From a virus (lineage: Duplodnaviria; Caudoviricetes), in IMG/VR virus record IMGVR_UViG_3300030101_003968, positions 731 through 64,730 of that record: 64,000 nt of DNA. The stretch is one strand, 5' to 3'. Within the stretch, counting starts at the first letter, position 1. Every line of letters begins with the position of its first letter. Positions 1-64,000 of the stretch are shown here, one piece after another. The position numbers were made by a program, and so were the translations under genes. A model generated the notes under the pieces. That model was not told where the DNA came from. It made no database searches and saw only the letters and a list, made by a program, of their open reading frames with translations.

Positions 1-31
1 AAAGGGTTGAAGAATTTGTTGAAGTATTTTC

Positions 32-154
32 TCATAACTCGCTGTCTTTCAAGTTATTAACAGCGTCCATTGCCATGCCTGCCAGCATGATGAAGCCCAC
101 GAATCCGCAGGCACCCGCCAGTGCGAGGTTGATGTTGAATAGTAGTTGTACCAT
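32..154 (-). CDS. small hydrophobic early protein (40 aa, MVQLLFNINLALAGACGFVGFIMLAGMAMDAVNNLKDSEL)
   Basis: Read manually (below ORF-track cutoff); one TM-like segment; preceded by TCAAACTTCAA motif; its stop overlaps the next ATG (ATGA at 32-35). Confidence 0.6.
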   Translation of the reverse strand: MVQLLFNINLALAGACGFVGFIMLAGMAMDAVNNLKDSEL

Positions 155-177
155 TTGTTGAAGTTTGATGGGTTAAT

Positions 178-348
178 TTACTGATTATCAATGAGTTTGA
201 AGGTCTTGTTCCAGACGGTGTAGCCCGTAAAAGCCCACTCCGCTTGTGCCTTCCAAATGGCACGCTCCAACGTTGGTGCTTGGATGGTGTCCTTGCGCCA
301 GTCGTCTCGATCGCGCCCGTAGTAGACGTAGTATGCGTATGTGTTCAT
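178..348 (-). CDS. hypothetical early protein (MNTYAYYVYYG...)
   Basis: ORF track 178..384; ATG at 348 overlaps the upstream gene's stop. Confidence 0.6.
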   Translation of the reverse strand: MNTYAYYVYYGRDRDDWRKDTIQAPTLERAIWKAQAEWAFTGYTVWNKTFKLIDNQ

Positions 349-746
349 TTGAGTTTGATTTCGCAGTTGTTCTTGAAGTCCCAAATGGCTTCCTCTTCGC
401 GCTTCTTGCCTAAGGCGATAGCCTCTTCGCGGTCAAACACGATGTCGGAGACCTCGATGAAGGCGTAGTTGTCGTCGTTCACCCATGCACCGATTACCTG
501 CGTATAGGGATGTGGTTGAATTTGAAGCTGACGCTTCATGAACTCAATCAAGAGTTCCATCGTGTAGCTGAAGGCGTTGTAAGACAACAAGTTGTTGTCC
601 ACACATTCGACGGAATCCGCCGCTCCGCCCACTGCATACGCTTCCCGTGTGGGGCTGTAGCCGTTGAGGTCTTTGTCAACGGAGAATCCGTTGCCGCTCT
701 GCACGTTCAGGTAGCGCAGGAGCATAAGGTTGTCAATCATTTTCAT
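345..746 (-). CDS. hypothetical early phage protein (IGAW...IEVS...EAIALG...AIWD family)
   Basis: ORF track 345..782; likely start MKMIDN at 746, coupled to upstream stop. Confidence 0.7.
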   Translation of the reverse strand: MKMIDNLMLLRYLNVQSGNGFSVDKDLNGYSPTREAYAVGGAADSVECVDNNLLSYNAFSYTMELLIEFMKRQLQIQPHPYTQVIGAWVNDDNYAFIEVSDIVFDREEAIALGKKREEEAIWDFKNNCEIKLK

Positions 747-916
747 TGCTTGATGTTTTTGAGCAAGGCATCGAAGATGCAATCTTGCAGGTCAAACGTG
801 TCTGGTGTGTACTCACCGCGAACCTCTGCAACGCTGTCGCTCAGCAGGTCAGGTGCGTAGTCGAGCAAATCCTCAGTGATGAGGATAGCCAAATCTCGGA
901 TGTCGTCTTTTGTCAT
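743..916 (-). CDS. small acidic early protein (MTKDDIRDLA...), directly downstream of the hammerhead cut
   Basis: ORF track 743..973; upstream extension runs through the ribozyme, so ATG at 916 is preferred. Confidence 0.65.
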   Translation of the reverse strand: MTKDDIRDLAILITEDLLDYAPDLLSDSVAEVRGEYTPDTFDLQDCIFDALLKNIKQ

Positions 917-937
917 CGTAGATGGTTTTTGAAGTTT

Positions 938-994
938 GATACTGACACCCCAAGGGGTGTTTCGCCTATACAAGGCTCATCAGAGTACCTGTAC
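938..994 (-). ncRNA. type I hammerhead ribozyme
   Basis: - strand reads GUACA GGUACU CUGAUGA GCCU-UGUAU-AGGC GAA ACACCCC-UU-GGGGUGU C AGUAUC: complete catalytic core, stems I/II/III, GUC cleavage triplet, possible pseudoknot GUACA:UGUAU. Confidence 0.9.
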
Positions 995-999
995 TGCTT

Positions 1000-1140
1000 T
1001 CAGCAGTCGATGAGGTCAGCCAAGGTCATCTGCTCGTCGCAGGTCAGCTCGTCCCACTCAGCCGTAGAGGTGAGGAGGTCGAAGTCGAACGAAGAGGTCA
1101 GGAGGTCAGCAATAAGCTGACGGCGTAAGTGCTTATCCAT
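1000..1140 (-). CDS. small acidic early protein (46 aa, MDKHLRRQLIADLLTSSFDFDLL...)
   Basis: Read manually; preceded by hairpin repeat and TCAAACTTCAA motif; stop lies 5 nt upstream of the ribozyme. Confidence 0.6.
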   Translation of the reverse strand: MDKHLRRQLIADLLTSSFDFDLLTSTAEWDELTCDEQMTLADLIDC

Positions 1141-1176
1141 AGGATTGGGGTTTGAAGTTTGACATTTTGAGTGGTT

Positions 1177-1232
1177 GTCTCTCTAACTACACACTCTTCA
1201 TAAATGAAGAGAGTGTGTAGTAAGAGATACTA
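1177..1232. repeat. 56-nt hairpin repeat, copy A (long bulged inverted repeat)
   Basis: gtctctctaactacacactcttcat-aa-atgaagagagtgtgtagtaagagatacta; 54/56 identical to 62660-62715. Confidence 0.9.
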
Positions 1233-1237
1233 ACCGA

Positions 1238-1738
1238 TTAGAAGGGAACATCGGTGCTAACTTCGTTAGCAGAAGTCAGAGACGTGGTCTCCATGTGCAG
1301 AGCCAAGCACTGCGTAAGAGCCTCAATCTTTGCTTCTAACGAAGCAATCTTGTCGTTATTGTCCGCCTCAGCTTTCAGCTGAGCTTTCTTGGCTGCTCTC
1401 TGAGCAGCTCCTGTGGCTACGCTGACAGCTTTGGCTGACTCAGCAGCTTCCTTAACGGAAGCTGTCTTAGCCTTCTTCGAAGGCTTGATTGGACCAACTT
1501 CGTTGGTCTTGAGTGCCGCTTTGTCTTGGCGGTCTGCCACCTTCTGTGAAGGTGTCCTCTTCGTCGTCTTACGACGACGCTTCTTCGCCTTCGGCTTGTC
1601 TTTAACCTCTTCGAGGTTAGAGACAATGTCCAAAGCTTCTTGCAAAGCTTTGATTGCGGCGGCTTTGCGCTGAGCGGTTGGACGGAAGAGAGCTTGGTTG
1701 ACCGCTTTCTTGCAGTCGGAGAATTGGAAGTTTGACAT
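1238..1738 (-). CDS. Lys/Ala-rich basic protein, probably first gene of the early operon (possibly DNA-binding)
   Basis: 166-aa ORF with KAKKRRRK and AAKKA tracts and a C-terminal coiled coil. Confidence 0.75.
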   Translation of the reverse strand: MSNFQFSDCKKAVNQALFRPTAQRKAAAIKALQEALDIVSNLEEVKDKPKAKKRRRKTTKRTPSQKVADRQDKAALKTNEVGPIKPSKKAKTASVKEAAESAKAVSVATGAAQRAAKKAQLKAEADNNDKIASLEAKIEALTQCLALHMETTSLTSANEVSTDVPF

Positions 1739-1794
1739 GAGATAATGTATTAAATGAAACTCATAGAGTTTCGTTTCATTTAATACATATCTCA
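1738..1794. repeat. long inverted repeat abutting the start codon of 1238..1738
   Basis: atgtattaaatgaaac (1745-1760) / gtttcatttaatacat (1773-1788) perfect 16 bp, plus tgagat/atctca. Confidence 0.85.
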
Positions 1795-2145
1795 GTGGTT
1801 CGGCATCGGTACTCTAACGAGTTAGAGTAAAGGTCGCGGTACCAACGGTCAACTAGTTGACTCCTAGGGTACTGCGTGAAGGGACTGCCAACTCAAATCA
1901 GGTCAAGGTCAAGACCTTGAAAGAGTAGTCAGTGAAGCCCCAGTAGTGGGGTTATGTTTGTAACTCACTGAGTTACAAGGGGGATTGTCCTCTCCTTCGG
2001 AGCAACACGCCTGCAAAGTTAGTCAACCAAGGGTTGAACTAACCAGTCCTAACTGACTGAAAGTCAGGCAAAAAGCTGAAAGTTGTAGCAAAAACTGCAC
2101 TTTAGTGCAGGGGGTGGGGTCTGCAAACCCGTTTCGGGTTTGGTC
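1795..2145. other. hairpin-dense intergenic region between the divergent early and late blocks (structured leader, terminus or origin)
   Basis: About 10 short-loop inverted repeats, e.g. tactctaac/gttagagta, gtcaactagttgac, tcaaggtc/gaccttga, ttgtaactc/gagttacaa, ctgact/agtcag, caaacccg/cgggtttg. Confidence 0.6.
2014..2021 (-). promoter_or_regulatory. Bacteroidota-type -7 box TAACTTTG facing the early genes
   Basis: Matches TAnnTTTG on - strand; no clear -33 box. Confidence 0.45.
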
Positions 2146-2404
2146 TGCGCGTGTCTGTGTATGTATATAATCCCCACGGTGTACATATCTCACCCCTTTT
2201 TTCGACGGATCTCGATTCAGTCCCTAATTTGCCTTGAAACAGGTCAAATAATCTAACTTACTCATAATCAATACCGTAAGCGACGTTACATGAACAGTCA
2301 CTTGACGGTTGACTTTTCAAAAATTGTTTTATAACTTCGCGATGTTATTGTGATCAAGACAAAAATGGCCTCATTACTGTTGAAACATAGAAAAAAAGAA
2401 TCGG

Positions 2405-2412
2405 TATCTTTG
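2405..2412 (+). promoter_or_regulatory. Bacteroidota -7 box TATCTTTG
   Basis: Upstream of the first + strand gene. Confidence 0.6.
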
Positions 2413-2438
2413 TTTTAGACACAACAATAGCTGTATCT

Positions 2439-4118
2439 ATGCCTATACGAGTAATAAAATCACCAAATAGAGGATCTGAAGCGGTCCAACGGATGCTAGA
2501 TAGTGGGAACTTTAAGCTTGGTCCCAACGGAGAGCTTCTTAGGGTGAGTGCAGAGGAGGCAAATCAGGCAGCATTGCAGCAATCGAGAGAGGCAGCCTAC
2601 CCCGAGAAGTATTCCCCAACTACATCTGGGTTCATGACTCCCGAAAGAAAGGAGTATTTAGAGAATGTAGATAGGCGGCTCACACCAGAAGAGGCAAGAG
2701 AGTATGCAACGGTGTCTTTTGACCCATCTGAAGGACCAAACATGGTGTTCGGTGCGGTGGCGGGTGAAGCACCTATGGAGCCCGTGGCCCTTCTTGCTGG
2801 CCAAGCAATAAAAAGAGCAGGTGATGCTTACAGGGTTTTGAAGACTCCAGTAGAAAATATGGGGGTCGGTCTGGCATCTGCAGAGCCAAGCAGAGTTGGC
2901 ACACTTAAAAAGTCGGGATATAAGGGGCCTAAAATCAACACGGGCTTTATTCCTTCCAGGAAGCCTCCTGAAGATATTTTTTCTCCAGCTGTTGTTAGCA
3001 AGCACACTCCTCGGGAGGGGCTTGTGGTAGATGAAGTCGCAAGTGAGGGAAACGAGTTCGTAAGAAGATACTTTGCTGACCCTCAGGTTCAAGATCACTA
3101 CAGAAAAACTCTCATTGGGTCTAACCCTACTGCTTCTCAAATGCAAGACGCAATAAACTTGGACTATGAGGATGCCGCTATGATATCCAAAAAGCAGCTT
3201 TTTGACCTTGATTACGATGTAGAAGAATCAAACAAAATATATCGCAACGCACTTCATCCAGACTTCAATGAGGAAAGGTATGCTCAAACCCTTATTGAAG
3301 ACAATGATGCAACCAAGCTTGAGGCCCTTTTTCTGAGGGGACAAAGAGCTCCAGACACAACCCTTGATTTTGATGGCTCCCTTGTTGGTGACGCTGCTGC
3401 TGGAATGTATAGACCGCTTCAAGAAAGCGTTGCAATAAACCCTAAGTTTAGGGGAGATAAATCCACTGCTGCGCATGAAGCTCAGCATTTTGTTGACGCA
3501 AACTTCTTAAGGTCAGATTCTGACATTGCAAAAAAGGTTTCGTCAGGTATATCTGAAAGCGTTAATCCTAAGCTTCAGCAATATGTAAAAGACGGGTCTG
3601 GACGAGATGCGCTAAGCAGGTCCGAACTTTATCTTGCAAGCACCCCAGAGATTACAGCTCGAACACGCGAGCTGCAAAGATCGGTAGCAGAAATTCTTCT
3701 TAATAACCCGTCCAACAATCCAAACATAAAAGCCCTAAGTCAAGAGGATAGGGTTGCTTTTCTTTTAGGTGATTTTTCAAAGCTAGACGAGTCATCCATA
3801 ATGAATGTGTTCAGACAGGCTTTTCAGGACAACTTATCGAAAGGAAAGATTGGAATTGTAAACATGTTTAATGATGTCTTGAAGGGCGGTAAGGCTGTTG
3901 ATTTTTCTTACTCTGGCAACAGACCCATCAGCCAAATGAATATCAACAATGAGAAAAAAGAAGCTATTTCTAACTTGTTTAAGTATTCTCTTGCGGCATC
4001 AGGCGCAGGGGTAGCTTATGGCGCTATGGACCCTGATCAACAACCGCCTCAAGGAATGTCTTTCGGGGGAAAGATGAGGGTCAACAAGACTCAACCAATG
4101 AAAGTAATGAAGCGATGA
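2439..4118 (+). CDS. putative virion/internal protein with zincin-like HExxH motif
   Basis: 559 aa; AAHEAQHFVD followed by YLASTPEITAR; C-terminal MSFGGKM motif. Confidence 0.6.
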   Translation: MPIRVIKSPNRGSEAVQRMLDSGNFKLGPNGELLRVSAEEANQAALQQSREAAYPEKYSPTTSGFMTPERKEYLENVDRRLTPEEAREYATVSFDPSEGPNMVFGAVAGEAPMEPVALLAGQAIKRAGDAYRVLKTPVENMGVGLASAEPSRVGTLKKSGYKGPKINTGFIPSRKPPEDIFSPAVVSKHTPREGLVVDEVASEGNEFVRRYFADPQVQDHYRKTLIGSNPTASQMQDAINLDYEDAAMISKKQLFDLDYDVEESNKIYRNALHPDFNEERYAQTLIEDNDATKLEALFLRGQRAPDTTLDFDGSLVGDAAAGMYRPLQESVAINPKFRGDKSTAAHEAQHFVDANFLRSDSDIAKKVSSGISESVNPKLQQYVKDGSGRDALSRSELYLASTPEITARTRELQRSVAEILLNNPSNNPNIKALSQEDRVAFLLGDFSKLDESSIMNVFRQAFQDNLSKGKIGIVNMFNDVLKGGKAVDFSYSGNRPISQMNINNEKKEAISNLFKYSLAASGAGVAYGAMDPDQQPPQGMSFGGKMRVNKTQPMKVMKR

Positions 4119-4780
4119 TTACAAGAACACGCCGCCCACAGGGGTATCAGGTAAGAAAAACAAGGGTTCAAGACCCTATGTCATACTTTGCACAGAACGG
4201 GTTCAAGAACTCTCCTCAAGGAGACCCCCCGAAAGGCAAAATTGTAGCCCTTGGGCCGAACGGGGAGGTCATGTACGTGGATGACCCCGAAACATACATC
4301 CACCCTGAAGTGGATTACAGCGGTCAGTTCGTAGATTCTGCCTCAGAAAGGATTGCGCGGCAGATGTTTATGGAGAGTGGCGGTGAAAAGAACCCTGACA
4401 CTGCGGTGTCGCCAGCGGGTGCGCGGGGAAGGTGGCAGATTATGCCAGGAACTCAAGCGGATCTGGAGCAAAGGGGACTGATTCCTAAAGGTCTTGACCC
4501 ATTTAACCCTCAGCACAGCAAGCAAATGCGTGATGCCAAAATAGGTGCGCTCATGGAGCTTGATATGATCTCCAATAGAGATATTCCTGAGGAGAACAAG
4601 TTGGCAAGAATTTATGCCTCTTATAATTACGGTGAGGGTAACGTAAGAAAGTTCCTCAACAGGATGAGAGAACAGGGTGTTGACATTGAGGGAGACCCCA
4701 GGGAATGGATACAGTATCTCCCAAAAGAAACTAGGGATTACATCAACTACATCGAGTACGGGATAGACAAACCTAGGTAA
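4115..4780 (+). CDS. lytic transglycosylase (SLT domain)
   Basis: MESGG...AVSPAGARGRWQIMPGT...ASYNYGEGNV...LPKETRDYI. Confidence 0.85.
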   Translation: MITRTRRPQGYQVRKTRVQDPMSYFAQNGFKNSPQGDPPKGKIVALGPNGEVMYVDDPETYIHPEVDYSGQFVDSASERIARQMFMESGGEKNPDTAVSPAGARGRWQIMPGTQADLEQRGLIPKGLDPFNPQHSKQMRDAKIGALMELDMISNRDIPEENKLARIYASYNYGEGNVRKFLNRMREQGVDIEGDPREWIQYLPKETRDYINYIEYGIDKPR

Positions 4781-4792
4781 CTGTAAATAGTC

Positions 4793-4800
4793 TATATTTG
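4793..4800 (+). promoter_or_regulatory. -7 box TATATTTG, 5 nt before ATG (leaderless-type)
   Basis: tatatttg-catcc-ATG. Confidence 0.65.
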
Positions 4801-4805
4801 CATCC

Positions 4806-5240
4806 ATGGCAGATCTGACACTAACCATTACAGAAGCGGTCACCCTGAACGGGACATCCCACGGGGCAACCAACACTCAGACCATCACTGGCGTAACCGA
4901 AGTCTTGCATAGAATTGTAGATGTACCGACTTCAGGGTATATCGACCTAGTAAACTTCGCGGCAGCCGCTTCTGGTATTGCCATCGCTGATTCTACGGCT
5001 AAGCATATCAGAATTACCAACCTTGATGCTTCAAATTTTATCACGCTTCGCGTGAGGGAAACAAGTGTTCAGGAGTACTTCGTCAAGATCGAATCCAAAG
5101 ACTCGTTTATTCTTGGCAATTCGGTTGGTGACGCCAATGATGCAGGAACGGGAGCTGCCGTATCATTTACAAACATTGACGAAATCGAGGCCTTAGCTGA
5201 CACATCTTCGTGCGAGGTCGAAATCTTTATAGCAAGCTGA
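4806..5240 (+). CDS. putative virion structural protein (beta-rich)
   Basis: 144 aa, Thr/Ala-rich; pattern resembles 18552..18971 and 18971..19381. Confidence 0.6.
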   Translation: MADLTLTITEAVTLNGTSHGATNTQTITGVTEVLHRIVDVPTSGYIDLVNFAAAASGIAIADSTAKHIRITNLDASNFITLRVRETSVQEYFVKIESKDSFILGNSVGDANDAGTGAAVSFTNIDEIEALADTSSCEVEIFIAS

Positions 5241-5241
5241 T

Positions 5242-6264
5242 ATGAACGCAGGACTTAGAGCACTAAAAAAGGAATCCCCCGAGGCCTACGAAAAAATTAC
5301 GGGCAAGAAAGCCATGTATGGAATGAAAACCCCCATGGCGATGGCCGAGTACGGAAAGAAGATCATGATGGGCATGGGCGGGATGAACAGCCTTAGTGAA
5401 AAGGAAAAGCAGCAGTACGCCGCAATGGGCATGAAAGCCATGAAGGAATATGGCATGGGCGGAAAAATGTACGAGGACGGAGGAAAAATGTATGAAAACG
5501 GTGGTCAGAACAGTGAGGCCATGTATGGAACGAAGACCCCTATGGCTGAATACGGCAAAAAGAATATGATGGGGATGGGCGGCATGAATATGTACGCTGA
5601 TGATGGAAAAAAAATGCCGAAAGAGCTGGTGGAGTACTTTGAAAGAAAAAAAGCAGAGTACGGAATGAAGGTCATGGGTGATGGGGGTGTTTACGCTGAC
5701 GAGGGAGACAAAAACGATCCCCCTGAGCTAACAGCTAAGCAGCTCCTGGATATTATTGCTATGCAAAACCCAGGTCAGGAAGTTACTGGCTCTAGTTCAG
5801 ATGTTGCAAGATCTATTGCAGACAATATGGGGTACACCACAGCGGTATCTTCAACCGCAGCCCCCATTAAAGCAATATATATGGATCGAGGATCTGTTGA
5901 GGAGGACCCTCAGCCCACACCAGTTAGACCCACTGACTTGTCCCCCATGAAGCCCATGAAGGCAAGCCTGAGCTCTCAGTCTCCTAAGAAAGAAATCATG
6001 GATTCGAAGGCCCCTATGCCAGATCAGTATGAAGAGTCATTTACTGGATATGTGTTGGCCCCTTATCTCAGAACTGGTCAGGTTCCCACGAACATTAAAG
6101 TGAGAAACCCTCAGACGGGACAGTTTCAAGATCGTCAGATGGAGCCAGAGGAGATTGCCAACTACATCTATCAAAATCAGGTTAGACAAAGAGTGCCCTC
6201 TAGAATGATGTCGCGAGACGACGCCATGGAGAAGGCACTAAAGATCATGAGATTTAGATCATAA
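5242..6264 (+). CDS. Met/Gly-rich repeat protein, putative internal virion protein
   Basis: Repeats AMYG.KTPM..AEYGKK.MMGMGGMN, MYEDGGK, MYENGG. Confidence 0.65.
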   Translation: MNAGLRALKKESPEAYEKITGKKAMYGMKTPMAMAEYGKKIMMGMGGMNSLSEKEKQQYAAMGMKAMKEYGMGGKMYEDGGKMYENGGQNSEAMYGTKTPMAEYGKKNMMGMGGMNMYADDGKKMPKELVEYFERKKAEYGMKVMGDGGVYADEGDKNDPPELTAKQLLDIIAMQNPGQEVTGSSSDVARSIADNMGYTTAVSSTAAPIKAIYMDRGSVEEDPQPTPVRPTDLSPMKPMKASLSSQSPKKEIMDSKAPMPDQYEESFTGYVLAPYLRTGQVPTNIKVRNPQTGQFQDRQMEPEEIANYIYQNQVRQRVPSRMMSRDDAMEKALKIMRFRS

Positions 6265-6290
6265 AAAAAGGGGCTTGCGCCCCTTTTTCT
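6263..6290. terminator. bidirectional intrinsic terminator
   Basis: aaaaaaaggggc-ttgc-gcccctttttc between convergent ORFs. Confidence 0.85.
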
Positions 6291-6306
6291 TTCTATATAC
6301 ATCCTA

Positions 6307-6477
6307 TCAATCCCGTTCCCACGGCATTGGAGAATTCAAGTGGTTGATTGCAATGATCAGGTCTTGTGCCTGAGCTGAGTTGTATCGCTGTTGCAAACGA
6401 TTTTGCTTTGATGCTGCGTCATCCATAAAGAGGAGTCCTACTGCTACTAAGGCGGCTGCTGCAATGGTAAATTTCAT
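6307..6477 (-). CDS. small exported or membrane-anchored protein (56 aa, MKFTIAAAALVAVGLLFMDD...)
   Basis: Read manually; N-terminal hydrophobic segment; ends at the bidirectional terminator. Confidence 0.6.
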   Translation of the reverse strand: MKFTIAAAALVAVGLLFMDDAASKQNRLQQRYNSAQAQDLIIAINHLNSPMPWERD

Positions 6478-6596
6478 TGTGTAAGGTATTAAGGGATTAA
6501 ACTGAATTTCGTAAATTTGAGCTGCTTGCTGATCTCATTGTACGGAGAAAAATCAATTCCGTGCAAGTTTTGGATCGTAAAAATTCGTTAATCGAC

Positions 6597-7076
6597 ATGC
6601 AACTATCTAAAAACCTAACACTTAAGGAGTGCACAAAAAGCACTACCGCTTCAAGGTTGGGAATCAATAACACTCCAGACGATGAATGGATCATCCAAAA
6701 TCTCAAGGCGATTGCAGAACATGTATTTCAACCTCTTAGGGAATCTTTCGGGTGCCCTATATACGTGTCGTCAGGCTATCGTGGGCCTGAGCTCAACCGT
6801 GCTATCGGCGGTTCGCTTCGTAGTCAACACATGGAAGGGAGAGCACTCGACCTTGATGCAGACGTATACGGAAAGTGTACAAACTCTGAAATCTTCGAGT
6901 GGATACGAGAAAACGTTGAGTTTGATCAGATGGTGTGGGAATTTGGTGATACAGACAATCCTGATTGGGTTCACGTCAGTTATGTGCATGATGGCTTTAA
7001 TCGTGGTCGCTGCCTCAAAGCTTGTCGTGACGATGAGGGAAAGGTTTACTACGAAGTAATGTTTAAGACCCTCTGA
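6597..7076 (+). CDS. endolysin, peptidase M15 family
   Basis: SSGYR..LNRAIGGS..SQH..G.A.D...WVHVS; TAAATTTG box at 6512-6519. Confidence 0.85.
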   Translation: MQLSKNLTLKECTKSTTASRLGINNTPDDEWIIQNLKAIAEHVFQPLRESFGCPIYVSSGYRGPELNRAIGGSLRSQHMEGRALDLDADVYGKCTNSEIFEWIRENVEFDQMVWEFGDTDNPDWVHVSYVHDGFNRGRCLKACRDDEGKVYYEVMFKTL

Positions 7077-7077
7077 T

Positions 7078-7593
7078 ATGCTTGGACTAGGAAACACACT
7101 GACTGCTTCGGGCGTTACTGAATCAATAATTGAATTAGGCAGCTTCGTTGGCTTTTTTGCCGTGGATGCACCTGATGATGAAAACGTTGTTTTTGCTCTT
7201 TCGTATACGGATTCCGCCATCAATGATGCGTTAAATTTTGAAGGAATTTCGGCTGGGGAAAAAACAAGCGGCACGTTCAGCGTCACCATAACCAGGCTGG
7301 ACTCTTCGGACAACCCAGTGGCTGGGGCGTCAACGACAGGGGCTCTTTTTGGATACAAGACTTCTGGAGCAGGAGCAATCTATCTAAGTGATCAAGATCA
7401 AGCAAGCTTTAATCTTAGTGAGTTCGAATCGGGTGGCTCCGCCTTGGTAGACGTTACTACTTTTGGTGATGTCACTGATATAACGGACAACTCCGTGGAA
7501 ACAAGCAACTATACAATCTCAATTACTTTTACCGCTCCAGGATACACCACATCAGCCATTACCCTCGCTGTTGTGGATCTAGACACAGCATAA
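7078..7593 (+). CDS. hypothetical protein, likely structural (MLGLG N-terminus)
   Basis: 171 aa acidic and Thr-rich; packed in operon. Confidence 0.6.
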   Translation: MLGLGNTLTASGVTESIIELGSFVGFFAVDAPDDENVVFALSYTDSAINDALNFEGISAGEKTSGTFSVTITRLDSSDNPVAGASTTGALFGYKTSGAGAIYLSDQDQASFNLSEFESGGSALVDVTTFGDVTDITDNSVETSNYTISITFTAPGYTTSAITLAVVDLDTA

Positions 7594-7595
7594 TC

Positions 7596-8321
7596 ATGGC
7601 AAGAAGAATAAAATTAGGATTTGTCGCGCACGGCGAAACAAACGGAGCGAAAGTTGCATCAAAGACCAGCAAGGGTGATAACACAAACAGCTTTACTCAA
7701 GCTACTACTTCAAAAAAGCCTACAGCTAAATCAAGAGGTAATGCCCACTCTACTATCAGCACCGCTTTGAGTAGTTTTGCCTGCGACGGATCGAACGTCA
7801 TGAGCCTTGCCTCTACAGAAAGCATAAACCCATCAACCACACCATATACAATAATTTGTGCATGGACCAATGGTGACTACACCAATGATACGTGGTTGGT
7901 TAGCGGGACGTCAAATGATGCTCACTGGGGCATCAAGGCTGGAGGCGCAGCCGTCATTTATGCAGCCGACGGAACCAAGGCTGCCTCTGCAGAAAGGGAT
8001 TACCCCATAAACTCAACCGCCAACAGCACTACTTCTTATACTTTTGGATCAGATGTAGAGATGATTGCCATCGTGGTAGACGGAACGAGTTTCGCAACTG
8101 TGGGTGACATCTACAACATAGACGGGGACAAGATCGCTGATGCCGTATTGGTAAACCCAAATGGTCTCACCGTTGCGCTTCCGATTGATCACGTTTTGGG
8201 AAAAAGCGACGGAACGCTTGGATTGAATGGTGAGATTTTAGATATTGCGATCTACAATACAGCTCTTCCTGTCCACAGCATCAAGGGGAAAGGAAACAAG
8301 TACAAGAGCCTCAAGGATTGA
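7596..8321 (+). CDS. ConA/LamG-like lectin-fold protein
   Basis: C-terminal LNGEILDIAIYNTAL resembles the LamG signature. Confidence 0.55.
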   Translation: MARRIKLGFVAHGETNGAKVASKTSKGDNTNSFTQATTSKKPTAKSRGNAHSTISTALSSFACDGSNVMSLASTESINPSTTPYTIICAWTNGDYTNDTWLVSGTSNDAHWGIKAGGAAVIYAADGTKAASAERDYPINSTANSTTSYTFGSDVEMIAIVVDGTSFATVGDIYNIDGDKIADAVLVNPNGLTVALPIDHVLGKSDGTLGLNGEILDIAIYNTALPVHSIKGKGNKYKSLKD

Positions 8322-8333
8322 CAATTAAGTTGA

Positions 8334-8918
8334 ATGGAAAATAATGAACGACAGTCATTTTTTGTGACTGGTTTGCCCCGTACTCGCGGGGCTTGGATGG
8401 CTCATTACCTAAACACGATGTGTTGCTGTGAGCATGAGCCTGGACTACGTGTAATGGAAGGTACTATGCCTGGGGATCTGTGGCCTGGAATACTCTCGCC
8501 AATCGGTGGGGTTGACTCCAGCTTCCCGCTGTGGGCAAAGGACTTTTACAACGCATACGGAGATCGTCCGATAGTGATTATAAACAGAGACCCTCTTGAG
8601 GTTATTGAGTCACTGAAGTCTGAGTTTCCTAGCGGTGTCGGGGGTGCATTCCCGTTTCAATACGGTGAGATAATTTCTCAGGCTCTTATTGAACTTGAGG
8701 GTGTTCGAGCTCTTTTTACAAATGTGCTAGAGGTAGACTACGACGACATTGACTCAAGTATTGAGGACATCGTCAAACACATAGGCCTTGGGTACAGGTT
8801 CGATCGTCAAAAGTTTGAGTACATGGATCGATTTAAGATTGCGGTGCATCCGCTGAAGTATCAGCGCCTTCTAGACAGCGGTAATATGTCTGGACGAGAA
8901 GCCTTGCTTTTTGGGTGA
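8334..8918 (+). CDS. sulfotransferase-like P-loop protein
   Basis: FFVTGLPRTRGAW...HEP...IINRDP.EV..S...EVDYDD. Confidence 0.6.
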   Translation: MENNERQSFFVTGLPRTRGAWMAHYLNTMCCCEHEPGLRVMEGTMPGDLWPGILSPIGGVDSSFPLWAKDFYNAYGDRPIVIINRDPLEVIESLKSEFPSGVGGAFPFQYGEIISQALIELEGVRALFTNVLEVDYDDIDSSIEDIVKHIGLGYRFDRQKFEYMDRFKIAVHPLKYQRLLDSGNMSGREALLFG

Positions 8919-9285
8919 GAGCGTACCTGACTCTGTAGTTATACTTGGTTTCATCTCTAAACAGATGGTCTTCAAATGTGTCTGATGGAGTTAGCCTGTT
9001 AAAGTGCTTGTATACGTAACCGTTGTTAACTAACTCATATACAATGCGCTCTCCTAGTTTTTTCTTGTTGTACCCGTAGTCTTGTGACGCATACGCCAAC
9101 GTCCAGAACTCTAGATCGTATGCCCATAGCATGAACTGCAGCTCTTTTTCAAAGATGTCGTACCTTCTGCAGAAGTCATTGGTGACGGACCTAAGGTGCT
9201 TTAGGTAGTTCTTTTTGACGTACCTTTGATTCAGTTTAGAGAAGTCTCGGAAGAGCTTCTTTTTTGACACGGAACTTTTAGGCAT
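8833..9285 (-). CDS. putative winged-HTH DNA-binding protein
   Basis: Likely start MPKSSVSKKK; ELVNNGYV...YALTQKARLL resembles a wHTH wing. Confidence 0.55.
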   Translation of the reverse strand: MPKSSVSKKKLFRDFSKLNQRYVKKNYLKHLRSVTNDFCRRYDIFEKELQFMLWAYDLEFWTLAYASQDYGYNKKKLGERIVYELVNNGYVYKHFNRLTPSDTFEDHLFRDETKYNYRVRYALTQKARLLVQTYYRCLEGADTSADAPQS

Positions 9286-9294
9286 AATTGAGGT

Positions 9295-9600
9295 ATGGGG
9301 AACTATGAAGATATGGAAGAAGAGGGCTTCTGGTACGAAATACAGGAGATTTCTGGAGCAATTCAAGAGCTTGTACACAAGTATGGCATGGAGGATCGTA
9401 TTATTTCTGCTGTTGTGATTGGACTGCTTGAGCCAATAACTGAAGATCAAAGCAACATGAAGGCTTTTTTCAACTACAACATGCAAACCATAGATGAGCT
9501 TGAAATCATCACCGACTTTATGAAAGACTCTTACACTCCGCCCGATAACGGTCCAGACTTAGATGACCTTTTAAATGGGCTGGGTATATCACTAAATTAA
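9295..9600 (+). CDS. hypothetical acidic protein
   Basis: 101-aa ORF in operon. Confidence 0.65.
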   Translation: MGNYEDMEEEGFWYEIQEISGAIQELVHKYGMEDRIISAVVIGLLEPITEDQSNMKAFFNYNMQTIDELEIITDFMKDSYTPPDNGPDLDDLLNGLGISLN

Positions 9601-9601
9601 A

Positions 9602-9841
9602 ATGGAAGGACTTATTAGAAAAATTATCATCGGGCGAGACCCGAAGGATGCCATGGCGTATTACGTCGGAATGAACGCTGGCAGAGGCAAAGTTAGCGCT
9701 ATAGTAATGGATGAAAAGCACTTACATGTGCATGGAAAGAAGAGATATCTTGTATATTTGCAAGAGGAAGACGAGTCTCAGGTATTGTGGAAAGTCGTAG
9801 ACGACATGCCATGTTTGCTTGAATTCGATCTCAATTTCTAA
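9602..9841 (+). CDS. hypothetical protein (IRKIIIG.DPKDAMAYYVG)
   Basis: 79-aa ORF immediately upstream of the GroES-like gene. Confidence 0.7.
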   Translation: MEGLIRKIIIGRDPKDAMAYYVGMNAGRGKVSAIVMDEKHLHVHGKKRYLVYLQEEDESQVLWKVVDDMPCLLEFDLNF

Positions 9842-9845
9842 TTTA

Positions 9846-10451
9846 ATGAAGACATTTAATCTCTTCGTCGTTGAACTTGAAAAGAAAATCAATGACACTA
9901 TTAAAACTTCGTCGGGCCTGGAGCTATATGTGGACAACCGCTTCAACGAGTTTAAGCATCGCGTTAATGCTGGCCCTTTGGTTGCTGTTCCTTTTAAGTA
10001 TGAGACTGGCGCACAGCCAGGAGATACTTTGTTCTTTCACCACCTAGTAGTTCTTAATGAGGGTCAAGTTCTAACTGGGCATAAAGACCACTACCTAGTA
10101 AGGTATTGTGATCCAAGCGTTTCGGTGGTAAACAATCAAGCCATTGCTTACAAATCAAAAGACACTGGCAAGGTTCATCCTCTTGGAGGATGGGTAGTTC
10201 TTTCGCCTGTCGAGGAAGAACAAGAGTCTGAGTCGGAGGTTATCGAGGTGGTTAAACTCAAGGAGGATCCTGTCACAAAGGGGGTAGTATCATTTGAGTC
10301 TGAGAAGACCAAAGAGCTTGGCCTTGAGGTTGGAGACGTGGTGAGCTTCAAAAAGAACATGGACTACCGATTCAAAATAGACGATGTAGAGTACTACAGG
10401 GTTGATTACACTGATATATACTATGTCGAAGAAGAAGTTCACAACGGTTGA
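9846..10451 (+). CDS. groES: GroES-like co-chaperonin (two tandem GroES-like domains)
   Basis: KTSSGLEL...GDTLFFHH and HPLGGWVVL...GVV...LEVGDVVSF. Confidence 0.65.
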   Translation: MKTFNLFVVELEKKINDTIKTSSGLELYVDNRFNEFKHRVNAGPLVAVPFKYETGAQPGDTLFFHHLVVLNEGQVLTGHKDHYLVRYCDPSVSVVNNQAIAYKSKDTGKVHPLGGWVVLSPVEEEQESESEVIEVVKLKEDPVTKGVVSFESEKTKELGLEVGDVVSFKKNMDYRFKIDDVEYYRVDYTDIYYVEEEVHNG

Positions 10452-10713
10452 AGCTGCACAGCGCCTTATGGCGTCAATGGAGGTGGCCATCAACAACATG
10501 ATCGACGAGGTTAAAAAGCCAGTTGATCCAGAGGCTGGAGGTGCTGCGAGAAAAGCAGAGCTTCAGTCAATCAAACAAACAGCTACGGATTGTAAAGAGC
10601 TAATCGTTGAAAGACAGCGATTGGAGCAAATGATCAAAGACATTAGCACTAATGGATCAATCGAAGAAGCAAAAGACTACAGCGGAGGTTTCGCTGAAAG
10701 ATTCTCTAAGTGA
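10423..10713 (+). CDS. helical protein, possible terminase small subunit
   Basis: 96-aa coiled coil upstream of terL; position-based inference. Confidence 0.45.
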   Translation: MSKKKFTTVEAAQRLMASMEVAINNMIDEVKKPVDPEAGGAARKAELQSIKQTATDCKELIVERQRLEQMIKDISTNGSIEEAKDYSGGFAERFSK

Positions 10714-10795
10714 TTGGAAAAAGATAGTATGGCAGTACAATAGAACAGACTTTAAGTTTTGGGAGGACTCCTGGAACGATGAGTTTGAGGACTAA
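10652..10795 (+). CDS. small hypothetical protein (47 aa, ...VWQYNRTDFKFWEDSWNDEFED)
   Basis: Read manually; overlaps the previous gene and ends at the tRNA-like gene. Confidence 0.35.
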   Translation: MDQSKKQKTTAEVSLKDSLSDWKKIVWQYNRTDFKFWEDSWNDEFED

Positions 10796-10872
10796 CCGCG
10801 AGTATCCCCTCAAGCTTATACCTTGTAGAAAGGGTAACTGGTCACATGTGGGTTCAAGTCCCACCTTGCGGA
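10796..10872 (+). tRNA. atypical tRNA-like gene, UAU anticodon (Ile), no canonical D-arm
   Basis: Acceptor CCGCGAG/CTTGCGG; T-arm GTGGG-TTCAAGT-CCCAC; anticodon arm CAAG-CTTATAC-CTTG. Confidence 0.6.
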
Positions 10873-10885
10873 CAAATTAAAAACA

Positions 10886-11017
10886 ATGGCAAAACAAGCG
10901 TCAACTTACGTTCAAAAAAAAAGAATAAAGAGGGCTGATGTCCACTCTAAGACAAAGCACTCTAATAACAAGTCCTCTAAGCACTACTCCAAGAAGTACA
11001 GAGGTCAAGGTAGATGA
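10886..11017 (+). CDS. small basic protein (43 aa, ...KHYSKKYRGQGR)
   Basis: Read manually; A-rich leader; KKYRGQGR terminus is common in phage small basic proteins. Confidence 0.65.
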   Translation: MAKQASTYVQKKRIKRADVHSKTKHSNNKSSKHYSKKYRGQGR

Positions 11018-11102
11018 TGGTATATTTATACAATCATGTGTCCTTATTGCTTTATTGGTATCTTAGCAGCTCTGTCTAGTACATGCGGTCTTATTTGGAA
11101 AA

Positions 11103-11327
11103 ATGGCAAAAAAACGCGACTACAAAAAAGAATACAGGAAGTACGGGAAGACTCGTGCTGCAAAGAAGTATCGTGTTGCCCTGAACAAGTACAACAGAAA
11201 GAAAAAGACTTATGGAAATGGAGACGGCAAGGATGCCGCTCACCGAGGATCGAAAATTAAAGGTTTTTTGAAAGCAAGCATTAACAGAGCCAATAACAGG
11301 CCAAAGAAACGAAACAGCAAGGGCTAA
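11103..11327 (+). CDS. small basic degenerate HNH-like protein
   Basis: RDYKKEY...GNGDGKDAAH...SINRA. Confidence 0.6.
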   Translation: MAKKRDYKKEYRKYGKTRAAKKYRVALNKYNRKKKTYGNGDGKDAAHRGSKIKGFLKASINRANNRPKKRNSKG

Positions 11328-11332
11328 GGCAT

Positions 11333-11406
11333 GCGCCTGTAGCTCAGCTGGATAGAGCATCTGCCTTCTAAGCAGACGGTCACAGGTTCGAATCCTGTCA
11401 GGCGTA
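11333..11406 (+). tRNA. tRNA-Arg (TCT)
   Basis: GCGCCTG-TAGCTCAGCTGGATAGAGC-A-TCTGC-CTTCTAA-GCAGA-CGGTC-ACAGG-TTCGAAT-CCTGT-CAGGCGT-A canonical cloverleaf. Confidence 0.95.
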
Positions 11407-11413
11407 CAATTAA

Positions 11414-13525
11414 ATGAAAAAAATGTCTAGTGATGCGAATGATTTTATCGCAATTTGCCCCAACGGTACGAAAGGAGAGATTGTTCGAATCGGTGGGTTG
11501 GACATTGCACTTCCCGCTCAGCCTCCCAAAAAGAAAATTTATGGATATGGAAAGCCAAACCACATGCAGCTGTGGGAAAGGGTTTCTATGCCTGAGGAAA
11601 TGCTTCGGATTAAGAGTATGGATGAGTGGGCCGAGATGCCCCGCCCCTTCAGAGAAAAGTTTCGTCCGTATATCGAAGAGGAGTTTCGCCGTAGGCGTGA
11701 AGGCTTTTGGTTCTATAACGACGGTGTCCCTACATATATTACGGGCAGGCATTACATGATGCTTCAGTGGACCCGAATGGATATCGGGTATCCAGACTAT
11801 TTAGAGTTCCAAAGAGAAATTTTCGTACATTTGTCTGCGTGTGAGGCGGACCCCCGATGTATCGGGCAGCTGTATACTAAATGTAGGCGGAGTGGATATA
11901 CCAATATCTGCTCTGCTGTGCTTCTAGACGAAGCCACACAAGTAAAAGACAAACTCTTGGGGATACAGTCAAAGACTGGTAAGGACGCCCAAGAGAATAT
12001 ATTTATGAAGAAGGTGGTGTACATGTTCAGACACTATCCCTTCTTCTTTAAACCTATTCAGGATGGAACAACCAATCCGCGCATGGAGCTGGCTTTTCGC
12101 GAGCCGTCTAAGAGAATCACGAAGAACAATAAGACTACGCAGACGGGCGAGGCTCTTAATACGGTCATAAACTGGAAGAATACTACCAACAACGCCTATG
12201 ACGGAGAAAAGCTACATTTGCTCTATCTAGACGAAGCTGGTAAATGGGAAAGACCTACAGACATAAGGGACGCCTGGAGGATTCAACGGACTTGTTTGAT
12301 CGTCGGGCGAAAAATCGTCGGAAAAGCAATGGTGGGAAGCACCGTCAATCCGATGGACAAAGGGGGAAAAGAGTACAAAGACCTTTGGAGGGATTCAGAT
12401 CCAGACGAGAGGAACAAAAATGGGAGGACTAGATCAGGACTCTACCGACTCTTTATCCCTGCAGACATGGCGCTGGAGGGCTTTTTTGACAAGCACGGAA
12501 GGGCCGTACATGAAGATCCTGAGTCCCCCGTTGAGGGCATTGATGGTGTAGACGTTGAGCTCGGAGCCCGTACTTATCTCAAAAACGAAAGAGAGGCACT
12601 GAAGCACGACGCTTCCGAGATGAACGAAATTATTAGGCAGTTTCCCTTTACTACAGATGAGGCGTTTAGAGATAGTATTGAGGGGAGCATTTTTAATGTG
12701 GGTAAGATTTACGAGCAGATTCAGTACAATGATGAGTTGTTCCCTAACCCTGTTGTTACTGGTAATTTTGTTTGGAAGAACGGAGAAAAAGACAAAGAAG
12801 TTGTTTTTTCTGCAGACCCAAATGGAAGATTCAGAGTTTCATGGATGCCACCTAATGAGCTTAGAAACAAAACTAAGACAGAAAAGGGCAAACGTGTTGC
12901 ACCTAATGCAGAGCTGGGGGTGGGCGGGGTTGACTCCTACGACCTTGACGCCACCGTCGATGGACGGGGGTCGAAAGGAGCGCTACACCTTTACAATAAG
13001 TTTAGCATGGATCATCCATCAAACACCTTTGTACTGGAGTATGCGTCCCGTCCACCTTTGGCTAAAATCTTTTACGAAGATGTGCTTATGGCCGCTGTTT
13101 TCTACGGATACCCAATTCTCATTGAGAACAACAAGTACGGCATTGCAAGATACTTTGAATCAAGAGGTTACGATGGATATCTAATGGATAGACCTCGTCA
13201 TTTAATGTCCTCTTCTGCCAAGGTCAACGTAAAGACTAAAGGAATTCCATCAAACTCTCAGGACGTAATTCAAGCTCATGCACACGCTATAGAGGCATAC
13301 GTTCATGATTATGTCGGAGCAAATCACGAGACTGGAGAAATGGGAAAAATGTATTTTAACAGAACTCTAGAAGATTGGGTGGGGTATAAGATTGACAACA
13401 GAACAAAATTTGACCTTACAATCAGTTCTGGACTTTGCCTTCTGGCGTCTCAGAAGTACAAGCCAAAAGTGAAGCCGTCTAATTTCAATGAATCAAAATT
13501 TTTTCGCAGATACAAGTATAATTAA
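11414..13525 (+). CDS. terL: terminase large subunit
   Basis: 703 aa; Walker A-like KCRRSGYT, Walker B LLYLDEAGK, nuclease GGVDSYD, ILIENNK, FDLTISSG. Confidence 0.92.
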   Translation: MKKMSSDANDFIAICPNGTKGEIVRIGGLDIALPAQPPKKKIYGYGKPNHMQLWERVSMPEEMLRIKSMDEWAEMPRPFREKFRPYIEEEFRRRREGFWFYNDGVPTYITGRHYMMLQWTRMDIGYPDYLEFQREIFVHLSACEADPRCIGQLYTKCRRSGYTNICSAVLLDEATQVKDKLLGIQSKTGKDAQENIFMKKVVYMFRHYPFFFKPIQDGTTNPRMELAFREPSKRITKNNKTTQTGEALNTVINWKNTTNNAYDGEKLHLLYLDEAGKWERPTDIRDAWRIQRTCLIVGRKIVGKAMVGSTVNPMDKGGKEYKDLWRDSDPDERNKNGRTRSGLYRLFIPADMALEGFFDKHGRAVHEDPESPVEGIDGVDVELGARTYLKNEREALKHDASEMNEIIRQFPFTTDEAFRDSIEGSIFNVGKIYEQIQYNDELFPNPVVTGNFVWKNGEKDKEVVFSADPNGRFRVSWMPPNELRNKTKTEKGKRVAPNAELGVGGVDSYDLDATVDGRGSKGALHLYNKFSMDHPSNTFVLEYASRPPLAKIFYEDVLMAAVFYGYPILIENNKYGIARYFESRGYDGYLMDRPRHLMSSSAKVNVKTKGIPSNSQDVIQAHAHAIEAYVHDYVGANHETGEMGKMYFNRTLEDWVGYKIDNRTKFDLTISSGLCLLASQKYKPKVKPSNFNESKFFRRYKYN

Positions 13526-13543
13526 GGCCACCGCTACATTTAC

Positions 13544-13551
13544 TATATTTG
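13544..13551 (+). promoter_or_regulatory. -7 box TATATTTG upstream of portal
   Basis: TAnnTTTG in intergenic gap. Confidence 0.65.
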
Positions 13552-13572
13552 CAAAAATGCACTCCATCAACA

Positions 13573-16017
13573 ATGTACGGTAACTCATCAAAGGCGGGTA
13601 AGTCCTTTCCAAATCCCCTTGCTCCGCAAGCAGAGAAGCAGTCAATCGAGTATGGGCTAAGCTATGCAAAGGCAATCGAGGCGCAGTGGAATGGCTCAAC
13701 TCCAGATGATTCTGCAATAAACAGAAGGAATAGAGAGTTTCACGTAAACAGAAAATACGCTAGGGGAACTCAAGATGTTGACATCTATAAAAGACTCCTG
13801 AACACTCTTGATCCAAACAACAACGACGGAACCCTTTTGAATCTGGATTTTAGTCCAGTTCCTGTTCTTCCCAAGTTTGCAAAGATCGTATCTAATAAGA
13901 TACTTTCTAGAGACCCATATCCAAACGTTGAAGCTATAGATCCTCTTTCCTCCTCTTACAAGGACAGGGAGAAAAAGAAGATGGCACAACTTATGAAGAT
14001 GAGAGAGCAAATCATGTCTCTTTCACAGAGCACTGGTATTAAGCCATTTGGTGACGTCGAAAAAATTCCAGCCAGCGAAGAAGAGGCAGAGATTTTTTAC
14101 GAAACCAACATCAAGGTTGATGCGGAGGTTGCGGCTCAACTTGCAGCTCAGGCAACACTTTCTTGGAACAAGTTTAATGAGACCACTTTTAGAAGAGCTG
14201 TAGAGGATCTTGTTTCTTGTGGCATGGCTGTGGTCAAACGAATCAATGACCCATCTTATGGGATTACCTTGAAGTACATTGATCCAAAAGACTTTGTTCA
14301 CAGCTACACAGAGGACCCAAACTTTGGTGACATTAGTTATGCTGGATCCGTTAGAAGAATAAGCATTTCTGAGCTGAAAAGACTTGCGGGTGACAAGCTT
14401 ACAGAAGAGCAGTACAAAAAAATTGCAGAAAAGTCTTCTAGTAGATACGGAAATGACTCATCTGCCCTTCACAGAACTCACTACGACAATCAGGCAAGAA
14501 GAACGGTTTTTGGTTATGATGAATATGTTGTTGAGCTTTTAGATTTTGAGTTTTTGTCAACGGATACAATGTTCTTTGAAGAAAAGGGCAATCGTTACGG
14601 AAACACTGGTTTTTTTACCAGAGGATACAACTACAAGGAAAGAACTGGGGGAGTATTTAAAAGAGTTCCTCACACCCTTGAGGTTACCAATGTTTATGGA
14701 GGGTTTTACGTTATGGGGTGCGGATACATGTTTGATTACGGCATGAAGACAAACATGCCTAGAAACATATACGACCTGTCTAGAACAAATCTTTCCTACT
14801 CAGTGGTGGCGACCAACTTGGAGAACATGGTTCCCAAGTCAATGATTGGAAGCACCAAGGGTTTTGCAGATATGCTTCAGCTGACTCACCTCAAGATTCA
14901 GCAGGCTATTGCAAAAGCTAAGCCCGATGGATTGATCATTGATATCGAGGGGTTGGAAAACGTACAGCTCGGCAAGGGTGGAGAGCTTCAGCCACTGGAG
15001 TTGCACGACATTTACGAGCAAACAGGTGTTTTTTACTACAGAAGTAAGAATCCAGAGGGAGGTTTTCAAAACCCACCGATTAGAGAAATTGGCAACAGCA
15101 TCAGGAATATCAATGAGCTGATCAATCTATATAATCACTACCTTAGAATGATTCGTGACGTCACGGGCATTAACGAGGCCATGGACGCATCATCCCCTAA
15201 GGGTGACGCACTTGTTGGTGTAAGAGAGCAAGCTATTGCCGCTGGAAACAACGCCATCTACGATATAACAAACGCGGCGATGATTCTTTTCCAAAGAGTT
15301 TGCGAAGACTTGGTAAAGTGTCTTCAGGTCCTTCCAAGAGAGTCGGTTATTTTTCAGTCGTACTCAAACGCTATTGGAGACACAAATATGAATGTGATTT
15401 CTTCGTTTGAAGATCTTTCTATGTTCAATTTTGGCATTATCGTTAAGAAAAACATGGACGACAGGGAAAGGCAATTCCTTGAGCAGTCAATTCAGGTATC
15501 TATGCAGCAGCAAAAGATTGACCTTGAAGACGCTATGGCAATCAGAGAGATTAGAGACGTAGAGCAAGCGGAAAGGTTGCTTGCGGTAAGGAGAAAGAAA
15601 AAGGCGGCTGAAGCAGCTCAAATGGCTCAGCAAAATTCTCAGATGCAATCCCAACAGGCCCAACAAGCTGCTCAGCAGGCATCGCAAGCTCGTCAGCAAG
15701 AAATGCAGATGCAGTCTCAAATTGAGATGCAAAAAATTCAAGCTAAGGCTCAAGCAGACATTCAAGTTGCTCAAGCTCTCCATCAGTTCAAAAAGGAGCT
15801 GGAGATGATTAAAGCGCAGGCCACTCTTGGATTTAAAACTGACGATCAGGAGTTTAAGGAAAAAATTGAAGTTCTTAAGGAGGACAGAAAAGACGAAAGA
15901 GTGGACAAGCAAGCTGTTGCTCAATCAAAACTTATGAGTCAAAGAAAAGATCAAAGAGGCGAGCTATCTACAGACAACACCTCAGAAATCATGAGAAACC
16001 TTATTCAAAATGGCTGA
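13573..16017 (+). CDS. portal protein (crAss-like size)
   Basis: About 815 aa after terL; LNLDFSPVPVLPKF, IRDVTGINEAMD, Gln-rich C-terminal coil. Confidence 0.85.
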   Translation: MYGNSSKAGKSFPNPLAPQAEKQSIEYGLSYAKAIEAQWNGSTPDDSAINRRNREFHVNRKYARGTQDVDIYKRLLNTLDPNNNDGTLLNLDFSPVPVLPKFAKIVSNKILSRDPYPNVEAIDPLSSSYKDREKKKMAQLMKMREQIMSLSQSTGIKPFGDVEKIPASEEEAEIFYETNIKVDAEVAAQLAAQATLSWNKFNETTFRRAVEDLVSCGMAVVKRINDPSYGITLKYIDPKDFVHSYTEDPNFGDISYAGSVRRISISELKRLAGDKLTEEQYKKIAEKSSSRYGNDSSALHRTHYDNQARRTVFGYDEYVVELLDFEFLSTDTMFFEEKGNRYGNTGFFTRGYNYKERTGGVFKRVPHTLEVTNVYGGFYVMGCGYMFDYGMKTNMPRNIYDLSRTNLSYSVVATNLENMVPKSMIGSTKGFADMLQLTHLKIQQAIAKAKPDGLIIDIEGLENVQLGKGGELQPLELHDIYEQTGVFYYRSKNPEGGFQNPPIREIGNSIRNINELINLYNHYLRMIRDVTGINEAMDASSPKGDALVGVREQAIAAGNNAIYDITNAAMILFQRVCEDLVKCLQVLPRESVIFQSYSNAIGDTNMNVISSFEDLSMFNFGIIVKKNMDDRERQFLEQSIQVSMQQQKIDLEDAMAIREIRDVEQAERLLAVRRKKKAAEAAQMAQQNSQMQSQQAQQAAQQASQARQQEMQMQSQIEMQKIQAKAQADIQVAQALHQFKKELEMIKAQATLGFKTDDQEFKEKIEVLKEDRKDERVDKQAVAQSKLMSQRKDQRGELSTDNTSEIMRNLIQNG

Positions 16018-16414
16018 TTTAAATCTCGATATATCTCAGGAGCTAAACATCACAATAAGAAGGGGTGACACTCTGTCTTTTGATGTTACCGTAAAGGATA
16101 CGGATGGAGACGCTGTTGACCTGACCGCGTACAACTTTGATATGGATATTAGATCTTCGTCAAACGTAAACTCAGCGTCAAACAGAAATGATGTAGTTCT
16201 TTCCAATACTCCTGGCGGTAAGAATAAGTTGCTTTTGTCTATTTCTGGGGCAGCTGACGGAACCCTTAGTGTCGATGCAACTAGAGAGGCTATTTCTCAA
16301 ATTTCTCCTGGAACCTACAACTACGACATCTCAGCGAATCACGCCGTTAATGCCACGTCTCAGACTTGGTTTTTCGGAAGGTTTACCGTCAACAAAGACT
16401 TTACTCTTAGATAA
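16010..16414 (+). CDS. virion structural protein (BppU N-terminal-like Ig fold)
   Basis: ITIRRGDTLSF...VDLTAY...GTYNYDI...GRFTV. Confidence 0.6.
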   Translation: MADLNLDISQELNITIRRGDTLSFDVTVKDTDGDAVDLTAYNFDMDIRSSSNVNSASNRNDVVLSNTPGGKNKLLLSISGAADGTLSVDATREAISQISPGTYNYDISANHAVNATSQTWFFGRFTVNKDFTLR

Positions 16415-17469
16415 TGTCTGTGGAGTTTACCCTTCAGAAGAAAAAGAATGTGACCTTCAGTAAGAAAAGCGGAGAGTCAGAGACTCTTTCGGCAACTATT
16501 TTGGGGGGTACCTCTGTGAACTTTTCTATTACTGATCCAGAATCCTTTGACGAGGGCACCACTGGAGATTCAGTTGAGCTGAGTGACATTGTTAAAAACA
16601 TAGACATCAGATTTGTTGCATCTACTACTGGTCTTTCAAACGGGGACGTAGTTCAAACATGGCTAAACAGCGGAAAAGAAACGGGCAAGGATTTGTCTCA
16701 CCCAGAAAAACTTAATTTTAGATCCGATGTAGACAAGCCTATTTTTGACATAGGTAGTTCTAACAATCCATTTGTCAATGGTGCGGTTAAGTTTGTAGCT
16801 GACGCCACCAGTGATACTCACGAATCTAAGTTTCTTCACTTTGGAGGAACCGCCGAAGACGGCAGCAACGGAGAAAGATTGACGATTAGTGGCGAGTTTA
16901 CAATGTATGCGGTGTTCTCTTTTGACAAATCTGTGCTTAAGGCCGCAATGTCTCCCCTTTGGGTCTACAGCACTATTAGAGAAACAACAAATCCAGTTTT
17001 TGAAGTTCTTTCGAGCGGAGGTGTCTTAAGAGTAAGGGTAAGAGGTAACAATCAAATATCTTCGGATCTCGATTCAATTATTGACGTGGCTACTACTGGT
17101 GATGTTCAATCTAATATGACCACGGGTAATGGCGAATTGGTAGTCGTTGTTATTTCCAGGGATTCAAGCGGCAACTTATTATGTCATGACTTTAATGCTA
17201 AGGCATTTGTAAACGAAAAAAAGAGCATCGGTAGAATTAACAGTGACACACGCGAGGACATCTTTATAGACAGCTTTGGACCCAAGTGTGAAGTCAGAGA
17301 CACTACTCAGGACCTTGGTGCGGCGGCAACGGATCCTGCTTCAGTTGCTCAAATTGCAGATGGGGATGCGGTGTATTTGGCAGAGTGGGGATTGTTTAGA
17401 AAAGCCATTGATGGTCAGAAGTCAGCAGCCCTTTCCAGGCTCCTTAAGAGTAAATATGAAATTACGTAA
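16414..17469 (+). CDS. ConA/LamG-like structural protein
   Basis: 351 aa; FTMYAVF...YLAEWGLF...LKSKY. Confidence 0.5.
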   Translation: MSVEFTLQKKKNVTFSKKSGESETLSATILGGTSVNFSITDPESFDEGTTGDSVELSDIVKNIDIRFVASTTGLSNGDVVQTWLNSGKETGKDLSHPEKLNFRSDVDKPIFDIGSSNNPFVNGAVKFVADATSDTHESKFLHFGGTAEDGSNGERLTISGEFTMYAVFSFDKSVLKAAMSPLWVYSTIRETTNPVFEVLSSGGVLRVRVRGNNQISSDLDSIIDVATTGDVQSNMTTGNGELVVVVISRDSSGNLLCHDFNAKAFVNEKKSIGRINSDTREDIFIDSFGPKCEVRDTTQDLGAAATDPASVAQIADGDAVYLAEWGLFRKAIDGQKSAALSRLLKSKYEIT

Positions 17470-17478
17470 ATTTGTCTC

Positions 17479-17781
17479 ATGCACTGTATGAAGAACAATA
17501 ATGCGTCTAACACTCCTAGAACCGCAAAAAAGGGCGGAAGGGTCAAAAAGAAAAGCGTAAAGCTTAGAATGGGCAAGCACAAGTCTCGCACTGGTGGCTT
17601 GACCAAGGCTGGCCGAGAGAAGTATAACAGGGAGACAGGCGCTAACCTCAAGGCACCACAGCCAGGAGGCGGTGCAAGAAAAAGATCTTTCTGCGCTCGA
17701 ATGAAGGGCGTAAAAGGTCCTATGAGAAAAAACGGGAAGCCTACACGTAAGGCTCTTGCCCTTAGAAAATGGAAATGCTAA
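17479..17781 (+). CDS. basic phage protein (DUF6321-like)
   Basis: GGLTKAGREKYNRETGANLKAP...RKRSFCARM...ALRKWKC; TAAATTTG box 4 nt before ATG. Confidence 0.7.
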   Translation: MHCMKNNNASNTPRTAKKGGRVKKKSVKLRMGKHKSRTGGLTKAGREKYNRETGANLKAPQPGGGARKRSFCARMKGVKGPMRKNGKPTRKALALRKWKC

Positions 17782-17793
17782 AAACAACATAAA

Positions 17794-18048
17794 ATGCCAC
17801 AAGGACCAGGTACATACGGTAATAAAGTAGGTAGACCCGCTGAAGCAAGAAAGGGAATGAAGGTTATCAAAAACCCAAAGGTAAAGGGGGTTTCAACTGA
17901 AGGCCTAACAAAAAGACAGGCCGACACCCTGAAAAGACACTCAAAGCATCACACTTCAAAGCACATAAAGGCCATGGTAAATGCTATGCTTAAGGGTTCT
18001 ACTTTTTCTCAATCTCACAAAAAGGCTCAAAAGTCTGTCGGGTCGTGA
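17794..18048 (+). CDS. small basic phage protein
   Basis: MPQGPGTYG...LKRHSKHHT.KH...G.TFSQSHK.A. Confidence 0.7.
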   Translation: MPQGPGTYGNKVGRPAEARKGMKVIKNPKVKGVSTEGLTKRQADTLKRHSKHHTSKHIKAMVNAMLKGSTFSQSHKKAQKSVGS

Positions 18049-18266
18049 GAGCAACAAAGAGGTGCCCTAAGACGGGAGAGAATAAGTGCTCATGCCGTGT
18101 TCAACCGATGAGCATGAATAAAGGCGGCAAGACCAGAAAAGACGCTTGCTATCACAAGGTAAAGGCTAGATACAGAGTGTGGCCTTCTGCATACGCCTCT
18201 GGCGCTGTGGCCAAGTGTCGAAAAGTCGGTGCTAAGAACTGGGGCAACAAGGGCAAAAAGAAGTAA
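18045..18266 (+). CDS. small basic phage protein
   Basis: KDACYHKVKARYRVWPSAYASGAVAKCRK. Confidence 0.7.
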   Translation: MRATKRCPKTGENKCSCRVQPMSMNKGGKTRKDACYHKVKARYRVWPSAYASGAVAKCRKVGAKNWGNKGKKK

Positions 18267-18520
18267 TGGCAGTTAGGAAAACAGCAAAGGGGCTTGCCCT
18301 CAAGCGCTGGTTCAAGGAAGACTGGCGTACACCACGCGGCAAGAAAGGATATAGCGGAAGCGACAGAACCTTTCGCCCCACGAAAAGAGTTTCTTCTAAA
18401 ACACCCGCTACATGGTCTGAGCTGACCCCTGCTCAAAAAGCTAGGGCAGCAAAGGAAAAGAAGACAAAAGGAAGAGTGTCAAGGTATAAGCCAAAGCTTA
18501 GAAAGAAGAAAAAGAAATAA
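18266..18520 (+). CDS. small basic phage protein (DUF5872-like)
   Basis: LKRWFKEDW...RPTKRVSSKTP.T.SEL. Confidence 0.7.
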   Translation: MAVRKTAKGLALKRWFKEDWRTPRGKKGYSGSDRTFRPTKRVSSKTPATWSELTPAQKARAAKEKKTKGRVSRYKPKLRKKKKK

Positions 18521-18551
18521 CACTTATATTTGCAAAAACTACCAAACAAAA

Positions 18552-18971
18552 ATGGCAACTACAACTGCAACTATTACGCTCTCTAGCTCAGATTTGACTG
18601 GCGATGCGTTGTCTCTCTCAACCTCAGCTACGCTGACCAAGGCTGACTCTGTGACTGGTCTCGATCAGACCACAGGCGTTTCTCGCAAAATCTTTACATC
18701 AACGTCACTCGTTAACATTTACGAGGGCAGTGAATACACAGCTGCAAAGGCTCACAAGATTTACTTGAGAAACCCAAGCACTGTGGCTACGGAGTTCTTT
18801 ACCATTTCTATCGGTGACAGCGGAGGTACACCCGAGGAAATTGGAAGACTATACGCTGGAGACTGGATGTTCATGCCCTGGAGTGCTCACGATGCCAATA
18901 ACGACATCTGCGTTACTCCCAGCGTTGCAACCGCTATGACTCTTGAGTACTTGCTCATCTTCGAAGCCTAA
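18552..18971 (+). CDS. putative capsid-associated structural protein
   Basis: 139 aa; TATATTTG box at 18525-18532. Confidence 0.65.
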   Translation: MATTTATITLSSSDLTGDALSLSTSATLTKADSVTGLDQTTGVSRKIFTSTSLVNIYEGSEYTAAKAHKIYLRNPSTVATEFFTISIGDSGGTPEEIGRLYAGDWMFMPWSAHDANNDICVTPSVATAMTLEYLLIFEA

Positions 18972-19381
18972 TGGGTAGCGTAAGAGTAAATATCAGATTA
19001 TCATCTACTGACGTTCTTGCCACGTCTGTTGACATAAACTCGTCTAATACCGTAAACGCGGATAGCGGAAACATCAACAGACTTAAGGTTCTTGCTACGG
19101 CCAAGGGGGACGCTTCCGTCCAAACAATTCACAAAGCAAATGAAAAGCTAAATAGAGCATACTTGTACGTGAAAAACCTTGGCAACGAAACAGAAAAGTT
19201 TGCATACGTTTTCGCTGATACATCATCAGACGATCCAATTATTGCAAAGCTTGGAGGTGGGGAGTTTTGTTTTGTTCCAGTAGAGCCAGCGACAACCTTG
19301 AAGATTTTCGCTACAGATGTTGATCAAGTCGTTGAGTATGCAGTGTTTGGTCTGGATAGCTCAGCAGTTAGATACTCATAA
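18971..19381 (+). CDS. putative structural protein, paralog of previous gene
   Basis: I.LSS.D...Y..N...I.KLGGGEF.F.P...EY pattern shared with 18552..18971. Confidence 0.65.
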   Translation: MGSVRVNIRLSSTDVLATSVDINSSNTVNADSGNINRLKVLATAKGDASVQTIHKANEKLNRAYLYVKNLGNETEKFAYVFADTSSDDPIIAKLGGGEFCFVPVEPATTLKIFATDVDQVVEYAVFGLDSSAVRYS

Positions 19382-19391
19382 TTCATAAGAC

Positions 19392-19760
19392 ATGGCAAAA
19401 CTTACAAATACCAGCAACTTCAATAACGCAGCCTTTGGCCAGTATGGTAGCACGTACAGCAACACCATCGGCGAGTCGGTTCAGCCGCCTGCGGGCAGAG
19501 TTATTGTGGCCATTACGTTTCTTGAGGACTTGAAGCTCGACGAACTCACTGCTGAACATGAAGCCACGAGAGTCAACAATGATATTTCGTTCAACCACAC
19601 CAACGAAGGTGCGGCATTGGCAGCAGCAAATGGTGAGCCGATTGGAACTGGAACTACCTTTCCTAAGGGCTTGACCATTTACGGAAGATGGACTGCAGTT
19701 AGTTTGCAGACCGCAGGAACGACGGCAGGTATCATCTGCTACTTCGCTCCTGAACACTAA
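19392..19760 (+). CDS. putative structural protein
   Basis: FGQYGS...AITFLED...TFPKGLTIYGRWT. Confidence 0.65.
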   Translation: MAKLTNTSNFNNAAFGQYGSTYSNTIGESVQPPAGRVIVAITFLEDLKLDELTAEHEATRVNNDISFNHTNEGAALAAANGEPIGTGTTFPKGLTIYGRWTAVSLQTAGTTAGIICYFAPEH

Positions 19761-19780
19761 GAAAAAAAACAATTTAATTT

Positions 19781-20911
19781 ATGGAAAACGAAAACATTAC
19801 TACCGAAGCTCCTCAGGTGGAGCAACCACAAGTAGAACAACCTCAAGTTGAAGCTCCTCAAGTTGAACAAACTCAGGAGTCTCAGCCAGAAGTACAGTTC
19901 TTTGACAACGCGGAAGACTTTGCTAAGTCCATGCAGCAGACTCAGGCCCAGCCTGATCAGCCACAGGAAACACAATACGTAGATCCTGAGGCCGCACCTG
20001 CTGAACCGACTCCACAGCAAGGTCAGCCGCAATACACGAATCAACAAGTCGAAGAGGCTATGTTCGGATACCTCAGCGAAAGGCTGGGTAGAGACATTAA
20101 CTCTTTCGACGATTTGACATACATGGAGCAAGAAGCTCCACAACTGGACGAAAGAATTCAGAAAATCTCTCAGTTCGTACAAGACACAGGGCGATCTCCA
20201 GAGGACTATTTGGCTTATCAGAAAATGGACCCCTCTAACATGGATGATATGTCTGTGCTTCTTGTCAACACTTCGTTTGAATATCCAAATCTTTCAAATG
20301 AAGAGGTAAGACTTTTGGTAAGCAGCAAATACAAGACTGACCCAGAAGTTTATTCTGAGCAAGAGGTTCAAATCTCTAGACTCCAGATGAAGGTCGATGC
20401 TGAAACGGCTCGCAAGAGTATTGATGAAGTTCGGGAAACGTACCGAGCGCCAATGCAAGAGCAGGCTGATTCAGAGGAGTCCTTTATTGATGACGAATGG
20501 TTGGCTAACATGCGACGCGAAACATCCGCGCTTACGGGATTGGAGTTCGATCTCGGAAACGGAAGCAGTTTTCAGTTCGGTTTGGACGACAACTATCGGA
20601 ATCAACTAATTCAGAAGAATGCTCAAATTGAGGATTACTTCGACCCTTACGTCAGTGAAGACGGTACATGGGATTACGACAAGCTTAATTCACACAGAGC
20701 TGTGGTAGACAACATTGATCAGATCGTTGCCAACGCATACCGACAGGGTATCAGCGACGGTCAAAGAAACGTTGTTACCAAGGTCGCTAATTCTAGTGTT
20801 GAGTCTCCACAGACAAACCCAAATCAAAACCCCGTTGACCCAATCAACGAACAGCTCAAAGGAGTAATCGGAAGCATGGGTCGCGGACTTTCTTTCAATC
20901 CTAGAATCTAA
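19781..20911 (+). CDS. putative capsid scaffolding protein
   Basis: Acidic helical 376 aa directly upstream of MCP; N-terminal (E[AQ]PQV)n repeats. Confidence 0.65.
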   Translation: MENENITTEAPQVEQPQVEQPQVEAPQVEQTQESQPEVQFFDNAEDFAKSMQQTQAQPDQPQETQYVDPEAAPAEPTPQQGQPQYTNQQVEEAMFGYLSERLGRDINSFDDLTYMEQEAPQLDERIQKISQFVQDTGRSPEDYLAYQKMDPSNMDDMSVLLVNTSFEYPNLSNEEVRLLVSSKYKTDPEVYSEQEVQISRLQMKVDAETARKSIDEVRETYRAPMQEQADSEESFIDDEWLANMRRETSALTGLEFDLGNGSSFQFGLDDNYRNQLIQKNAQIEDYFDPYVSEDGTWDYDKLNSHRAVVDNIDQIVANAYRQGISDGQRNVVTKVANSSVESPQTNPNQNPVDPINEQLKGVIGSMGRGLSFNPRI

Positions 20912-20916
20912 AAATT

Positions 20917-22359
20917 ATGTCTTTAGTAAATCAGGTAGACGGTGGTTCTACCACTTCAGGCGGATCATTTGATCCGTCATCCAATTCGTTTATTACGAAC
21001 GCATCCACCACGGCCCCAAATTTCAGACCATCACCCGAGAAGTACGATACTATTGGTAATCTCATTGGTGAATACGCTAAGCCTGATATTCGCGAGCAAC
21101 TCGTCAAGACTTACGGTGATCAAGGTATCACTGGTTTCTTGAAGTTGACTGGCGCCATCAACGCTGCAGCTACTCAAGACGAAGTTACTTACTTCGAAGA
21201 GGGTAGACGTCACCACTTGCTTGACCCAGCTAACACTGTTGCAAACTCTTCAGGTGTTTGTGATAACGTTACTTTTGCGGTTGGTGATGGCCCACAGTTG
21301 CACGATGTCTTGTTGGACGTTAGCACTGGTCAAAAGTTCCTCGTTGTTCTCGTTGACGTAGACAACACAGCAGGCGGCACTCCTCAGGTTCACATGGAGA
21401 CTTTGGACGGCAACACTTCTAACGGCGTTACTGCCAACACTAAGTTTGTTGTTCTCGGAAACATGTACCCACAGGGAAGTGAGCAGCCCAAGGAGTACTC
21501 TGAGCCAGGATTGGTGAAGCGTATTAACCCATTCATGATCATCAAGGATCGCTACCAGGTTACTGGTTCTGCCGCAACCAACGTCGGTTACGTGAACCTC
21601 GGAGGTGGTGACTACAGATGGTACATCAAGGGTGAGCAAGAGGCTCGCGCTAAGTTTGAGGACAAGAGAGAGATGATGATGCTCTTCGCGGAAGAAAATA
21701 AAATCGCAACTACGGCTGACCGCGTTGCTACTGGTTCCGAGGGATACTTCGCTGCCATTGCAAACAGAGGTATCACTAAGAGTGGTTTGTCTACCTCTCC
21801 ATTCTCTGCTATGTCTGACATCGACGACATCATCAAGGAGTTGGACAAGGAGGGAGCTCCTGCTGAGTACGCTATGTACCTCAACAGAACTCAGGACTTG
21901 GCTATCGACGACTTGCTCGCAAACGGTATCGCCACTCAGGTGACTGCTGGTTTGGCTGGTCAGTTCGGTGCATTCAACAACTCTGCTGATATGGCTGTTG
22001 AGCTCGGATTTAAGAGCTTTACTCGCGGTGGCTACACTTTCCACAAGCATGACTGGAGATTGTTGAACGATCCTACTTTGTTGGGTGCTATGTCAGGCAC
22101 TGGTTCTTTCCAGGGGGCTATGGTTCCAATGACGCAAGTTGTTGATCCTCAGTCTGGCGCTAAGGCTCCTGCTTTGGAAATGAACTACAAGGCTTCTAAC
22201 GGTTACAGCCGTGAAATGGAGCACTGGGTGTCTGGTGGTGGTGTTCTCGGTTTCAACAATAACGGAGACCTCGGTAAGGACGTTGCTACGTTCCACTACC
22301 GCTCTGAGATTAACTTGATCACGAGAGCTGCCAACCAGCACGTTGCGCTCAAGGGATAA
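20917..22359 (+). CDS. major capsid protein
   Basis: 480 aa; strongly biased codon usage; GF..F.RG.Y.FHKHDW..LNDPT; followed by terminator. Confidence 0.85.
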   Translation: MSLVNQVDGGSTTSGGSFDPSSNSFITNASTTAPNFRPSPEKYDTIGNLIGEYAKPDIREQLVKTYGDQGITGFLKLTGAINAAATQDEVTYFEEGRRHHLLDPANTVANSSGVCDNVTFAVGDGPQLHDVLLDVSTGQKFLVVLVDVDNTAGGTPQVHMETLDGNTSNGVTANTKFVVLGNMYPQGSEQPKEYSEPGLVKRINPFMIIKDRYQVTGSAATNVGYVNLGGGDYRWYIKGEQEARAKFEDKREMMMLFAEENKIATTADRVATGSEGYFAAIANRGITKSGLSTSPFSAMSDIDDIIKELDKEGAPAEYAMYLNRTQDLAIDDLLANGIATQVTAGLAGQFGAFNNSADMAVELGFKSFTRGGYTFHKHDWRLLNDPTLLGAMSGTGSFQGAMVPMTQVVDPQSGAKAPALEMNYKASNGYSREMEHWVSGGGVLGFNNNGDLGKDVATFHYRSEINLITRAANQHVALKG

Positions 22360-22374
22360 TTAACCTGAAGTAAT

Positions 22375-22400
22375 GAGTGAGGGCCTTCGGGCCCTCGCTC
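22375..22400 (+). terminator. stem-loop after MCP
   Basis: gagtgagggcc-ttcg-ggccctcgctc (UUCG loop; weak U-tract). Confidence 0.65.
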
Positions 22401-22422
22401 TGATCTTCATAATCTTTGAATT

Positions 22423-22791
22423 ATGGGACTAGTAAATACTGAAAGAGAAAATCATGTTTTCCCCCTGTACCTTAAGGCACCTGCGGTAGAACTTAATGAT
22501 GATTCAACTCCTGCGTTGCCTCTTGACACCAGCCTTATTGTTTTTGATATTGACAGTGGCGGAACTCAGTCTTTCACACTTGCTGATGGGACTATTCCAG
22601 GTCAAATCTTGACGATGATTATGGAAGGCGGAACCTCGTCTAACGACGTTGTTGTAACGATTGCCACGTATGTTTTTGCTGACTTTGTAAAAGTTAAGCT
22701 TGACCTTACAGACGAATCTTGCACGCTGATCTGGAATGGTGAGGCTTGGGCCCCACTTGCACTTGGTGTTGGTGAGCTCGACGCATCGTAA
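22423..22791 (+). CDS. hypothetical structural protein
   Basis: TLADGTIPGQ...CTLIWNGEAW; similar to 52390..52776. Confidence 0.65.
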   Translation: MGLVNTERENHVFPLYLKAPAVELNDDSTPALPLDTSLIVFDIDSGGTQSFTLADGTIPGQILTMIMEGGTSSNDVVVTIATYVFADFVKVKLDLTDESCTLIWNGEAWAPLALGVGELDAS

Positions 22792-22806
22792 TCTAAATCG
22801 GTAACT

Positions 22807-22836
22807 GAGGGGGAGGAAACGGCCTCCCTCTCTTTT
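22807..22836 (+). terminator. intrinsic terminator
   Basis: gagggggagg-aaacgg-cctccctctc-tttt. Confidence 0.65.
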
Positions 22837-22850
22837 ACTATCTTTGCAGG

Positions 22851-23690
22851 GTGAAGCAATTTCTATTCATCAAGTCGGCTACAGAGTCTATCTCTATACC
22901 GTCGTCGGCTCTACTTCAAATAGAGTATACAAGCACAACATCTGTCAGCCTTTCTTTTAGAACAACAAAGGCGGGCAAGGGGGCCACAACAGTTGTGGTC
23001 CTGTCAGTAACCTCTGGCAAATCAAATGACGTAATTGCCAGAATAAATGGATTGGTTTCTGGAAACAACAATGTCCTTTCATTTAACGACGTAACAGATG
23101 TTTTTCCCGACGCTAACATTACGGGTGTATCGTCTATTACAACAACAGCAGACCCAAGTTCTTCAGCGGGGCCAACAGGAGCTACAGGAGCTACAGGAGC
23201 CACGGGGCCCACAGGGGCAACTGGTCCAGCAGGCCCCTTGTTTGGATCAATTACATGTGGATTTTTTGACGACATAGGAACCAGCACCCACTACCTTCCC
23301 CTAAACGGACCCCCAACAGAGACCACTTCAGACAACAACTCATTTACGGACTGGCTTTGCCCATGCAACATTGTTGTGAAGAGCGTGCAGCTTAGATTTT
23401 CTAATTTGAGCGGAGCAGGAAATCTCACGGTGACCGTTGAGAAGGATGCCATTGGAAGTGGGGTAGACACAGATGTAGAGTCAGAAACGGTGGCTGTAAC
23501 GGCTACAGACGATCAGGACGTAGTCCACTTTTTGTTTGACAACGCAGCCCTTACAAAGGGTGAGAAGCTGAAGATCAAAATTACAGCTGATGCCGACGTA
23601 ACTGGTAGCTCAAACAACTTTGCTGTTGTCGTTTACGAAGCAGACTGGGACACTAGATACACGCAGTCAAGCGGGGTAATCAGTTCTTGA
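22851..23690 (+). CDS. fibre/decoration protein with short collagen-like repeat
   Basis: GPTGATGATGATGPTGATGPAGP; TATCTTTG box 4 nt before GTG. Confidence 0.7.
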   Translation: MKQFLFIKSATESISIPSSALLQIEYTSTTSVSLSFRTTKAGKGATTVVVLSVTSGKSNDVIARINGLVSGNNNVLSFNDVTDVFPDANITGVSSITTTADPSSSAGPTGATGATGATGPTGATGPAGPLFGSITCGFFDDIGTSTHYLPLNGPPTETTSDNNSFTDWLCPCNIVVKSVQLRFSNLSGAGNLTVTVEKDAIGSGVDTDVESETVAVTATDDQDVVHFLFDNAALTKGEKLKIKITADADVTGSSNNFAVVVYEADWDTRYTQSSGVISS

Positions 23691-23722
23691 TTATATTTGC
23701 ATAAGTTTTTAATTCTAATTCA

Positions 23723-24556
23723 ATGTCACAAACAACTAGACGGGCTCCTGGGCGCCCCAAAAAAGCTCAGACAGAGGCTAATGCTCTGCCAGCAACACCG
23801 CCTCCAACTAAGAAAAAGGTGTCGCTCAAAAGAAAGGAGCAAGACACTCATCTCGCAAGAGTTTACGAAATTCCAACTGGAGGGGGTATTGCGTTTATGA
23901 TTCCTCAAAGCGGAATAACTGTTTACGATTCTGAGATGGATTCAGTTAGAGAAATCAGATACTGCCCCAATGAACCATCTATTTGGGTTGACGAGCAAAG
24001 CCCTAACGCAAAAAGAGAATCTATCGTATTCAGGGACAGTAGAATTATTGTTCCGAGAGAAAAGCCAAACCTTAGAAATTTTCTGGACAAACATCCAGAC
24101 AACATTGCCAATGGAGGCTTGGTTTTTAAGCAAATGGATCAAGCAAAAGACGCTGAGGTTAAGCTCAGCGAAGAGATGAATCAATTTGAAGCGGTTGCAA
24201 TGCTTAGAAGCTCAGAGATAGAAGATCTTCTTGCTGTAGCCCTGTTTTTTAACGTCAACATTGACAGAAAAACCAGTGAGATAAAGTACGACCTTCTTCA
24301 GATTGCAAAAAAAACCCCATCTAAGTTTATCAACTCCTTCGATGACCCTGCGGTTAAAATGAAGGCCCTTGTGAGACAGGCAAAGGACTATCAGGTCATT
24401 AAGATTGCCAAGGATTCTGTTCGTTGGTTTGACTCTAACAGTTTGATTGTTTCTGTTCCCCACGGACAAAGTCCAGAGGACATCATGGTGAGATTCTTGC
24501 TCACAGAAAAAGGCTCGTCAGCAGTCGAAGATATCGAGAAGCAACTCGACCTCTAA
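23723..24556 (+). CDS. conserved phage protein of the capsid-tail module
   Basis: 277 aa; REIRYC.NEPSI.VDEQ...LRNFL..HP.N; TATATTTG box at 23692-23699. Confidence 0.7.
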   Translation: MSQTTRRAPGRPKKAQTEANALPATPPPTKKKVSLKRKEQDTHLARVYEIPTGGGIAFMIPQSGITVYDSEMDSVREIRYCPNEPSIWVDEQSPNAKRESIVFRDSRIIVPREKPNLRNFLDKHPDNIANGGLVFKQMDQAKDAEVKLSEEMNQFEAVAMLRSSEIEDLLAVALFFNVNIDRKTSEIKYDLLQIAKKTPSKFINSFDDPAVKMKALVRQAKDYQVIKIAKDSVRWFDSNSLIVSVPHGQSPEDIMVRFLLTEKGSSAVEDIEKQLDL

Positions 24557-24577
24557 GACCGATTCTATACCAAAACG

Positions 24578-24604
24578 AAGGGCCAGCCTAGTGCTGGCCT
24601 TTTT
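24578..24604 (+). terminator. intrinsic terminator
   Basis: gaagggccagc-ctagt-gctggcc-ttttt. Confidence 0.75.
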
Positions 24605-24629
24605 CGTATATTTGCCCAAACACCTAAGA

Positions 24630-25436
24630 ATGATCAGCATATCGCTAGTATATAACGCAGTTAAGGCCTTGGCCAATGAAGATCAAAAGGGTTTTGTGAA
24701 TCCGTACACGTTTAACGCTATGGCCTCTGTTGCCCAAATGAACGTGTACAACGAGATCATGAATGGCGCTTTCGAGGCTTCTAGATTTACCACCTCAAGG
24801 TCTGACGTTAGGGGCACAAGCTCTAAGTTAAACTCAAATAAGCAGCATAGAAGCTTTTATGTGTCTACCGATACGCTTATAAACGACTCACAAAATCAGT
24901 TTTTACTTCCCGTTGACTGCAACAAGGTTGTTTCTGTTTACAAAACAAACACTCTTTCTGAAGTTGGATCCTCAAACATTATACCTATTCCTATTTCTTT
25001 TGACTTTGAAAAATCTGGACTCTATAAAAGGGGCAGATATGCTTCTCTTGGGTCACCCACCAGCGACGACACTAAGTTTTTAAACCTGGCAGCATTTGTT
25101 TCTGGAAGAACGATAAAGGTGCCAAAATTAAGTGGCTCTGACGATATTACTATTGAATACTATAGATCTCCAGGTTCCTTTAATCCAAACGGAGTTTTGT
25201 CTTCTTTAAAGCCAGCTCTTTCGTTTGATGTAATTGACCTGCCCACTCTTGACGGCACTGTAAGCGAGTACGTTATAAACGATGCAGATTCTCAAAACTT
25301 TGATGTTCCACCTGCGTTTCTTAGTGAGGTTGTTAATGAGGTGGCCAAGCTCGTAGGAGTTCAACTTGAGGAGTCAATGGTATATCAGTATGGGGCAGTA
25401 GAAGAAGCTGGAAAAGAAACAAAACAAATTAACTAA
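24630..25436 (+). CDS. tail ring / head-tail connector protein
   Basis: VYNAV.ALAN.DQ.GF..P..FN..A..AQ N-terminus; position after capsid genes. Confidence 0.55.
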   Translation: MISISLVYNAVKALANEDQKGFVNPYTFNAMASVAQMNVYNEIMNGAFEASRFTTSRSDVRGTSSKLNSNKQHRSFYVSTDTLINDSQNQFLLPVDCNKVVSVYKTNTLSEVGSSNIIPIPISFDFEKSGLYKRGRYASLGSPTSDDTKFLNLAAFVSGRTIKVPKLSGSDDITIEYYRSPGSFNPNGVLSSLKPALSFDVIDLPTLDGTVSEYVINDADSQNFDVPPAFLSEVVNEVAKLVGVQLEESMVYQYGAVEEAGKETKQIN

Positions 25437-26224
25437 TGTCAAATAAGGGCAGAATAGCAATTTCAGACATCGTGCAGGACATTATGTTCTCAATAGAAGA
25501 CGATGATTTTTTGTCAAACACTTCGGAGGTTGTTGTAACAAACTACGCTAGAAGGGCACTTAAAGACATGGATTTTGACTTTGGTCAAAACATTAAGTCC
25601 AGCAAGCAAACTGTCAACACAGTAACGCAGACTGTAAACCTCCCTTCTGACTGTGTAGATATTGTAAAAATTGGTGTTGTAGGATCTGACGGCATGGTGT
25701 ACGTTCTTGCAAATAACAAGAACATAAACTATTCCCATTCAGAACCCACGACTGGAGGCACGGACTCAGTTCCCGATAAAACGCCTACGGCCACCCCAGG
25801 TGGCTCTTCTGACTCAGAATTCAATCAGTTTATCTTTCACAACTATTTTGCCAATGGCACATACGGTCAGCTCTATGGGCTGGGTGGGGGACAGAGGTAC
25901 GGTGAGTATAGGGTTAATTGGGATCAACTAAGAATTGAGTTTTCTTCTACAAACAATCTAACCGAAGTTGTTCTTGAATACTTGACTGATAACTATCTAG
26001 ACGCAAGTCCATTTATACACACCTACGCAGAAGAGGCTCTTAGGGCCTACATCTATTACCGACTCATTGAGCGAAAGGCAAGTGTGCCTATGGGCGAGAA
26101 GCAAAGAGCAAGAAAGGAATACTACAACGAGCTTAGAAAAGCAAAGGCTAGACTGTCCTCCTTCACGAAAGAGGATGCTCTTCAGGTCATTAGAAAGAAT
26201 TTCAAGCAGTCTCCTAAATTATGA
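25436..26224 (+). CDS. tail ring / tubular protein
   Basis: LPSDCVDIVKI...VVLEYL.D...IH.YAEEAL.AYI.Y...AKARLS. Confidence 0.6.
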   Translation: MSNKGRIAISDIVQDIMFSIEDDDFLSNTSEVVVTNYARRALKDMDFDFGQNIKSSKQTVNTVTQTVNLPSDCVDIVKIGVVGSDGMVYVLANNKNINYSHSEPTTGGTDSVPDKTPTATPGGSSDSEFNQFIFHNYFANGTYGQLYGLGGGQRYGEYRVNWDQLRIEFSSTNNLTEVVLEYLTDNYLDASPFIHTYAEEALRAYIYYRLIERKASVPMGEKQRARKEYYNELRKAKARLSSFTKEDALQVIRKNFKQSPKL

Positions 26225-29200
26225 TTACAAACCTTAGGCCTAGGATTCTTAACAAAGAGTCCTCTCCTAGTGTCATAAAAGGCACGGATATGCTTGATGC
26301 TGTCAACATTGTAGCTGACGGCTTGGAAACCAGCGAGCAAAATACTGTCAAAAAGATTCCAGGAACCATTGATGTTTTTTTCAATGATTCTGATGATGCT
26401 TTTCTAAACACCGTTCTTGGAGTAAGCGTCAACAAAACTGCTGTGGTTTTGGGTCACTGCGTAGACAAAGAGAGAAACAGAGTTTTCTACTTTACTAGCG
26501 AGTACACAGCAGGTTCTGACACTCAGTCAAATGGAAAAATCTACATGATGGAGCAATTCGCTCCTGATGAGATTAAAATTGTAATTCTTGGACTTATTAG
26601 CGATATACTTCCAGAGGACTTTGTTGCTGCAAATATCATTCGAGTTCCCGTTTTAGAAGAGGAGTATAATCTTGATGAAAACTTTGGCGGAGTTCAGGAG
26701 GATCAAGACACTATCATCGAGTTTGATGACTCGGTTGACGTCACGGATATTCAGGGAGAAATAACCGTTATATCTACTCCTAACTTCCCCAATCTGGTAG
26801 TCAACCCCCTCGAAGAGGCACCCAGCACAACTGGATTTTTAACAATTCAAAATACAGGGGGTGCCATTGCTTACCAAACACTTTTTGAGTTTGGGGAGGG
26901 AATAAACGCCGAAGACCCTCAGGACCACTCAAGAATAGAGATGTCTATAGGGCAAGAGGCTTTATCAGAGCTTGCTCCTGGAGATACTTTTAATTTACCA
27001 ATAACCATCACCACGGAAGGTGGAGTAGAGGCTGGAACTTATGAATTTTTTGTGACTGTAATTAGTCAAAATTACACTCAGGTCATACCCGTTCAATTTG
27101 CCTTGAATATAGAGGTTAAAACATTGGTTGATCCTAAGTTTAGCATATCTATTCAAACGTCTGGGCCTTCAAGTGCTGACTATACTTATGGAGAAAACGT
27201 AACTCCGTCAATCTCTCTTGGCCCAATAGAAGAAAACAGCGGTATTGATTCTGAGGCCACAATCACCTTTGTCAGAGAGGTCACACCCGATGACGAGGTG
27301 TCTCTTCCTTTGGGAATATCTTTTGAAATTGATACCGCGCAAGAAGCCTTAGAGCTTTCAATAGGCGAATCCGACATCGCGGGATCTGAAGTAATAATGG
27401 GAGGATTTGAGGCAACCTTGACTGACGAAAACACTGTTGCTCAGTTTAAAATTAAGCTTAGGGACAATAATGGTCCGTTTGAAAATGTTGTATACGACAG
27501 AACCATACAGTTTTCAACTTCTGCAAATTTGATTGCCTATCCAGGCTTTAACTCTGATGGCTTCTCTTACGAAGATATAGATGTGCAAATAGCTGTTTCA
27601 GTGCTTGAAGAGGTCATTGTGCTTCCAGCAGACATTGGAACAACAGGATTTAACAATCAACAATTTGGGTTGCTTCCTCACCTCACTAACGAAGAAAATG
27701 AGTCTGAACTAGGGGTTGATGCGGAAACTCTAGATGGCAGCTCCGTCACAGTGACAGTAGGCACAATTTATAATAACGGCGATGAAGATGGTCACTTTTT
27801 CTTAAACCTTAGGGGCTCCACCCAGGGATATGGGTTGGAGCAGCTTGCTTCTCTGAACAAAGTCGGCCTAAGATATAAAATAGGAAATGTAAATTCGGGA
27901 GACTGGAAGCAGATGTTTAGTATGACATCAATCTTCAATGCTGTTAGTGGTCTTGACGATGGATTTCCACCAGGTTCTGATATAAGTTTGTTTTCAGAAA
28001 CCCTTGCGGGGGGCAACAGCCAACAGCTTCATATTAGAATTGAAAATATCGACGATACTTGTCGGGCAGGAGTTTTGGACACTATTGGAGAGACCTATGA
28101 AGGTGATGTTATTCTCTTTGAAAACAGTTGGATTGGGGCTCTGGGTGTTTTGGAAATGCTTCGAGTTGAGGTTCATCAAATTCCTTCTCCAGACACAAAC
28201 CTTACTGATGTAGGCAGTGAAACGTATAACAATTCGGGTTCTACAAACCCATCAGTAAAAGGTTTTATGGACATAGAAACCATAATATCTACGGCGGAGC
28301 CAATAATTGGCCCTACCATTGTAGAGTCTAGAGGTCGTCAAACAACTGCTCAGCTTGACTCTACTGGTGGAGGTCCACTTGGGGGTGGCTTGACAACATA
28401 CTACCCTAAGCAATTTGCCAGCATTTTTACAGATCCAAACCAACAGCTTTTGGATAGCATTCAAGCCAATGATGGATCTGTGTATAGCGGATCCACTGAC
28501 GACGGCGACGGCGTTGGGTTTGCTGTTGCAAACACCTCAGTTGCAGCGTCAGGTGCAGCCGACCCTACCATAACCATATCTGTAAGTGTTACTTTTCAGG
28601 AGCCAAACTTTTTAGGGCCTTTTGGATCTGGCTTTGAAAATCACGATCCCAACCCCTTCCAGGGCACTTTTGGAGCTGTAGGCAGTCTAGGGCCAGTTCT
28701 TGTTTATACAGAGCCTTATCTTATTGGAAGTCAAGAACTTACTGACTTTGATAGCAAAGACTTGTCCAGCTATCCTTTCTCAGCGTACAATTCGTCCCTA
28801 GCGTATGGTAACAACGGAGACGGTCACGCTGAATTTGGCTCTTGTAGGCAGTTCTTTACTACAATTCCTTCATCAAGTGTTGTTTTCTTTGCCGTAAAAC
28901 CAGAGTTCAGCAGTTATATAACGTTTCTACAGACCCCCTCAAGCGAGTATTCATACGCTTTTGAAGATGACCATTATGGGTCTTTTTGCGGAGTAAACGT
29001 AAACGTAAACGGTAACTCAACCACCTTGGGTAACAACACCAACAGAGTTGTATTTCCGCTTACGAACGAGCAGTGGGACTGGGTGCATTCACAGCCTGAC
29101 TTCGGAGGGGCTCCACCTACACCTTCAAGGTTTGATGTTGACCCCACTCCTTCACCCCTACCGTTTAATGACGAGTCCATTCAACAGGTTGTTGCAAGGC

Positions 29201-29310
29201 CATCATTTAGAGACTCAAGTGAAGTTGGATCGCTAACTTCACGCCCTAAAAAGATTGTAAAAAAGTCTGCTAGTTCAAACAAGACGAAAAAAAGAGGCTA
29301 TGGCAAGTAA
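26221..29310 (+). CDS. tail protein: muzzle/stabilisation-type N-terminus fused to long acidic Ig-like region
   Basis: LNKE......D.LDAVNI...VKKIPG...LG.CVD...NRVFYF then about 900 aa acidic beta-rich sequence. Confidence 0.55.
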   Translation: MITNLRPRILNKESSPSVIKGTDMLDAVNIVADGLETSEQNTVKKIPGTIDVFFNDSDDAFLNTVLGVSVNKTAVVLGHCVDKERNRVFYFTSEYTAGSDTQSNGKIYMMEQFAPDEIKIVILGLISDILPEDFVAANIIRVPVLEEEYNLDENFGGVQEDQDTIIEFDDSVDVTDIQGEITVISTPNFPNLVVNPLEEAPSTTGFLTIQNTGGAIAYQTLFEFGEGINAEDPQDHSRIEMSIGQEALSELAPGDTFNLPITITTEGGVEAGTYEFFVTVISQNYTQVIPVQFALNIEVKTLVDPKFSISIQTSGPSSADYTYGENVTPSISLGPIEENSGIDSEATITFVREVTPDDEVSLPLGISFEIDTAQEALELSIGESDIAGSEVIMGGFEATLTDENTVAQFKIKLRDNNGPFENVVYDRTIQFSTSANLIAYPGFNSDGFSYEDIDVQIAVSVLEEVIVLPADIGTTGFNNQQFGLLPHLTNEENESELGVDAETLDGSSVTVTVGTIYNNGDEDGHFFLNLRGSTQGYGLEQLASLNKVGLRYKIGNVNSGDWKQMFSMTSIFNAVSGLDDGFPPGSDISLFSETLAGGNSQQLHIRIENIDDTCRAGVLDTIGETYEGDVILFENSWIGALGVLEMLRVEVHQIPSPDTNLTDVGSETYNNSGSTNPSVKGFMDIETIISTAEPIIGPTIVESRGRQTTAQLDSTGGGPLGGGLTTYYPKQFASIFTDPNQQLLDSIQANDGSVYSGSTDDGDGVGFAVANTSVAASGAADPTITISVSVTFQEPNFLGPFGSGFENHDPNPFQGTFGAVGSLGPVLVYTEPYLIGSQELTDFDSKDLSSYPFSAYNSSLAYGNNGDGHAEFGSCRQFFTTIPSSSVVFFAVKPEFSSYITFLQTPSSEYSYAFEDDHYGSFCGVNVNVNGNSTTLGNNTNRVVFPLTNEQWDWVHSQPDFGGAPPTPSRFDVDPTPSPLPFNDESIQQVVARPSFRDSSEVGSLTSRPKKIVKKSASSNKTKKRGYGK

Positions 29311-32300
29311 TACAGATAGAGCCAAGTTTGTAAACACGAACCCAAAAGAAAACACAATACTTGCGTTTACAAACGGAAGGGGAGAGCCTCGTGCCATAAA
29401 TGTAGAAAGGTGCATAGATGAGCTCGGTCAAATCCCGTCCCTTAACGCGATATCTCTTGACGAAACGGATCAAAACGATTTTAAATTTGCTTGCCCAAGA
29501 GTTCACTTGTTGCCAATTTCTTTTGAGTTTGATTTTGATCCAGATAAATCTTCTGGGAACTTTGAAAACACAGATGGATTTCAGTTTTCTTATCAAGTTG
29601 TTTACAAAAACGGATCTACGAGTGCCATTGCCCCGTACTCCGACGTTGCATATCCGCCAGCAATAATTAACCTTGGTCTCAAGACTTTGGCTGAGACTGA
29701 GGTAGAAAACAGGTGTGTGCTATTTATTCCCAAGCTGTCTGCAGAGGCCAAACTTATAAGGCTCATATCCAGAGAGGGGAATAACGACAATCCTAGGGTT
29801 ATAGATCAATTTAGAGTAGACGTACAGTCTAATGACTTCATAATTACCGATGACGATTTTCTTGGTCAGTACAGCTTTTACAATGACAAAATCGGTGCGC
29901 TTCTCTCTGAGATTGACGCTACAAAAACGTTTGATAACGTTCCTAGAAACGCTAAGGCTCAAACCGTCGCGGACAACAGGGTTATGTATGGAAACTATAC
30001 CGAGGGATACGCCAACATAACCACTGACGTAAACTTAAGTGTAGAATTTAAACAAGCACCGCCTCCTGGGTTTTCATTTGAGCTAAAGGCAGTTCCTTAC
30101 GTATTCAGAAAAAAAACAGATAAGGCTTCTGGAGAAGCTGGTTCGGCAGATCTTGGAAGACAGAGATTTAAAACAAACTCTGGTTTTGTACTGGATACAA
30201 GTGGGTTTCCCGAAAGCGTACCCGTGGGAGTTTACACAGTTTCTATAACTATTGCCCCTAAAAACAATTATCACATTTTTCTTGGAACGGGTGAATCCCC
30301 TAACTCTAGAGAAAATCCGATTGTTGGAGCTGGTCCTACCGCCTTAAGTGATTTTATTTTTAATCAATCTACAAGTGCTCTGGCGGGTTCGTCTGCTGCT
30401 CCCTCTAAGGTGATTAGAGGTAGAGAAATGGGTGCGGCATCTCAGTCCGACACAGCTGGACTTCCTGTTGACGGAGCTCTAAGAGCATCCTATTTTAACG
30501 GAGGTTACAACACAGCCTCAAGCGTGACTTGGGATTCAAGCAATGGAGACCTGCACCTTACGGATATAGGAAGGTCGTTTAGCTCTCCGCTCGTATTTAA
30601 GGGTGAACCAGTTACTTTTTCTACAACAATTCAAGTAAACTCATCCACTGAAAGGGATGTTTTTTCTAAGGCTCTCATTCATGGGCTTTGCGGATTGCAC
30701 CCTAACTCAAGCCCTATAGATGTATTCGGTTCTCAAGTAGCTCCCACATCTAGTCCTGCAAATTACTTTAAGGAGGTTGCCTATGATTTGGGCCTTAATG
30801 ATGACTCAACTTTTTCAGCAGAGGGAAGCTTCTTATCTGACCTTGTTTGTTCCGTTTCAAGCGGATATAACAACTCAGACGTATCTGGCGACATGTGCTC
30901 AAGAGAGCCAGATGGGTTTTTTGTAATCAATAAGGCCACGATGAGGTTTTGTGGTGAGCCAGCAAGGGGTTATGCTGGACAGATAGATGATCTTCTCTAT
31001 GAATATGATCAAGACAAAAGCGGATATGGAATGTTTATGTCTTTTGCTCATGCGAAGGATGTAAATGTAAAAACTGTTGTGCCTCTTCCAGAGGGTAAGT
31101 TTGGGTCAGCATCTAGTCCAGGTGCAGCTGCTCAGTCTTTCGAACTGTTTACTAACAATATAAATGGATCTAATGACGATGTAGTAAGAGCAAGAAGATT
31201 TTTTGCTATGGGAACTGGGGACTGGGACTACAGGGTTGATTCTAACGGAAACAATCAAATAATGTGGCCGTCTTGCTATAGGCAGTGGCAAACCCCAGAC
31301 GGCGCCCTAAATGGACCGTCTAGGATTCAAAACACAAACCCAGAAGATCTGCAAACCTATTTAGAGTCAGCTACAATAGATCAAGGGACTGTTGCTCTTT
31401 CTTCAAGTCAACCCGATCCAATGCCCGCTCCTGTATTACCAACAAGGCAATACGATGACGGTAAGATTTTTGAATCAAATGATTCCTTTAGAAATACGTT
31501 GTATCATCCAGCGCCTATAAAAAAATGGATTATTGCTGGCGACGAAAACAGCGAAGTATTACCTAGTGACAAATCAGACTCATACTGGAACACTATACAC
31601 GGTGGCGCGGGCTTTACAGTTAACATCGACGTGCCAAACGACTCGTTTGACAATGCCTTTCAAGATGCGGGTCAATTCTTCGTCGCGGGAAATCCATCAA
31701 CAATGCTGGGAGACATAAGTAAGCATTACTGTGGGTACCTTAAAAACTACAATAATGCTGGTTATTTTCAGTTCGGCAGAGATATTGAGTACACCGCCCC
31801 CCCTGACACCGTAAACGTTTCTAATTACTTAGATAGGGGAACTCTTTCGTTGGTTGATGGAGAGATGGGGCCTGGAGGTATGAACGGGTTAGCTGCATCT
31901 CAGTTTGGAAACAGATCTGATAACTCTTCATTTGGGCTTCCTTTTGTCATGGGAACCCACGACATTAACGGTGATACATCATCAAACGTGATGGGGTCCA
32001 TGGCAAACATACGTGGAACTGTTACAAATTTTGGGCTTTTAGGATATGTAGATAATTGCCCAGGATACCTTGTATCTGAAATTGTAGCTAGAACTCCAGA
32101 AACAGTAAACTCCAATTATAATGGAGCTTTTGTTTTAGGAAACAGCAGTGGAAGTTCTCAACTTGCTCAAAGCTTTGCTGTTGTAGTACCACAATATGCA
32201 GACGTTGGTTTTGCCTTAAATGATGTATTGCTGGGTGAGGCTCAGCCGCTTGGTGTTGTCTTTAGGTCTCCGCTGACAAGTGGATACTTTTCATCTTTTT

Positions 32301-35300
32301 ACTCCGACCCAGGGGCGCTTGTAAGTTGTATTGACACTAGAGATACTGCTGATATGGCGGGCACCATAGCTCAGGGTAATTACTTGAGCACAATTCAACC
32401 CGTTCAGACAAGGCAGCCTCCAGCGGGTTCAACTGGATCAGCAATAGTGGTTTCTGGGGCATCTATAAACACCTCTTCAGAAGAGCTTGGATACAACTCG
32501 TTTAAGACAAAAGCAAATCACGAATTTGGTATAGTTTACTATGACGAAAGGGGGAGACATGGGGCTGTTCAGCCCGTAGGCTCTGTATATGTGCCTGGAT
32601 ATGATACAGAAGACCGAGGCAGTTCCTTAAAGGGAGCAGCAAAAGTCAAAATGGAAATCAATCACGCTCCTCCCTCTTGGGCGACAGAATATAGGGTGGT
32701 TTACTCTGGAAACACTTCGGTTAGTGAATTTATTCAACATACCGTCGCTGACGCTTTTGTATCCTCAAAAGCTCCAGGCAGAATATACGTTTCTCTAAAT
32801 CACCTTCAGTCTAACAAGATTTCATACGCCGAGTCATACGGAGCAGTCAGCCTAGATGATGGCACCAAGTCGCTATACCGATTCAATCAGGGTGACAGAC
32901 TTAGGATTATAAACTATTCCAATGTGTCTGCGGAGCTAGAATATGCTCCAAAAGATTACGACTTTAGAATTGTTGATTTAGAGATAGTTGGTCCAGACAT
33001 GGACAATCACCCTTTTCCAAACGAGTCTGATCAGGCAAGATTTAATGGTGAGTTTTTGGTCTTGGAGGACAACAAAGAGGCTAGTGGGTTTAGGGTTGAA
33101 GACATTTTGGCTGACACCTCTGGTAACGTAACTAGTTTTTGGGGAAACAGATGCCTTGTAGAGATATACAGACCATCCAAGGGGCTTGGAGATGAGTCTA
33201 GGCCTTATTTCGAGCTTAATTATGGAGGAAAAATTTTAAGCGGTCCCACACATCAGTTCAACACTATCTTGATGACTAAGGGTGATGTTTTTTACAGAAG
33301 CGTACCCATGAACGCTCAAACTATAACTTCTGACGCATCTACAGAGCAGACTATTGGCGAGTACACTAGTCTTATTCAAGGAAGCACAGACAATGAAACA
33401 TCCGTGCCCAATCCTGTTTCGTATTACGTTGAGTCTGAAACAGTTACAGATTTATATAAGTCTGATGCAAAGAATTATGGGAGAGTGCATTTTGTAGACC
33501 GATTTGCCGATGAGGTAGAAAGGCCTTCTAGCATATCGTTTTCTGAAAAAACATTTCAGGGCTCTTACGATCTTAGATATTTCTCTTTTCCAAAAATAGG
33601 AAACTTCAAAGACCTTCCTAGGTACAGTGGAGGCATTGATGTGATGGACTTTCAGGGAACTAACATAATGAGTTTTAATGACTCAAAAGTATACTACATT
33701 CCAGTCTCTAGAGACGTCCTCACAACAGGCAATACGGATGCGATTGTCGCAAGTACAAAGGTGCTTGGGTCTGAAATAGCAATACCGATTGACGGGGGCT
33801 CATCAAAAAGACCTGAGTCGGTTATCTCTATTAACAACGACTTTTTCTTTTTTGATGAAAGGAATGAAAGAATAGTCATGATTAAAGGGGGTAGAACTCC
33901 AGTAATTGTTACAGACGCAAATGTTGATGCTTACTTCAAGTCTGAAGTTCAAAAATGGAAGCAAAGTGGTGCGTTCAAAGCACCCTCTGGGTACGACCCG
34001 ATGAGGTCAGAGTACTTAATATCTCTCTCTTCGCTGGAAGATGGCTACATATATCACGATCACGTCTCAGCAAGAGATCGAATGCTTACAATGGGGTTTG
34101 ACTTAAAGACGAATAAGTTCTGGAAGTCAAGGTATTCTTTTGCGCCTCACTTTTACTCTACCCTTAACGGAAAGCTAATTTCTTATCACTCAGAAAAAAC
34201 TCTAACTCACCCAAACACTGTTGGAGATGAAATAGAGTCTCCATTTGTTCTTCCGCAGATTCACAATGACACTTCAAAGAGGAATAAGATCTACGGAAAA
34301 AAAGTTAGATCCAGCCTATGTGTTTCTGCTAATGCCAACAACTCAAAAACAAAGGAATTTAACGTTGTTGTTTTGGATTCTGACAACAGGTGGGAGGCTA
34401 ACCTGTACACACCCACTGGGGCCTCTGCAATACCGTTTGGCAGGTTTAAGGGTTACAACGATAAGTACTACGGAAAAATTGTTGGAGACACCACCGTTGC
34501 GGCAGAACAAAGAAAGTCCCAGATAACAAAGAGAACAATTCAGACTATGCCCTATGCTTTTGACGAAAGGCTTATTCCGTCTACGGGGCAACTTCTTCAG
34601 TCTCAATTTTTGGGTCCAAGAGGGTTTACTTTTGTTGACGAAAATGGAGAGATTTATGGAGTTAATTCAACTGGAATTAAGTACATGGAGTTCCAAGTTG
34701 TTATGTCTAAGTCAAGCTCTGCGTTTACGGCTCCACTGGCCATTGGGAAAAACTCTATTCTTTATGAATCTTCACCTGGAGGATCTCAAATGGTTCCTTT
34801 GGGATCAGGACCTAAAAACACTCACTCTTTTAATAGAAAGGCGTTTATAGCTGCAGACACTGAAGACACGAACAGAACAAGAAAACTCGTAATAAGGGCT
34901 CCTTGGAATCAAGTTGAAAACTACTGCTTGCAAAACGGTCACGAAGACGTAATTGAAAGAGTTACTACTGATGAGTTTACTTCAAATCCGAGCGTAGTCT
35001 TCGGGTTCTTTACTTCTGTCAATAATGACGAAACAGGTTACAAGATATTTGATATAATTTTTGCCCCGTACTACTCCATGTTTTTTGGAAAATCTGTGCA
35101 ACAAGATGGGTCACTAAACAACCTGATAAGCCTTTTTGACGGTGAAGGCATTTTCAGTGGAGGCGATCAAGCTGAATATGTGTGGGACTTGAACGAAGAC
35201 GGCCTCGTTAATGTGAGCGACCTCTTGATATTCTTGACAGGGTTTGGAGAACCATTTGGAACAGAAGATTTGTTGGGCTTACTTGCGGAATTTGGTTCAG

Positions 35301-35566
35301 GCGTGGAAGATGAAAGCACAGTTGATTTTGATACTATAGGCTCTTTTACTGCCGCACAATTTTTAAATCTTTATAATGGTGAGCGAAAAGAAATTCACTC
35401 TGTGTATAGCAATCAGCTAAACGCTCCTGAGCTTACGGGCAGATACATGAAAATAGACCTTGTTTCAGACGACGCACAAGATGATGCTCAGTTGTATGAG
35501 ATTATGGTTGATCACGACAACAGAGTAAAGTCTCTTTCAAGAGGAACTAAATCGAAAAAGAAGTAA
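29300..35566 (+). CDS. large tail muzzle/stabilisation protein (P22 gp10 / crAss muzzle-like)
   Basis: 2088 aa; LAFTNG..EPR.IN, FQFSY..VY.NG, NR.MYGNY.EG, FGIVYYDERGR, GYDP...EY, W.SRYSF.P. Confidence 0.7.
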   Translation: MASNTDRAKFVNTNPKENTILAFTNGRGEPRAINVERCIDELGQIPSLNAISLDETDQNDFKFACPRVHLLPISFEFDFDPDKSSGNFENTDGFQFSYQVVYKNGSTSAIAPYSDVAYPPAIINLGLKTLAETEVENRCVLFIPKLSAEAKLIRLISREGNNDNPRVIDQFRVDVQSNDFIITDDDFLGQYSFYNDKIGALLSEIDATKTFDNVPRNAKAQTVADNRVMYGNYTEGYANITTDVNLSVEFKQAPPPGFSFELKAVPYVFRKKTDKASGEAGSADLGRQRFKTNSGFVLDTSGFPESVPVGVYTVSITIAPKNNYHIFLGTGESPNSRENPIVGAGPTALSDFIFNQSTSALAGSSAAPSKVIRGREMGAASQSDTAGLPVDGALRASYFNGGYNTASSVTWDSSNGDLHLTDIGRSFSSPLVFKGEPVTFSTTIQVNSSTERDVFSKALIHGLCGLHPNSSPIDVFGSQVAPTSSPANYFKEVAYDLGLNDDSTFSAEGSFLSDLVCSVSSGYNNSDVSGDMCSREPDGFFVINKATMRFCGEPARGYAGQIDDLLYEYDQDKSGYGMFMSFAHAKDVNVKTVVPLPEGKFGSASSPGAAAQSFELFTNNINGSNDDVVRARRFFAMGTGDWDYRVDSNGNNQIMWPSCYRQWQTPDGALNGPSRIQNTNPEDLQTYLESATIDQGTVALSSSQPDPMPAPVLPTRQYDDGKIFESNDSFRNTLYHPAPIKKWIIAGDENSEVLPSDKSDSYWNTIHGGAGFTVNIDVPNDSFDNAFQDAGQFFVAGNPSTMLGDISKHYCGYLKNYNNAGYFQFGRDIEYTAPPDTVNVSNYLDRGTLSLVDGEMGPGGMNGLAASQFGNRSDNSSFGLPFVMGTHDINGDTSSNVMGSMANIRGTVTNFGLLGYVDNCPGYLVSEIVARTPETVNSNYNGAFVLGNSSGSSQLAQSFAVVVPQYADVGFALNDVLLGEAQPLGVVFRSPLTSGYFSSFYSDPGALVSCIDTRDTADMAGTIAQGNYLSTIQPVQTRQPPAGSTGSAIVVSGASINTSSEELGYNSFKTKANHEFGIVYYDERGRHGAVQPVGSVYVPGYDTEDRGSSLKGAAKVKMEINHAPPSWATEYRVVYSGNTSVSEFIQHTVADAFVSSKAPGRIYVSLNHLQSNKISYAESYGAVSLDDGTKSLYRFNQGDRLRIINYSNVSAELEYAPKDYDFRIVDLEIVGPDMDNHPFPNESDQARFNGEFLVLEDNKEASGFRVEDILADTSGNVTSFWGNRCLVEIYRPSKGLGDESRPYFELNYGGKILSGPTHQFNTILMTKGDVFYRSVPMNAQTITSDASTEQTIGEYTSLIQGSTDNETSVPNPVSYYVESETVTDLYKSDAKNYGRVHFVDRFADEVERPSSISFSEKTFQGSYDLRYFSFPKIGNFKDLPRYSGGIDVMDFQGTNIMSFNDSKVYYIPVSRDVLTTGNTDAIVASTKVLGSEIAIPIDGGSSKRPESVISINNDFFFFDERNERIVMIKGGRTPVIVTDANVDAYFKSEVQKWKQSGAFKAPSGYDPMRSEYLISLSSLEDGYIYHDHVSARDRMLTMGFDLKTNKFWKSRYSFAPHFYSTLNGKLISYHSEKTLTHPNTVGDEIESPFVLPQIHNDTSKRNKIYGKKVRSSLCVSANANNSKTKEFNVVVLDSDNRWEANLYTPTGASAIPFGRFKGYNDKYYGKIVGDTTVAAEQRKSQITKRTIQTMPYAFDERLIPSTGQLLQSQFLGPRGFTFVDENGEIYGVNSTGIKYMEFQVVMSKSSSAFTAPLAIGKNSILYESSPGGSQMVPLGSGPKNTHSFNRKAFIAADTEDTNRTRKLVIRAPWNQVENYCLQNGHEDVIERVTTDEFTSNPSVVFGFFTSVNNDETGYKIFDIIFAPYYSMFFGKSVQQDGSLNNLISLFDGEGIFSGGDQAEYVWDLNEDGLVNVSDLLIFLTGFGEPFGTEDLLGLLAEFGSGVEDESTVDFDTIGSFTAAQFLNLYNGERKEIHSVYSNQLNAPELTGRYMKIDLVSDDAQDDAQLYEIMVDHDNRVKSLSRGTKSKKK

Positions 35567-35585
35567 ATTTGCAAAAACACTAATC

Positions 35586-36971
35586 ATGCCAGCCTTAATT
35601 ATAGCAGGTGTAGTAGCAGTTGGATCTACACTTTTTGCCAACCATAAAAGAAAGAAAGCAGCGGAGGACGCTCAGGATTTGCTCCAAGCTCAAGTCAACG
35701 CGAGAAACGAGCTTATCGATGAATATGAGAGCGGTTTGGCTCAGCTTATGCAAGACTACGAGGATGGGAAACTACCTGTTCATAAGGTGGTTCCAGAAAA
35801 GGGAAAGGTTGGTGAGTCCGCTTATGATGCCGTAGAAACCGCAAAGTCAGACAGGGCTATTGAGTCGGTTATAAATGAAGGGAAAGATATGGTCACTCAA
35901 GCGGCCAACGTTTCCGACCCACGAATTAAGCAATTTGTGATGCAAAAGGCTCACAAAGATCACGTAAGAAACGTGGAAAAGGCTCAGGCAGAAAGTGTTG
36001 ATAGAATTATGTCAGCCCAAACTCAACTTGGTGCTGCAGAGACTGATGTAAACAAACAGTTTGCTCAGGCCAAAAATCAAGCTGAGTCTCAGTACGCGCA
36101 GCAGGTTCAGTCTTACATGCAGAACGAGCAGAACCGACTCAACAATCTTATTGCCCAGCAGGGCGAAAATGTGATGGGGGCAGAATATGATGCTGGCATG
36201 GTTGTCCCAATGGCTCAGGCTCAGAACGCTGCGGACTTCGGGGCTACCGCAACTAGCGTTGCTGGTTCGTTTGTACAGGACGGTATTAAAGTTCCCTATG
36301 CGGATGAGGGATACAAGGTACGCCTTCCTGAAAAAAACAACGTAGACTACCTTGCTAGGTTTGATCAAATGATGGGTGATTCTGGGTCAAGTGTAGCGGA
36401 CGCATTTTCTTCTATTTCAGATGAAAAAAGACAGGCTGTTTTGGATAAATACAAAGCAAATAGAGACGAGGGAAAATTCTTTATGAGCAAAAGAGCTCAA
36501 GAAGGGCTTAGAAACGGTGGTTTTACTCAGGGTGAATTTAATCACGGAGATCCAGACAAGCCAGAAACGGGCAATGATCAAGTCCTTCTCGACCAAGAAG
36601 ATCTTAAAAGAGTAATGGATGAGGGCGGTGTCAATAGCTTTGATGATTTAATGGCAGCTGTGCCACCTCAAATTATTACAACTGGAGGGGAGATTGTTAA
36701 AAACGACAAGAACTCTGGAGATGAAGAGGACTTGACCGACGCTACTGATATTAACAACCCGATAAAAGTTGAAGATATAGATTTTAGGGATCAAGACATT
36801 GCTCAAAAAGCAATGAATGATATTCTAACGGCAAAGGATGGTCGCAAGCTTTTTGCCAACACAGGAAAAAAGAACAACAAAAAGACTCAGCAGGACGTAA
36901 GAAAGGCTGAGATGATGCTTGCAGCATATAACCGACACCTTTTGGCTCAGCCACAGTTTCAAAACACATAA
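35586..36971 (+). CDS. putative ejection/internal virion protein
   Basis: Hydrophobic N-terminus, Gln/Ala coil, GG.TQGEFNH motif; TAAATTTG box at 35564-35571. Confidence 0.55.
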   Translation: MPALIIAGVVAVGSTLFANHKRKKAAEDAQDLLQAQVNARNELIDEYESGLAQLMQDYEDGKLPVHKVVPEKGKVGESAYDAVETAKSDRAIESVINEGKDMVTQAANVSDPRIKQFVMQKAHKDHVRNVEKAQAESVDRIMSAQTQLGAAETDVNKQFAQAKNQAESQYAQQVQSYMQNEQNRLNNLIAQQGENVMGAEYDAGMVVPMAQAQNAADFGATATSVAGSFVQDGIKVPYADEGYKVRLPEKNNVDYLARFDQMMGDSGSSVADAFSSISDEKRQAVLDKYKANRDEGKFFMSKRAQEGLRNGGFTQGEFNHGDPDKPETGNDQVLLDQEDLKRVMDEGGVNSFDDLMAAVPPQIITTGGEIVKNDKNSGDEEDLTDATDINNPIKVEDIDFRDQDIAQKAMNDILTAKDGRKLFANTGKKNNKKTQQDVRKAEMMLAAYNRHLLAQPQFQNT

Positions 36972-36973
36972 AA

Positions 36974-38869
36974 ATGGGCGAATACTTAGATCAGTTTCAA
37001 AGGTTCTCTGAGGGCATTTCTCAAACATCCCAACAGGGTATTCAGGGTTCATACAGAAAAATAACTGAGGCTCAAAGAGCTAAGGCTGTCAGCGCTCAAA
37101 ATCAAGCCAAGTCAAGAAGAAAGCAAGAGCTCGACCTGTACAAATCCCTGTACGGGGAAAATCGTTTGTCTATGGCTGATTGGCAACAGGCGGACATTGA
37201 AATGCAGTCTCAAACACTTCTTGATGATTGGAGAAACGAAAGGGTCTCTGACGAAGAAATGATGAAAGAGCTTCAAAGCATAGGCACTGCAGCTGATCAA
37301 TATCACAAGTCGTGGGAAAGCGCATTGGGAGATCCTGATGATTCAGGAGATACAGCTACGTACTACGGAAACGTAAATATGGTGACCGATTTTGCATCAA
37401 GGGGCATAAATGATTACGAAGATTCAGATCAAATTCCTGTAGGTTTTCAAAATGGATTTGAAGGGATTACAGCCATCAACAACGACCGAGAAAGCAAGCT
37501 AACTGCTATAAACGTGGGTGTCGGGCAAGAGCGTTTTATAAACAGCTTTAAGGACCCAGTCAGCGGGGAGTGGATGATTACTATGGGAGACCCGTCTGAT
37601 CAAAACTCTCACAAAACTATGCCTAGAAAGGCTTGGATTGAACAGCTTCCAGGGCCTGGAACGTTCTTGCCAGAGCTTACCGACATAAACCTTCGGACAA
37701 TGCCTGAGGTTGCTGCATCAACCGTAGTTTCTAACTACGTAAAAAACAGACAGGATGTAGACGCAGCCCTTACAGAGTGGTTTAACAATGAGATGATGAC
37801 CAACAAGCGTTTCAAAAAAGAAATTTGGAATCAGTTTGGCGAGAGCTTTTTTGGAGATCAAGACACCAAGCTTAAAACATCTAAGGACCAGTGGCTTACA
37901 GATGGGTTGCTGGATATAAAGTACGACACAAGAAGCTATCAGCTTGGTTTCGAAGGAGTTGGAGGATCATGGGAGGCTATGGTCAACGACGCTAGGGACG
38001 AGTTTATACAAAAGTACAAGGCTCAAAACGCTGAAAAGGTAGAGCAACTTGACATGTCGATGGAGGCTGCTGACAGCAGAATTAAGTTCGAGATGTTCGA
38101 AAAGGACAACCCAGCGGAAAGAGAAAAGATTTTCAAGGCCTATGAAGATGCGGACAATAGAAGTCTGCTTCAGAGGGGAGCTAACGCCATGTTTGGTGCA
38201 TTCCCTGCCTACAGCCCAGACGTAATCGACAACATCGACAGAATGGTTGAGATCCCACCGACGCCGCTCAAGGCAGGCTCGGACTCTCAGGTTCATGCAG
38301 TAGCGCTGGACAGAGACAAAAGAATGATTGCTAAGGTTGTTACCATGATTCCTGGTGAGCTTAGTGAGATTCAAATTGCAGCTGGACTTAGCGAGGCTCC
38401 AGAGACTGAAAGTGTTGAGTACGTTTTGATTGACGAGACCATTGAGCCTAACTTCTTCCAAGAGGTTGGCAAAAAGGTTGATCCAAAGTCTGGAAATGCA
38501 GTGGAAACTGGTAGGGAACACCTTGAAAGAATGTACCTTAAACCAATTCAACAAGGCGAACAGCGGCCCATGATTCCAGAGGTGCAGACTGGAGAAACTC
38601 AGTTATTGCCTGGAGAGCCAGCAGACATTCAGCCAGATCTTGAATCCGTGTACGGAAATCAAGACAGCACAATGACCAGAGATAGAGACCTTGCCAGAGC
38701 CCTGAAAATAACTTTTGGTAACAATCCTAATTGGGGTTTCTTGTACAACGACCTTGTTGAGGCCATGAATGAAGATCCGTCATTGACCAATAAAATAATG
38801 CAGGGCGCTCTTGAGGGTAGAATCCCGATGGTCATAAACGGAGAGGTTGTCTACGAAACAGTTAGATAA
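36974..38869 (+). CDS. putative ejection/internal virion protein
   Basis: 631 aa helical, between tail genes and giant protein. Confidence 0.55.
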   Translation: MGEYLDQFQRFSEGISQTSQQGIQGSYRKITEAQRAKAVSAQNQAKSRRKQELDLYKSLYGENRLSMADWQQADIEMQSQTLLDDWRNERVSDEEMMKELQSIGTAADQYHKSWESALGDPDDSGDTATYYGNVNMVTDFASRGINDYEDSDQIPVGFQNGFEGITAINNDRESKLTAINVGVGQERFINSFKDPVSGEWMITMGDPSDQNSHKTMPRKAWIEQLPGPGTFLPELTDINLRTMPEVAASTVVSNYVKNRQDVDAALTEWFNNEMMTNKRFKKEIWNQFGESFFGDQDTKLKTSKDQWLTDGLLDIKYDTRSYQLGFEGVGGSWEAMVNDARDEFIQKYKAQNAEKVEQLDMSMEAADSRIKFEMFEKDNPAEREKIFKAYEDADNRSLLQRGANAMFGAFPAYSPDVIDNIDRMVEIPPTPLKAGSDSQVHAVALDRDKRMIAKVVTMIPGELSEIQIAAGLSEAPETESVEYVLIDETIEPNFFQEVGKKVDPKSGNAVETGREHLERMYLKPIQQGEQRPMIPEVQTGETQLLPGEPADIQPDLESVYGNQDSTMTRDRDLARALKITFGNNPNWGFLYNDLVEAMNEDPSLTNKIMQGALEGRIPMVINGEVVYETVR

Positions 38870-38883
38870 CTTATATTTGCAGC

Positions 38884-41800
38884 ATGCCACTACGTTCAGG
38901 ATTTAGCTCGCCTCAGTCTGAGGTACAATCAATAATTGAAGACTACAGAAATCAGGGACTGCCAGACGAACAGCTTGAAAAAAGACTTTCGGAGGAGTTT
39001 GCCCCTGAGATGTGGGAACCGATTCTTCACCCCAAAGAAGAACCGAAGGATGACCTTGAGTCAAGACTCGTGTCTCAAATAGGGGAGAAGCCTGAACAGC
39101 CGTCGTTTCCTCAGGATATATACGACGAGTTTCAATATGACTTTAGGAACCCGCTGATTAAGCCATTGCCTCCGAAAGGAGGCTTTGTCACGACTGACGG
39201 TACGTACAACAAAAGTCTTGAGGCATATAACTCTCAGGCTGAAAAAAGAAACTTTAGAGCTAAGAAGCAGTCCGCTGTGTTTGAGCTCTACAACAATCAG
39301 GTAGATGAGTACAACTACAATGCTCAGGCCTGGAATGACGCAGCAGAGGATATTCTTGAGGACGAAAACAGGGAGTTTTACGAGTCCACAATCAAAATAG
39401 ACAAGTCTCTTGCTGCAATCACGCAGCTTCCAGAGAGGGTAAACCCCTACAGCTGGAAGTCAGCACTGGGGGAACAGCGCAATACAGGAAAGTTTTCTCC
39501 GCTGGACTTTGGCACACATATCTTCGCACAAAAGACTGATACTGACATTCATAACGAAATGCTCAGGGACGAAGGCTATTTAAGCGCCATGAAGAATCCC
39601 ATGGACGAAAGCTTCAACCTCGGATCGTCTGACTATCCTGTTCTTGTAAGCGGATCACCTGACGACGTTATGTCTCAGGTCAAGATGATTTACGACGAAC
39701 GAAACGACAAAAACTTTGCAAGTGACCCCGCTTTTGTGGCTGCCCTTAAAGAGAAGATGAAAAGAAAGGATTCGTACCGATCCGCATACATGAAAGAGTG
39801 GTTTTCTAAGTACGCTAAGGAGAACGTCTTTGACCTAAAGAATATGACCCCAGAGGAGATGGCTCAGGCAGAGCAAGACATCTTTGACGACACTGGGCTT
39901 TACATCAATCTTGACGGCAACAACACTGTTGGAGCCGCAAAGGAAGGCGACTTCTGGACCAACATGAGCGCGGCCACAATGAGGTTGAGAGCTACTGGCA
40001 ACAACGTCATGTTTGTGGCCAATGCCATGGGTAAGGCTCTTGACTTTGTGATGAGTGAAGACACCAAGAGTTACGAGCGCTATGACATTAGATTAGATGA
40101 GCTTAGGGATAGAAAAAATGAGCTCGAAAGGGCTGCCGAGGAGATAAGTCAGGGCATGACCAGATACTACATGACTCGCACCGAGGCTATGTTGGCTGGA
40201 GACGACTTGTCTTTGGACATAGACGATGTGGAGCAGGCAAGCATAATTACTGTCCTTAAGGGCTTTGTTGGTCTTGAAGATTCTTTCTCTAAAATGGAGA
40301 GGTTGGAGGCCCTTCAAAGCCTCCCTCAGTCTCAAACTGGGAACCTTATCGGTATGTTATTTGCTCTTGCAACCAGAGGTAAGGGCTCCAAGGCGGCTAA
40401 GGGAGTTACAGGACTTTTTAACTTTTTTGCAAAAACGTCACTGGGCGCCTCGGTGCCCATGGCAACCATGGTGGGTGCAGACAAGTTTGCAGAGATTTAC
40501 GACGATCCTTTCTTTTCAACCTTTACCGACTCCGAAGGACTTGAGGTGTCACCTATTGCTGCCCAGAGAATGCTTGAAGAGGCACAGTTATTTGGAAACT
40601 CAAACGCCACCTTTGAAAGCCTTGGGCTGACAAGAAATAGAAACGACGCTGCCATCCTTGGCTACACCACCGTTCACGCTGGAGGTGAAGCTGCAGGAGA
40701 GCTTGCTGGTGGTCTTTTATTCAAGGGATTTGGCAAGTACGCTACTGGCACACCCCTTGACAGAGCAGCAAAGAAAAGAATCGGTCAATACCTTGTGGGG
40801 ATGTTCTCCGCTGTGGGCATTAGCATGCCTGAAGAGTACCTCGAAGAAGCCATAACTGAGGCTATTCAGTACTCTGCAGAGCTTGGATTTGAGGACAGAG
40901 AGTTCAACATGGATGAGTTTGTTTCTCGGGTTCGCAAGGCTGGTCTGAGCGGGTTTACTATGGCTCCATTGATGGGGACAGCGACATCTGTTGTTGGGAC
41001 CGCAATGCAGGAGCGTCAGATACAGCAAATGAGTCCAGAGGAGTTCAACCTGTATCAGCTTCGATTTGCGTACAACAGTGAGTACGACAGGCTTGACAAG
41101 ACCGCTAGGGACATCATTGAGATGGAGCAGACTAGGGACGCATCTAACGACCCCTCGTTTGTTCAGCACATGAACGAGGAGATTGCTCAAAAAAGAAAAA
41201 CGCTCAAAAAGAATCAAAAGGCAAGGATGGATAAGGCCTTTGCTTTGCTCGAAAAGGATGCTCCTCTTGCAAACAAAATCATGCTGTCTGGTCAAAAGAT
41301 TTCTGGCCTTGCCAGCATGGTCAAGGAAGAAACCAATGAAGATATAAAGAAGATATACGAAGAGGAGCTAGAAAAGGCCATCGGAGAAAGAGCTCAGCTT
41401 GACGACGCAGTAGCCGAGGCTCTTAGGGAGCAGCGCACTATTGTTGTAAAAGACAGAGATGGAAACGACGTAAAAACATCGTTTACCGAGCGATCAGCCA
41501 CTACGGAGGAGAAGAGGGAGATGGAGGGTCTGAGCTCAGCCCAAAGGCCAAACGCAGAGGACGCTGCAGCACAAGACGAGCTCGACGAAGAGTTTGACCT
41601 TGATTACGATGCTGGTATGGAGGACGATCAAATCGTCATGCTTTCTGGCATGGACGGGGTCACCATGGAGCAGGGTAGCATTGACGAGTCCAAGATGCAG
41701 AAGGGGGTCATGGACTTCCTGAGAATGGTAGCCCCAGACCTAGCAAGCGAAGATCTCACTATCATCACTTACGGAAGTCAAAAGGCATACGAGGCTGATC

Positions 41801-44800
41801 CAGACATTGCTAGAGCAATGAGCAGGGACGGAGCGTCTCCACGCGCATACGCCGCAAGAAACGAAGAGGGCAAGATTACTAGAATTATAGTTGACCCAAG
41901 ATCTACAATCGGAGACGCCCAACACGAGGTGGGACACGTCGTCCTGAGAACCGTTTATGACAACCCTGTTCAAAGAACTGCTCTTGTTGAGAAGATTCTT
42001 GACATGGCCAACATAAAGGGCAACGAAACATTCAGGGCTTGGGTCAACTCCACCATTGACCTTTACAACTCGAACAGAGAACAGCTGGGCAAGGATGATG
42101 TGGCTCAGGAGGAGCTTATCCAAAACTTCTTCCAAGCATACGTATCTGGAGAGTGGAATGTATTCAATGACGCTGGGAAGCAAATAGAAGTTAAAAAGAA
42201 GGTTAGAGATAGAATCGCCGAAGGCTTTTGGGACTTCTTGGCTATTCGCAACCCATCTGTCAGGAGCCTTAACATCAAGGACACCGACGGACTTATTGCT
42301 GTTGCGAAGAAGTTTCAGCGTTTTGTTTCTGATCAGCCAAACTTTTCTCCGACTACAGAAAAAGTCGCAAGCCCAATGGAGCGGATGGGCAAGATGGTTG
42401 CGGCCCCAGAGCAGGAGCGCCCTGAGCCAAAGAAAGAAAAGCTTGACCCCGCCTCTCTTTTCAAAGAAAAACCAGCAGAACCTGCTGAAGAAGCACCAGC
42501 ATCCGAAGAGGCTAAGCCACAGGATGACCTTACTGAAACAGCAGTACCGACTCCAGTCATGGGACCGCGTCAGGACACTGAGTCTGAGGCTGATTACAGG
42601 GCAAGGTTGCAGAGGGAGGCAGATGAGATGCTAAAGGGCACGGAGGGCATCGAAACATCTGCAGAGGACGCGCTGTCTCAAGAGACAGAGGGCCTCAGAT
42701 CAAAGCAAAGAGGCAAAGACTTTGTAGCAGGAAAAACCATTAAGGCGGTTTACCTTAGAAACTACGACGCAAGAGTCTTTGAGCTGAAGGCAAAGGATTA
42801 CGGTCACTACAGAAACTGGGTCGCAAAAATTACTGGAAACGGATCGCAGCCATTTGATCGCATTTCATATCAGAAAGAAGACGGTTCTTTTGCTGATCTT
42901 CGCGCACCAAAGCCTGTTTACAACAGGGATGGAACCCTTAGGCAGATGAGACCAGTGGACATCAGAACCTTTAAAATGAGGTTTATAGAGTCTCGCAATG
43001 CTATTCTGCAAGCAAGAACCGATGCTAAGGTGTCCAACACGAAAAGACTCACAAGACTTAGAGATCTCGCAAGAGAAAATAACATCAATCTTGACGAGTA
43101 CTTTGATTACAACTACGGCAACTACACGCTGTCTAACCTTGAGTACGCCGAGGTGCAGATTCTTTCAAGGATTTCAGAAGAGCCAGGAACCACACACGAC
43201 ATTGGGATTATTGGCCCCAATCTCGATGCCACTGGAAGAATAAGCTCCAGAGACCCACTTCCAAAAGACCTTGAGATTTACAACAAGGGAAGGGAGCTTG
43301 GATACAGATCCAAGAGAAGGAAGGTAGAGGGAGTTGGTACGCACACTACCTCCTTTAGCGAAAGAAGCGCTATAGAGCAGGGTGTTTTAACCAGAGTTAA
43401 AAACATTGATGAGTTTAGAAGTGAGCTAACAAGGCTTACTGGCGACGGAAGCATTTTTGCGATGATCGCAAAGTACGCCCCTACGTCATACGGCACAGCC
43501 ACGTTTGAGGTTGGAGGAAAAAAGGTTAAGGTCCCTGTAAAGAGCGGTGTTTACACTCCTGTTGTAGACTACTTCGATTTTATGAAAAAGAACGGCAGAG
43601 CACCATCTCCTTCTGAGATTAGCGCAATCACCAATACCAACAGCGGAAAGCAGTCGGAAGTGTTTGACGCCATCAAGGAGAGGGCTATGAGGTTTGCCGA
43701 CAACGACAAGCAATCAGTCATCTTCATCAAAAACCTTGGCGCAGAAAATCCCGCAGGAGATCCAGGAATCTTTGAGGCAGCATTTAAGATTATTGATGCA
43801 GCCATAGAGAGCTCGTCTAACCCAGGCGTAGCCGTGGAAATGGTTGTTGATTCCATCAACAAAATCATGGCGAAGACTTACAAGTCAAAGCTAAGCATCG
43901 GTGGCGGTGAAAAAATTGCCATAGACAAGGAAAACGGCAGAACACTGTTCCAAAGACTTTCAGATAAAGAGATCAAGGGTAGCGGTCTTTACGATCAGGA
44001 CGGATCCCTCAGGCTCAACAGAGCGGAGCCTGAACTTGCGTACAAAAACTTTAAGAAGTTTTTCGTTGATCAAAAGTCAAACAAGATTGGCTTTGAAATA
44101 AGAAAGCCGCTTCTTCTTAAGCTGCTGAATAGCAAGCACTTAGGAAGCACAGAAAGCAAGGAGTACTTGACCCTTCCTTCGTCCAAAGAATTTTTGGATC
44201 TCGTTAGCTCAGAAGAGCACCTCAACACAAGCTCTGCTACGGGCGATATCATTGGCGCAGTAATTGTTGACAATGCTGCCGCAAAGCTCAAGACTGAGGA
44301 CCCGTCTACGGGTAAACCCTACCTATATGGTGTAACTGGATTTAAGGGGCTTGTCATGTTTGATGAGTTTGCTACAGAAGCAAAGGTTCAGGAGATGATG
44401 ATTGCCAGAAACCCAGAAAGATACACTGGTGGTATTGGCGCTCAGGCTTCAGGGCTCGCGGGGCTTATGTCCAAGCGCAGGGCTGGACGCATCTACCACC
44501 ATGGCGCAGGTCAGTGGGAAAAGTCCACCAGCAACATGTTTGGAAACGCCCTTTCTGCTATTGCACTGAAGTTTCAGGACAAGTACTTTGATGTCATCAT
44601 GCTTCAGAGCGATGTAGAAAACTACAAGAAGCAAAGAGTAGAGGCTGGGCAAGACTTTGACCTTGCGCTCGACCTCATGTACGGAAAGACAAGAGATAAC
44701 CTTGAGTCCCTTGAAACTACCTTGGACATGATTAAGGATCTGATGGCTCAGTCTGAGATTACATCAGATCAACTTTCGGACTACCTCTACGCTAAGCATG

Positions 44801-47289
44801 CACCAGAAAGAAACGCATACGTAGCCTCTAAGAACCCAGACAACAAGGCTGGTTCGGGTCAGAGTGACGTATGGGCAGCTCAGACGGTAAGAGAGCTAGA
44901 GACTCCTGAGATGAAGCGCGTAGCTGGACTTGTTTACTCGATTATCGACAACACGAGAAAGACCATGGTCAAGTTTGGTCTGGAAACTCAGGAAACAATC
45001 GACGCATGGCAGGATTTGTTCGGGAACTACGTTCCACTCGCAGGGCTTGCCACTGATGAAATGGATGAAAACAACATCGCCTACCCAACAGGCGGTGCTG
45101 GTATGGGGGTTTATGGCACTACCCAGAAGAAAATCAAGGGACGTAAGAGCGAGGTAAAGGCAAACATCGTGGCTCAGGTCGTGATGCAAAACGCCATGGT
45201 CATTCAGACCGCAAGGAAGAACGAGGCCATGATGCACCTGTACCGACTCATCAAGGAGAACCCCAATGCAAACGTCTGGGGCATCAATACGTCTACTTTC
45301 CCTCTCACTAGGTTGAATGAACAGGGGCAACAGGAAGGCATGTCTGTTGCAGAAATGAAACAGAACCCTCACACCGTTCCAATCAGGGTAAATGGCAAGA
45401 CAGAGTTCTTGTACTTCAAGGACAAAAACTATGCTAACACCCTTAACGGCATGACCGTTGAGAGGGCATCTATCTTCACGAGAGGCCTCAACTCCATGAC
45501 TGGCTTCATGCGAAACATGCTTACGGTGTATGACCCTAACTTCATGATCAGCAACTACGCTCGCGACATTCAGGCAGCCGCCTACAACGCGATGGCAGAG
45601 GCTGAGATGGATGGTGGATACATACAAGGTGTTAGCCACGCTAAGTTCGCAAAGGACCTTATGTCCAACATGTATCTTTCTACTAGTCAGTTGTTTAAGA
45701 ACGCCGCCTTTGGCATCGAAATGGACGCTGAAATCCAGGGGTATATGGCGGAGTGGTCAGCAGATGGAGGTAAGACTGGATGGGGGTATACCAAGTCCCT
45801 TAACGATATCACTGCTGAGCTTGAGCAAGCTTCTAAGTTTTCGGGAGATTCCGCGTCAAGGGAGTTTGACATCATCATGGGTACGCCTAGGAGGTTTGCC
45901 AACTACATCGAAGGCATTAACGAGGCATTCGAGGCCTCTACTAGACTTGCATCTTACATCGCTGCAAGGCAGAACGGAATCAGTAGAGAAAGAGCTGCAC
46001 AGCTTTCAAAGAATGTCACCGTAAACTTCAATAGAAGCGGAGAGTGGCAGTTCTTGAACAGCGTGTATCTATTCTTCAATGCCGCCATGCAGGGTAACTA
46101 CAGGTTCCTAAGATCCATGACGTACCTGAAGGACGTGCGGAAAGAAAATGGTGAGCTTGAGTCTTGGCACAAAAGAGTTTCTGTACCGCAGAAAATCGCG
46201 TTTGCCATCAGCTCATTCAGCGGCCTCGTGGCTACTCTCAACATTGCAATGAGTGGCACCGATCCCGACGACGGAGAGTTGTGGTACAACAAGATTCCAG
46301 ACTACCACAAGGAAAGAAACCTGATCTTCATGCACAGGGACGGGAAGAACTACAGCATGATCCCCCTACCATACGGGTACAACATTTTCAACAACCTTGG
46401 AACCGTGCTTGCTGAAACATCTACAGGAAATAGAGAGTTTTGGGATGGTGCTATGTTCCTCGGAATGTCTGGCTTTAGTGCTTTCTCTCCGATTGGATTC
46501 GGTCAGAGCAAGAACTTTGCAACATACCTTGGCAAGGCTGCAGCCCCCACGCTCGTCAAGCCATTGGTGGAGATTGCGGCAAACGAAACCTACTTCGGAT
46601 CTCAAGTTTATCAGGAGCGCCTTCCGTTCTCAACAACTCCCTATTCCCAGCTGGCTTTCCAATCGCCAGAGCAAGTTCAAGAGTTCTTCCAGTGGATGAA
46701 CGAAGCTACAGGCGGCAGCAAGTACAAGTCGGGATCACTTGATATGAATCCAGATCAGCTCTGGTACCTATACGAGTACTACATCGGCAGCGCGGGAAGG
46801 TTTGTGGGCAACACAGGAGAGCTTGCAACGAACATGTACGAGATGTCAAAAAACTCCTACAGACTCGCTGCTGAGCAAGGAATGAGCTACGATGCGTTTA
46901 AGAAAATGACAGCTGGATTCCAGGGCAAAAACAGAATTAGAATGCGCCCCAGTCAAATACCGATTATTAGAAAGGTATACGGGGAGCCATCTAGATACTT
47001 TGATAGCGACAAGTACAAGGAAAACACCTTTGAAATACAACAGCTCAAAAAAGAACTTGATAAGGAGCCAATCTACACTCCAGGAAGATACCGAGGTGTT
47101 CAGGAACTTCACAAGTTATTTAAGGAGACCAACAAGACCCTTAAGACAATTAGAGCTCAAAGAAGGCTGGCTAAGGACATAAAGGACAGAACGGAAAAAA
47201 TTAACAGGCTTTACGAGCTTGATGAGAGACAAAGAAGAGTAATGACCATTTACAACAGAAAACATGAAGAACTCAGAGGACAAGATTAA
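38884..47289 (+). CDS. giant polyvalent ejection protein with C-terminal LPD38-like domain and zincin-like HEVGH motif
   Basis: 2801 aa; KNVTVNFNRSG...YLFFNAAMQG...IPLPYGYN...PLVEIAANETYFG; TATATTTG box 4 nt before ATG. Confidence 0.75.
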   Translation: MPLRSGFSSPQSEVQSIIEDYRNQGLPDEQLEKRLSEEFAPEMWEPILHPKEEPKDDLESRLVSQIGEKPEQPSFPQDIYDEFQYDFRNPLIKPLPPKGGFVTTDGTYNKSLEAYNSQAEKRNFRAKKQSAVFELYNNQVDEYNYNAQAWNDAAEDILEDENREFYESTIKIDKSLAAITQLPERVNPYSWKSALGEQRNTGKFSPLDFGTHIFAQKTDTDIHNEMLRDEGYLSAMKNPMDESFNLGSSDYPVLVSGSPDDVMSQVKMIYDERNDKNFASDPAFVAALKEKMKRKDSYRSAYMKEWFSKYAKENVFDLKNMTPEEMAQAEQDIFDDTGLYINLDGNNTVGAAKEGDFWTNMSAATMRLRATGNNVMFVANAMGKALDFVMSEDTKSYERYDIRLDELRDRKNELERAAEEISQGMTRYYMTRTEAMLAGDDLSLDIDDVEQASIITVLKGFVGLEDSFSKMERLEALQSLPQSQTGNLIGMLFALATRGKGSKAAKGVTGLFNFFAKTSLGASVPMATMVGADKFAEIYDDPFFSTFTDSEGLEVSPIAAQRMLEEAQLFGNSNATFESLGLTRNRNDAAILGYTTVHAGGEAAGELAGGLLFKGFGKYATGTPLDRAAKKRIGQYLVGMFSAVGISMPEEYLEEAITEAIQYSAELGFEDREFNMDEFVSRVRKAGLSGFTMAPLMGTATSVVGTAMQERQIQQMSPEEFNLYQLRFAYNSEYDRLDKTARDIIEMEQTRDASNDPSFVQHMNEEIAQKRKTLKKNQKARMDKAFALLEKDAPLANKIMLSGQKISGLASMVKEETNEDIKKIYEEELEKAIGERAQLDDAVAEALREQRTIVVKDRDGNDVKTSFTERSATTEEKREMEGLSSAQRPNAEDAAAQDELDEEFDLDYDAGMEDDQIVMLSGMDGVTMEQGSIDESKMQKGVMDFLRMVAPDLASEDLTIITYGSQKAYEADPDIARAMSRDGASPRAYAARNEEGKITRIIVDPRSTIGDAQHEVGHVVLRTVYDNPVQRTALVEKILDMANIKGNETFRAWVNSTIDLYNSNREQLGKDDVAQEELIQNFFQAYVSGEWNVFNDAGKQIEVKKKVRDRIAEGFWDFLAIRNPSVRSLNIKDTDGLIAVAKKFQRFVSDQPNFSPTTEKVASPMERMGKMVAAPEQERPEPKKEKLDPASLFKEKPAEPAEEAPASEEAKPQDDLTETAVPTPVMGPRQDTESEADYRARLQREADEMLKGTEGIETSAEDALSQETEGLRSKQRGKDFVAGKTIKAVYLRNYDARVFELKAKDYGHYRNWVAKITGNGSQPFDRISYQKEDGSFADLRAPKPVYNRDGTLRQMRPVDIRTFKMRFIESRNAILQARTDAKVSNTKRLTRLRDLARENNINLDEYFDYNYGNYTLSNLEYAEVQILSRISEEPGTTHDIGIIGPNLDATGRISSRDPLPKDLEIYNKGRELGYRSKRRKVEGVGTHTTSFSERSAIEQGVLTRVKNIDEFRSELTRLTGDGSIFAMIAKYAPTSYGTATFEVGGKKVKVPVKSGVYTPVVDYFDFMKKNGRAPSPSEISAITNTNSGKQSEVFDAIKERAMRFADNDKQSVIFIKNLGAENPAGDPGIFEAAFKIIDAAIESSSNPGVAVEMVVDSINKIMAKTYKSKLSIGGGEKIAIDKENGRTLFQRLSDKEIKGSGLYDQDGSLRLNRAEPELAYKNFKKFFVDQKSNKIGFEIRKPLLLKLLNSKHLGSTESKEYLTLPSSKEFLDLVSSEEHLNTSSATGDIIGAVIVDNAAAKLKTEDPSTGKPYLYGVTGFKGLVMFDEFATEAKVQEMMIARNPERYTGGIGAQASGLAGLMSKRRAGRIYHHGAGQWEKSTSNMFGNALSAIALKFQDKYFDVIMLQSDVENYKKQRVEAGQDFDLALDLMYGKTRDNLESLETTLDMIKDLMAQSEITSDQLSDYLYAKHAPERNAYVASKNPDNKAGSGQSDVWAAQTVRELETPEMKRVAGLVYSIIDNTRKTMVKFGLETQETIDAWQDLFGNYVPLAGLATDEMDENNIAYPTGGAGMGVYGTTQKKIKGRKSEVKANIVAQVVMQNAMVIQTARKNEAMMHLYRLIKENPNANVWGINTSTFPLTRLNEQGQQEGMSVAEMKQNPHTVPIRVNGKTEFLYFKDKNYANTLNGMTVERASIFTRGLNSMTGFMRNMLTVYDPNFMISNYARDIQAAAYNAMAEAEMDGGYIQGVSHAKFAKDLMSNMYLSTSQLFKNAAFGIEMDAEIQGYMAEWSADGGKTGWGYTKSLNDITAELEQASKFSGDSASREFDIIMGTPRRFANYIEGINEAFEASTRLASYIAARQNGISRERAAQLSKNVTVNFNRSGEWQFLNSVYLFFNAAMQGNYRFLRSMTYLKDVRKENGELESWHKRVSVPQKIAFAISSFSGLVATLNIAMSGTDPDDGELWYNKIPDYHKERNLIFMHRDGKNYSMIPLPYGYNIFNNLGTVLAETSTGNREFWDGAMFLGMSGFSAFSPIGFGQSKNFATYLGKAAAPTLVKPLVEIAANETYFGSQVYQERLPFSTTPYSQLAFQSPEQVQEFFQWMNEATGGSKYKSGSLDMNPDQLWYLYEYYIGSAGRFVGNTGELATNMYEMSKNSYRLAAEQGMSYDAFKKMTAGFQGKNRIRMRPSQIPIIRKVYGEPSRYFDSDKYKENTFEIQQLKKELDKEPIYTPGRYRGVQELHKLFKETNKTLKTIRAQRRLAKDIKDRTEKINRLYELDERQRRVMTIYNRKHEELRGQD

Positions 47290-47704
47290 AAACACCAAGC
47301 TAGGGGCTTGGCTAAAGGGCAAAGCTCCCAAAGTGCTTGACGTGGTAGGCGACCTGCTCCCAGATCAAGGCGCACTCGGCGTAGTAAAAAACCTGCTGGA
47401 CAAGGAGCCAGGTGTAGACCCTGCAGAGGCTCAGGCCATGGTGGATGCAGAGGTAAAGTTTCAGGAGAACGTAACGGAGCGATGGAAGGCTGACATGGGT
47501 AGTGACGTAAAGCTCGCTAAGCTGATCAGACCAGTAACTTTGATTGCTCTTATGACCATGTTTATGGTCACCATGGTTGCAGACAGCATGGATGACTGGC
47601 CATTTAACGTAAAAGATAGTTACGTATCTTTACTTGAGATACTTATGCTCACCGCCTTTGGTGCGTATTTCGCAGGAAGAACCATTGAAAAAGCCAAAAA
47701 ATAA
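47264..47704 (+). CDS. holin (GTA 3TM-like)
   Basis: RWKADM.SD..L.K.IRP, two TM helices, AYFAGRTIEK. Confidence 0.75.
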   Translation: MKNSEDKIKNTKLGAWLKGKAPKVLDVVGDLLPDQGALGVVKNLLDKEPGVDPAEAQAMVDAEVKFQENVTERWKADMGSDVKLAKLIRPVTLIALMTMFMVTMVADSMDDWPFNVKDSYVSLLEILMLTAFGAYFAGRTIEKAKK

Positions 47705-47705
47705 C

Positions 47706-47837
47706 ATGGAAGAGGACTTCGACGACATCAGCTTTTTGGATCAAGACAAGCTCAAGAAGCAAGAAAAGAAGATTGAAGACGGTGATATCACCTGCAACAT
47801 CGACAACCCAGAGGATTGCGAGTCATGCAGCGGATAA
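47706..47837 (+). CDS. 43-aa acidic peptide ending CNIDNPEDCESCSG
   Basis: ATG 47706 within track ORF 47634..47837; terminal CxxC. Confidence 0.65.
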   Translation: MEEDFDDISFLDQDKLKKQEKKIEDGDITCNIDNPEDCESCSG

Positions 47838-49888
47838 TATCGTTGTTGTTTTTTTTGCCCCTGTTGGCTGCAGCACAGCCCAGCTGGGTAAGAGTTGAGT
47901 TTCAGAGTGACGCCTACGGAGAGGAAAGCAGCTGGAACATATATCCAGTTGGCTCCGATGAGTCTGTGGCCTCTGGGGGCCCATACGCTGATTCAACGTA
48001 CTTCCAACAAACAATCCCGCTTCCATCTGGTGAGTACAACATGGTTGTTGACGACGCCTTTGGGGACGGGATTTGTTGTGGGTTTGGAGAAGGATGGTTC
48101 AAGCTGAACAATGACTGCGAGCTTGATATCGCTGTTTTTGACTTTGACACAGCTCAGATAACAGTTCCGTTTACCCTTACCCCGTGTGAGCTGCCAATGC
48201 CTGGTTGTATGGACGAGTCGTCCAACAACTACAACCCATGGGCCACCGTAGACAACGGAACATGTAACGTCAGCGAGTGTCCTGAGGGTCAGGCATTTGT
48301 GTCTATGGAGCTTACACTAGACAACTGGCCTAACGAAACTGGATTTACATTGGTGGACCTTGCTGTCGGTCAGTTCTACGAGCAGGTGCTTCCAGGGGGT
48401 TTTAACTTTGGAGATCAATTAGCCACCTACACTTACGACTTCTGCGTTGCACTTGGCTTCGAGCTTATTCTGACAGACACATACGGAGACGGTCTCAATG
48501 GTTCTGCAAGCGGAGGTCAAGATGGAGGAGTGGTCATCACTGCATGCGACGAAGAGGTTGTCTGGGAGCTGGAAGATCTATCCTACTCAGACAACGACGG
48601 AAACGTTCACTACTCAGGTGCCGTGTTTGTAGAGCCGTGCGCCATCGAAGAGCCCGTAGTGGGCTGCATGGACGACGATTACGTTGACTACAACCCAGAA
48701 GCTACAGAAGCAGGGGACTGCCTCACCCTACACAACTGGGGGTGCATGGACCCAGGATCATTTAATTACGACTCAACCGCCACAATTTCAGACCTCAACA
48801 GCCCGTGCGTCACGACCATAAGAATCGGTGATGCAGCAGGAGATGGATGGGGCAATTCACACATAGGTGTAAAGCAGGGGGACCTGCAGTGGATCTTTAC
48901 CATGGGGCCTGGAGAGTTTTCTCAGTCCTGGGACCTGATCCTTGACTCAGACGAAAAGGTAGACGTGTACTACTTTGAGGTTGGAGGACCACAGCAACCG
49001 CCTCAAGAGACTGAGTTTCAAACACTTCACAACTCCATCCTTGTTACAAACGAGCTTGGAGACACGCTGATGGTGGAGGGTCTTAACCCGTTCTTTGACA
49101 ATGGTCAGGGGGCGCTTCAGCCTTTCAAGAACCCAGAGTGGAACGTATACAGCTTTATGCCCTACTGCGGTACAAGCTGCATTCCGTTTATGTACGGATG
49201 CACTGACGACACCGCACAGAACTACGATGACGAAGCTAATACAGAGGATGGGAGCTGTTACTACAATGCTGGATGCACGCAGGCTGGATACGTCGAGTAC
49301 TACAATCAGGGATACGAAGCGGACTATGACGACGGCAGCTGCGAGACGCTCGCTGTATTTGGGTGCATGGACTCCGAAGCCCTTAACTACGATTCAGAAG
49401 CAAACGTAGATACGGGAGACTGCATTGAAGTTGTACTTGACTGCATGGACCCTAACGCATTTAATTACAATGAGTTAGCTAACGTTTCTAATGAAGAAGC
49501 ATGCCTGTATGATGCGGGCTGCATTACAGGTCCAGGACAACCATATTGGGCCAACGACTACTGCTACTCGTGGGTGATCGAGGTTGACCCATACTGCTGC
49601 GAAACAGCGTGGGATGCGGTGTGTGCAGAGATGTACAACTACTGTGGCGCTGGAGTGACGTCAGTGGAAATGGCTGTAAGGTCATTGCTTCAATTTTTTC
49701 CAAATCCAACATCAGGGTTGGTAAACATTCAGGCACCCGTGGGCACTCTAATAACCTTGTTTGACGCAAGGGGTAGGGTTGTTGAAACAACCACAGGCAA
49801 CACAGTTGAGCTGCCATCTCCAGGACCGTATGTAATCATGGCCAACTACAAGGGTAGAATCAAGAGAGAAACAATCGTAAGACAATGA
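47825..49888 (+). CDS. secreted Cys-rich repeat protein with T9SS type A C-terminal sorting domain
   Basis: Signal peptide ending LLAAA|Q; multiple GC[MT]D...NY repeats; D..GDG domains; C-terminal FFPNPTSGLVNI...LFDARGR...GPYVI. Confidence 0.8.
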   Translation: MQRIISLLFFLPLLAAAQPSWVRVEFQSDAYGEESSWNIYPVGSDESVASGGPYADSTYFQQTIPLPSGEYNMVVDDAFGDGICCGFGEGWFKLNNDCELDIAVFDFDTAQITVPFTLTPCELPMPGCMDESSNNYNPWATVDNGTCNVSECPEGQAFVSMELTLDNWPNETGFTLVDLAVGQFYEQVLPGGFNFGDQLATYTYDFCVALGFELILTDTYGDGLNGSASGGQDGGVVITACDEEVVWELEDLSYSDNDGNVHYSGAVFVEPCAIEEPVVGCMDDDYVDYNPEATEAGDCLTLHNWGCMDPGSFNYDSTATISDLNSPCVTTIRIGDAAGDGWGNSHIGVKQGDLQWIFTMGPGEFSQSWDLILDSDEKVDVYYFEVGGPQQPPQETEFQTLHNSILVTNELGDTLMVEGLNPFFDNGQGALQPFKNPEWNVYSFMPYCGTSCIPFMYGCTDDTAQNYDDEANTEDGSCYYNAGCTQAGYVEYYNQGYEADYDDGSCETLAVFGCMDSEALNYDSEANVDTGDCIEVVLDCMDPNAFNYNELANVSNEEACLYDAGCITGPGQPYWANDYCYSWVIEVDPYCCETAWDAVCAEMYNYCGAGVTSVEMAVRSLLQFFPNPTSGLVNIQAPVGTLITLFDARGRVVETTTGNTVELPSPGPYVIMANYKGRIKRETIVRQ

Positions 49889-50931
49889 AGAAACTTGTAG
49901 CCATCGCCTTTATGCTTTTGCCCTTGCTCGCGCTTGGGCAAAGTGACTTTTACAAGAATGTGTTGAGAAGAGCTACGTTCTACGCAGCCGTGAACGGAGG
50001 CAACTCCGTATCAGATCAGGATGTGTTTTCTGTGGCGACAGGACCGCTTACTACAGACATTGTTGAGACGCCGTTTGACTATTCTCTGACTATTGGAGTT
50101 AGAAAGATAGCAAGGTTTGGATATGAGAACAGAGCCAACATCTTTTACGACGGAACAGAAAAGACATACGGTGACGCAGCAACGGTAGGTAAGTACGATG
50201 GCTTTGAGTTCTTGGCCGAGGCTGACTGGAGAAGGCAGCAGGGCAAGAACTTTCTCGATCAAGACTACTTTGCTAGGTACGTAGCTGACAGCTGGGTTGT
50301 GAAGGCAGAATACCTGCAAGACGGCTTTGCTGACGTTAGATACTTTGAGGCCTCAGAGCGGGGAAGATTGAAGATCGGTAAGAAGCTTTCTCTGAACGCA
50401 GGTGTTGTGCAGAGAATATCTGAGCCCTACGGGTACGACCCGCTTCAGCAATGGCTTCTGGACAACAATCAGATACACTACACCGCTTTGGCTTTGGAGC
50501 AGGGGTATAGCGTGGATGTAAACACAGGAGAGTTCTTCTCTCCAGACGGCACCATGGTTGCAAACGACCAAGCGGTATGGGAGCAAGTGGTCATCCCACA
50601 AGTTCTAGATGAGTATGTATCTAAGAAAAGATCTGAGCTTGAAAGCCAGTGGCTGTACTCAGCGGTTATTGGATTTGACTTCTACCACTACGAAAAAAAC
50701 TTTTGGTTGCACTCCTGGGGCAATGTAATGCCCTATCACCTTGACACAGGCGACGAGTACTCGTATCACAACTTCGTGAACAGCAGCCAGTGGGTTGACC
50801 TGGGCTTTGGCCTGGTGTTTGGAACCAAGCTTACAAAGAGCCTCGGCGTGTTTGCTGAGGGCAAATACAACAGATACTGGAACAGAGAGTGGCACGATTT
50901 CTCTGTAGGACTCAACTACATACTACTGTAA
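49885..50931 (+). CDS. putative outer-membrane beta-barrel protein
   Basis: Signal peptide ending LALG|Q; alternating aromatic strands; C-terminal FSVGLNYILL. Confidence 0.65.
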   Translation: MKKLVAIAFMLLPLLALGQSDFYKNVLRRATFYAAVNGGNSVSDQDVFSVATGPLTTDIVETPFDYSLTIGVRKIARFGYENRANIFYDGTEKTYGDAATVGKYDGFEFLAEADWRRQQGKNFLDQDYFARYVADSWVVKAEYLQDGFADVRYFEASERGRLKIGKKLSLNAGVVQRISEPYGYDPLQQWLLDNNQIHYTALALEQGYSVDVNTGEFFSPDGTMVANDQAVWEQVVIPQVLDEYVSKKRSELESQWLYSAVIGFDFYHYEKNFWLHSWGNVMPYHLDTGDEYSYHNFVNSSQWVDLGFGLVFGTKLTKSLGVFAEGKYNRYWNREWHDFSVGLNYILL

Positions 50932-51215
50932 TGGCACAACAAATTGGAGAAGATACTAAGGTAACGCTGGATCTCAAGACGCTTGGGATGGTGGCAGCAG
51001 GGATAGGCACAGTTGTGGCTATGTGGTTTGCGTTGCAAGCGGACATCGCAGAAGCAAAAGAATTGCCGCTTCCTGCTGAACCAGAGATTACGCGCATGGA
51101 GTTCGACATGAAAGACCAGCTAGTTCGTCAAACGATTATGACTACTCAAGAAGATGTAACTGAAATCAAGCAAGATATCAAGCGCATTGAAGAGAAAATA
51201 GATCAACTAAAATGA
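50931..51215 (+). CDS. single-TM coiled-coil protein (MAQQIGEDTKVTLDLK...)
   Basis: TAATG overlap with upstream gene; TM segment followed by coil. Confidence 0.7.
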   Translation: MAQQIGEDTKVTLDLKTLGMVAAGIGTVVAMWFALQADIAEAKELPLPAEPEITRMEFDMKDQLVRQTIMTTQEDVTEIKQDIKRIEEKIDQLK

Positions 51216-51218
51216 CAC

Positions 51219-51584
51219 ATGAAACTCATATCAACCCTATATGTCTGCTGTGCATTGTTACTGGCGGCAGCTTTTGTAACGCCTGCAGAGGATAAAGAAC
51301 TGTGCGGATCAGGAATCTGCGTGGTAGAGTTCAACGCAAGTTTTAACTCACAAAACAGTGTCCCATGGATCGAGAAACTTGACGACTGCGAAACTGCCCG
51401 TGTGGACATCGCTACTGCTCCAGAGCTTCAGAAGAAGCACAAGATTGTTGTCGTCCCGACCATTGTTGTTTTCAAAGAGGGAGAGGAGCAGGAGAGGTTT
51501 CAAGCGAACATCATGATGACGATGGATGCGACCATTGAAGAAGTTCAAGAGGCCGTAGACGACATCATGCTAAACGACTTTTAA
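51219..51584 (+). CDS. exported thioredoxin-fold protein lacking CxxC
   Basis: Signal peptide; VVEFNASFN...VDI...PEL..K..I.VVPTIVVF..G.E.ERF. Confidence 0.7.
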   Translation: MKLISTLYVCCALLLAAAFVTPAEDKELCGSGICVVEFNASFNSQNSVPWIEKLDDCETARVDIATAPELQKKHKIVVVPTIVVFKEGEEQERFQANIMMTMDATIEEVQEAVDDIMLNDF

Positions 51585-51823
51585 ACCCACGTCACTTTGA
51601 TCGTGAGGGCCATGTCCTTTAAGTCGTAGAACTCCGACCTTACCATCTGCTCAATGATTGGGTACAGGTAAACGTGAGCCACTTCTTCCTCGCTTGTCTC
51701 TGTAAATATGCGCTGAAAGCCGTTTTCGTTTATTCCCGCGTCAACGTGGATGAACTTAAAGTCCTTTGACACTACGGCTTTTACTATCTGGTGATACTGC
51801 TTTTCGGGGCGATAATCATCCAT
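51581..51823 (-). CDS. hypothetical protein
   Basis: 80-aa ORF convergent with the thioredoxin-like gene. Confidence 0.55.
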   Translation of the reverse strand: MDDYRPEKQYHQIVKAVVSKDFKFIHVDAGINENGFQRIFTETSEEEVAHVYLYPIIEQMVRSEFYDLKDMALTIKVTWV

Positions 51824-51825
51824 GC

Positions 51826-51987
51826 TTAGACTATTGGAGGCTGTTGAGACAGCATTTCTAAAAAGTCAACCATGTCAATGATGCCGTTGCCGTTAAAGTC
51901 CAGCGCAGCTGCTTGACTCCCAGGAGCGGGACATGAACCATACGCCTGAAGAAGGAGAAGAAAATCCATTATGTAAGTTGACCACAT
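51826..51987 (-). CDS. 53-aa dockerin/EF-hand-like peptide
   Basis: Read manually: MWSTYIMDFLLLLQAYGSCPAPGSQAAALDFNGNGIIDMVDFLEMLSQQPPIV. Confidence 0.6.
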   Translation of the reverse strand: MWSTYIMDFLLLLQAYGSCPAPGSQAAALDFNGNGIIDMVDFLEMLSQQPPIV

Positions 51988-52017
51988 ACCTTTGGTACGT
52001 TATCTAATTACAAATGG

Positions 52018-52278
52018 TTACGGGTTGGCTACTTGCACTCTAAGCACAAAAACTCCAGGCGTATCGGTGTCCATAAGGGTGTATTGCATGCCCATGTAAT
52101 CGTAGTAAGTCATACCGATTAAAAGCTCGTGCTGAAAGTGCTTAACTGGATGACTACCATCCCAAATCGTGGGGATAATTAGATCGCAGTTGTAGCGCTC
52201 TGGGTGAATGTAGAGGTTCTTGGGGGCTGTGCTGCATCCAGCAGCAAGCAGCGCCAACATTGCTAGTGTTGTTCTCAT
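52018..52278 (-). CDS. putative lipoprotein
   Basis: MRTTLAMLALLAAG|C lipobox. Confidence 0.65.
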   Translation of the reverse strand: MRTTLAMLALLAAGCSTAPKNLYIHPERYNCDLIIPTIWDGSHPVKHFQHELLIGMTYYDYMGMQYTLMDTDTPGVFVLRVQVANP

Positions 52279-52389
52279 GAGGCTAAACTACCTCGACCCC
52301 AATCAACAACCAAGAGAAACCTGTATAATGATGATTATGTTGCAATAATCACAAGCTCAATATGTCTTATATTTGTAAAAAACACAAAG

Positions 52390-52776
52390 ATGCCAGGGCA
52401 TTACAAAAAAAATGTATTTCCCTTGTTTATGGACGACAGGGAGCCAGTTCAGGTCATTGACTCTGCTGGTACAGACAAAGAATGGAACAAGAGAACAAGC
52501 AGGGTTCTCATCAACCCTTCCCCAGCAGGAGCTGTAAAGATCAAGCTCGGCAAGCCAGAGACTCCTGGGATCATGGTCGAGGTCGGTAAGGACACTGGAA
52601 ACTTCTCTTGCATCGTAGTCCTTGGGGATTCTACTGATCCATACGGACCATTTAACAATGACGCTGACTTCAGAGAGGTCCAGCTTCAGTACGCGGGAAG
52701 CACTGAAGCCTCTGTGTTCACATGCTTCTGGAACGGAGAGAACTGGGTTCCGATTGGCTTAACTGCAACTGTGTAA
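52390..52776 (+). CDS. hypothetical protein, paralog of 22423..22791
   Basis: KKNVFP N-terminus, FWNGENW C-terminus; TATATTTG box at 52368-52375. Confidence 0.65.
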   Translation: MPGHYKKNVFPLFMDDREPVQVIDSAGTDKEWNKRTSRVLINPSPAGAVKIKLGKPETPGIMVEVGKDTGNFSCIVVLGDSTDPYGPFNNDADFREVQLQYAGSTEASVFTCFWNGENWVPIGLTATV

Positions 52777-52779
52777 GTT

Positions 52780-53358
52780 ATGGCTAAGAAAAACGTATTT
52801 CCATTTGTCGAGTCTGGACTCAAGGTCGTAGACAACGACGTCATCACTGGCCTAGGACCTGCGTCGGATATTGTTTTAGCCGCTTTCAATGCCAACGAAG
52901 ACAAAAATGTTGAGTGGTTTATTAGCTCAGACGGCAAAGAGGGGGCTGCACAGATGTACCCAGACAAAAAAGATCATGAGATTCTTTTTGACTTTAATCA
53001 GATTCCCAGTGATGTCTACTCAGAAATCGATATAACGATCGGTGACAAGATTCTGCAAATCTTCCATGGTAGCAACCGCGCGGATGGGGATAGTGGTGAG
53101 ATTGATGTTGACGCTAAACTTATCCCAGGATCTATTTTTTGTATAGGAGTAAAAAATAAAAAAGCAGGCTATTTAATTAGGAATTTCCTTCTTTATTCTG
53201 AAACCATACCTCCAAACTTGGACGACCTTCAATACCCGTTTCGTTCTAGAAACCTTATTCCAGGCCTTAACAATGGAGTTATAGATGTTGGAAACTGGCT
53301 TACTTATATGTTTGACGGCAAAAGACTTGTCTTTTTAGGTTCTAACAACTGGGTTTAA
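52780..53358 (+). CDS. hypothetical protein (KKNVFP family)
   Basis: Shares KKNVFP N-terminus; C-terminal YMFDGKRL. Confidence 0.65.
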   Translation: MAKKNVFPFVESGLKVVDNDVITGLGPASDIVLAAFNANEDKNVEWFISSDGKEGAAQMYPDKKDHEILFDFNQIPSDVYSEIDITIGDKILQIFHGSNRADGDSGEIDVDAKLIPGSIFCIGVKNKKAGYLIRNFLLYSETIPPNLDDLQYPFRSRNLIPGLNNGVIDVGNWLTYMFDGKRLVFLGSNNWV

Positions 53359-53561
53359 TCGCTCTGCTTCTTAATGATCCCAAACCACTCAGGATCAATG
53401 TCCTCTATAGGCTTGATGAACTTTTCGTTGCAGTAGTCGTTGATTTCTTTCTGCTGCTCAGCAGTATTTGTAACGCATACGTTTGCTGCCTGATACTTAG
53501 CGTTTGCCTCTAAAAGTCTGTCGATATTCATCTTGATCTTTTTGTGTCTGTTTATTCTCAT
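53355..53561 (-). CDS. hypothetical protein
   Basis: 68-aa ORF ending the - strand block. Confidence 0.6.
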   Translation of the reverse strand: MRINRHKKIKMNIDRLLEANAKYQAANVCVTNTAEQQKEINDYCNEKFIKPIEDIDPEWFGIIKKQSD

Positions 53562-53577
53562 GGACCGATAAAGATAC

Positions 53578-54081
53578 TCAATATCTTTGATCGTATTCCC
53601 AGACTCGGTAAGACATTAACCCCTTGAGATCGTGTAACTTAAGGATAGAGATGACATCTTCGCGTCCCTTTCGGGTGTACTTTCTTAGGTACGCATTCTT
53701 CTTGTCTGTCACTTTTTCGTCACGTACATGCTTCTCACAAAAAAAGGCGAGTTCATCTCGATCTACGATCGCGAACCCACCTTCTTCAGGCATATCAAAA
53801 GCAATAATGGTTGCACCCCCATAGAGCCAACCATCATTTCCTCTTACATTCTTAAATTCTACCCAAACCTCATCAGGAAGGTTGTTGCCCTTCACATCTA
53901 CACCCCAGTGCTTGCCGTCATGATTCATGGCAAGCCAGTAATCCACATGATCGTGGATGTCTTGTTTGGCCGTCGCCTTGGTTACGAGCAAGCCCTTGTT
54001 TCTTGCTGCCCTGACAAATCTAACCTCAGCCATGCGTCCTGTAGCATTGCTGTATGCTCTTCGCTTAGGACTCGTGCTCAT
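53578..54081 (-). CDS. PD-(D/E)XK-family nuclease-like protein
   Basis: G..AE..F...HVDYW...VDVKG...WVEFKNV.G..GWLYG. Confidence 0.6.
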   Translation of the reverse strand: MSTSPKRRAYSNATGRMAEVRFVRAARNKGLLVTKATAKQDIHDHVDYWLAMNHDGKHWGVDVKGNNLPDEVWVEFKNVRGNDGWLYGGATIIAFDMPEEGGFAIVDRDELAFFCEKHVRDEKVTDKKNAYLRKYTRKGREDVISILKLHDLKGLMSYRVWEYDQRY

Positions 54082-54274
54082 CTACGGCACTTCTTATAAG
54101 GTCTATCTCGTGCCAGATTAGCGTCTTTACATCACCCAATGCCTTTTCCACCTCGTCAGACGTTTCTACTGGCCCTCCAAACTCGTCATGAACCGCTTCA
54201 TACAGATCGTCTACGATTTGATGGATGCGGTCACATGCCAGGTAGTAGTAGGAGCTCAGTTTAGATTTCTCCAT
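54065..54274 (-). CDS. hypothetical protein
   Basis: 69-aa ORF, coupled overlaps. Confidence 0.55.
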   Translation of the reverse strand: MEKSKLSSYYYLACDRIHQIVDDLYEAVHDEFGGPVETSDEVEKALGDVKTLIWHEIDLIRSAVDEHES

Positions 54275-54722
54275 CTTTGATTGATTTTAGGATTTCCTGA
54301 ATAGCATGATCTACTTGACCGCTGTTCTTGGCTAAAAATACAATCGTTTTTGCCTGATTTCCAACTAAATGGCGCAAAAAAAGCTTCCACCTCATTGGAA
54401 AGTCATGATGAGACGGTAGATATCCCTTTGTTTCTATAATCCAATCGTGGTCTCTGCCCACAAAGTCAGGCTTGTAAGTGATAGGGAGGACGACAGATCC
54501 AGATCGGTCTGTCATCTCCTTACCTTTTGCAGTCATCTTGAAATACTTGTTGGGGAACCTGAATCGGTCCATCAACTCGAACTGATGTTCCTCATAGTCG
54601 AAAGCTAACCCGTATTCTTTTAACTGATCCGCGCAGTACTTCTCAAGACTGCTTGCGTAACGGCCTAGCTGTTTTTTTCGGGAAGAACGACGTTTGGTTG
54701 TCCGTGCCTTTTGTTTCTTCAC
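54261..54722 (-). CDS. T7 endonuclease I-like resolvase
   Basis: YASSLE...FDYEE...TYKPDF...IIETKG. Confidence 0.75.
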   Translation of the reverse strand: MKKQKARTTKRRSSRKKQLGRYASSLEKYCADQLKEYGLAFDYEEHQFELMDRFRFPNKYFKMTAKGKEMTDRSGSVVLPITYKPDFVGRDHDWIIETKGYLPSHHDFPMRWKLFLRHLVGNQAKTIVFLAKNSGQVDHAIQEILKSIKDGEI

Positions 54723-54754
54723 GAAGGCGAAGTTACACCTGCCGACTTACAATG

Positions 54755-56551
54755 TCAACCTAAAAAGCTTATGTTCATAGGCATCTGTGTGGGTTCGCTT
54801 ATCGTAATGGGCTGAAACAGAGGCTTTTTAGACAGCCAGCCTGTGAATCCAGTGTGGGAAAGATTCATCACCACCTTGTATGGATCGTCCAAAGGAGTGG
54901 GTTGACCGCCTGTCTCTACCTCGCGAACCTTGCGAACGTGTAACTCGCTGAGCTTACGAATGCTAGGGTCTTGCGATTGAACCTTTCGGTGAATAGTAAG
55001 AAAGCAATCCGCTCTGTTTACGAACTTTCCGCCACCCTCTGTGTCTTCAGCGTAGGGGGCGACAGGAAGACCGTCTTCACCCTTACGTCGTTGTGCCTCG
55101 GTCACAGCGTGCATGTTGAGCCATACGGCTACGTCATGTGTCTTGCTGAACGTGAGAAACTCTGAAGCAGCTTCGTAGTGGTAGTCATGGGTCTGGAGAC
55201 CGCTTCCCTTCATATCTAGCTTCAGGCTGTTGTAGGGGTCTACAAAGATCGCATCGCATGGCTGTTGGCGCATGACCTTTTCCATGAAGAGGATGATATC
55301 GCTGTAGCTGTACACCTGATTGTTGCTGATGATAGTGAAGTGCTCGTTGACCCACTTGTATGCCTGCTTGCGATCGTTGTAGTTCATGTCGCCCACCTTG
55401 CGGTTGACTGCGAACTGCATTAGGGACATCTTCACGGATGCGGTGCGGTTCTCTGATGAGTAGATAATCCACTTCCAACCATGACGGATGGCTGAGTTCG
55501 CAATCATGTACAGAGCTGTAGTCGTCTTGCCTACATTGCTGTGCCCGTTGATAATGACAAACTCCTTCTTGTATCGGAAGTACTCGTCAAGCATGGGGTC
55601 GCCAGTGTCCAAGCCGATTGGAATCATGCCTTGAGCGTAGTCGTCAATCCATCTCCAGTCCTCGTCGTCAGACGAAATAAAGGACATGTCGCCATCGTTG
55701 AGTAGCATCTCGCGTTGCGCGGTCTTCTCCTCGTCGATGATCTCCCTGATGGGCATCTTCTTGCCCAACTCAATACCATCTAGGATGGTGTTCATGGCAT
55801 GCGACTCTGACTCAACGTCACGCTTGCAAATCTCGCGGTGCAGGATGCGAACAACCTCGTCCTGCTCCATCTTTCCAGCGGCCACGTAACCACCACACAG
55901 TCGCGCTGCACGTACAAGTGTGCTGTGCTTCTCACCATCGGCTGCATTGCGGATCATACGCGCAGCCAAGTTGAGCTTCATGTAGTCGGTGTAGTCGTAG
56001 GCTTCGTTGGTTGGTGTCTGCGCCTCGGCAAACTCCGTTGCAAAGTGACCAAACTTCTGACAGTCATTTTTGATGATGATGTCGGGGTCGTAGGACTCAA
56101 AGCAAGCCCGTGACTCATTGATACCCGACTCGTCTAGTTCAAGTCCGTGTGTTCTTTCGAAGTACTTGATGAGCGCACGGAAGTGGTCCCTGTGACGCTC
56201 GGGGTTCGTAATCTTGACCAACGCCTTGACGCCGTTTCCGCTAGGCGAAGTCCAGCATGAATGAATGAAATCATCCGTGGCAAGGGACGTCTTGGTCGCG
56301 TCAACGTCAACGTGGTCAAAGTCCAGAACAACAAGTCCCGAATGCTCGAAGAGCGCGTCATCGGAACGCGACGAAAACTCCCCGCTGAAACAGACAACGG
56401 GGAGCTCCTTCTTTTTCTCTTTGTCGCCATCTCTGACCTCAGATACTAGCGTACTGGACTTCCCACTCTGAATCCTCTCCAACGCTTGTTGTAGTGGGAT
56501 GTAGTGTGGTGTTGTCTTGTCGAAGACGTTTTTGAATATCGTTACTTGCAT
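54755..56551 (-). CDS. primase-helicase (BT4734/VirE-N-like primase + SF4 helicase)
   Basis: K..LP..CFSG.F...HSGL..LDFD...SPSGNGVK; Walker A GHSNVGKT; FVDPYN; GG.F.NRAD. Confidence 0.85.
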   Translation of the reverse strand: MQVTIFKNVFDKTTPHYIPLQQALERIQSGKSSTLVSEVRDGDKEKKKELPVVCFSGEFSSRSDDALFEHSGLVVLDFDHVDVDATKTSLATDDFIHSCWTSPSGNGVKALVKITNPERHRDHFRALIKYFERTHGLELDESGINESRACFESYDPDIIIKNDCQKFGHFATEFAEAQTPTNEAYDYTDYMKLNLAARMIRNAADGEKHSTLVRAARLCGGYVAAGKMEQDEVVRILHREICKRDVESESHAMNTILDGIELGKKMPIREIIDEEKTAQREMLLNDGDMSFISSDDEDWRWIDDYAQGMIPIGLDTGDPMLDEYFRYKKEFVIINGHSNVGKTTTALYMIANSAIRHGWKWIIYSSENRTASVKMSLMQFAVNRKVGDMNYNDRKQAYKWVNEHFTIISNNQVYSYSDIILFMEKVMRQQPCDAIFVDPYNSLKLDMKGSGLQTHDYHYEAASEFLTFSKTHDVAVWLNMHAVTEAQRRKGEDGLPVAPYAEDTEGGGKFVNRADCFLTIHRKVQSQDPSIRKLSELHVRKVREVETGGQPTPLDDPYKVVMNLSHTGFTGWLSKKPLFQPITISEPTQMPMNISFLG

Positions 56552-56804
56552 TGTCTTGGGCGATCATTAAAAGTATTAGGTATCCTGCTAGGTCTTGCAG
56601 GGTGTCTTCTGTGTCATCTATTGGGCCTGCGTTCATTATGCGCTTAAGCTTGTCGTCTATACGCGCCTTGATGCTGGCAACAGCATTGCACTTGGAGAAT
56701 ATGTTAATCGGTTCAAGCGAGGCATCGCCATACTTGTCGTTCTTCTCAAGCAGCAGGGCTTCCAACTTTTTACACTTCGATTTTATTTTGCTTTTTGTGT
56801 TCAT
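56439..56804 (-). CDS. DUF1599-like (nucleotide-modification-associated) protein
   Basis: KN.KYGD...RIDDKL.RI...DTL.DLAGYLIL. Confidence 0.7.
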   Translation of the reverse strand: MNTKSKIKSKCKKLEALLLEKNDKYGDASLEPINIFSKCNAVASIKARIDDKLKRIMNAGPIDDTEDTLQDLAGYLILLMIAQDNASNDIQKRLRQDNTTLHPTTTSVGEDSEWEVQYASI

Positions 56805-57060
56805 CTAACGAGAGTGTTGAGTGTGATATAAACTTCTTGTCTATGATTTCCCTAATGATGATTTGCCTTTCAGACTTGGAGTTTTTGCCGTACAGCTCTG
56901 TCTGTAATCGTGACATTGTTTTGTAATCGTACTGGCGTATGTCGTTAGGATCGTCAAAGACGGATACTATCCACACGACACGCTCGTGTACAACCTTCCG
57001 TTTCTTGAAGGCGACACGAGCGGTCATGAAGTAGATAGGAGCCTTAGAAGGGGAGGTCAT
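56770..57060 (-). CDS. hypothetical protein
   Basis: 96-aa ORF, coupled overlaps. Confidence 0.55.
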   Translation of the reverse strand: MTSPSKAPIYFMTARVAFKKRKVVHERVVWIVSVFDDPNDIRQYDYKTMSRLQTELYGKNSKSERQIIIREIIDKKFISHSTLSLDEHKKQNKIEV

Positions 57061-57349
57061 CCCCTACTGCCTCAGCTTGCTTGGCCTTCTTTTCGGCACG
57101 TCGTGCCTTGGCAGCCTCGCTGTGAGGGTTGTACACTGAACAACATGGCTTGCCATTCTTGCTCATGAAGAGCTTGAAGTAGGCCTTGCCGCCCTTGCCG
57201 TCCTCTTGGACCTTGGAGGCGTAGTTGTTGATCACATCTTGGAGTTCGTCAACAGTCATGCTGAAACTCCAGTTACCGAGCTCGCCTTCGTAGTAGCGAG
57301 GTTCGTCCACGTATCCAACGAGGACTGAATCATATTGCTTATCGCTCAT
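57044..57349 (-). CDS. putative ssDNA-binding protein
   Basis: Acidic DDLPF C-terminus; next to recombination genes. Confidence 0.55.
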   Translation of the reverse strand: MSDKQYDSVLVGYVDEPRYYEGELGNWSFSMTVDELQDVINNYASKVQEDGKGGKAYFKLFMSKNGKPCCSVYNPHSEAAKARRAEKKAKQAEAVGDDLPF

Positions 57350-57421
57350 GAGAATAAAAAATTAGTTATGGTGTAATGAAATGAAAGGAATACGGTGGTG
57401 TACCAAACCACCTTCCATGAT

Positions 57422-58192
57422 TTATACAATAAATTCTGCATAGTGTTTGTCTGATTGTCTGTCGCCATCGAGCCATGCGTTGATGTTCTCTACGGCTTCG
57501 TGAAACTTCATCTCTCCTTTAAAGAGAGTTTCTTCTGAGCACTTGACGTCGGCAGGGAAGTATGGGAATGTCTTCTCTTGCACGACCCAGTAGAAGTCTT
57601 TGATGTCAAAGACCTTGGTGTAAATGTACGCTTGGATGTCATAGCTCCAACCGCTTACGTCCCACTTAAACTTGTTAATACCACGGGAAGACTTGGAGTC
57701 AATGATGCAATCGTCTTGCAGGCAGTCCAAGAATCCCTTCAATGGAATGCCATCTAGGTCAACATTGAACTCTACCTGATACTTGCCTCCAGCAAATCGC
57801 TTGTCATACAAGCCACTCACCTTCAGACGCTCGATCATCTCTTCCGCTGTTTTCCACTCCTCCGTGCTGACCAGTTCCTTGTCCGCGTTCTGCGTTGTCT
57901 GGAGTGCTTCCGCTTTCCATTCACGGTACTTCTTCGTATTTCTAGGATTGCGGCCACCAATAGTAGCGACGATATCAGAATCGTCAAGGCAATAGAAGCG
58001 GTCTCTAACATTGTCTGGTTCAAATAGCATCATGTCATACAATGAGCCAAAGGTCAGAGCCTGTGACTCCTTCTTGAGTTGTCCTCGCATGTACATTTCC
58101 CAGAGACGCATGTCTCCGAGTGCATACTTGAGAGAGGAGTAAGAGAGGTGGGGCTTGCCCACGCTCTCCGTCAACCTGTCGCGCATGTTCAT
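57422..58192 (-). CDS. RecE/DUF3799-like PD-(D/E)XK exonuclease
   Basis: LSYSSLK...FGS......E...KGFLD...IIDSKS...Y.IQAY.Y. Confidence 0.75.
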   Translation of the reverse strand: MNMRDRLTESVGKPHLSYSSLKYALGDMRLWEMYMRGQLKKESQALTFGSLYDMMLFEPDNVRDRFYCLDDSDIVATIGGRNPRNTKKYREWKAEALQTTQNADKELVSTEEWKTAEEMIERLKVSGLYDKRFAGGKYQVEFNVDLDGIPLKGFLDCLQDDCIIDSKSSRGINKFKWDVSGWSYDIQAYIYTKVFDIKDFYWVVQEKTFPYFPADVKCSEETLFKGEMKFHEAVENINAWLDGDRQSDKHYAEFIV

Positions 58193-58743
58193 CGCACGAA
58201 CTTCTTGAGACCCGCTACCTGCTTCTCAGTCAGCTGGTCCCCGTACTTCTTTGTGATGGACTCAAAGGCCTTTCGCTTGTCTGACTGACCCTTGATGTAT
58301 GCAACTGCTTTGTCCATGATGTTCTCGACTGGCGCATCGAGTTTCTTGCTAAGCTTTTGAACGTGAGGGTTCTCAACGATGGCTTGTTGCTTTGCGATTG
58401 CGTCTTCGACTTCATTAGCCGACGCAATAGACGTGTCGATTCCGATTCCGAGCATTGCCAAAGCTCGTCCGACTGCGGATGTCTCACAGTTTTCAATGTA
58501 GCTTGTTTTGTTAATGTTGGAAGACCCTTGCACCTCGTGTGCATGGCCCTGAGCGATTACCTCACCGCTTGTATTTGTGATCGTGCACTTGCAAAGGCAT
58601 TGAGTGCCATCAAGCATGTTGATGTCGGTGTGTATACCCCACCCATCATACTTATTTTCCTGTCGAAAGAACTTGATGCGTTCGTTGACTTCAACGTACT
58701 GCTTGCCACGAATGTTCGTGGTCTTGAACTTGTAATTAGACAT
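58189..58743 (-). CDS. putative ssDNA-annealing recombinase (Rad52/Sak-like)
   Basis: IRGKQYVEVNERI...ENCETSAVGRALA.LGIG; adjacent to exonuclease. Confidence 0.6.
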   Translation of the reverse strand: MSNYKFKTTNIRGKQYVEVNERIKFFRQENKYDGWGIHTDINMLDGTQCLCKCTITNTSGEVIAQGHAHEVQGSSNINKTSYIENCETSAVGRALAMLGIGIDTSIASANEVEDAIAKQQAIVENPHVQKLSKKLDAPVENIMDKAVAYIKGQSDKRKAFESITKKYGDQLTEKQVAGLKKFVR

Positions 58744-58746
58744 GTA

Positions 58747-59217
58747 TTAAATTGTTGATTCGTTGTGCAAGATAGCCATTTTCCTCTTCTTATCCAAGGA
58801 TTCAATGAATCCATCTCGTCTTTTTTGTAGTGCAATGATGGTGCTGTTGAGGGCGTCAATCTCGTGCTCGTATGAGGACAGAGCTTTGCCTTGCCCGTTA
58901 ACCCTGGGCAGTAGATGATGCCTTCGTGCAAACTTCTCAACCACACCCAATGCGACTGCGTAGTTCTGTCGATACTTCGGGGAGTAGTTGTAGTACACCT
59001 CGTGTTCACGACAAATGTGGATAGCGGTTGTATGATTGGTTTTGCCCACCATCTCGGCAAGCTGTCTGGTTGTCCCGTATGGACGGGCGGCATTTACGAG
59101 AGCGTTGCGAAGCTCTACCTTTTCTCTCCGCCTGTTGTCGGGCTCAAGGTACTCGCCCACCTCGTACTCGTAGGCAATGCGTATGTTTTTTAGTATCTGT
59201 TCAATATCAGTTTTCAT
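58747..59217 (-). CDS. DnaA domain IV-like HTH protein
   Basis: R.R..V..R...LAEMVGKTNHTTAIH resembles DnaA GRDHTTVIH. Confidence 0.55.
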   Translation of the reverse strand: MKTDIEQILKNIRIAYEYEVGEYLEPDNRRREKVELRNALVNAARPYGTTRQLAEMVGKTNHTTAIHICREHEVYYNYSPKYRQNYAVALGVVEKFARRHHLLPRVNGQGKALSSYEHEIDALNSTIIALQKRRDGFIESLDKKRKMAILHNESTI

Positions 59218-59581
59218 GGATTAGGGAGTTTGCCATGCGTTGGACGTCGATGTAGCATAGCAACGACCTCATTATGTCGGTCATGCCATTACGCATGGCG
59301 GTTACACATTCCGTGGGATCGAGCGTAAAGTTCTGCTCGATGCCTAGCTGTTCTAGTTCTTGTTCTTGTGCGAACATGGTGGTGAAACTATCCACTAGCT
59401 CCTGTGAGATTTCTTCTGATACCTCCAGGTATGTGTGGACAATAGTCTCGGGTGGCAATTCAAGCCAGGTCTCAAACCCGTGCTCGTTGATGTCAGCTTT
59501 TATCATCCCGAGGGCTGAGGTCTCTGCCTTCGTCCCGTTGAGATACTTTTCCATCCAGTCCATCACTTCTTTCTCCGTCAT
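59207..59581 (-). CDS. hypothetical acidic protein
   Basis: 124-aa ORF. Confidence 0.6.
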   Translation of the reverse strand: MTEKEVMDWMEKYLNGTKAETSALGMIKADINEHGFETWLELPPETIVHTYLEVSEEISQELVDSFTTMFAQEQELEQLGIEQNFTLDPTECVTAMRNGMTDIMRSLLCYIDVQRMANSLIHEN

Positions 59582-59679
59582 TCTGTCTTAGTTTTTGTAG
59601 TTCACGTTCCATTAGTCTGCGTCTTGAGCGGGCGCTACCGCCTTCGCCTTTGGCTAGGTTGCGAAGAAACCTCGTGTAC

Positions 59680-60060
59680 TTATCCATACACCTTGCGTTT
59701 GTTGGTTACCATGATTTTGAATTTTCTGCCATCAGCGTTGTTGGTATTGTCGGTAAACCAGTGGGGGTTCTTCCGTGGGTTGTACTTGTAGTGCTCCATG
59801 CGATTCAAAGAGGGTACCGAATCTACGACAACAACCTCTTCACATGCAACCCAAGCGCAAACTGTTTTATTATCTCCGTTAAAAATTTTTTTCGCAGTAG
59901 ATGGCTGATTGCCTAACATGCAGTTACGCATAATTATACTGCGCGTCTCAGGATCGTGGTAATCCTTGGTGTTTTTCTGCTTGTCGAACACCTGCCATTG
60001 CATGAAGTGGTCACCCTTGGCTAGGTGGAAACGGACTCTGTATCTCTTTAAGTTTTTCAT
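59680..60060 (-). CDS. hypothetical phage protein (VRFHLAKG..FM.WQV...KTVCAWV)
   Basis: 126-aa ORF. Confidence 0.7.
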   Translation of the reverse strand: MKNLKRYRVRFHLAKGDHFMQWQVFDKQKNTKDYHDPETRSIIMRNCMLGNQPSTAKKIFNGDNKTVCAWVACEEVVVVDSVPSLNRMEHYKYNPRKNPHWFTDNTNNADGRKFKIMVTNKRKVYG

Positions 60061-60205
60061 TTTGCATCATTAGTCTTTGTTTTGCTTCGTAGTCACGCAA
60101 CATGCAGTCAAGTATCATTGCGTCGTTTGGGTTGCGCTCCTTCTCATACCTCTGCATCATCTTGCATATTCGCTCTTGGAGCATGGTCATGTATTCGTCA
60201 GTCAT
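60011..60205 (-). CDS. hypothetical protein (MTDEYM...)
   Basis: Coupled to upstream stop. Confidence 0.45.
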   Translation of the reverse strand: MTDEYMTMLQERICKMMQRYEKERNPNDAMILDCMLRDYEAKQRLMMQNEKLKEIQSPFPPSQG

Positions 60206-60785
60206 TCTTCTTTTCTTCTTGGTCGTCAACCCCGTGGATGCGGCACTCGAACTTGTTGTCTGCACACAGGGTCTTGAGGCAGTCTACAACCCACTCTTCG
60301 TCACTGTTGTCAACGGCCTTGCTACGTAGGTGGTCAAGGTCAAGCTCATCGCTGAGGTCAAAGTACTTGGTGAAGTTCACCTCGAACCCGCCTGTATATC
60401 CAGTCTCATTGATTTCGATGTCAGTTGCATTGTCAAGCTCATCGCAAACATTGCCCGCACCATACGCCATACCCTCGCGGAAGATGGCGATGGCTACTGC
60501 CTTGGGGATGACGGGCATAGTAGGGGTGTCTTTCTGCTCGCGCAGTTGCTTGATGGTGGCGGCATCGCCCACCATGTCGGAACTCATGTCCGCAATTCGC
60601 TCCTCTAGTAACTTAACCTGAGCTTGTAGGGTTTGCTCACGGCCTGTCTGCTCGGAGTACTGCTTCTTAGCCATCTCTTGACGGAACTCCATCGACTCGA
60701 TGGTTTCTTTGGCAGAGGAGATAGCGTTCTCTGCGTAGCGGATAGCCGCGTTAAGCTCGTTCTTGGATTCTTGTGCTGAATTCAT
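60198..60785 (-). CDS. hypothetical coiled-coil/acidic protein
   Basis: 195-aa ORF. Confidence 0.65.
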   Translation of the reverse strand: MNSAQESKNELNAAIRYAENAISSAKETIESMEFRQEMAKKQYSEQTGREQTLQAQVKLLEERIADMSSDMVGDAATIKQLREQKDTPTMPVIPKAVAIAIFREGMAYGAGNVCDELDNATDIEINETGYTGGFEVNFTKYFDLSDELDLDHLRSKAVDNSDEEWVVDCLKTLCADNKFECRIHGVDDQEEKKND

Positions 60786-60976
60786 GGGTTGATGGGTTTT
60801 TTGAGTTTGAGTTTTAATTGTTCTGCCGCATAGTTGATGTGTCGCTGGGTTGTAACTGACACAATACCAGGTAGTTGCTGTAAGTTACCCCCCTGGATTG
60901 TAGCCACAGGTGTGCCGTAACTACACACCTTGTTGCCCACCACCCACAGGTTCTTGGTGAATCGTGGGAATCTCAT
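60782..60976 (-). CDS. small early protein (SYGTPVA...SVTTQRHIN family)
   Basis: Likely start MRFPRF overlapping upstream stop. Confidence 0.6.
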   Translation of the reverse strand: MRFPRFTKNLWVVGNKVCSYGTPVATIQGGNLQQLPGIVSVTTQRHINYAAEQLKLKLKKPINP

Positions 60977-61293
60977 GCTTGGTAGATGAATGAGAAGTGT
61001 TCTGTGATTGCCCTGCCGTAGCGGGTGTGAAACCCATAGCTGTGTGTGCCTACCATTGGTTCGTTGGCAAGTACGAAGCGAAGGACTTTCCACTCGTCAA
61101 GCTCAAAGGCGGATGCGGTTTCCTGTGTTGCTTCGAGGAGCATGCACGGATCGTGACGCATGTCTTGTCCAAGGTCAATCTCGATGTAGTCTTGTATGTC
61201 TTTACTAGTCATTGGTGTTTCGATTTGGTCAGGCAGTTCTGCCCAGTGTTGCTTGAGATGAGCGCTCCATTCTTCATTCGTCATTGTCTTCAA
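60973..61293 (-). CDS. hypothetical early protein
   Basis: 106-aa ORF. Confidence 0.55.
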   Translation of the reverse strand: MKTMTNEEWSAHLKQHWAELPDQIETPMTSKDIQDYIEIDLGQDMRHDPCMLLEATQETASAFELDEWKVLRFVLANEPMVGTHSYGFHTRYGRAITEHFSFIYQA

Positions 61294-61486
61294 TTTTTAT
61301 CCAGTTAATAATAAATTCTTCTAGGTCGAAGGTCAAGTTCTCCATGTCGCTGTGAAGTATCACCTCTGCTTGGTCAACGAGTAGCTTGTATAGTGCTGTG
61401 TAAGCACCAGAGTCATTGAGAACATTGCTGATGTCAACCATCAACGCGCGTTGTTTGGCTTCAGAAAATTCAGATATGTTTTTCAT
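61274..61486 (-). CDS. hypothetical early protein
   Basis: 70-aa acidic ORF. Confidence 0.55.
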   Translation of the reverse strand: MKNISEFSEAKQRALMVDISNVLNDSGAYTALYKLLVDQAEVILHSDMENLTFDLEEFIINWIKIEDNDE

Positions 61487-61662
61487 TGTATGTTGTCGTT
61501 GTAAAGGTTTGAAAGGTCTTCGTACAGCTCCATCAGGTGCTGTTGCACGTCGAAGTCAGGTGTGTCTTGTAGCTCCATGTACTCTTGCATCCTGTCCATG
61601 AACACACATCCCACTGCGGCGGCAATAGCTGTTCCGTTTGTTCTTTCGAATTTGTTAGTCAT
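61483..61662 (-). CDS. hypothetical early protein (MTNKFERTNG...)
   Basis: Coupled start. Confidence 0.55.
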   Translation of the reverse strand: MTNKFERTNGTAIAAAVGCVFMDRMQEYMELQDTPDFDVQQHLMELYEDLSNLYNDNIQ

Positions 61663-61822
61663 TGTCTTCAAAGTATTCGTTGTATAGGTCTTCGATGTAT
61701 TCGTCTGATTCAAATCCAAGCGACTCATAGATGTACTCATAGAGGCTCTCGTACATGGTCTTGTGGTCCATGTTCTGCACTACGGCATCGACGTAGCGTT
61801 CAATCTTTTCTTCACGAGTCAT
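61655..61822 (-). CDS. 55-aa very acidic, Tyr-rich early protein (MTREEKIERYVD...YFEDND)
   Basis: Read manually; fills the gap between neighbours. Confidence 0.6.
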   Translation of the reverse strand: MTREEKIERYVDAVVQNMDHKTMYESLYEYIYESLGFESDEYIEDLYNEYFEDND

Positions 61823-61829
61823 AGCTGTT

Positions 61830-62396
61830 TTAGTTTTTGGGTTTGGGGATACGGAAAGCGTGCATTGAGTAGTCGTCTACGTCGATGAATGCGTGGTTAC
61901 CCATGTACACACTATGGATGAAATCTGTCAGTTGTTCAAGGTTGTCGATGGCATCCGTGGTGGTGTCCATCACATCGGAGGACACACGAGCTACCAAGGA
62001 CATACACAAGGGGGTGTAGTCCCATGCTTGGTCAGCTTCGAGTTGGTCCCACGTCAACCAACATGACTCGGTGGAGTCAGAGCGGTTGGACATATCAAGC
62101 TCGATGATTCGGAAAACCTCGACACTAACGTCGTCTCCGTTCTCTGCCACCCAGTCGTCGTGCTCCATGTCGAAGGGGACACAAGCGTGGTAGTCCTCGT
62201 AGTCACGAGTGAGGGTGACGTAGATGTCAAGCTCTCGGTGGTCGATGTTGACACACATCCTGTCCTGTCGGTAGTCCTTGAGTATGTCAAGGATGTGCTT
62301 GTCTGCAAGCCCCCGCTTGGGGAAGAACTCACAGGTGGTGTCGGAGTAGCCTTCAAAGAGGCCAGCTACCGCATGGATTACTGCGTACTGCTTCAT
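61830..62396 (-). CDS. hypothetical acidic early protein
   Basis: 188-aa ORF. Confidence 0.65.
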   Translation of the reverse strand: MKQYAVIHAVAGLFEGYSDTTCEFFPKRGLADKHILDILKDYRQDRMCVNIDHRELDIYVTLTRDYEDYHACVPFDMEHDDWVAENGDDVSVEVFRIIELDMSNRSDSTESCWLTWDQLEADQAWDYTPLCMSLVARVSSDVMDTTTDAIDNLEQLTDFIHSVYMGNHAFIDVDDYSMHAFRIPKPKN

Positions 62397-62620
62397 GATG
62401 AGAAAGGATTATTGTAAGTTTTTTCGATGATGAGGTCAGATGCCTCGTCGATGTTAGACAGGAGTGTGGCAAGGGGAGTCCTGCACTCGTGAACCCCTGA
62501 TACGTCTTTGCAACAGGCGTCCATCAGATTCAGGTTTAGATACTGAATGATGTGGTTGACCTTACCCAAGTCCTCTTGGATAGCTTCGGCAAGTTGCCGT
62601 GTGTTCATGTCTTGTAGCAT
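62393..62620 (-). CDS. hypothetical early protein
   Basis: 75-aa ORF preceded by TCAAACTTCAA motif. Confidence 0.6.
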   Translation of the reverse strand: MLQDMNTRQLAEAIQEDLGKVNHIIQYLNLNLMDACCKDVSGVHECRTPLATLLSNIDEASDLIIEKTYNNPFSS

Positions 62621-62659
62621 GATGGATTGAATTGAAGTTTGAAATTTGAAGTCGTATAA

Positions 62660-62715
62660 GTCTCTCTAACTATACACTCTTCATAAATGAAGAGAGTGTA
62701 TAGTAAGAGATACTA
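62660..62715. repeat. 56-nt hairpin repeat, copy B
   Basis: Identical to 1177-1232 except one compensatory pair. Confidence 0.9.
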
Positions 62716-62717
62716 GA

Positions 62718-62776
62718 TGGAGATGTTGAAGGAATCGAACCTTCGAGGATAACCTCCCTAATCCATAGGAACACCT
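62718..62776 (-). ncRNA. 59-nt miniature tRNA-like cloverleaf ending in CCA
   Basis: AGGUGUU CCUA-UGGAU-UAGG GAGG-UUAU-CCUC GAAGG-UUCGAUU-CCUUC AACAUCU CCA. Confidence 0.7.
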
Positions 62777-62817
62777 TGCGGGCTATGCCCCTCGTGAGTA
62801 GCTTTCTCACGACACAG

Positions 62818-62902
62818 AAGGGAGGAGGGGAATCGAACGCCTCGTGTACCCATCCGTTGTGCTTTGCCCGAAGTGCTTTGCCGTTGGATTGTACGCTCCC
62901 TT
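62818..62902 (-). ncRNA. 85-nt tRNA-like element (acceptor stem + T-arm, long central arm)
   Basis: AAGGGAG/CUCCCUU acceptor; GAGGCG-UUCGAUU-CCCCUC T-arm; central GUAC/AUCC stems with GGCAAAGCAC twice. Confidence 0.55.
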
Positions 62903-62911
62903 GAAAGAGTC

Positions 62912-62977
62912 GGGGGGAAGGTGTGACGTTTCACACCCAAAGAGAACCTTTGGTTGCATCCCGAAAGGCGTCCCCCC
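62912..62977 (-). ncRNA. putative three-way-junction RNA
   Basis: GGGGGGA/UCCCCCC closing stem; GCCUUUCGG/CCAAAGGU and GGUGUGA-AACG-UCACACC arms. Confidence 0.4.
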
Positions 62978-62989
62978 TATGGTCAAACT

Positions 62990-63133
62990 TCAATCAACCA
63001 AATCTTTCTGTTCGTTTTGCCACTTGTCGTGGGCTTTCTCTACGGCAGTGTTGAGAGCCTCTGCCTGTGCTCGGTCGATCGCCTGTCCCTGCATACGGGC
63101 AAGCTGAATAATTACGTTTACAATATCAGTCAT
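62990..63133 (-). CDS. small early protein (MTDIVNVIIQ...)
   Basis: Coupled start within track ORF 62990..63262. Confidence 0.55.
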   Translation of the reverse strand: MTDIVNVIIQLARMQGQAIDRAQAEALNTAVEKAHDKWQNEQKDLVD

Positions 63134-63305
63134 CGTCGTTGTTTCTGTCGTAAGGTCTGAGTTCAAAGCTAACATCCCATGTTGCTTCGCATTCTTCACA
63201 TTCGTAGTCGTAGTGCCACGCCTCCCCATCTGATTCAGAGTTGAGAAGGATTCCGTGACCACTGCACTTGTGGCAGGTTTCGTAGTTGATTACTTGCTTA
63301 TCCAT
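63126..63305 (-). CDS. small zinc-ribbon protein
   Basis: MDKQVINYETCHKC...YECEECEATW. Confidence 0.6.
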   Translation of the reverse strand: MDKQVINYETCHKCSGHGILLNSESDGEAWHYDYECEECEATWDVSFELRPYDRNNDDD

Positions 63306-63561
63306 TGTACTTGTCTTCGATTCGGTTGAGAGTTTCTTTGCAACAAGCCACCCACGCCTCCATGTTGATGAGTGAGATGCGTCCGCTTTCACGCATAGCT
63401 TCTGCTTCTTCGAGAATCATGTCCTCGTTTTCAATGTATTCATTGAGTCCCTTTTGAAGGCAGTCAATGATGACCATCTGCACGAGCGCCCCGTACTTGC
63501 TGTACCCCGTCATGAGGTGGCTGATGAACTCTTCGTTCGTCATGTCTTTGATGTTGTCCAT
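63298..63561 (-). CDS. hypothetical early protein (MDNIKDMTNEEFI..LMT.YSKYGAL.Q)
   Basis: Start preceded by TCAAACTTCAA motif. Confidence 0.65.
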   Translation of the reverse strand: MDNIKDMTNEEFISHLMTGYSKYGALVQMVIIDCLQKGLNEYIENEDMILEEAEAMRESGRISLINMEAWVACCKETLNRIEDKYNG

Positions 63562-63603
63562 TGGTATTGGATTTGAAGTTTGAAAATGTTGTTGAGAGGT
63601 GTT

Positions 63604-63644
63604 GTATATATCTCTCTTCACTACGTTCAGAGAGAGATATATAC
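63604..63644. repeat. 14-bp inverted repeat related to the 56-nt hairpin family
   Basis: gtatatatctctct / agagagatatatac; shares ctcttca...gagag...atacta with copies A and B. Confidence 0.75.
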
Positions 63645-63653
63645 TAACACTCT

Positions 63654-63845
63654 CTATGTTGGCTCGACTCCCCACCACTCAATCTCTTCGTCGTGGATTC
63701 GGAAGCTGACTGAATCTTCGAGGGCGTCGTTCCACACGCCGTCCAACCACACGCCGTGGTCGCCAGGCGCTCCCTGTATGTGGGAGGCACGGAAGCCAGA
63801 TTTTTGCAGTGCTTCGACTGCACGTTCGCATTGTTCTTGTGTCAT
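63654..63845 (-). CDS. hypothetical early protein
   Basis: 63-aa ORF. Confidence 0.6.
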   Translation of the reverse strand: MTQEQCERAVEALQKSGFRASHIQGAPGDHGVWLDGVWNDALEDSVSFRIHDEEIEWWGVEPT

Positions 63846-64000
63846 AGGTCAATGATTACGCCCTTCTTTTCAAGGGCTTCGATGATATACTCAGGAAGTT
63901 CGAAGCATCCGTCGTAGCCAACGAGAGCCACGGCTTCGTTCCCGTCTCCGTCTGATGTGTCGAGGGTTTCAAGTACACCTCCTGCATAGAAGCGGTCACC
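63842..64000 (-). CDS. partial early protein (...LVGYDGCFELPEYIIEALEKKG)
   Basis: Open frame running off the window edge; stop overlaps next ATG. Confidence 0.6.
   Translation of the reverse strand, partial: GDRFYAGGVLETLDTSDGDGNEAVALVGYDGCFELPEYIIEALEKKGVIIDL

What the first reader, a model, noticed from the sequence alone, without database searches (positions are those of the whole stretch)
158..63644. Candidate multi-device RNA-processing system for the early transcript (ribozyme, RNase III-type stems and tRNA-like elements upstream of a shared leader motif)
Seen: five of six copies of the - strand motif UCAAACUUC(A/C)A sit immediately 3' of a cleavable-looking RNA structure. These are the hammerhead (938-994), long stems at 1180-1227, 1738-1794, 62663-62710 and 63604-63644, and, upstream of stem B, two tRNA-like RNAs. 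Established: T7 early mRNA is cut by RNase III at intergenic bulged hairpins, and tRNA-like folds are cut by RNase P/Z. Inference: this phage chops one long early transcript with interchangeable devices so that each fragment starts with the same short leader. A self-cleaving ribozyme occupying the same slot as RNase III-type stems would be unusual.
Basis: inference. Interest (0 to 1): 0.85.

Follow-up and report, generated by a model that had tools for sequence, protein, structure and literature searches.

The report
Standard leader fed by swappable RNA devices
An uncultured marine phage puts the same short leader in front of its early gene blocks and places a self-cutting hammerhead, a long hairpin or a tRNA look-alike just upstream of it, which gives a testable role for phage ribozymes.

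Summary
The window is a circular ~64.65-kb phage of a Bacteroidota-phage lineage. Its - strand early operon carries six copies of TCAAACTTC(A/C)A (0.18 expected). Five follow a structure: a type I hammerhead (938-989) and four ~20-24-bp hairpins. Two tRNA-like elements lie upstream of hairpin B.

In 33 related contigs fetched through a protein, not the motif, hammerheads occur only on the sense strand, with an invariant core and compensatory stem changes. The motif sits 20-22 nt before the ATG in 104 of 142 units.

Devices swap at orthologous genes: one family has 16 hairpins and 2 hammerheads, another 11 hammerheads and 2 hairpins. In a sister clade an ordinary host-type promoter fills the slot. 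Its predicted start is 5 nt before CAAAC, the same register as hammerhead cleavage.

Best reading: a standardised translation leader whose 5' end is made by interchangeable devices. RNase III cutting of the hairpins is unproven. Their stems are almost purely Watson-Crick and sit at variable distance from the motif.

One conserved complement of the leader covaries with it.

The scan reached the same reading earlier on a related genome (e1-6237029). No RNA ends were seen. I class it as a new variant of a known kind.

The parts
938..989 (-). Type I hammerhead ribozyme. Stem I is 6 bp (one G.U), stem II 4 bp, stem III 6 bp. Predicted cleavage is after GUC, between 944 and 943.
   Evidence: Descriptor result. 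MFE is the three-way junction. Core columns are invariant and stems covary in relatives. Own covariance model gives 73.2 bits. Rfam gives only 21 bits.
929..939 (-). Leader motif UCAAACUUCAA. Its first two bases close hammerhead stem I. The ATG is at 916.
1177..1232 (-). Hairpin A, about 22 bp with a 2-nt bulge and no U-tract.
   Evidence: -26.0 kcal/mol, z -5.41. It differs from hairpin B by one compensatory pair, C-G to U-A (sequences).
1152..1162 (-). Leader motif ahead of the 46-aa gene (ATG at 1140).
1736..1798 (-). Hairpin D, about 22 bp. It abuts the ATG of the first early gene.
   Evidence: -24.9 kcal/mol, z -8.79
1725..1735 (-). Motif-like TCAAACTTCCA that forms codons 2-4 of the first early gene (MSNFQF...). 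It is probably coding, not a leader.
   Evidence: Relatives encode MNNFNF and carry a separate upstream motif.
158..168 (-). Leader motif with no upstream structure (ATG at 154).
63596..63652 (-). Hairpin C, about 20 bp, with a loop (CUGAACGUAGUGA) conserved in relatives.
   Evidence: -23.8 kcal/mol, z -4.72. Relatives.
63573..63583 (-). Leader motif ahead of the 87-aa gene (ATG at 63561).
62660..62715 (-). Hairpin B, a near copy of hairpin A.
   Evidence: -24.1 kcal/mol, z -4.98
62632..62642 (-). Leader motif ahead of the 75-aa gene (ATG at 62620).
62718..62776 (-). tRNA-like mini cloverleaf: 7-bp acceptor, T-arm with UUCGAUU loop, a 4-nt loop in place of the anticodon loop, then CCA.
   Evidence: The MFE is a cloverleaf at -19.1 kcal/mol, z -1.97. 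Homologues in L123 and L145 pass Rfam's tRNA threshold at 38.8 and 36.2 bits against 29.
62818..62902 (-). Second tRNA-like element: 7-bp acceptor AAGGGAG/CUCCCUU, a T-arm, and one long variable arm.
   Evidence: The fold is not better than shuffles. The acceptor and T-arm family recurs in most relatives.
62983..62993 (-). Anti-leader: the - strand RNA reads UUGAAGUUUGA, the exact complement of the leader. It occurs once per genome, just 5' of a G-rich hairpin and the tRNA-like cluster.
   Evidence: Present in 24 of 33 sequences. It covaries with the leader in L145 and G001.
2014..2021 (-). TAACTTTG, the only TAnnTTTG box in non-coding sense-strand sequence of the first 12 kb. It is a candidate early promoter.
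   Evidence: Two boxes were found where about three are expected by chance, so this is weak.

Best explanation
The early genes of this phage clade are arranged in small translation blocks. Genes inside a block overlap their upstream neighbour. Each block is headed by a standard G-poor leader: about 5 nt, then CAAACUUCAA, then about 11 nt, then AUG.

The leader places its last two adenines at -13 and -12. These are positions that favour initiation in Shine-Dalgarno-less Bacteroidota.

The slot just upstream of the leader holds one of several interchangeable devices that make, or isolate, a new 5' end:
- a type I hammerhead that cuts itself 5 nt before CAAAC;
- a tRNA-like element for RNase P and RNase Z;
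- a ~23-bp hairpin, possibly an RNase III site;
- in relatives, an ordinary sigma-A promoter whose predicted start is also 5 nt before CAAAC.

Shown by sequence and comparison: the elements, their conservation, their swapping and the shared register. Inferred: the cleavage events themselves and the translational role of the leader.
For: Association in the window: motif excess and strand bias. 5 of 6 window units, plus a seventh outside the window, follow a structure.

Relatives were fetched through a protein, not the motif (33 loci):
- Descriptor hammerheads occur in 22 of 33 loci on the sense strand and in 0 of 33 on the antisense strand.
- The covariance model finds 36 hits in 526,285 bases, all sense.
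- All 435 pair cells are paired. 58 cells across 7 pairs carry double changes, against a shuffled mean of 15.8 (0 of 500 shuffles reach 58).

Units: 154 motif units remain after removing 4 duplicate loci: 86 hairpin, 35 hammerhead, 4 T-loop, 29 none. A hairpin of 20 bp or more precedes 74 of 119 non-hammerhead units, against 25 of 495 random positions.

Phasing: motif-to-ATG distance is 20-22 nt in 104 of 142 units. Genes with the motif have a median gap of 85 nt to the upstream ORF. 163 of 246 genes without it overlap or abut that ORF.

Swaps: family U01 has 16 hairpins and 2 hammerheads. U03 has 11 hammerheads and 2 hairpins. U09 has 4 hammerheads and 1 hairpin. 11 of 21 families are mixed.

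Promoters in the slot: TTG-N19-TAnnTTTG plus 9 nt plus CAAAC occurs in L145 and G001, and a promoter precedes the same gene in L126 and L140 and in L149. The sigma-A box lies at -12 to -5 in flavobacteria (PMC9723704 passages). This puts the start 5 nt before CAAAC, as with hammerhead cleavage.

Host signals: adenines at -12 and -13 and low structure favour initiation in Flavobacterium (PMC6847099 passages).

tRNA-like homologues pass Rfam's tRNA threshold.
Against: - No RNA end has been seen. The only RNA-library data were contigs, which cannot show ends.
- Hairpin stems show no G.U over A.C asymmetry (10 against 8 among 1453 pairs). Sense and antisense fold energies do not differ (mean -0.44; sense more stable in 40 of 86). 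The hairpins could therefore work at the DNA level.
- The hairpin-to-motif gap ranges from 0 to 49 nt. RNase III cuts would not give a uniform leader.
- 29 of 154 units have the motif with no device, so a free 5' end is not obligatory.
- The hammerhead has a short stem I, and the proposed loop II pseudoknot is not supported (36 of 200 permutations reach the observed value). Fast cleavage at cellular Mg2+ is therefore not assured.
- Pairing in the hammerhead set is partly by construction, because the descriptor demanded stems.
- The host is unknown. That it has RNase III, P and Z is assumed from general knowledge.
Confidence: 0.6

Rival explanations
1. The hammerhead and tRNA-like elements are cut, but the long hairpins are not RNase III sites. 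They stay intact. They may shield the 3' end of the upstream piece and the 5' side of the downstream piece from exonucleases. Or they may act as folding insulators that keep upstream coding RNA from pairing with the unstructured leader.
For: - The gap to the motif is variable (0-49 nt).
- Hairpins often follow a tRNA-like element directly, where a second cutter would be redundant.
- Hairpins start within a few nt of the upstream stop codon.
- Low structure around the start favours initiation in flavobacteria (PMC6847099 passages).
Against: - Hairpins take the place of hammerheads and promoters at orthologous genes, which suggests an equivalent role.
- A median stem of 23 bp is far longer than a stabiliser or insulator needs, and it matches double-stranded RNase substrates (recalled).
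Confidence: 0.3
2. The hairpin-plus-motif units are DNA-level cassettes like the PeSL terminator/promoter units of T4-like phages. The motif would be a promoter or initiator for an unrecognised polymerase. The stems would be terminators or recombination points that shuffle early genes.
For: - Stems are nearly perfect Watson-Crick palindromes.
- Gene order differs between relatives at unit boundaries.
- In the sister clade the motif lies at predicted primary starts.
- PeSLs are composite terminator/promoter motifs between early genes that mediate shuffling (PMC4122927 abstract).
Against: - The hammerhead must be transcribed through, and its stem I overlaps the motif.
- None of this genome's units has a TAnnTTTG box within 3-14 nt of the motif, even allowing one mismatch.
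- None of the hairpins is followed by a T-run, and sigma-70-type sites are at chance level.
- No RNA polymerase was found among the ORFs scanned.
- The motif lies only 20-22 nt from the ATG.
- In this genome and in L104 the first gene's ATG lies 5' of the motif-like copy.
Confidence: 0.08
3. The association is chance, or a by-product of repeated DNA with no function.
For: Hairpins A, B and the copy outside the window are near-identical repeats.
Against: - Motif excess.
- Hammerheads are strictly on the sense strand, with compensatory changes.
- The arrangement is conserved across contigs whose marker protein is only 49-88% identical.
- Only one decayed hammerhead copy (L133:7368-7418, 43.8 bits) was found in 526 kb.
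Confidence: 0.02

Closest known systems
Clustered hammerhead ribozymes flanking genes in prophages and phages, and HHphage of haloviruses HF1/HF2 (Perreault et al. 2011, PMC3088659; passages read)
   Same: Self-cleaving hammerheads lie between genes of polycistronic phage RNAs and were proposed to cut them into gene-length mRNAs. HHphage lies 13 nt before a start codon of an early transcript, and a mapped 5' end lies near its cleavage site.
   Different: Here the hammerhead is one of several devices that replace each other at the same gene boundaries. It always delivers the same leader in a fixed register. This subfamily scores below Rfam thresholds: 21-25 bits against 34 for Hammerhead_1.
RNase III processing of phage T7 early mRNA at intergenic hairpins
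   Same: One long early transcript made by host polymerase, with long intergenic stems between early genes.
   Different: T7 sites have internal loops and their cleavage is proven. Here the stems are nearly perfect, cleavage is untested, and the host is a Bacteroidota member.
tRNA punctuation and t-elements of mitochondrial transcripts (plant t-elements: PMC1920247, search listing and abstract start only; animal tRNA punctuation recalled)
   Same: tRNA or tRNA-like folds inside long transcripts serve as RNase P and RNase Z sites that create mRNA ends.
   Different: This is a phage operon. The tRNA-like elements lack a normal anticodon loop, one arm is hypervariable, and they are interchangeable with a ribozyme, a hairpin or a promoter.
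PeSL promoter-early stem-loop cassettes of T4-like phages (PMC4122927 abstract; PMC2839356 listing only)
   Same: Short conserved stem-loop-plus-signal units between small early genes. Gene content is shuffled at these units.
   Different: PeSLs are terminator/promoter DNA signals. In this genome no promoter box accompanies the units, and ribozymes and tRNA mimics fill the same slot.
Synthetic insulators and processing arrays (RiboJ hammerhead insulator, Csy4 sites, tRNA-gRNA arrays; recalled, the one search for them failed on a term format)
   Same: A cleaving RNA element upstream of each cistron gives it a standard 5' untranslated region independent of context.
   Different: Those are engineered. 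This would be a natural counterpart.

Membership tests
Hammerhead ribozyme (type I) | Conserved core CUGANGA ... GAAA, A15.1-U16.1 pair, non-G at position 17 | tested here: met
   Present at 938-989. The core columns are invariant in 34 sequences, and the base before the cut is C in at least 90% of them.
Hammerhead ribozyme (type I) | Three helices around the core, supported by covariation; stem I open | tested here: met
   15 pairs are paired in all 435 cells. 7 pairs carry double changes (58 cells, against a shuffled mean of 15.8). Sliding the partner columns drops pairing to 22-54%. Caveat: the sequences were picked by a descriptor that demands stems.
Hammerhead ribozyme (type I) | Score at or above Rfam's gathering threshold | tested here: not met
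   Window: RAGATH-1-hammerhead 21 bits against 56.3, Hammerhead_3 17.4 against 48.5. Relatives: Hammerhead_1 21.4-24.9 against 34.
Hammerhead ribozyme (type I) | Tertiary contact between loop II and stem I or its flank | tested here: inconclusive
   The loop II to 5' flank complement averages 3.12 nt against 2.99 in permuted flanks; 36 of 200 permutations reach it. Loop II positions T18 and T22 are invariant and A20 nearly so.
Hammerhead ribozyme (type I) | Self-cleavage | not testable with these tools
   Needs in vitro transcription.
RNase III substrate (T7-type processing stem) | About two turns of double-stranded RNA in an intergenic spacer | tested here: met
   Window stems are about 20-24 bp. 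The median is 23 bp in 86 hairpin units.
RNase III substrate (T7-type processing stem) | Evidence that the stem acts as RNA on the transcribed strand | tested here: inconclusive
   10 G.T against 8 A.C among 1453 stem pairs. Sense and antisense fold energies are alike.
RNase III substrate (T7-type processing stem) | Cleavage by RNase III, and the host having the enzyme | not tested
   The host is unknown and no RNA ends are available.
tRNA-like element (RNase P/Z substrate) | 7-bp acceptor stacked on a T-arm with a UUCRANY loop | tested here: met
   62718-62776 and 62818-62902. The same families occur in most relatives.
tRNA-like element (RNase P/Z substrate) | Match to the Rfam tRNA model at threshold | tested here: inconclusive
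   Not met in the window. Met by homologues L123:4129-4197 (38.8 bits) and L145:9141-9206 (36.2 bits) against 29. ARAGORN at a relaxed threshold calls some relatives 'tRNA-???'.
Decoding tRNA | 7-nt anticodon loop | tested here: not met
   The loop has 4 nt in the window element and in L123 and L124. The anticodon loop is deleted in the Rfam alignments.
PeSL-type terminator/promoter cassette | A host-type promoter next to the stem-loop | tested here: not met
   No TAnnTTTG box, even with one mismatch, lies 3-14 nt before the motif in any unit of this genome. Sigma-70-type sites are at chance level and none of the hairpins has a T-run.

The most novel reading that the evidence does not exclude
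The leader is standardised so that one RNA can control the whole early gene set. The single anti-leader (UUGAAGUUUGA, 62983-62993) lies in the same transcript, about 4 kb into the operon, just 5' of a G-rich hairpin and the tRNA-like cluster. RNase P could release it as a small RNA. That RNA would pair with every early leader across -21 to -11 and shut off, or expose to a double-strand RNase, all early messages with a built-in delay. Alternatively it closes a long-range stem that masks the next leader until the tRNA-like elements are cut out.

The anti-leader is present in 24 of 33 sequences. In some relatives it lies wholly outside the upstream reading frame. It changes in step with the leader in two contigs: leader CAAACAUCAA with anti-leader UUGAUGUUUG.
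Probability: 0.2. Interest if true: 0.85.

Novelty: new variant of a known kind. Interest (0 to 1): 0.72.

Why it matters
What most bacterial and phage hammerheads do is still open (review PMC6765202, passages). This clade offers a natural comparison.

The same slot in front of the same genes is filled by a ribozyme, a tRNA mimic, a long hairpin or a plain promoter. The ribozyme cut and the predicted promoter start fall in the same register. That argues the ribozyme's job is to make a defined mRNA 5' end.

The standard leader is also a candidate strong translation signal for Bacteroidota, which lack Shine-Dalgarno pairing. Expression parts for these bacteria are scarce.

It would be a natural counterpart of engineered ribozyme insulators. 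The covarying anti-leader hints at a one-RNA switch for a whole temporal gene class.

Tried and rejected
Annotation and relatives
- Rfam at gathering thresholds finds only the true tRNA-Arg. In E-value mode it gives only weak hammerhead hits and nothing for the tRNA-like region.
- No DNA match in the phage collection. The marker protein has no match there either, so no cultured relative carries this early region.
- The hammerhead-plus-motif pattern scan returned 115 stretches, most at chance level. The descriptor gave 10 hits in the 117 loci then held: 8 genuine-looking hammerheads (L001, two in L019, L025, L052, L060, L090, L104) and 2 doubtful (L059, L110). That set is biased towards the motif and was not used for association counts.
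- Two descriptor hits (L126:17594-17713, L129:6947-7077) were dropped as artefacts. Four duplicate loci (L121, L150, L141, L146) were dropped before the counts.

Hairpin tests
- My first hairpin control used 13 bp or more and was too permissive: 121 of 636 non-motif ORF starts and 35 of 198 random positions passed. I replaced it with graded thresholds.
- The sense-against-antisense energy test and the wobble test gave no asymmetry. The G.U count on whole 85-nt folds (44 against 138) is confounded by base composition.

Other structure and pairing tests
- The pseudoknot between loop II and the 5' flank is not supported.
- The anti-leader pairs no better with the nearest downstream leader than with other leaders, so the cis closing-stem idea gains nothing from energies.
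- Sigma-70 promoter and terminator scans are at chance level.
- My fold of 62836-62921 cut the element short. I redid it as 62818-62902.

Enzymes and other ribozymes
- No RNA polymerase, RNase or RNA-repair enzyme turned up in Pfam or PHROGs scans. The smaller ORFs were not all scanned.
- No other ribozyme class reaches threshold in 8 related loci.

Sequencing runs
- The stretch is held by marine metagenomes. The one RNA-library run holds relatives only as contigs. One contig spans the hammerhead and hairpin A, but contigs show neither ends nor transcription. Nothing follows about processing.

Ideas and literature
- The idea of another scan note, that hairpin units are trans substrates of a hammerhead, I considered by reasoning only and set aside. 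In a type I hammerhead the cleavage strand is continuous with a closed stem III.
- Searches for prior description were. None of the listed papers describes this leader or these swaps. Supplements could not be opened, so the hammerhead lists of PMC3088659 may already include members of this subfamily.

Full report
WHAT THE WINDOW IS. The window is bases 731-64730 of a 64,730-base contig whose last 77 bases repeat bases 3-79. The genome is therefore a circle of about 64.65 kb.

It encodes a terminase, portal, virion proteins, endolysins, a primase-helicase and an exonuclease. The terminase's nearest relatives in the phage collection are Flavobacterium phages (68 of 114 records), uncultured phages and Cellulophaga phages, all below 60% identity. 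So this is an uncultured phage of a Bacteroidota-phage lineage. It is held mainly by marine metagenomes.

Small - strand genes run from about 2400 down to 1, through the 730 bases outside the window, and on from 64000 to about 52000. That is one long early and middle operon.

THE OBSERVATION. TCAAACTTC(A/C)A occurs six times on the - strand and once on the + strand, against 0.18 expected. All - strand copies lie in the first ~3.8 kb of the operon.

Five follow a structure. One is a hammerhead at 938-989. Four are hairpins with z-scores of -4.7 to -8.8. A seventh unit lies just outside the window.

The hammerhead has every core base. A descriptor finds it once in the genome. It hits 2 of 400 random genomes at any quality and none at stems of 6, 3 and 6 pairs or better; the real hit has 6, 4 and 6. 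Rfam scores it far below threshold.

Upstream of hairpin B lie a 59-nt mini cloverleaf ending in CCA and a weaker acceptor-plus-T-arm element.

RELATIVES. I fetched 33 related loci through a 188-aa early protein, not through the motif. Four are duplicates.

- Descriptor hammerheads occur in 22 of 33 loci on the sense strand and in none on the antisense strand.
- In an alignment of 34 hammerheads (29 distinct) the core is invariant. All 435 pair cells are paired, and 7 of 15 pairs carry compensatory changes in 58 cells, against a shuffled mean of 15.8. Pairing is partly by construction, since the descriptor demanded stems.
- One stem I pair is G.U in 28 of 29 sequences. It would be an A.C mismatch on the other strand.
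- A covariance model built from the alignment finds the 34 sequences, one decayed copy and one copy with a long stem III insert in 526 kb, all sense.

ANATOMY OF THE UNITS. There are 154 motif units in the de-duplicated set (30 of the 33 sequences contain units): 86 hairpin, 35 hammerhead, 4 T-loop and 29 with nothing. A hairpin of 20 bp or more precedes 74 of 119 non-hammerhead units, against 25 of 495 random positions.

The motif is tightly phased to the start codon, at 20-22 nt in 104 of 142 units. This puts its last two adenines at -13 and -12.

Genes with the motif sit a median 85 nt from the upstream ORF. 163 of 246 genes without it overlap or abut that ORF. So the motif heads independent translation blocks.

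In Flavobacterium johnsoniae, adenines at -3, -6, -12 and -13 and low structure favour initiation (PMC6847099 passages). More distant relatives keep G-less leaders without the exact motif.

SWAPPING. Grouping units by the downstream protein gives 21 families, of which 11 have more than one device class.

- U01 (MDNFF...) has 16 hairpins and 2 hammerheads.
- U03 has 11 hammerheads and 2 hairpins.
- U09 has 4 hammerheads and 1 hairpin.
- U02 has 13 hairpins, 2 T-loops and 2 'none'.

The two 'none' cases of U02 (L126, L140) in fact have a canonical TTTG ... TATCTTTG promoter.

In a sister clade (L145 and G001) four leaders are preceded by TTG-N19-TAnnTTTG (one box with a single mismatch) plus 9 nt. 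In L149 the same gene has a promoter and no motif.

The sigma-A box lies at -12 to -5 in flavobacteria (PMC9723704 passages). The predicted start is therefore 5 nt before CAAAC. Hammerhead cleavage leaves AGUAU before CAAAC, also 5 nt. This shared register is my strongest argument that the slot is a maker of 5' ends. It rests on a predicted start, not a mapped one.

tRNA-LIKE ELEMENTS. Three families recur upstream of the marker gene. Each has a 7-bp acceptor and a T-arm. One has a hypervariable arm in place of the anticodon arm. Homologues of the window's mini cloverleaf pass Rfam's tRNA threshold with the anticodon loop deleted. They are tRNA-derived but cannot decode.

WHAT REMAINS OPEN. 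Hairpin stems are almost purely Watson-Crick (1435 WC, 10 G.T, 8 A.C). They fold equally well on both strands. They lie at variable distance from the motif and often follow a tRNA-like element. RNase III cleavage is therefore a reasonable guess, not a finding. Intact stabiliser or insulator hairpins fit as well.

A DNA-level reading (PeSL-like cassettes, PMC4122927 abstract) is weakened on several counts:
- the transcribed hammerhead overlaps the motif;
- no promoter boxes lie in front of this genome's units;
- no hairpin has a T-run;
- no polymerase gene was found.

No RNA ends could be seen.

ANTI-LEADER. The one inverted copy (62983-62993) lies in a conserved 20-nt context in 24 of 33 sequences. 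In some of them it is outside the upstream reading frame. In L145 and G001 the leader reads CAAACATCAA and the inverted copy TTGATGTTTG. This is a compensatory change. It fits RNA pairing, but equally fits one DNA site used in both orientations.

COMPARISON AND VERDICT. Hammerheads flanking phage genes, and the idea that they cut polycistronic RNA, are in print (PMC3088659 passages; PMC6765202 passages). So are tRNA-like processing signals in organelles (listing and abstract only) and T7 RNase III sites (recalled).

What appears new is the interchangeable slot, the standard leader in a fixed register, and the covarying anti-leader. The searches found no description of these.

An earlier report of this scan (e1-6237029) reached the same reading on a related genome. 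My counts were made before I saw it.

Noticed in passing
window 62983-62993 (reads UUGAAGUUUGA on the - strand): A single exact complement of the leader, conserved once per genome in a 20-nt context. It covaries with the leader in two sister-clade contigs.
   Followed up: partly
L130:6615-6815 (same contig as L019): Two hammerheads in tandem. The second carries an insert of about 100 nt in stem III and still ends at the leader motif.
   Followed up: partly
L133:7368-7418: The only decayed hammerhead copy found (43.8 bits). The core is partly kept, and the cleavage site and stem I are lost.
   Followed up: partly
L123:4044-4197 and L145:9056-9206: A hammerhead followed, after two small hairpins, by the tRNA-like element and then the leader: several devices in a row before one gene.
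   Followed up: partly
window 2095-2110 (-): A terminator-like hairpin with a T-run about 75 nt upstream of the TAACTTTG box. It lies inside a ~450-nt non-coding stretch full of small hairpins between the divergent gene blocks.
   Followed up: no
window 938-989 and relatives: This hammerhead subfamily scores below all Rfam hammerhead thresholds (17-25 bits), so routine annotation would miss it.
   Followed up: yes
window 943 and 984 (run X19): Contigs of an RNA-library run carry relatives with the compensatory stem I change (984 A>T with 943 T>A) and stem II changes, matching the covariation seen in the viral contigs.
   Followed up: no
window 47816-49888 (+): A 690-aa protein with a weak, sub-threshold match to the type IX secretion C-terminal sorting domain (18.4 bits against 27). 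This fits a Bacteroidota host.
   Followed up: no
window 38884-47289 (+) and 29300-35566 (+): Two giant proteins of 2801 and 2088 aa. The first has an LPD38 domain and matches large PHROG families of unknown function. Neither shows a polymerase signature.
   Followed up: partly
window 9819-10451 (+): A 210-aa protein matching a phage GroES-like co-chaperonin family (PHROG 13932, E 8e-46).
   Followed up: no
window 11333-11407 (+): A standard tRNA-Arg(UCU). Relatives carry a tRNA-Ile(UAU) call next to it at a relaxed ARAGORN threshold.
   Followed up: no

What the first reader, a model, noticed from the sequence alone, without database searches (positions are those of the whole stretch)
938..994. 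Intact type I hammerhead ribozyme between two early phage genes
Seen: the - strand reads GGUACU-CUGAUGA-GCCU(UGUAU)AGGC-GAA-ACACCCC(UU)GGGGUGU-C-AGUAUC. Every core nucleotide matches the hammerhead consensus (CUGANGA, GAA, A15.1-U16.1, GUC triplet). The five nt just 5' of stem I (GUACA) can pair with loop II (UGUAU), the kind of pseudoknot known to accelerate natural hammerheads. Predicted cleavage is between + coordinates 944 and 943. The element starts 5 nt after the stop of a 46-aa ORF. Cutting would give the downstream mRNA a 5'-OH end reading AGUA-UCAAACUUCAA...AUG. Inference: it processes the early polycistron.
Basis: partly seen in the sequence, partly recalled or inferred. Interest (0 to 1): 0.85.

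Follow-up and report, generated by a model that had tools for sequence, protein, structure and literature searches.

The report
Hammerhead ribozyme in phage early operon
A genuine self-cutting hammerhead RNA sits between two small genes of an uncultured marine phage; it belongs to a large phage family of such ribozymes that standard databases miss, but it is a known kind of element.

Summary
A complete type I hammerhead lies on the - strand at 938-989, and the predicted cut is between 944 and 943. It is not chance: 1 of 300 shuffled windows gave any hammerhead descriptor hit. I found 83 distinct relatives in phage contigs. They keep the core and show compensatory changes in all three stems.

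Context supports cutting inside a multi-gene message:
- The upstream gene stops 10 nt before stem I. In 23 of 82 relatives the upstream gene ends at the UGA inside the ribozyme core.
- The cut site lies 24-28 nt before the next AUG in 63 of 83 copies (27 nt here).
- Relatives place a hammerhead before homologues of five of this operon's genes. Here, other junctions carry long hairpins before the same leader motif.

Rfam's hammerhead models do not reach threshold. Cleavage itself is untested.

Hammerheads that flank phage genes are already in print (Perreault 2011), so this is a new member of a known kind. The same scan made similar notes on other phage DNA and on this window.

The parts
938..989 (-). 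Complete type I hammerhead ribozyme (52 nt)
   Evidence: Sequence. My covariance model R1 scores it 85.2 bits, E 3.5e-21, and it is the only copy in the 64,730-nt genome. The hammerhead fold is the MFE of the 52-mer.
984..989 (-). Stem I, 5' strand (GGUACU)
   Evidence: Pairs with 938-943. Three of the six stem I pairs show compensatory changes in 63 relatives. The second-outermost pair is G-U in 76 of 83 copies, which only makes sense on this strand.
977..983 (-). Catalytic core C3-A9 (CUGAUGA)
   Evidence: In 83 relatives N7 is U 48, C 34, A 1. The other six core positions were fixed by the scan itself.
964..976 (-). Stem II (GCCU/AGGC) with loop UGUAU
   Evidence: Paired in 99.6% of cells, and 3 of 4 pairs show compensatory changes. 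The stem is 4 bp in 77 of 83 copies. A 5-nt loop goes with it in 73 of 83.
961..963 (-). Core G12 A13 A14
   Evidence: Invariant in alignment A1, but partly fixed by the search pattern.
945..960 (-). Stem III hairpin (ACACCC-CUUG-GGGUGU) with A15.1-U16.1
   Evidence: Pairs 3 to 7, counted outward from the core, each show 4 or 5 pair types among 83 copies.
944..944 (-). C17. The predicted cut is 3' of it, between 944 and 943
   Evidence: Position follows from the hammerhead numbering convention. N17 is C in 79 and A in 4 of 83 relatives. Cleavage was not tested.
938..943 (-). Stem I, 3' strand (AGUAUC). It becomes the 5' end of the downstream RNA after cleavage
917..943 (-). 27-nt leader left on the downstream message. 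It holds the motif UCAAACUUCAA (929-939)
   Evidence: The motif has 5 exact copies on the - strand of the window, each before a small ORF. Leader length is 24-28 nt in 63 of 83 relatives. The length also clusters in leaders that lack the motif.
743..916 (-). Downstream 57-aa ORF
   Evidence: A 68%-identical homologue in L081 is also directly preceded by a hammerhead.
1000..1140 (-). Upstream 46-aa ORF
   Evidence: Homologues lie upstream of the hammerhead in many relatives and directly downstream of a hammerhead in L046, L056 and L018.
993..1007 (-). 6-bp hairpin (ACUGCU-GAA-AGCAGU) holding the stop codon of the 46-aa ORF. It is a neighbour, not part of the ribozyme
   Evidence: Predicted. Variants of it occur in relatives that have the same upstream gene. 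There is no general enrichment of upstream hairpins across the family.

Best explanation
This is a functional cis-acting type I hammerhead, transcribed as part of the - strand message that carries the small genes and the replication genes. As the RNA is made, the ribozyme folds and cuts itself after C17 (between 944 and 943). The upstream piece keeps the 46-aa gene with its stop codon. It ends in a 2',3'-cyclic phosphate just after two stable hairpins (stems II and III). The downstream piece starts with a 5'-hydroxyl and an unstructured, G-poor 27-nt leader before the AUG of the 57-aa gene. The likely host is a Bacteroidota bacterium that does not use Shine-Dalgarno sites. I infer that the purpose is to give an internal gene its own 5' end at a fixed distance from the start codon, and to uncouple the fates of the two RNA halves. 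Shown here: the motif, its conservation and covariation, its strand specificity, and its tight packing between genes. Inferred: transcription, cleavage, and the effect on translation or stability.
For: (1) The core and helices are canonical. (2) All 8 loci found through the neighbouring 133-aa protein alone carry a hammerhead core just upstream on the same strand. Seven are regular and one is aberrant. (3) Alignment of 63 copies: stems I, II and III are paired in 100%, 99.6% and 100% of cells, and 7 pairs in these stems have compensatory changes. The covariation score for the whole structure given, which also included the pseudoknot helix, is 0.40 against 0.13 in shuffles (0 of 500 reach it), and slid controls give 0.062 or less. 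The stem I figure is partly by construction: I kept only copies with 6 of 6 stem I pairs, which was 65 of 69. Stems II and III were not constrained. (4) N7 varies, as the hammerhead consensus allows, and the G-U pair in stem I is strand-specific. (5) In 23 of 82 relatives the upstream ORF ends at the core UGA. In 45 more it stops 0-14 nt before stem I. So the ribozyme lies on the same RNA as the upstream gene. (6) The leader is 24-28 nt in 63 of 83 copies, and it is also mostly 23-30 nt among the 39 leaders that lack the shared motif. (7) 76 downstream ORFs fall into 33 clusters, so this is a general junction element. (8) Homologues of five genes of this operon are preceded by a hammerhead in some relative. 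In the window, four other copies of the same leader follow long hairpins with z-scores of -5 to -7. (9) Host context: the nearest primase-helicase matches are phages of Flavobacteriia, and 2 of 44 start sites have a Shine-Dalgarno-like motif. (10) Published precedent: hammerheads flanking phage genes cleave in vitro and in vivo, and the halovirus HF1/HF2 hammerhead lies 13 nt before an early start codon with a mapped 5' end (passages of PMC3088659).
Against: There is no experimental or read-level evidence of cleavage or of - strand transcription. The only RNA-library data are contigs of relatives that run across the cut site, which says nothing either way. No Rfam hammerhead model reaches its threshold. 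No tertiary contact between stem I and loop II could be identified, and fast natural hammerheads need one. The effect of a 5'-hydroxyl end could go the other way: after glmS ribozyme cleavage the mRNA is degraded by cellular RNases (review PMC6765202). The window has a single copy, so most junctions of this operon do without it.
Confidence: 0.7

Rival explanations
1. The ribozyme is real and cuts itself, but its role is to turn expression down or to insulate. Cleavage would expose the downstream message (5'-OH) or the upstream one to host RNases. That would set different levels for neighbouring genes rather than help translation.
For: For the glmS ribozyme, cleavage is followed by degradation by cellular RNases (review text PMC6765202). 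The same review says ribozyme processing could give transcripts of different stability or translation efficiency. The element is optional: 1, 1, 2, 4 and 2 copies in five complete relatives.
Against: The narrow 24-28 nt distance to the start codon (63 of 83 copies) and the unstructured G-poor leaders suggest the new 5' end is used for initiation. A simple decay signal would not need a fixed distance.
Confidence: 0.17
2. The hammerhead with its leader is mainly a DNA-level module boundary. It would be a conserved stretch that promotes recombination and shuffling of small gene cassettes among related phages, with RNA cleavage secondary.
For: The same ribozyme and leader precede 33 unrelated gene clusters. 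In the window a 57-aa gene sits between the ribozyme and the 133-aa gene that follows it directly in most relatives.
Against: Compensatory changes that keep pairing, a strand-specific G-U pair and an invariant catalytic core are signs of selection on the RNA, not on DNA identity. Recombination may be a side effect.
Confidence: 0.06
3. One catalytic strand cuts several remote sites in trans. This 'one ribozyme, many targets' layout was proposed in this scan for other phages.
For: Earlier notes on other DNA. The leader motif recurs before other early genes.
Against: Stem III is closed in cis. A search for the substrate 12-mer with up to 3 mismatches gave 52 matches against 44.2 expected (17 of 100 shuffles reach 52). 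The only match with fewer than 2 mismatches is the cis site itself. The other leader copies lack U16.1 and H17 in register.
Confidence: 0.03
4. This is a chance or decayed hammerhead look-alike with no activity.
For: No Rfam model reaches its threshold. Two related copies look aberrant in the 3' half (one in L006/L011, the same contig, and one in L029).
Against: 1 of 300 shuffles gave any descriptor hit. There are 83 distinct relatives with covariation. This copy matches every core position.
Confidence: 0.02

Closest known systems
Clustered hammerhead ribozymes flanking single genes or short gene blocks in prophages (Perreault et al. 2011, PMC3088659; passages read)
   Same: These are canonical hammerheads between co-directional phage genes, several per operon in some genomes. 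They were shown to cut about 2-kb native polycistronic RNAs in vitro, and the A. tumefaciens set also cuts in E. coli. Processing of polycistronic RNA is the proposed role.
   Different: This family was found only in viral contigs. None of 58 pattern matches in cellular genomes fitted my model. It is strictly type I with a 6-bp stem I, a 4-bp stem II and a 5-nt loop II. It has a fixed 24-28 nt distance to the next AUG and often uses the core UGA as the stop codon of the upstream gene. I could not check whether these sequences are in that paper's supplements, which are closed.
HHphage of haloarchaeal viruses HF1/HF2 (discussed in PMC3088659)
   Same: It lies in the early region, a short distance before a start codon (13 nt there), on a polycistronic transcript whose 5' end mapped within 3 nt of the cut site.
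   Different: That one is a core variant in archaeal viruses and lies before the first ORF of its transcript. Here the core is canonical, the host is probably bacterial (Bacteroidota), and the ribozyme lies between ORFs.
Type I hammerheads in 5' UTRs of fungal and plant RNA viruses, whose self-cleavage is needed for translation initiation (PMC13725137; abstract read)
   Same: A type I hammerhead lies just upstream of a coding region, and cleavage makes a new 5' end that is used for translation.
   Different: Those are eukaryotic hosts with cap-independent translation and RNA genomes. No such role has been shown for phage hammerheads.
Rfam RAGATH-1 hammerhead (RF03152), the best Rfam match
   Same: The alignment runs end to end and includes a small hairpin 5' of stem I.
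   Different: It scores 21 bits against a gathering score of 56.3. Stem II here is a regular 4-bp helix. This is not a member by Rfam's criterion.
RNase III processing of phage T7 early mRNA at inter-gene hairpins (recalled from general knowledge, not from a call)
   Same: A long early transcript is cut between genes. In this window, long hairpins occupy the equivalent junctions before the same leader motif.
   Different: There a host enzyme cuts double-stranded RNA. Here the RNA cuts itself. Whether the hairpins here are RNase III sites is untested.

Membership tests
Hammerhead ribozyme class, type I topology | Core C3 U4 G5 A6 N7 G8 A9 and G12 A13 A14 | tested here: met
   CUGAUGA at 983-977 and GAA at 963-961.
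Hammerhead ribozyme class, type I topology | A15.1-U16.1 pair and a non-G nucleotide at position 17 | tested here: met
   A960 pairs with U945, and C944 is position 17. In relatives the pair is A-U in 83 of 83, though the scan required it. N17 is C in 79 and A in 4.
Hammerhead ribozyme class, type I topology | Three helices around the core, supported by covariation | tested here: met
   Stems are paired in 100%, 99.6% and 100% of cells, with 3, 3 and 1 compensatory pairs. Inner stem III pairs vary with 4-5 pair types. The stem I figure is partly by selection (65 of 69 kept).
Hammerhead ribozyme class, type I topology | Stem I open, stems II and III closed by loops | tested here: met
   and the MFE fold of the 52-mer.
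Hammerhead ribozyme class, type I topology | Tertiary contact between stem I and loop II, needed for fast cleavage at physiological Mg2+ | tested here: inconclusive
Fixed lengths hint at some contact of unknown form: stem I is 6 bp in 77 of 83, stem II is 4 bp in 77 of 83, and an A lies 5' of stem I in 83 of 83.
Hammerhead ribozyme class, type I topology | Self-cleavage after position 17, giving 2',3'-cyclic phosphate and 5'-OH ends | not testable with these tools
   Only contigs of RNA libraries were available. They cannot show ends.
Rfam RF00163 Hammerhead_1 | Score at or above the gathering score of 34 bits | tested here: not met
   No match at E up to 10 in the whole 64,730-nt genome.
Rfam RF03152 RAGATH-1 hammerhead and RF00008 Hammerhead_3 | Score at or above the gathering score (56.3 and 48.5 bits) | tested here: not met
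   21.0 bits end to end for RF03152 and 17.4 bits partial for RF00008. None of the hammerheads in 14 related loci reached any Rfam hammerhead threshold either.
Gene-flanking hammerheads of phage and prophage operons (Perreault 2011) | Located between co-directional phage genes, often several close together | tested here: met
   It lies between the 46-aa and 57-aa ORFs. The window has a single copy. Five complete relatives have 1, 1, 2, 4 and 2 copies, within about 1.6 kb where there are several.

The most novel reading that the evidence does not exclude
In phages of Bacteroidota, whose ribosomes do not use Shine-Dalgarno pairing, the early multi-gene message may be 'punctuated' by interchangeable RNA-cutting devices. 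These would be hammerheads, long RNase III-type hairpins and tRNA-like folds. Each would be placed so that the next gene receives its own 5' end about 26 nt before the AUG. Creating that end would then be what licenses translation of internal genes. This would be a bacterial counterpart of mitochondrial tRNA punctuation and of the ribozyme-dependent translation recently shown in fungal RNA viruses.
Probability: 0.3. Interest if true: 0.7.

Novelty: new member of a known kind. Interest (0 to 1): 0.42.

Why it matters
A 2019 review (PMC6765202) calls the biological role of hammerheads in bacteria and phages 'largely elusive'. This family gives a clean, testable case. It has at least 83 natural variants and a fixed distance to the start codon. 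Its upstream genes often end inside the ribozyme core. Relatives carry a ribozyme, a long hairpin or nothing before the same gene. Current Rfam thresholds also miss a widespread marine phage hammerhead family, so routine annotation of such phages leaves it unmarked. One example is GenBank AP013542.1.

Tried and rejected
Rfam at gathering thresholds over the whole window found only a tRNA. Permissive Rfam and RF00163 searches gave no convincing hit.

A DNA search of 50,697 phage records with the surrounding 1.2 kb found nothing. A search with the 91-nt element found one weak hit, which did hold a related, unannotated hammerhead.

PHROGs gave no function for the flanking small ORFs.

RNA evidence: two metatranscriptome runs held small shares of the region. 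Both are kept as contigs of 80-95% similar relatives. Some contigs run across the cut site, and their differences fall as compensatory pairs in stems I and II. Such contigs show neither transcription strand nor ends, and DNA may be present in those libraries. I draw no conclusion from them about cleavage, expression or habitat.

An upstream hairpin as a general part of the ribozyme is also rejected: median MFE is -3.1 against -3.7 kcal/mol for control segments. A promoter reading of the GTAATNTCAA box upstream of many copies is rejected: it is the end of the upstream 46-aa gene family, including its stop codon.

Trans-cleavage targets showed no enrichment.

The genome-contig scan gave 58 pattern matches in diverse bacteria. 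None of the 58 fitted model R1 at E 0.001. By my own rough estimate this number of matches is about what chance gives for 18 fixed bases in 596 billion bases. It gave no host assignment.

RNAalifold on the MAFFT alignment recovered stems I and II but not stem III, because stem III lengths differ and MAFFT misaligns them. I counted stem III from the core outward in a script instead.

Rows dropped:
- Of 69 distinct pattern matches, 4 lacked a perfect 6-bp stem I and were left out of the alignment: L006 and L011 (same contig), L029, and L061 at a contig end.
- Two more (L030 and L039:1207-1300) were left out of alignment A1 because of long stem III inserts.
- In one search, four leader lengths of 1 nt are artefacts of an AUG inside stem I.

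Supplements of PMC3088659 are closed, so I could not check whether members of this family are listed there.

Full report
What is there. The window is bases 731-64730 of a 64,730-nt viral contig that CheckV rates complete. On the - strand, one search shows these parts:

| Part | Sequence | Position |
|---|---|---|
| Stem I, 5' strand | GGUACU | 989-984 |
| Core | CUGAUGA | 983-977 |
| Stem II with loop | GCCU-UGUAU-AGGC | 976-964 |
| Core | GAA | 963-961 |
| Stem III with loop | ACACCC-CUUG-GGGUGU | 960-945 |
| Position 17 | C | 944 |
| Stem I, 3' strand | AGUAUC | 943-938 |

This is a complete type I hammerhead with a canonical core, an A15.1-U16.1 pair and C17. By the numbering convention the cut falls between 944 and 943. 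The 46-aa ORF upstream stops at 1002-1000, which is 10 nt before stem I. The 57-aa ORF downstream starts at 916, which is 27 nt after the cut.

More than chance. My own descriptor scan found exactly one hit in the window on either strand. With looser limits (stems of at least 5, 3 and 3 bp), 1 of 300 dinucleotide-preserving shuffles had any hit. The 52-nt RNA has the hammerhead as its minimum-energy fold at -16.1 kcal/mol. The fold survives in 96-nt and 141-nt contexts. A 71-nt piece that truncates the neighbouring hairpin prefers another fold.

Relatives. I looked for relatives through a neighbouring protein, not through the RNA. The 133-aa ORF (345-746, - strand) found 8 viral contigs. All 8 carry a hammerhead core directly upstream on the same strand, and two contigs carry two copies. 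One of the eight, L006, has an aberrant 3' half.

A pattern fixing only CAGG, part of stem I and the two core boxes found 74 stretches in IMG/VR. A descriptor scan of all loci gave 83 distinct copies in 58 sources.

In an alignment of 63 copies:
- Stems I, II and III are paired in 100%, 99.6% and 100% of cells, with 3, 3 and 1 pairs changed on both sides.
- The covariation score is 0.40 against 0.13 in shuffles (0 of 500 reach it). It is 0.062 or less when partners are slid. This score covers the whole structure I gave the tool, which included the pseudoknot helix.

I must say that stem I was partly selected. I kept 65 of 69 distinct copies that had a perfect 6-bp stem I, and I dropped two more with long stem III inserts before aligning. 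Stems II and III were free.

Counting stem III outward from the core shows 4 to 5 pair types at pairs 3-7. N7 is U 48, C 34, A 1, and N17 is C 79, A 4. The second-outermost stem I pair is G-U in 76 of 83. It would be a C-A mismatch on the other strand, so selection acts on the - strand RNA.

A covariance model built from the alignment scores the window copy at 85.2 bits, E 3.5e-21. It finds no second copy in the window or the whole genome. Five complete relatives have 1, 1, 2, 4 and 2 copies.

The pseudoknot. GUACA (994-990) can pair with loop II UGUAU in this copy. Across the family that helix is paired in only 58% of cells. The three outer pairs are unpaired in 29-45 of 63 sequences. Mutual information between loop II and the eight upstream positions is 0.29 bits or less. 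Copies with the same loop but a different upstream gene end lack the pairing. The GUACA comes with one variant of the upstream gene's 3' end, so it is lineage-linked, not selected with the loop.

Some other contact is likely, given the fixed geometry:
- stem I is 6 bp in 77 of 83 copies;
- stem II is 4 bp in 77 of 83;
- an A lies 5' of stem I in 83 of 83, including the 15 copies not fixed by my pattern;
- an A lies 3' of stem I in 82 of 83.

I could not define this contact.

Context and likely role. The + strand carries packaging and structural genes: large terminase, portal and a virion protein. The - strand carries a primase-helicase, an exonuclease and many small ORFs. So 'early' is plausible but inferred.

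Four observations tie the ribozyme to a multi-gene RNA.
1. In 23 of 82 relatives the upstream ORF runs through stem I and ends at the UGA of the core. In 45 more it stops 0-14 nt before stem I. Three stop further away, and 11 have no clear ORF.
2. The distance from the cut to the next AUG is 24-28 nt in 63 of 83 copies. It stays mostly at 23-30 nt among the 39 leaders that lack the shared ACUUCAA motif. These leaders are G-poor.
3. The 76 downstream ORFs form 33 clusters. In four relatives a tRNA-like gene follows instead.
4. Homologues of five genes of this window's operon (46, 57, 133, 55-68 and 40 aa) are directly preceded by a hammerhead in some relative.

In the window, the leader motif UCAAACUUCAA occurs exactly five times on the - strand. 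Four leader copies, one of them a one-mismatch variant, follow long hairpins with z-scores of -5.1 to -7.1. One follows the hammerhead.

The host is probably a Bacteroidota bacterium:
- the primase-helicase matches phages of Maribacter, Cellulophaga, Flavobacterium and Nonlabens;
- 2 of 44 start sites have a Shine-Dalgarno-like motif;
- eight TATATTTG boxes lie on the + strand, several of them just before late-gene starts. The consensus TAnnTTTG is recalled, not taken from a call.

I therefore think the ribozyme cuts the nascent message. That leaves the upstream gene with its stop codon and a structured 3' end, and gives the downstream gene a 5'-OH end about 26 nt before its AUG. The direction of the effect on expression is not known.

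Rivals. Four rival readings remain.
- A down-regulating or insulating role cannot be excluded (glmS precedent).
- A DNA-level role as a recombination module is compatible with the mosaic context. It does not explain the RNA covariation.
- Trans-cleavage of other sites, proposed in this scan for other phages, finds no support here. The substrate 12-mer is not enriched (52 matches against 44.2 expected), and the only match with fewer than 2 mismatches is the cis site.
- A chance or dead motif is very unlikely.

Comparison with what is known. Hammerheads that flank single genes in prophage operons, and cut the native polycistronic RNA, were described in 2011. So was a halovirus hammerhead 13 nt before an early start codon with a mapped 5' end (passages of PMC3088659). 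A 2019 review states that processing of polycistronic transcripts has been suggested but that the roles are largely elusive (PMC6765202). A 2026 paper shows type I hammerheads in 5' UTRs of fungal RNA viruses whose cleavage is needed for translation (abstract of PMC13725137). My searches for a phage counterpart listed none, but they cover open-access text only.

By structure this is a hammerhead. By Rfam's thresholds it belongs to none of its hammerhead families: RF00163 gave no match, RF03152 gave 21 of 56.3 bits, and RF00008 gave 17.4 of 48.5 bits. None of the hammerheads in 14 related loci reached any of those thresholds either. A GenBank record of an uncultured Mediterranean phage holds an unannotated copy scoring 50.7 bits. 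None of 58 pattern matches in cellular genomes fits the model.

Verdict. The main reading is supported, the pseudoknot is not, and cleavage is untested. This is a new member of a known kind. It has three family-wide regularities that I did not see reported: the fixed leader length, the core UGA used as a stop codon, and the shared slot with hairpins and tRNA-like folds. They are not independent evidence. Interest is moderate.

Noticed in passing
window 1168-1235, 1742-1790, 62655-62715, 63590-63655 (- strand): Four long imperfect hairpins (about 20-27 bp, no U-tract, z-scores -5.1 to -7.1). Each lies just upstream of a copy of the leader motif UCAAACUUC(A/C)A and a small ORF. They may be RNase III-type processing sites in the same slot as the hammerhead.
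   Followed up: partly
window 158-168, 929-939, 1152-1162, 62632-62642, 63573-63583 (- strand); 62983-62993 (+ strand): The 11-mer TCAAACTTCAA occurs exactly five times on the - strand before small ORFs and once inverted. A one-mismatch copy at 1725-1735 lies just after the ATG of the 166-aa ORF. The last two bases of the hammerhead's stem I 3' strand are the first two of this motif.
   Followed up: partly
window 62725-62995 (- strand): A non-coding stretch of about 270 nt with two T-arm-like GGUUCGAUUCC boxes. It shares a segment (GAGGGGCAUAGCCCGCAAGGUG) with tRNA-like genes that follow hammerheads in L018, L028, L063 and L079, where Rfam tRNA scores 36-39 bits. Neither ARAGORN nor Rfam (E up to 1) calls anything tRNA-like here.
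   Followed up: partly
related loci, e.g. L081 (HH at 634-713, upstream 57-aa homologue), L025, L071, L036: In 23 of 82 related copies the upstream ORF reads through stem I and ends at the UGA inside the conserved CUGA of the ribozyme core.
   Followed up: yes
window 4793, 9753, 13544, 18525, 23692, 24607, 38872, 52368 (+ strand): Eight exact TATATTTG boxes, all on the + strand, several just before late-gene starts. Only 2 of 44 start sites have a Shine-Dalgarno-like motif. Both point to a Bacteroidota host; the promoter consensus is recalled.
   Followed up: partly
window 993-1007 (- strand) and the same place in L002-L010, L016, L017, L022, L047 and others: A small hairpin encloses the stop codon of the 46-aa gene family. 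Its stem variants look compensatory (GAUAU/AUAUC, GAGAU/AUCUC, GACAU/AUGUC; ACUGC/GCAGU, ACAGC/GCUGU). It goes with that gene, not with hammerheads in general.
   Followed up: partly
L015:4197-4300: A regular hammerhead is followed at once by a second CUGAUGAG...CGAAAC core that uses the first one's stem I 3' strand region. This may be a tandem or nested copy.
   Followed up: no
L006:2660-2760 (= L011:10967-11071) and L029:9842-9919: Hammerhead 5' halves with aberrant 3' halves (R1 scores 33.7 and 40.2 bits). They may be decayed copies or copies with a large insert in stem III.
   Followed up: no
L085:1482-1572 (GenBank AP013542.1, about 30558-30648): An unannotated hammerhead of the same architecture (50.7 bits) lies between two hypothetical genes of an uncultured Mediterranean phage that is classified as Pelagivirus.
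   Followed up: partly
window 38884-47289 and 29300-35566 (+ strand): Two giant ORFs of 2801 and 2088 aa. The first has an LPD38 domain near its C-terminus. The second has no Pfam match.
   Followed up: no
window 1740-2440: The divergent region between the - and + strand arms is packed with short palindromes. It holds the only TAnnTTTG box on the - strand near the operon start (2014-2021).
   Followed up: no

Follow-up and report, generated by a model that had tools for sequence, protein, structure and literature searches.

Two copies of a 56-nt hairpin lie near opposite ends of the window, the 64,000-nt stretch of phage DNA analysed here, each of them ahead of a small gene on the minus strand. 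Why a phage should keep such an element in several places, which of its properties are kept, and whether it works in the transcript or in the DNA are the questions raised by this locus. The virus record from which the window is taken has 64,730 bp; the window runs from its base 731 to base 64730, so that the first 730 bases are omitted.

The duplicated hairpin and its genomic setting

Alignment and a repeat finder gave an identity of 54/56 for the two copies, here called A and B (Table 1). The differences are C at 1190 against T at 62673 and G at 1217 against A at 62700. Positions 1190 and 1217 are partners in the predicted stem, copy A having a C-G pair where copy B has a T-A pair; the first-pass annotation of this DNA had described these two differences, and alignment, repeat finder and fold all bear it out. 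The predicted fold of copy A has an energy of -32.0 kcal/mol and that of copy B one of -26.4 kcal/mol, with z-scores of -4.4 to -7.1, and 0/200 shuffles folded as well, on either strand and for both copies. In the 56-nt hairpin 22 pairs are formed, with a 2-nt bulge and with single mismatches at two internal places; the earlier count of about 22 bp and a 2-nt bulge stands, and its single mismatch has to be corrected to two. Including the flanks, the stem comprises 25 pairs, and the loop is 4 nt long.

A third near-identical copy of the 56-mer is found in the record outside the window. Bases 6-79 of the record are an exact repeat of its last 74 bases (64657-64730; window 63927-64000), which makes the ends of the window adjacent on a circular or permuted map; the record is classed as linear, and the assembly is probably circular. 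Because the record ends overlap, all copies lie in one contiguous minus-strand early block, which supports the earlier proposal of a single early module that spans both window ends on a circular map. Scanning the entire record at the chosen score gave five hairpins, those listed in Table 1, all within one early block of ~3.9 kb. The duplication is not an assembly artefact, a concern that the first-pass annotation had raised, as the independent contig L007 has the same three-copy arrangement.

The genes of the early block are small, lie on the minus strand and continue gap-free into replication and recombination genes. Inside this minus-strand early and middle block, two plus-strand genes (52390-53358) have a host-type box of their own (52368). 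Directly upstream of copy B lies a structured non-coding stretch (62716-62995, minus strand; 6633-7175 in L007) with two tRNA-like T-arm motifs (GGTTCGAnTCC), which is conserved in relatives, including a longer version of ~540 nt. ARAGORN and Rfam called no tRNA or other family in this stretch, which we regard as a candidate phage ncRNA whose 3' end would abut the hairpin. The divergent early and late blocks are separated by a non-coding region of ~650 nt (1790-2438) that contains many small hairpins and several blocks conserved in distant relatives. One run's contig (X20) matches this region alone, at high depth. An early promoter was not identified in the region, which might serve as a regulatory hub or an origin, or encode an ncRNA.

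Table 1. Hairpins, leaders, genes and promoter boxes of the early block and its surroundings (window coordinates unless stated otherwise).
Feature	Position	Strand	Remarks
F1 hairpin, copy A (C-G variant)	1177..1232	(-)	covariance model (CM) R1 85.1 bits; between gene V (stop 1238-1240) and gene X (ATG 1140)
F1 hairpin, copy B (U-A variant)	62660..62715	(-)	CM R1 91 bits; 3' of structured non-coding stretch, 5' of gene Z (ATG 62620)
Third near-identical 56-mer	record bases 517-572		outside the window
F2 hairpin	63604..63644	(-)	apical loop CUGAACGUAGUGA; before gene with ATG 63562-63564
F3 hairpin	1745..1788	(-)	directly upstream of gene V (ATG 1738)
Leader of copy A	1141..1176	(-)	nearly G-free; TCAAACTTCAAA at 1151-1162, 10 nt before ATG
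Leader of copy B	62621..62659	(-)	nearly G-free; TCAAACTTCAAT at 62631-62642
Leader behind F2 hairpin	63565..63603	(-)	TCAAACTTCAAA at 63572-63583
Gene V, first early gene	1238..1738	(-)	166 aa, Lys/Ala-rich, basic, no family match
Gene X	1006..1140	(-)	44 aa
Gene Z	62393..62620	(-)	75 aa
Primase-helicase	54755-56551		early-block continuation
PDDEXK exonuclease	57422-58192		early-block continuation
Lysis, packaging and virion genes	2439 to ~51,600	(+)	including terminase and portal
TAnnTTTG boxes, often TATATTTGCA	2405, 4793, 13544, 17467, 18525, 22839, 23692, 35564, 38872, 52368	(+)	

Conservation of the stem-loop and leader

On the transcribed strand the elements follow one another in the order stop codon, a few bases, UUAG, lower stem, apex, lower stem, UUAC, leader and ATG, and the invariant apex reads ACACUCU-CU-UCA-UUUA-UGA-AGAGUGU. 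The exact 26-nt apical core was found in 20 stretches in 19 other IMG/VR contigs, and a 24-nt version in at least 111 metagenome stretches; the runs that hold this DNA are labelled marine or estuary metagenomes. Altogether at least 177 copies were collected in at least 135 loci, with up to five per 5 kb. The apical core had 0 matches in the genomes of 185,579 prokaryote species. Among 50,697 GenBank phage records there was no DNA similar to the window ends or the hairpin, for which three chance-level short matches (E ~4) were returned, so no cultured carrier was found. No Rfam family matched the hairpins at the gathering threshold, which tRNA-Arg alone passes in the window; their sub-threshold matches, to plastid 3'UTR and miRNA-precursor models, were at chance level.

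A co-oriented open reading frame (ATG start, at least 40 codons) begins 23-61 nt past the core in 106 of 107 testable distinct copies, another ends no more than 60 nt upstream in 96 of 112 distinct copies, and all copies share one strand in 23/23 multi-copy loci. Typically the hairpin stands a few bases past a stop codon and ~35 nt ahead of the next ATG. The gap between hairpin and ATG measures 22-39 nt and is nearly G-free, the G content of the leader being 1.7%, and the stem has a G+C content of 31-39%. When copies were sought with a lower-stem query that ignored the apex, the 26-nt core was exact in 10/14, had one loop change in 3 and one stem change in 1; the invariance of the apex is thus not merely a product of the search.

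Leaders in this genome and its close relatives carry TCAAACTTCAAA ~10 nt before the ATG, and within one mismatch this motif has 9 matches in the window against 0.95 expected. More distant carriers have C/A-rich leaders that lack it. Four leaders of the present genome (1141-1176, 62621-62659, 63565-63603 and 917-960) are built from ACT(T)CAA heptads, two or three in each. Some copies have an ATG in front of TCAAACTTC; the coding sequence of gene V (MSNF...) begins in the same way, a resemblance which suggests that duplication of a gene start may have given rise to the leader. The leader motif was also considered as the mark of a conserved upstream mini-ORF, an idea given up because only some copies have the ATG. 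A different, short G/C-rich hairpin, ACACCCC-TT-GGGGTGT, stands at 940-960 before the leader motif of a gene starting at 916, and a similar CCCCTTAACGGGG hairpin is found in relatives upstream of gene V.

The genes behind the cassette are not the same everywhere. An F1 hairpin precedes gene X in the present genome (G000) and in L007, L009, L011, L015, L017, L020 and L024. Behind hairpin and leader, G000 and L007 have gene Z; it is absent from L005, L018 and L023, where gene W comes directly after them; in L010 another gene does so. A conserved, orientation-bound cassette of hairpin and unstructured leader, placed where early genes differ between genomes, is secure.

Covariation was assessed in 28 distinct copies aligned to the covariance model, and it should be noted that this alignment is fitted to the model. 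Cells expected to pair do so in 94.1% of cases. Changes on both sides of a pair affect 13/25 pairs (58 cells), one-sided changes amount to 2/693 cells, and 0/500 shuffles reach the observed values; the conservation of pairing that had been read from a single compensated pair, thin evidence by itself, is borne out by this larger sample. Sliding the partners by 1-3 columns brought pairing down to 24-53%, and an ungapped alignment of 15 rows pointed in the same direction. The pair that distinguishes copies A and B is a fixed difference between paralogues: it is C-G in the copy before gene X (G000, L007 and L015) and U-A before genes Y and Z/W. At orthologous positions in more distant contigs the hairpin is kept with quite different lower stems.

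Wobble pairs are missing from this history. An outward walk from the core over 93 distinct copies, which were ascertained by the core alone and not by the lower stem, found the lower stems to contain 1228 Watson-Crick pairs and 0 G-U. Mismatches recur at the same places, with U.U at step 7 and either A.A or A.G at steps 12-13, the 2-nt bulge does not vary, and sporadic C.A oppositions were met twice only. One of these two copies, L100, joins the 5' arm of the C-G variant to the 3' arm of the U-A variant and, from its sequence, looks like the product of a crossover within the loop. For 41 distinct hairpins drawn from all families, neither strand is favoured in folding (mean difference +0.3 kcal/mol), and G-U accounts for 4/960 predicted pairs in this set, which was found by a Watson-Crick-only scan. 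That the cassette is kept by selection on pairing, on its fixed irregularities and on its apical sequence is secure. The element is asymmetric and tied to one orientation, and it keeps pairing and not sequence; for these reasons we rejected the possibility that it is an operator bound by a dimeric protein.

Hairpins of other sequence occupy equivalent positions. The hairpin at 63604-63644, which the first-pass annotation had listed as a degenerate third member, is real (-29.1 kcal/mol, z -6.5) and equivalent in position, and it belongs to a separate, distantly related family, F2. Orthologues with compensated stems exist in L007, L010, L016, L017, L020 and L023. Covariance model R1, built on F1, did not reach the F2 hairpin of the window at E<=1; it gave E 0.002-0.009 for the orthologues in L007, L010 and L017 and weak matches to F2 members overall (E 1e-7 to 0.01), and to judge from these similarities F1 and F2 are probably related. 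F3 likewise has orthologues with compensated stems in many relatives. Among 27 distinct regions upstream of gene V, ascertained by coding sequence alone, 26 contain a long hairpin, namely 12 of F3, 6 of F1 and 8 of a further type, the three families being unrelated to one another. The position therefore calls for a long hairpin and for no particular sequence.

The closest named relative, by terminase, is the freshwater podophage MW202828 (L025; 48% identity), followed by Flavobacterium elemo phages (41%) and Cellulophaga phages (33-37%). In MW202828 the palindrome GTGTCGTTAACGACAC occurs in 7/12 early gaps between 44476 and 49906; it is 16 nt long with a 6-7-bp stem and a 4-nt loop, stands directly behind a stop codon and before an A/C-rich leader, and is a short-stem analogue of the cassette. 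The cultured relative Flavobacterium phage elemoF_6-3D, which has the same genome layout, showed no early-gap hairpins: its first 32 kb hold only 2 hairpins of at least 9 bp, both elsewhere. The terminase shares ~24% identity with those of crAss-like phages over part of the protein. A 2088-aa protein (29300-35566) has homologues that carry the crAss muzzle-protein domains PF25729 and PF25731. Taken together, this muzzle-like protein and the weak terminase similarity link the phage group distantly to Crassvirales.

Signals, enzymes and the readings of the cassette

The element TAnnTTTG is the -7 element of Bacteroidota sigma-A, as described in PMC9723704. Exact boxes of this form stand 5-27 nt before 10 plus-strand gene starts, whereas the minus-strand block of ~15 kb has three exact boxes only (2014-2021, 63164-63171 and 54015-54022). 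Between any hairpin and its ATG there is neither a TAnnTTTG box nor a sigma-70-type match. The region upstream of gene V, compared in 12 genomes, yielded no conserved promoter box: six scattered candidates with 0-1 mismatch lie in non-homologous places, and the exact box of this genome at 2014-2021 is not conserved. Downstream of its stem the early hairpin has no U-tract and passes into UUAC and the C/A-rich leader. The late operon, for its part, has GC-rich hairpins with T-tracts at 22807-22832 and 24577-24603, each then followed by a promoter box; a terminator scan listed these and did not list the early hairpins. The earlier statement that the 56-mer is not a standard terminator is accordingly upheld, and the late genes use host signals that the early block lacks. 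From the missing promoters in the hairpin gaps and the gap-free genes downstream we infer that the block is largely co-transcribed and that the hairpins have a polycistronic context.

In one metatranscriptome run, contigs of relatives cross hairpin A and the F3 hairpin, and one metatranscriptome contig contains an F1 hairpin with both flanks. This is a weak hint of read-through, the evidence being contigs only, from a library that may contain DNA. Assemblies are expected to break at the centre of a hairpin, which accounts for contigs that end there, and no weight was given to uncovered stretches, to a 0.06 share of an RNA run, or to the run guessed to be RNA (X20).

Enzymes that might act on the hairpin were sought. 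Pfam and PHROGs searches of the 60-odd ORFs recognised no RNA polymerase, integrase or Y1 transposase, and a six-frame search with Y1_Tnp found none, its control being positive in 10/14 genomes. In the search for a T7-type RNA polymerase the PF00940 control gave no signal, so that search has no bearing either way, and virion-borne RNA polymerases are very divergent. A phage RNase III was looked for and not found, and no RNA-binding family was recognised in the early proteins. A DxDxD-type motif occurs once in each giant protein, at unsupported positions. The giant proteins had no match in the PDB with phmmer, a 22-sequence profile of the 2801-aa protein found nothing there below E 0.2, and PHROGs assigned the giant proteins to unknown giant families and to 'virion structural protein'. 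In the Atlas the 2801-aa protein has polyvalent-protein neighbours only. This polyvalent protein (38884-47289) contains an LPD38 domain, a near-invariant HExxH and a strongly conserved C-terminal part of ~900 aa, and has at least 2890 relatives of 1.5-4.9 kaa, none with a solved relative. A small protein encoded at 54261-54722 (minus strand) shows weak matches to the T7 endonuclease I and Holliday-junction resolvase families; an enzyme of that type would cut extruded cruciforms.

The reading that we tentatively prefer, with a probability of about 0.42, is that the 56-mer and its leader form a cassette placed between cistrons of the early operon; such a cassette would serve as a signal for transcript processing, stability or insulation and as a gene-swap site. 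Stem-loop and nearly G-free leader would form the spacer between the small genes that head the minus-strand early operon, with the stem-loop acting in the folded early transcript. Its helix of about two turns (22-25 bp), with fixed mismatches and bulge, would offer the shape of a host RNase III substrate; failing cleavage, it might stop 3' exonucleases or attenuate read-through. The operon would in this way yield several messages, each stable and translatable on its own, and the unstructured leader would remain accessible, in a Bacteroidota host, to initiation that does not depend on a Shine-Dalgarno site. Since hairpin and leader stay the same next to differing genes, the cassette may also be a place of early gene gain, loss or exchange. 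According to PMC3867540, the idealised RNase III substrate is a 22-bp helix of two turns, and mismatches or bulges limit cutting to one strand, leaving stabilising 3' ends. By analogy, an interrupted two-turn helix that lacks a U-tract and stands between cistrons of an operon free of internal promoters would resemble both RNase III sites and protective 3' hairpins. Two observations count against the transcript: the apex is near-invariant, which RNase III does not demand, and the 6-7-bp palindrome of MW202828 is too short for that enzyme.

A third difficulty comes from the pairs themselves. Five early intercistronic hairpins of T7, folded for comparison and taken by us to be the named RNase III R sites (the gaps were taken from the T7 record), contain 13 G-U among 59 pairs, and their sense strand is 1.9-11.5 kcal/mol more stable than the complementary strand. 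With 0 G-U pairs and equal strand stability, unlike the T7 sites, the present family is missing the signature expected of an RNA strand, and a hairpin that acts at the DNA level therefore stays a serious rival. Such a hairpin, single-stranded or extruded, would work as DNA and be read by its shape, either as an N4-like promoter for a system other than sigma-A or as a folded recombination site of attC or REP type that turns the early region into an array of exchangeable gene cassettes; we hold this to be doubtful. In a stricter version, which we think unlikely, the hairpins of this crAss-related group of marine Bacteroidota podophages would be shape-read DNA signals and the encoded RNA incidental; they would be either promoters for an unrecognised non-host system of early transcription or folded recombination sites in an integron-like array of early-gene cassettes that has no integrase. 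Strictly Watson-Crick covariation would suit such signals, as would the conserved extrahelical bases and mismatches, and the distribution of host-type boxes, present before plus-strand genes, absent from the hairpin gaps and not conserved at gene V, fits as well. The first early gene, too, is preceded by a hairpin, and the hairpins of MW202828, found in the same places, are close to N4 promoters in size. N4 vRNAP reads its promoters mainly by DNA secondary structure, as set out in PMC13492108, and a crAss-like virion RNA polymerase is described as transcribing single-stranded DNA, with early transcripts that have no common promoter motif (10.1101/2020.03.07.982082). The present phage is distantly crAss-related by TerL and the muzzle-like protein. 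Against all this stand the failure to recognise an RNA polymerase, integrase or Y1 transposase, and the 2-nt bulge with two or three mismatches, which disfavours cruciform extrusion. N4 promoters have a stem of 5-7 bp, not 25, and a loop of 3 nt. attC sites show the reverse of the present pattern, with a conserved stem base and a variable apex. The RNA-library contigs that cross the hairpins weigh weakly in the same direction.

The invariant apical stem, bulge and loop might instead be a site for a phage protein on the early transcript, an antiterminator of the lambda N/boxB kind or a translational regulator, in which case the long lower stem would merely present the site. The apical 24-26 nt are kept across contigs with diverged flanking genes while the lower stem varies freely, each genome has 3-5 copies ahead of recurring genes X, Y and Z/W, and the product of gene V, in our own reading of its translation, is very basic with an arginine/lysine run. 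At the same positions in other genomes, however, stand F2, F3 and F4 with unrelated apices, so no single apex is required. With no RNA-binding family in any early protein and the absence of wobble pairs from the lower stem left unexplained, we judge a protein site improbable.

A factor-independent terminator or attenuator that has no U-tract and lowers read-through stepwise along the early operon appears very improbable, despite its place directly behind stop codons, its high stability (-26 to -32 kcal/mol) and the termination reported for PeSL stem-loops in a similar position (PMC2839356), given the missing U-tract, the classical terminators for host polymerase in the phage's own late operon, the 11 kb of gap-free essential genes that follow with no restart promoter and, weakly, the RNA-library contigs across the hairpins.

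Comparison with known systems

Among known elements, the early RNase III sites of T7 (R0.3, R0.5, R1, R1.1 and R1.3) are close to the cassette as a putative transcript signal. Both consist of several co-oriented hairpins per genome in early gaps, on one long transcript, with no U-tract, with sequence common to the copies and with helices interrupted by internal loops, and the two-turn intercistronic helix of such a site is present here in 22-25 pairs with mismatches and a bulge. The upper stems of the T7 sites, in contrast, measure 9-13 bp and have conserved G-U pairs, whereas the stems described here have 22-25 bp, are purely Watson-Crick and are strand-symmetric.

On the DNA reading, the promoters P1-P3 of coliphage N4 would resemble the hairpins in being shape-read DNA stem-loops upstream of early genes that have no host promoters, and PMC13492108 describes a conserved -11G together with recognition by hairpin shape. 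N4 has three promoters with short stems, a specific -11G and a virion polymerase of 3500 aa; here the stems are of 25 bp with 4-nt loops, they stand in most of the early gaps, and the searches gave no candidate for a polymerase. Elements of the attC and REP type are imperfect palindromes behind promoterless, co-oriented small genes, in which pairing is kept and extrahelical bases are conserved. The family described here likewise keeps its pairing while sequence varies, has conserved extrahelical bases and follows co-oriented small genes. It differs from them in the conserved apex, in the lack of a recognised integrase or Y1 transposase, and in a core that is absent from the prokaryote genomes searched.

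The PeSL (promoter-early stem-loop) elements of T4-type phages are a close counterpart as a cassette. As described in PMC2839356 and PMC4122927, PeSL is a conserved intergenic unit of ~100 bp that reaches from stop codon to ATG and is based on a stem-loop; it flanks small orphan early genes and marks their gain, loss or exchange, with crossovers even inside the loop. Here, too, a conserved unit of about that length and extent, with a stem-loop, is repeated in the gaps between small early genes, different genes (Z or W) stand behind the same hairpin and leader, and a copy with hybrid arms, L100, is found. PeSL differs in its strong host sigma-70 promoter, Shine-Dalgarno site and G/C-rich terminating stem-loop, where the present cassette has no host-type promoter box, a long A/U-rich stem and a G-free leader.

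A literature search and Rfam gave no description of this hairpin variant, which we consider new in combining the absence of promoter and U-tract with a G-free leader, an apex that does not vary and a stem that evolves through Watson-Crick pairs only, with no wobble intermediates, and in its abundance in marine metagenomes. Stems that evolve free of wobble pairs offer a clean test case for telling RNA-level from DNA-level selection on a hairpin. Should the DNA reading be true, the family would represent an unrecognised start of early transcription, or a means of early-gene shuffling, in crAss-related phages. Repeated stem-loop cassettes between small early genes, as in the R sites of T7 and the PeSLs of T4, are a recurring phage design that shapes how early genes are expressed and how host-takeover genes turn over, and the family described here adds to its known range a marine group that is abundant, uncultured and related to phages of Flavobacteriia.
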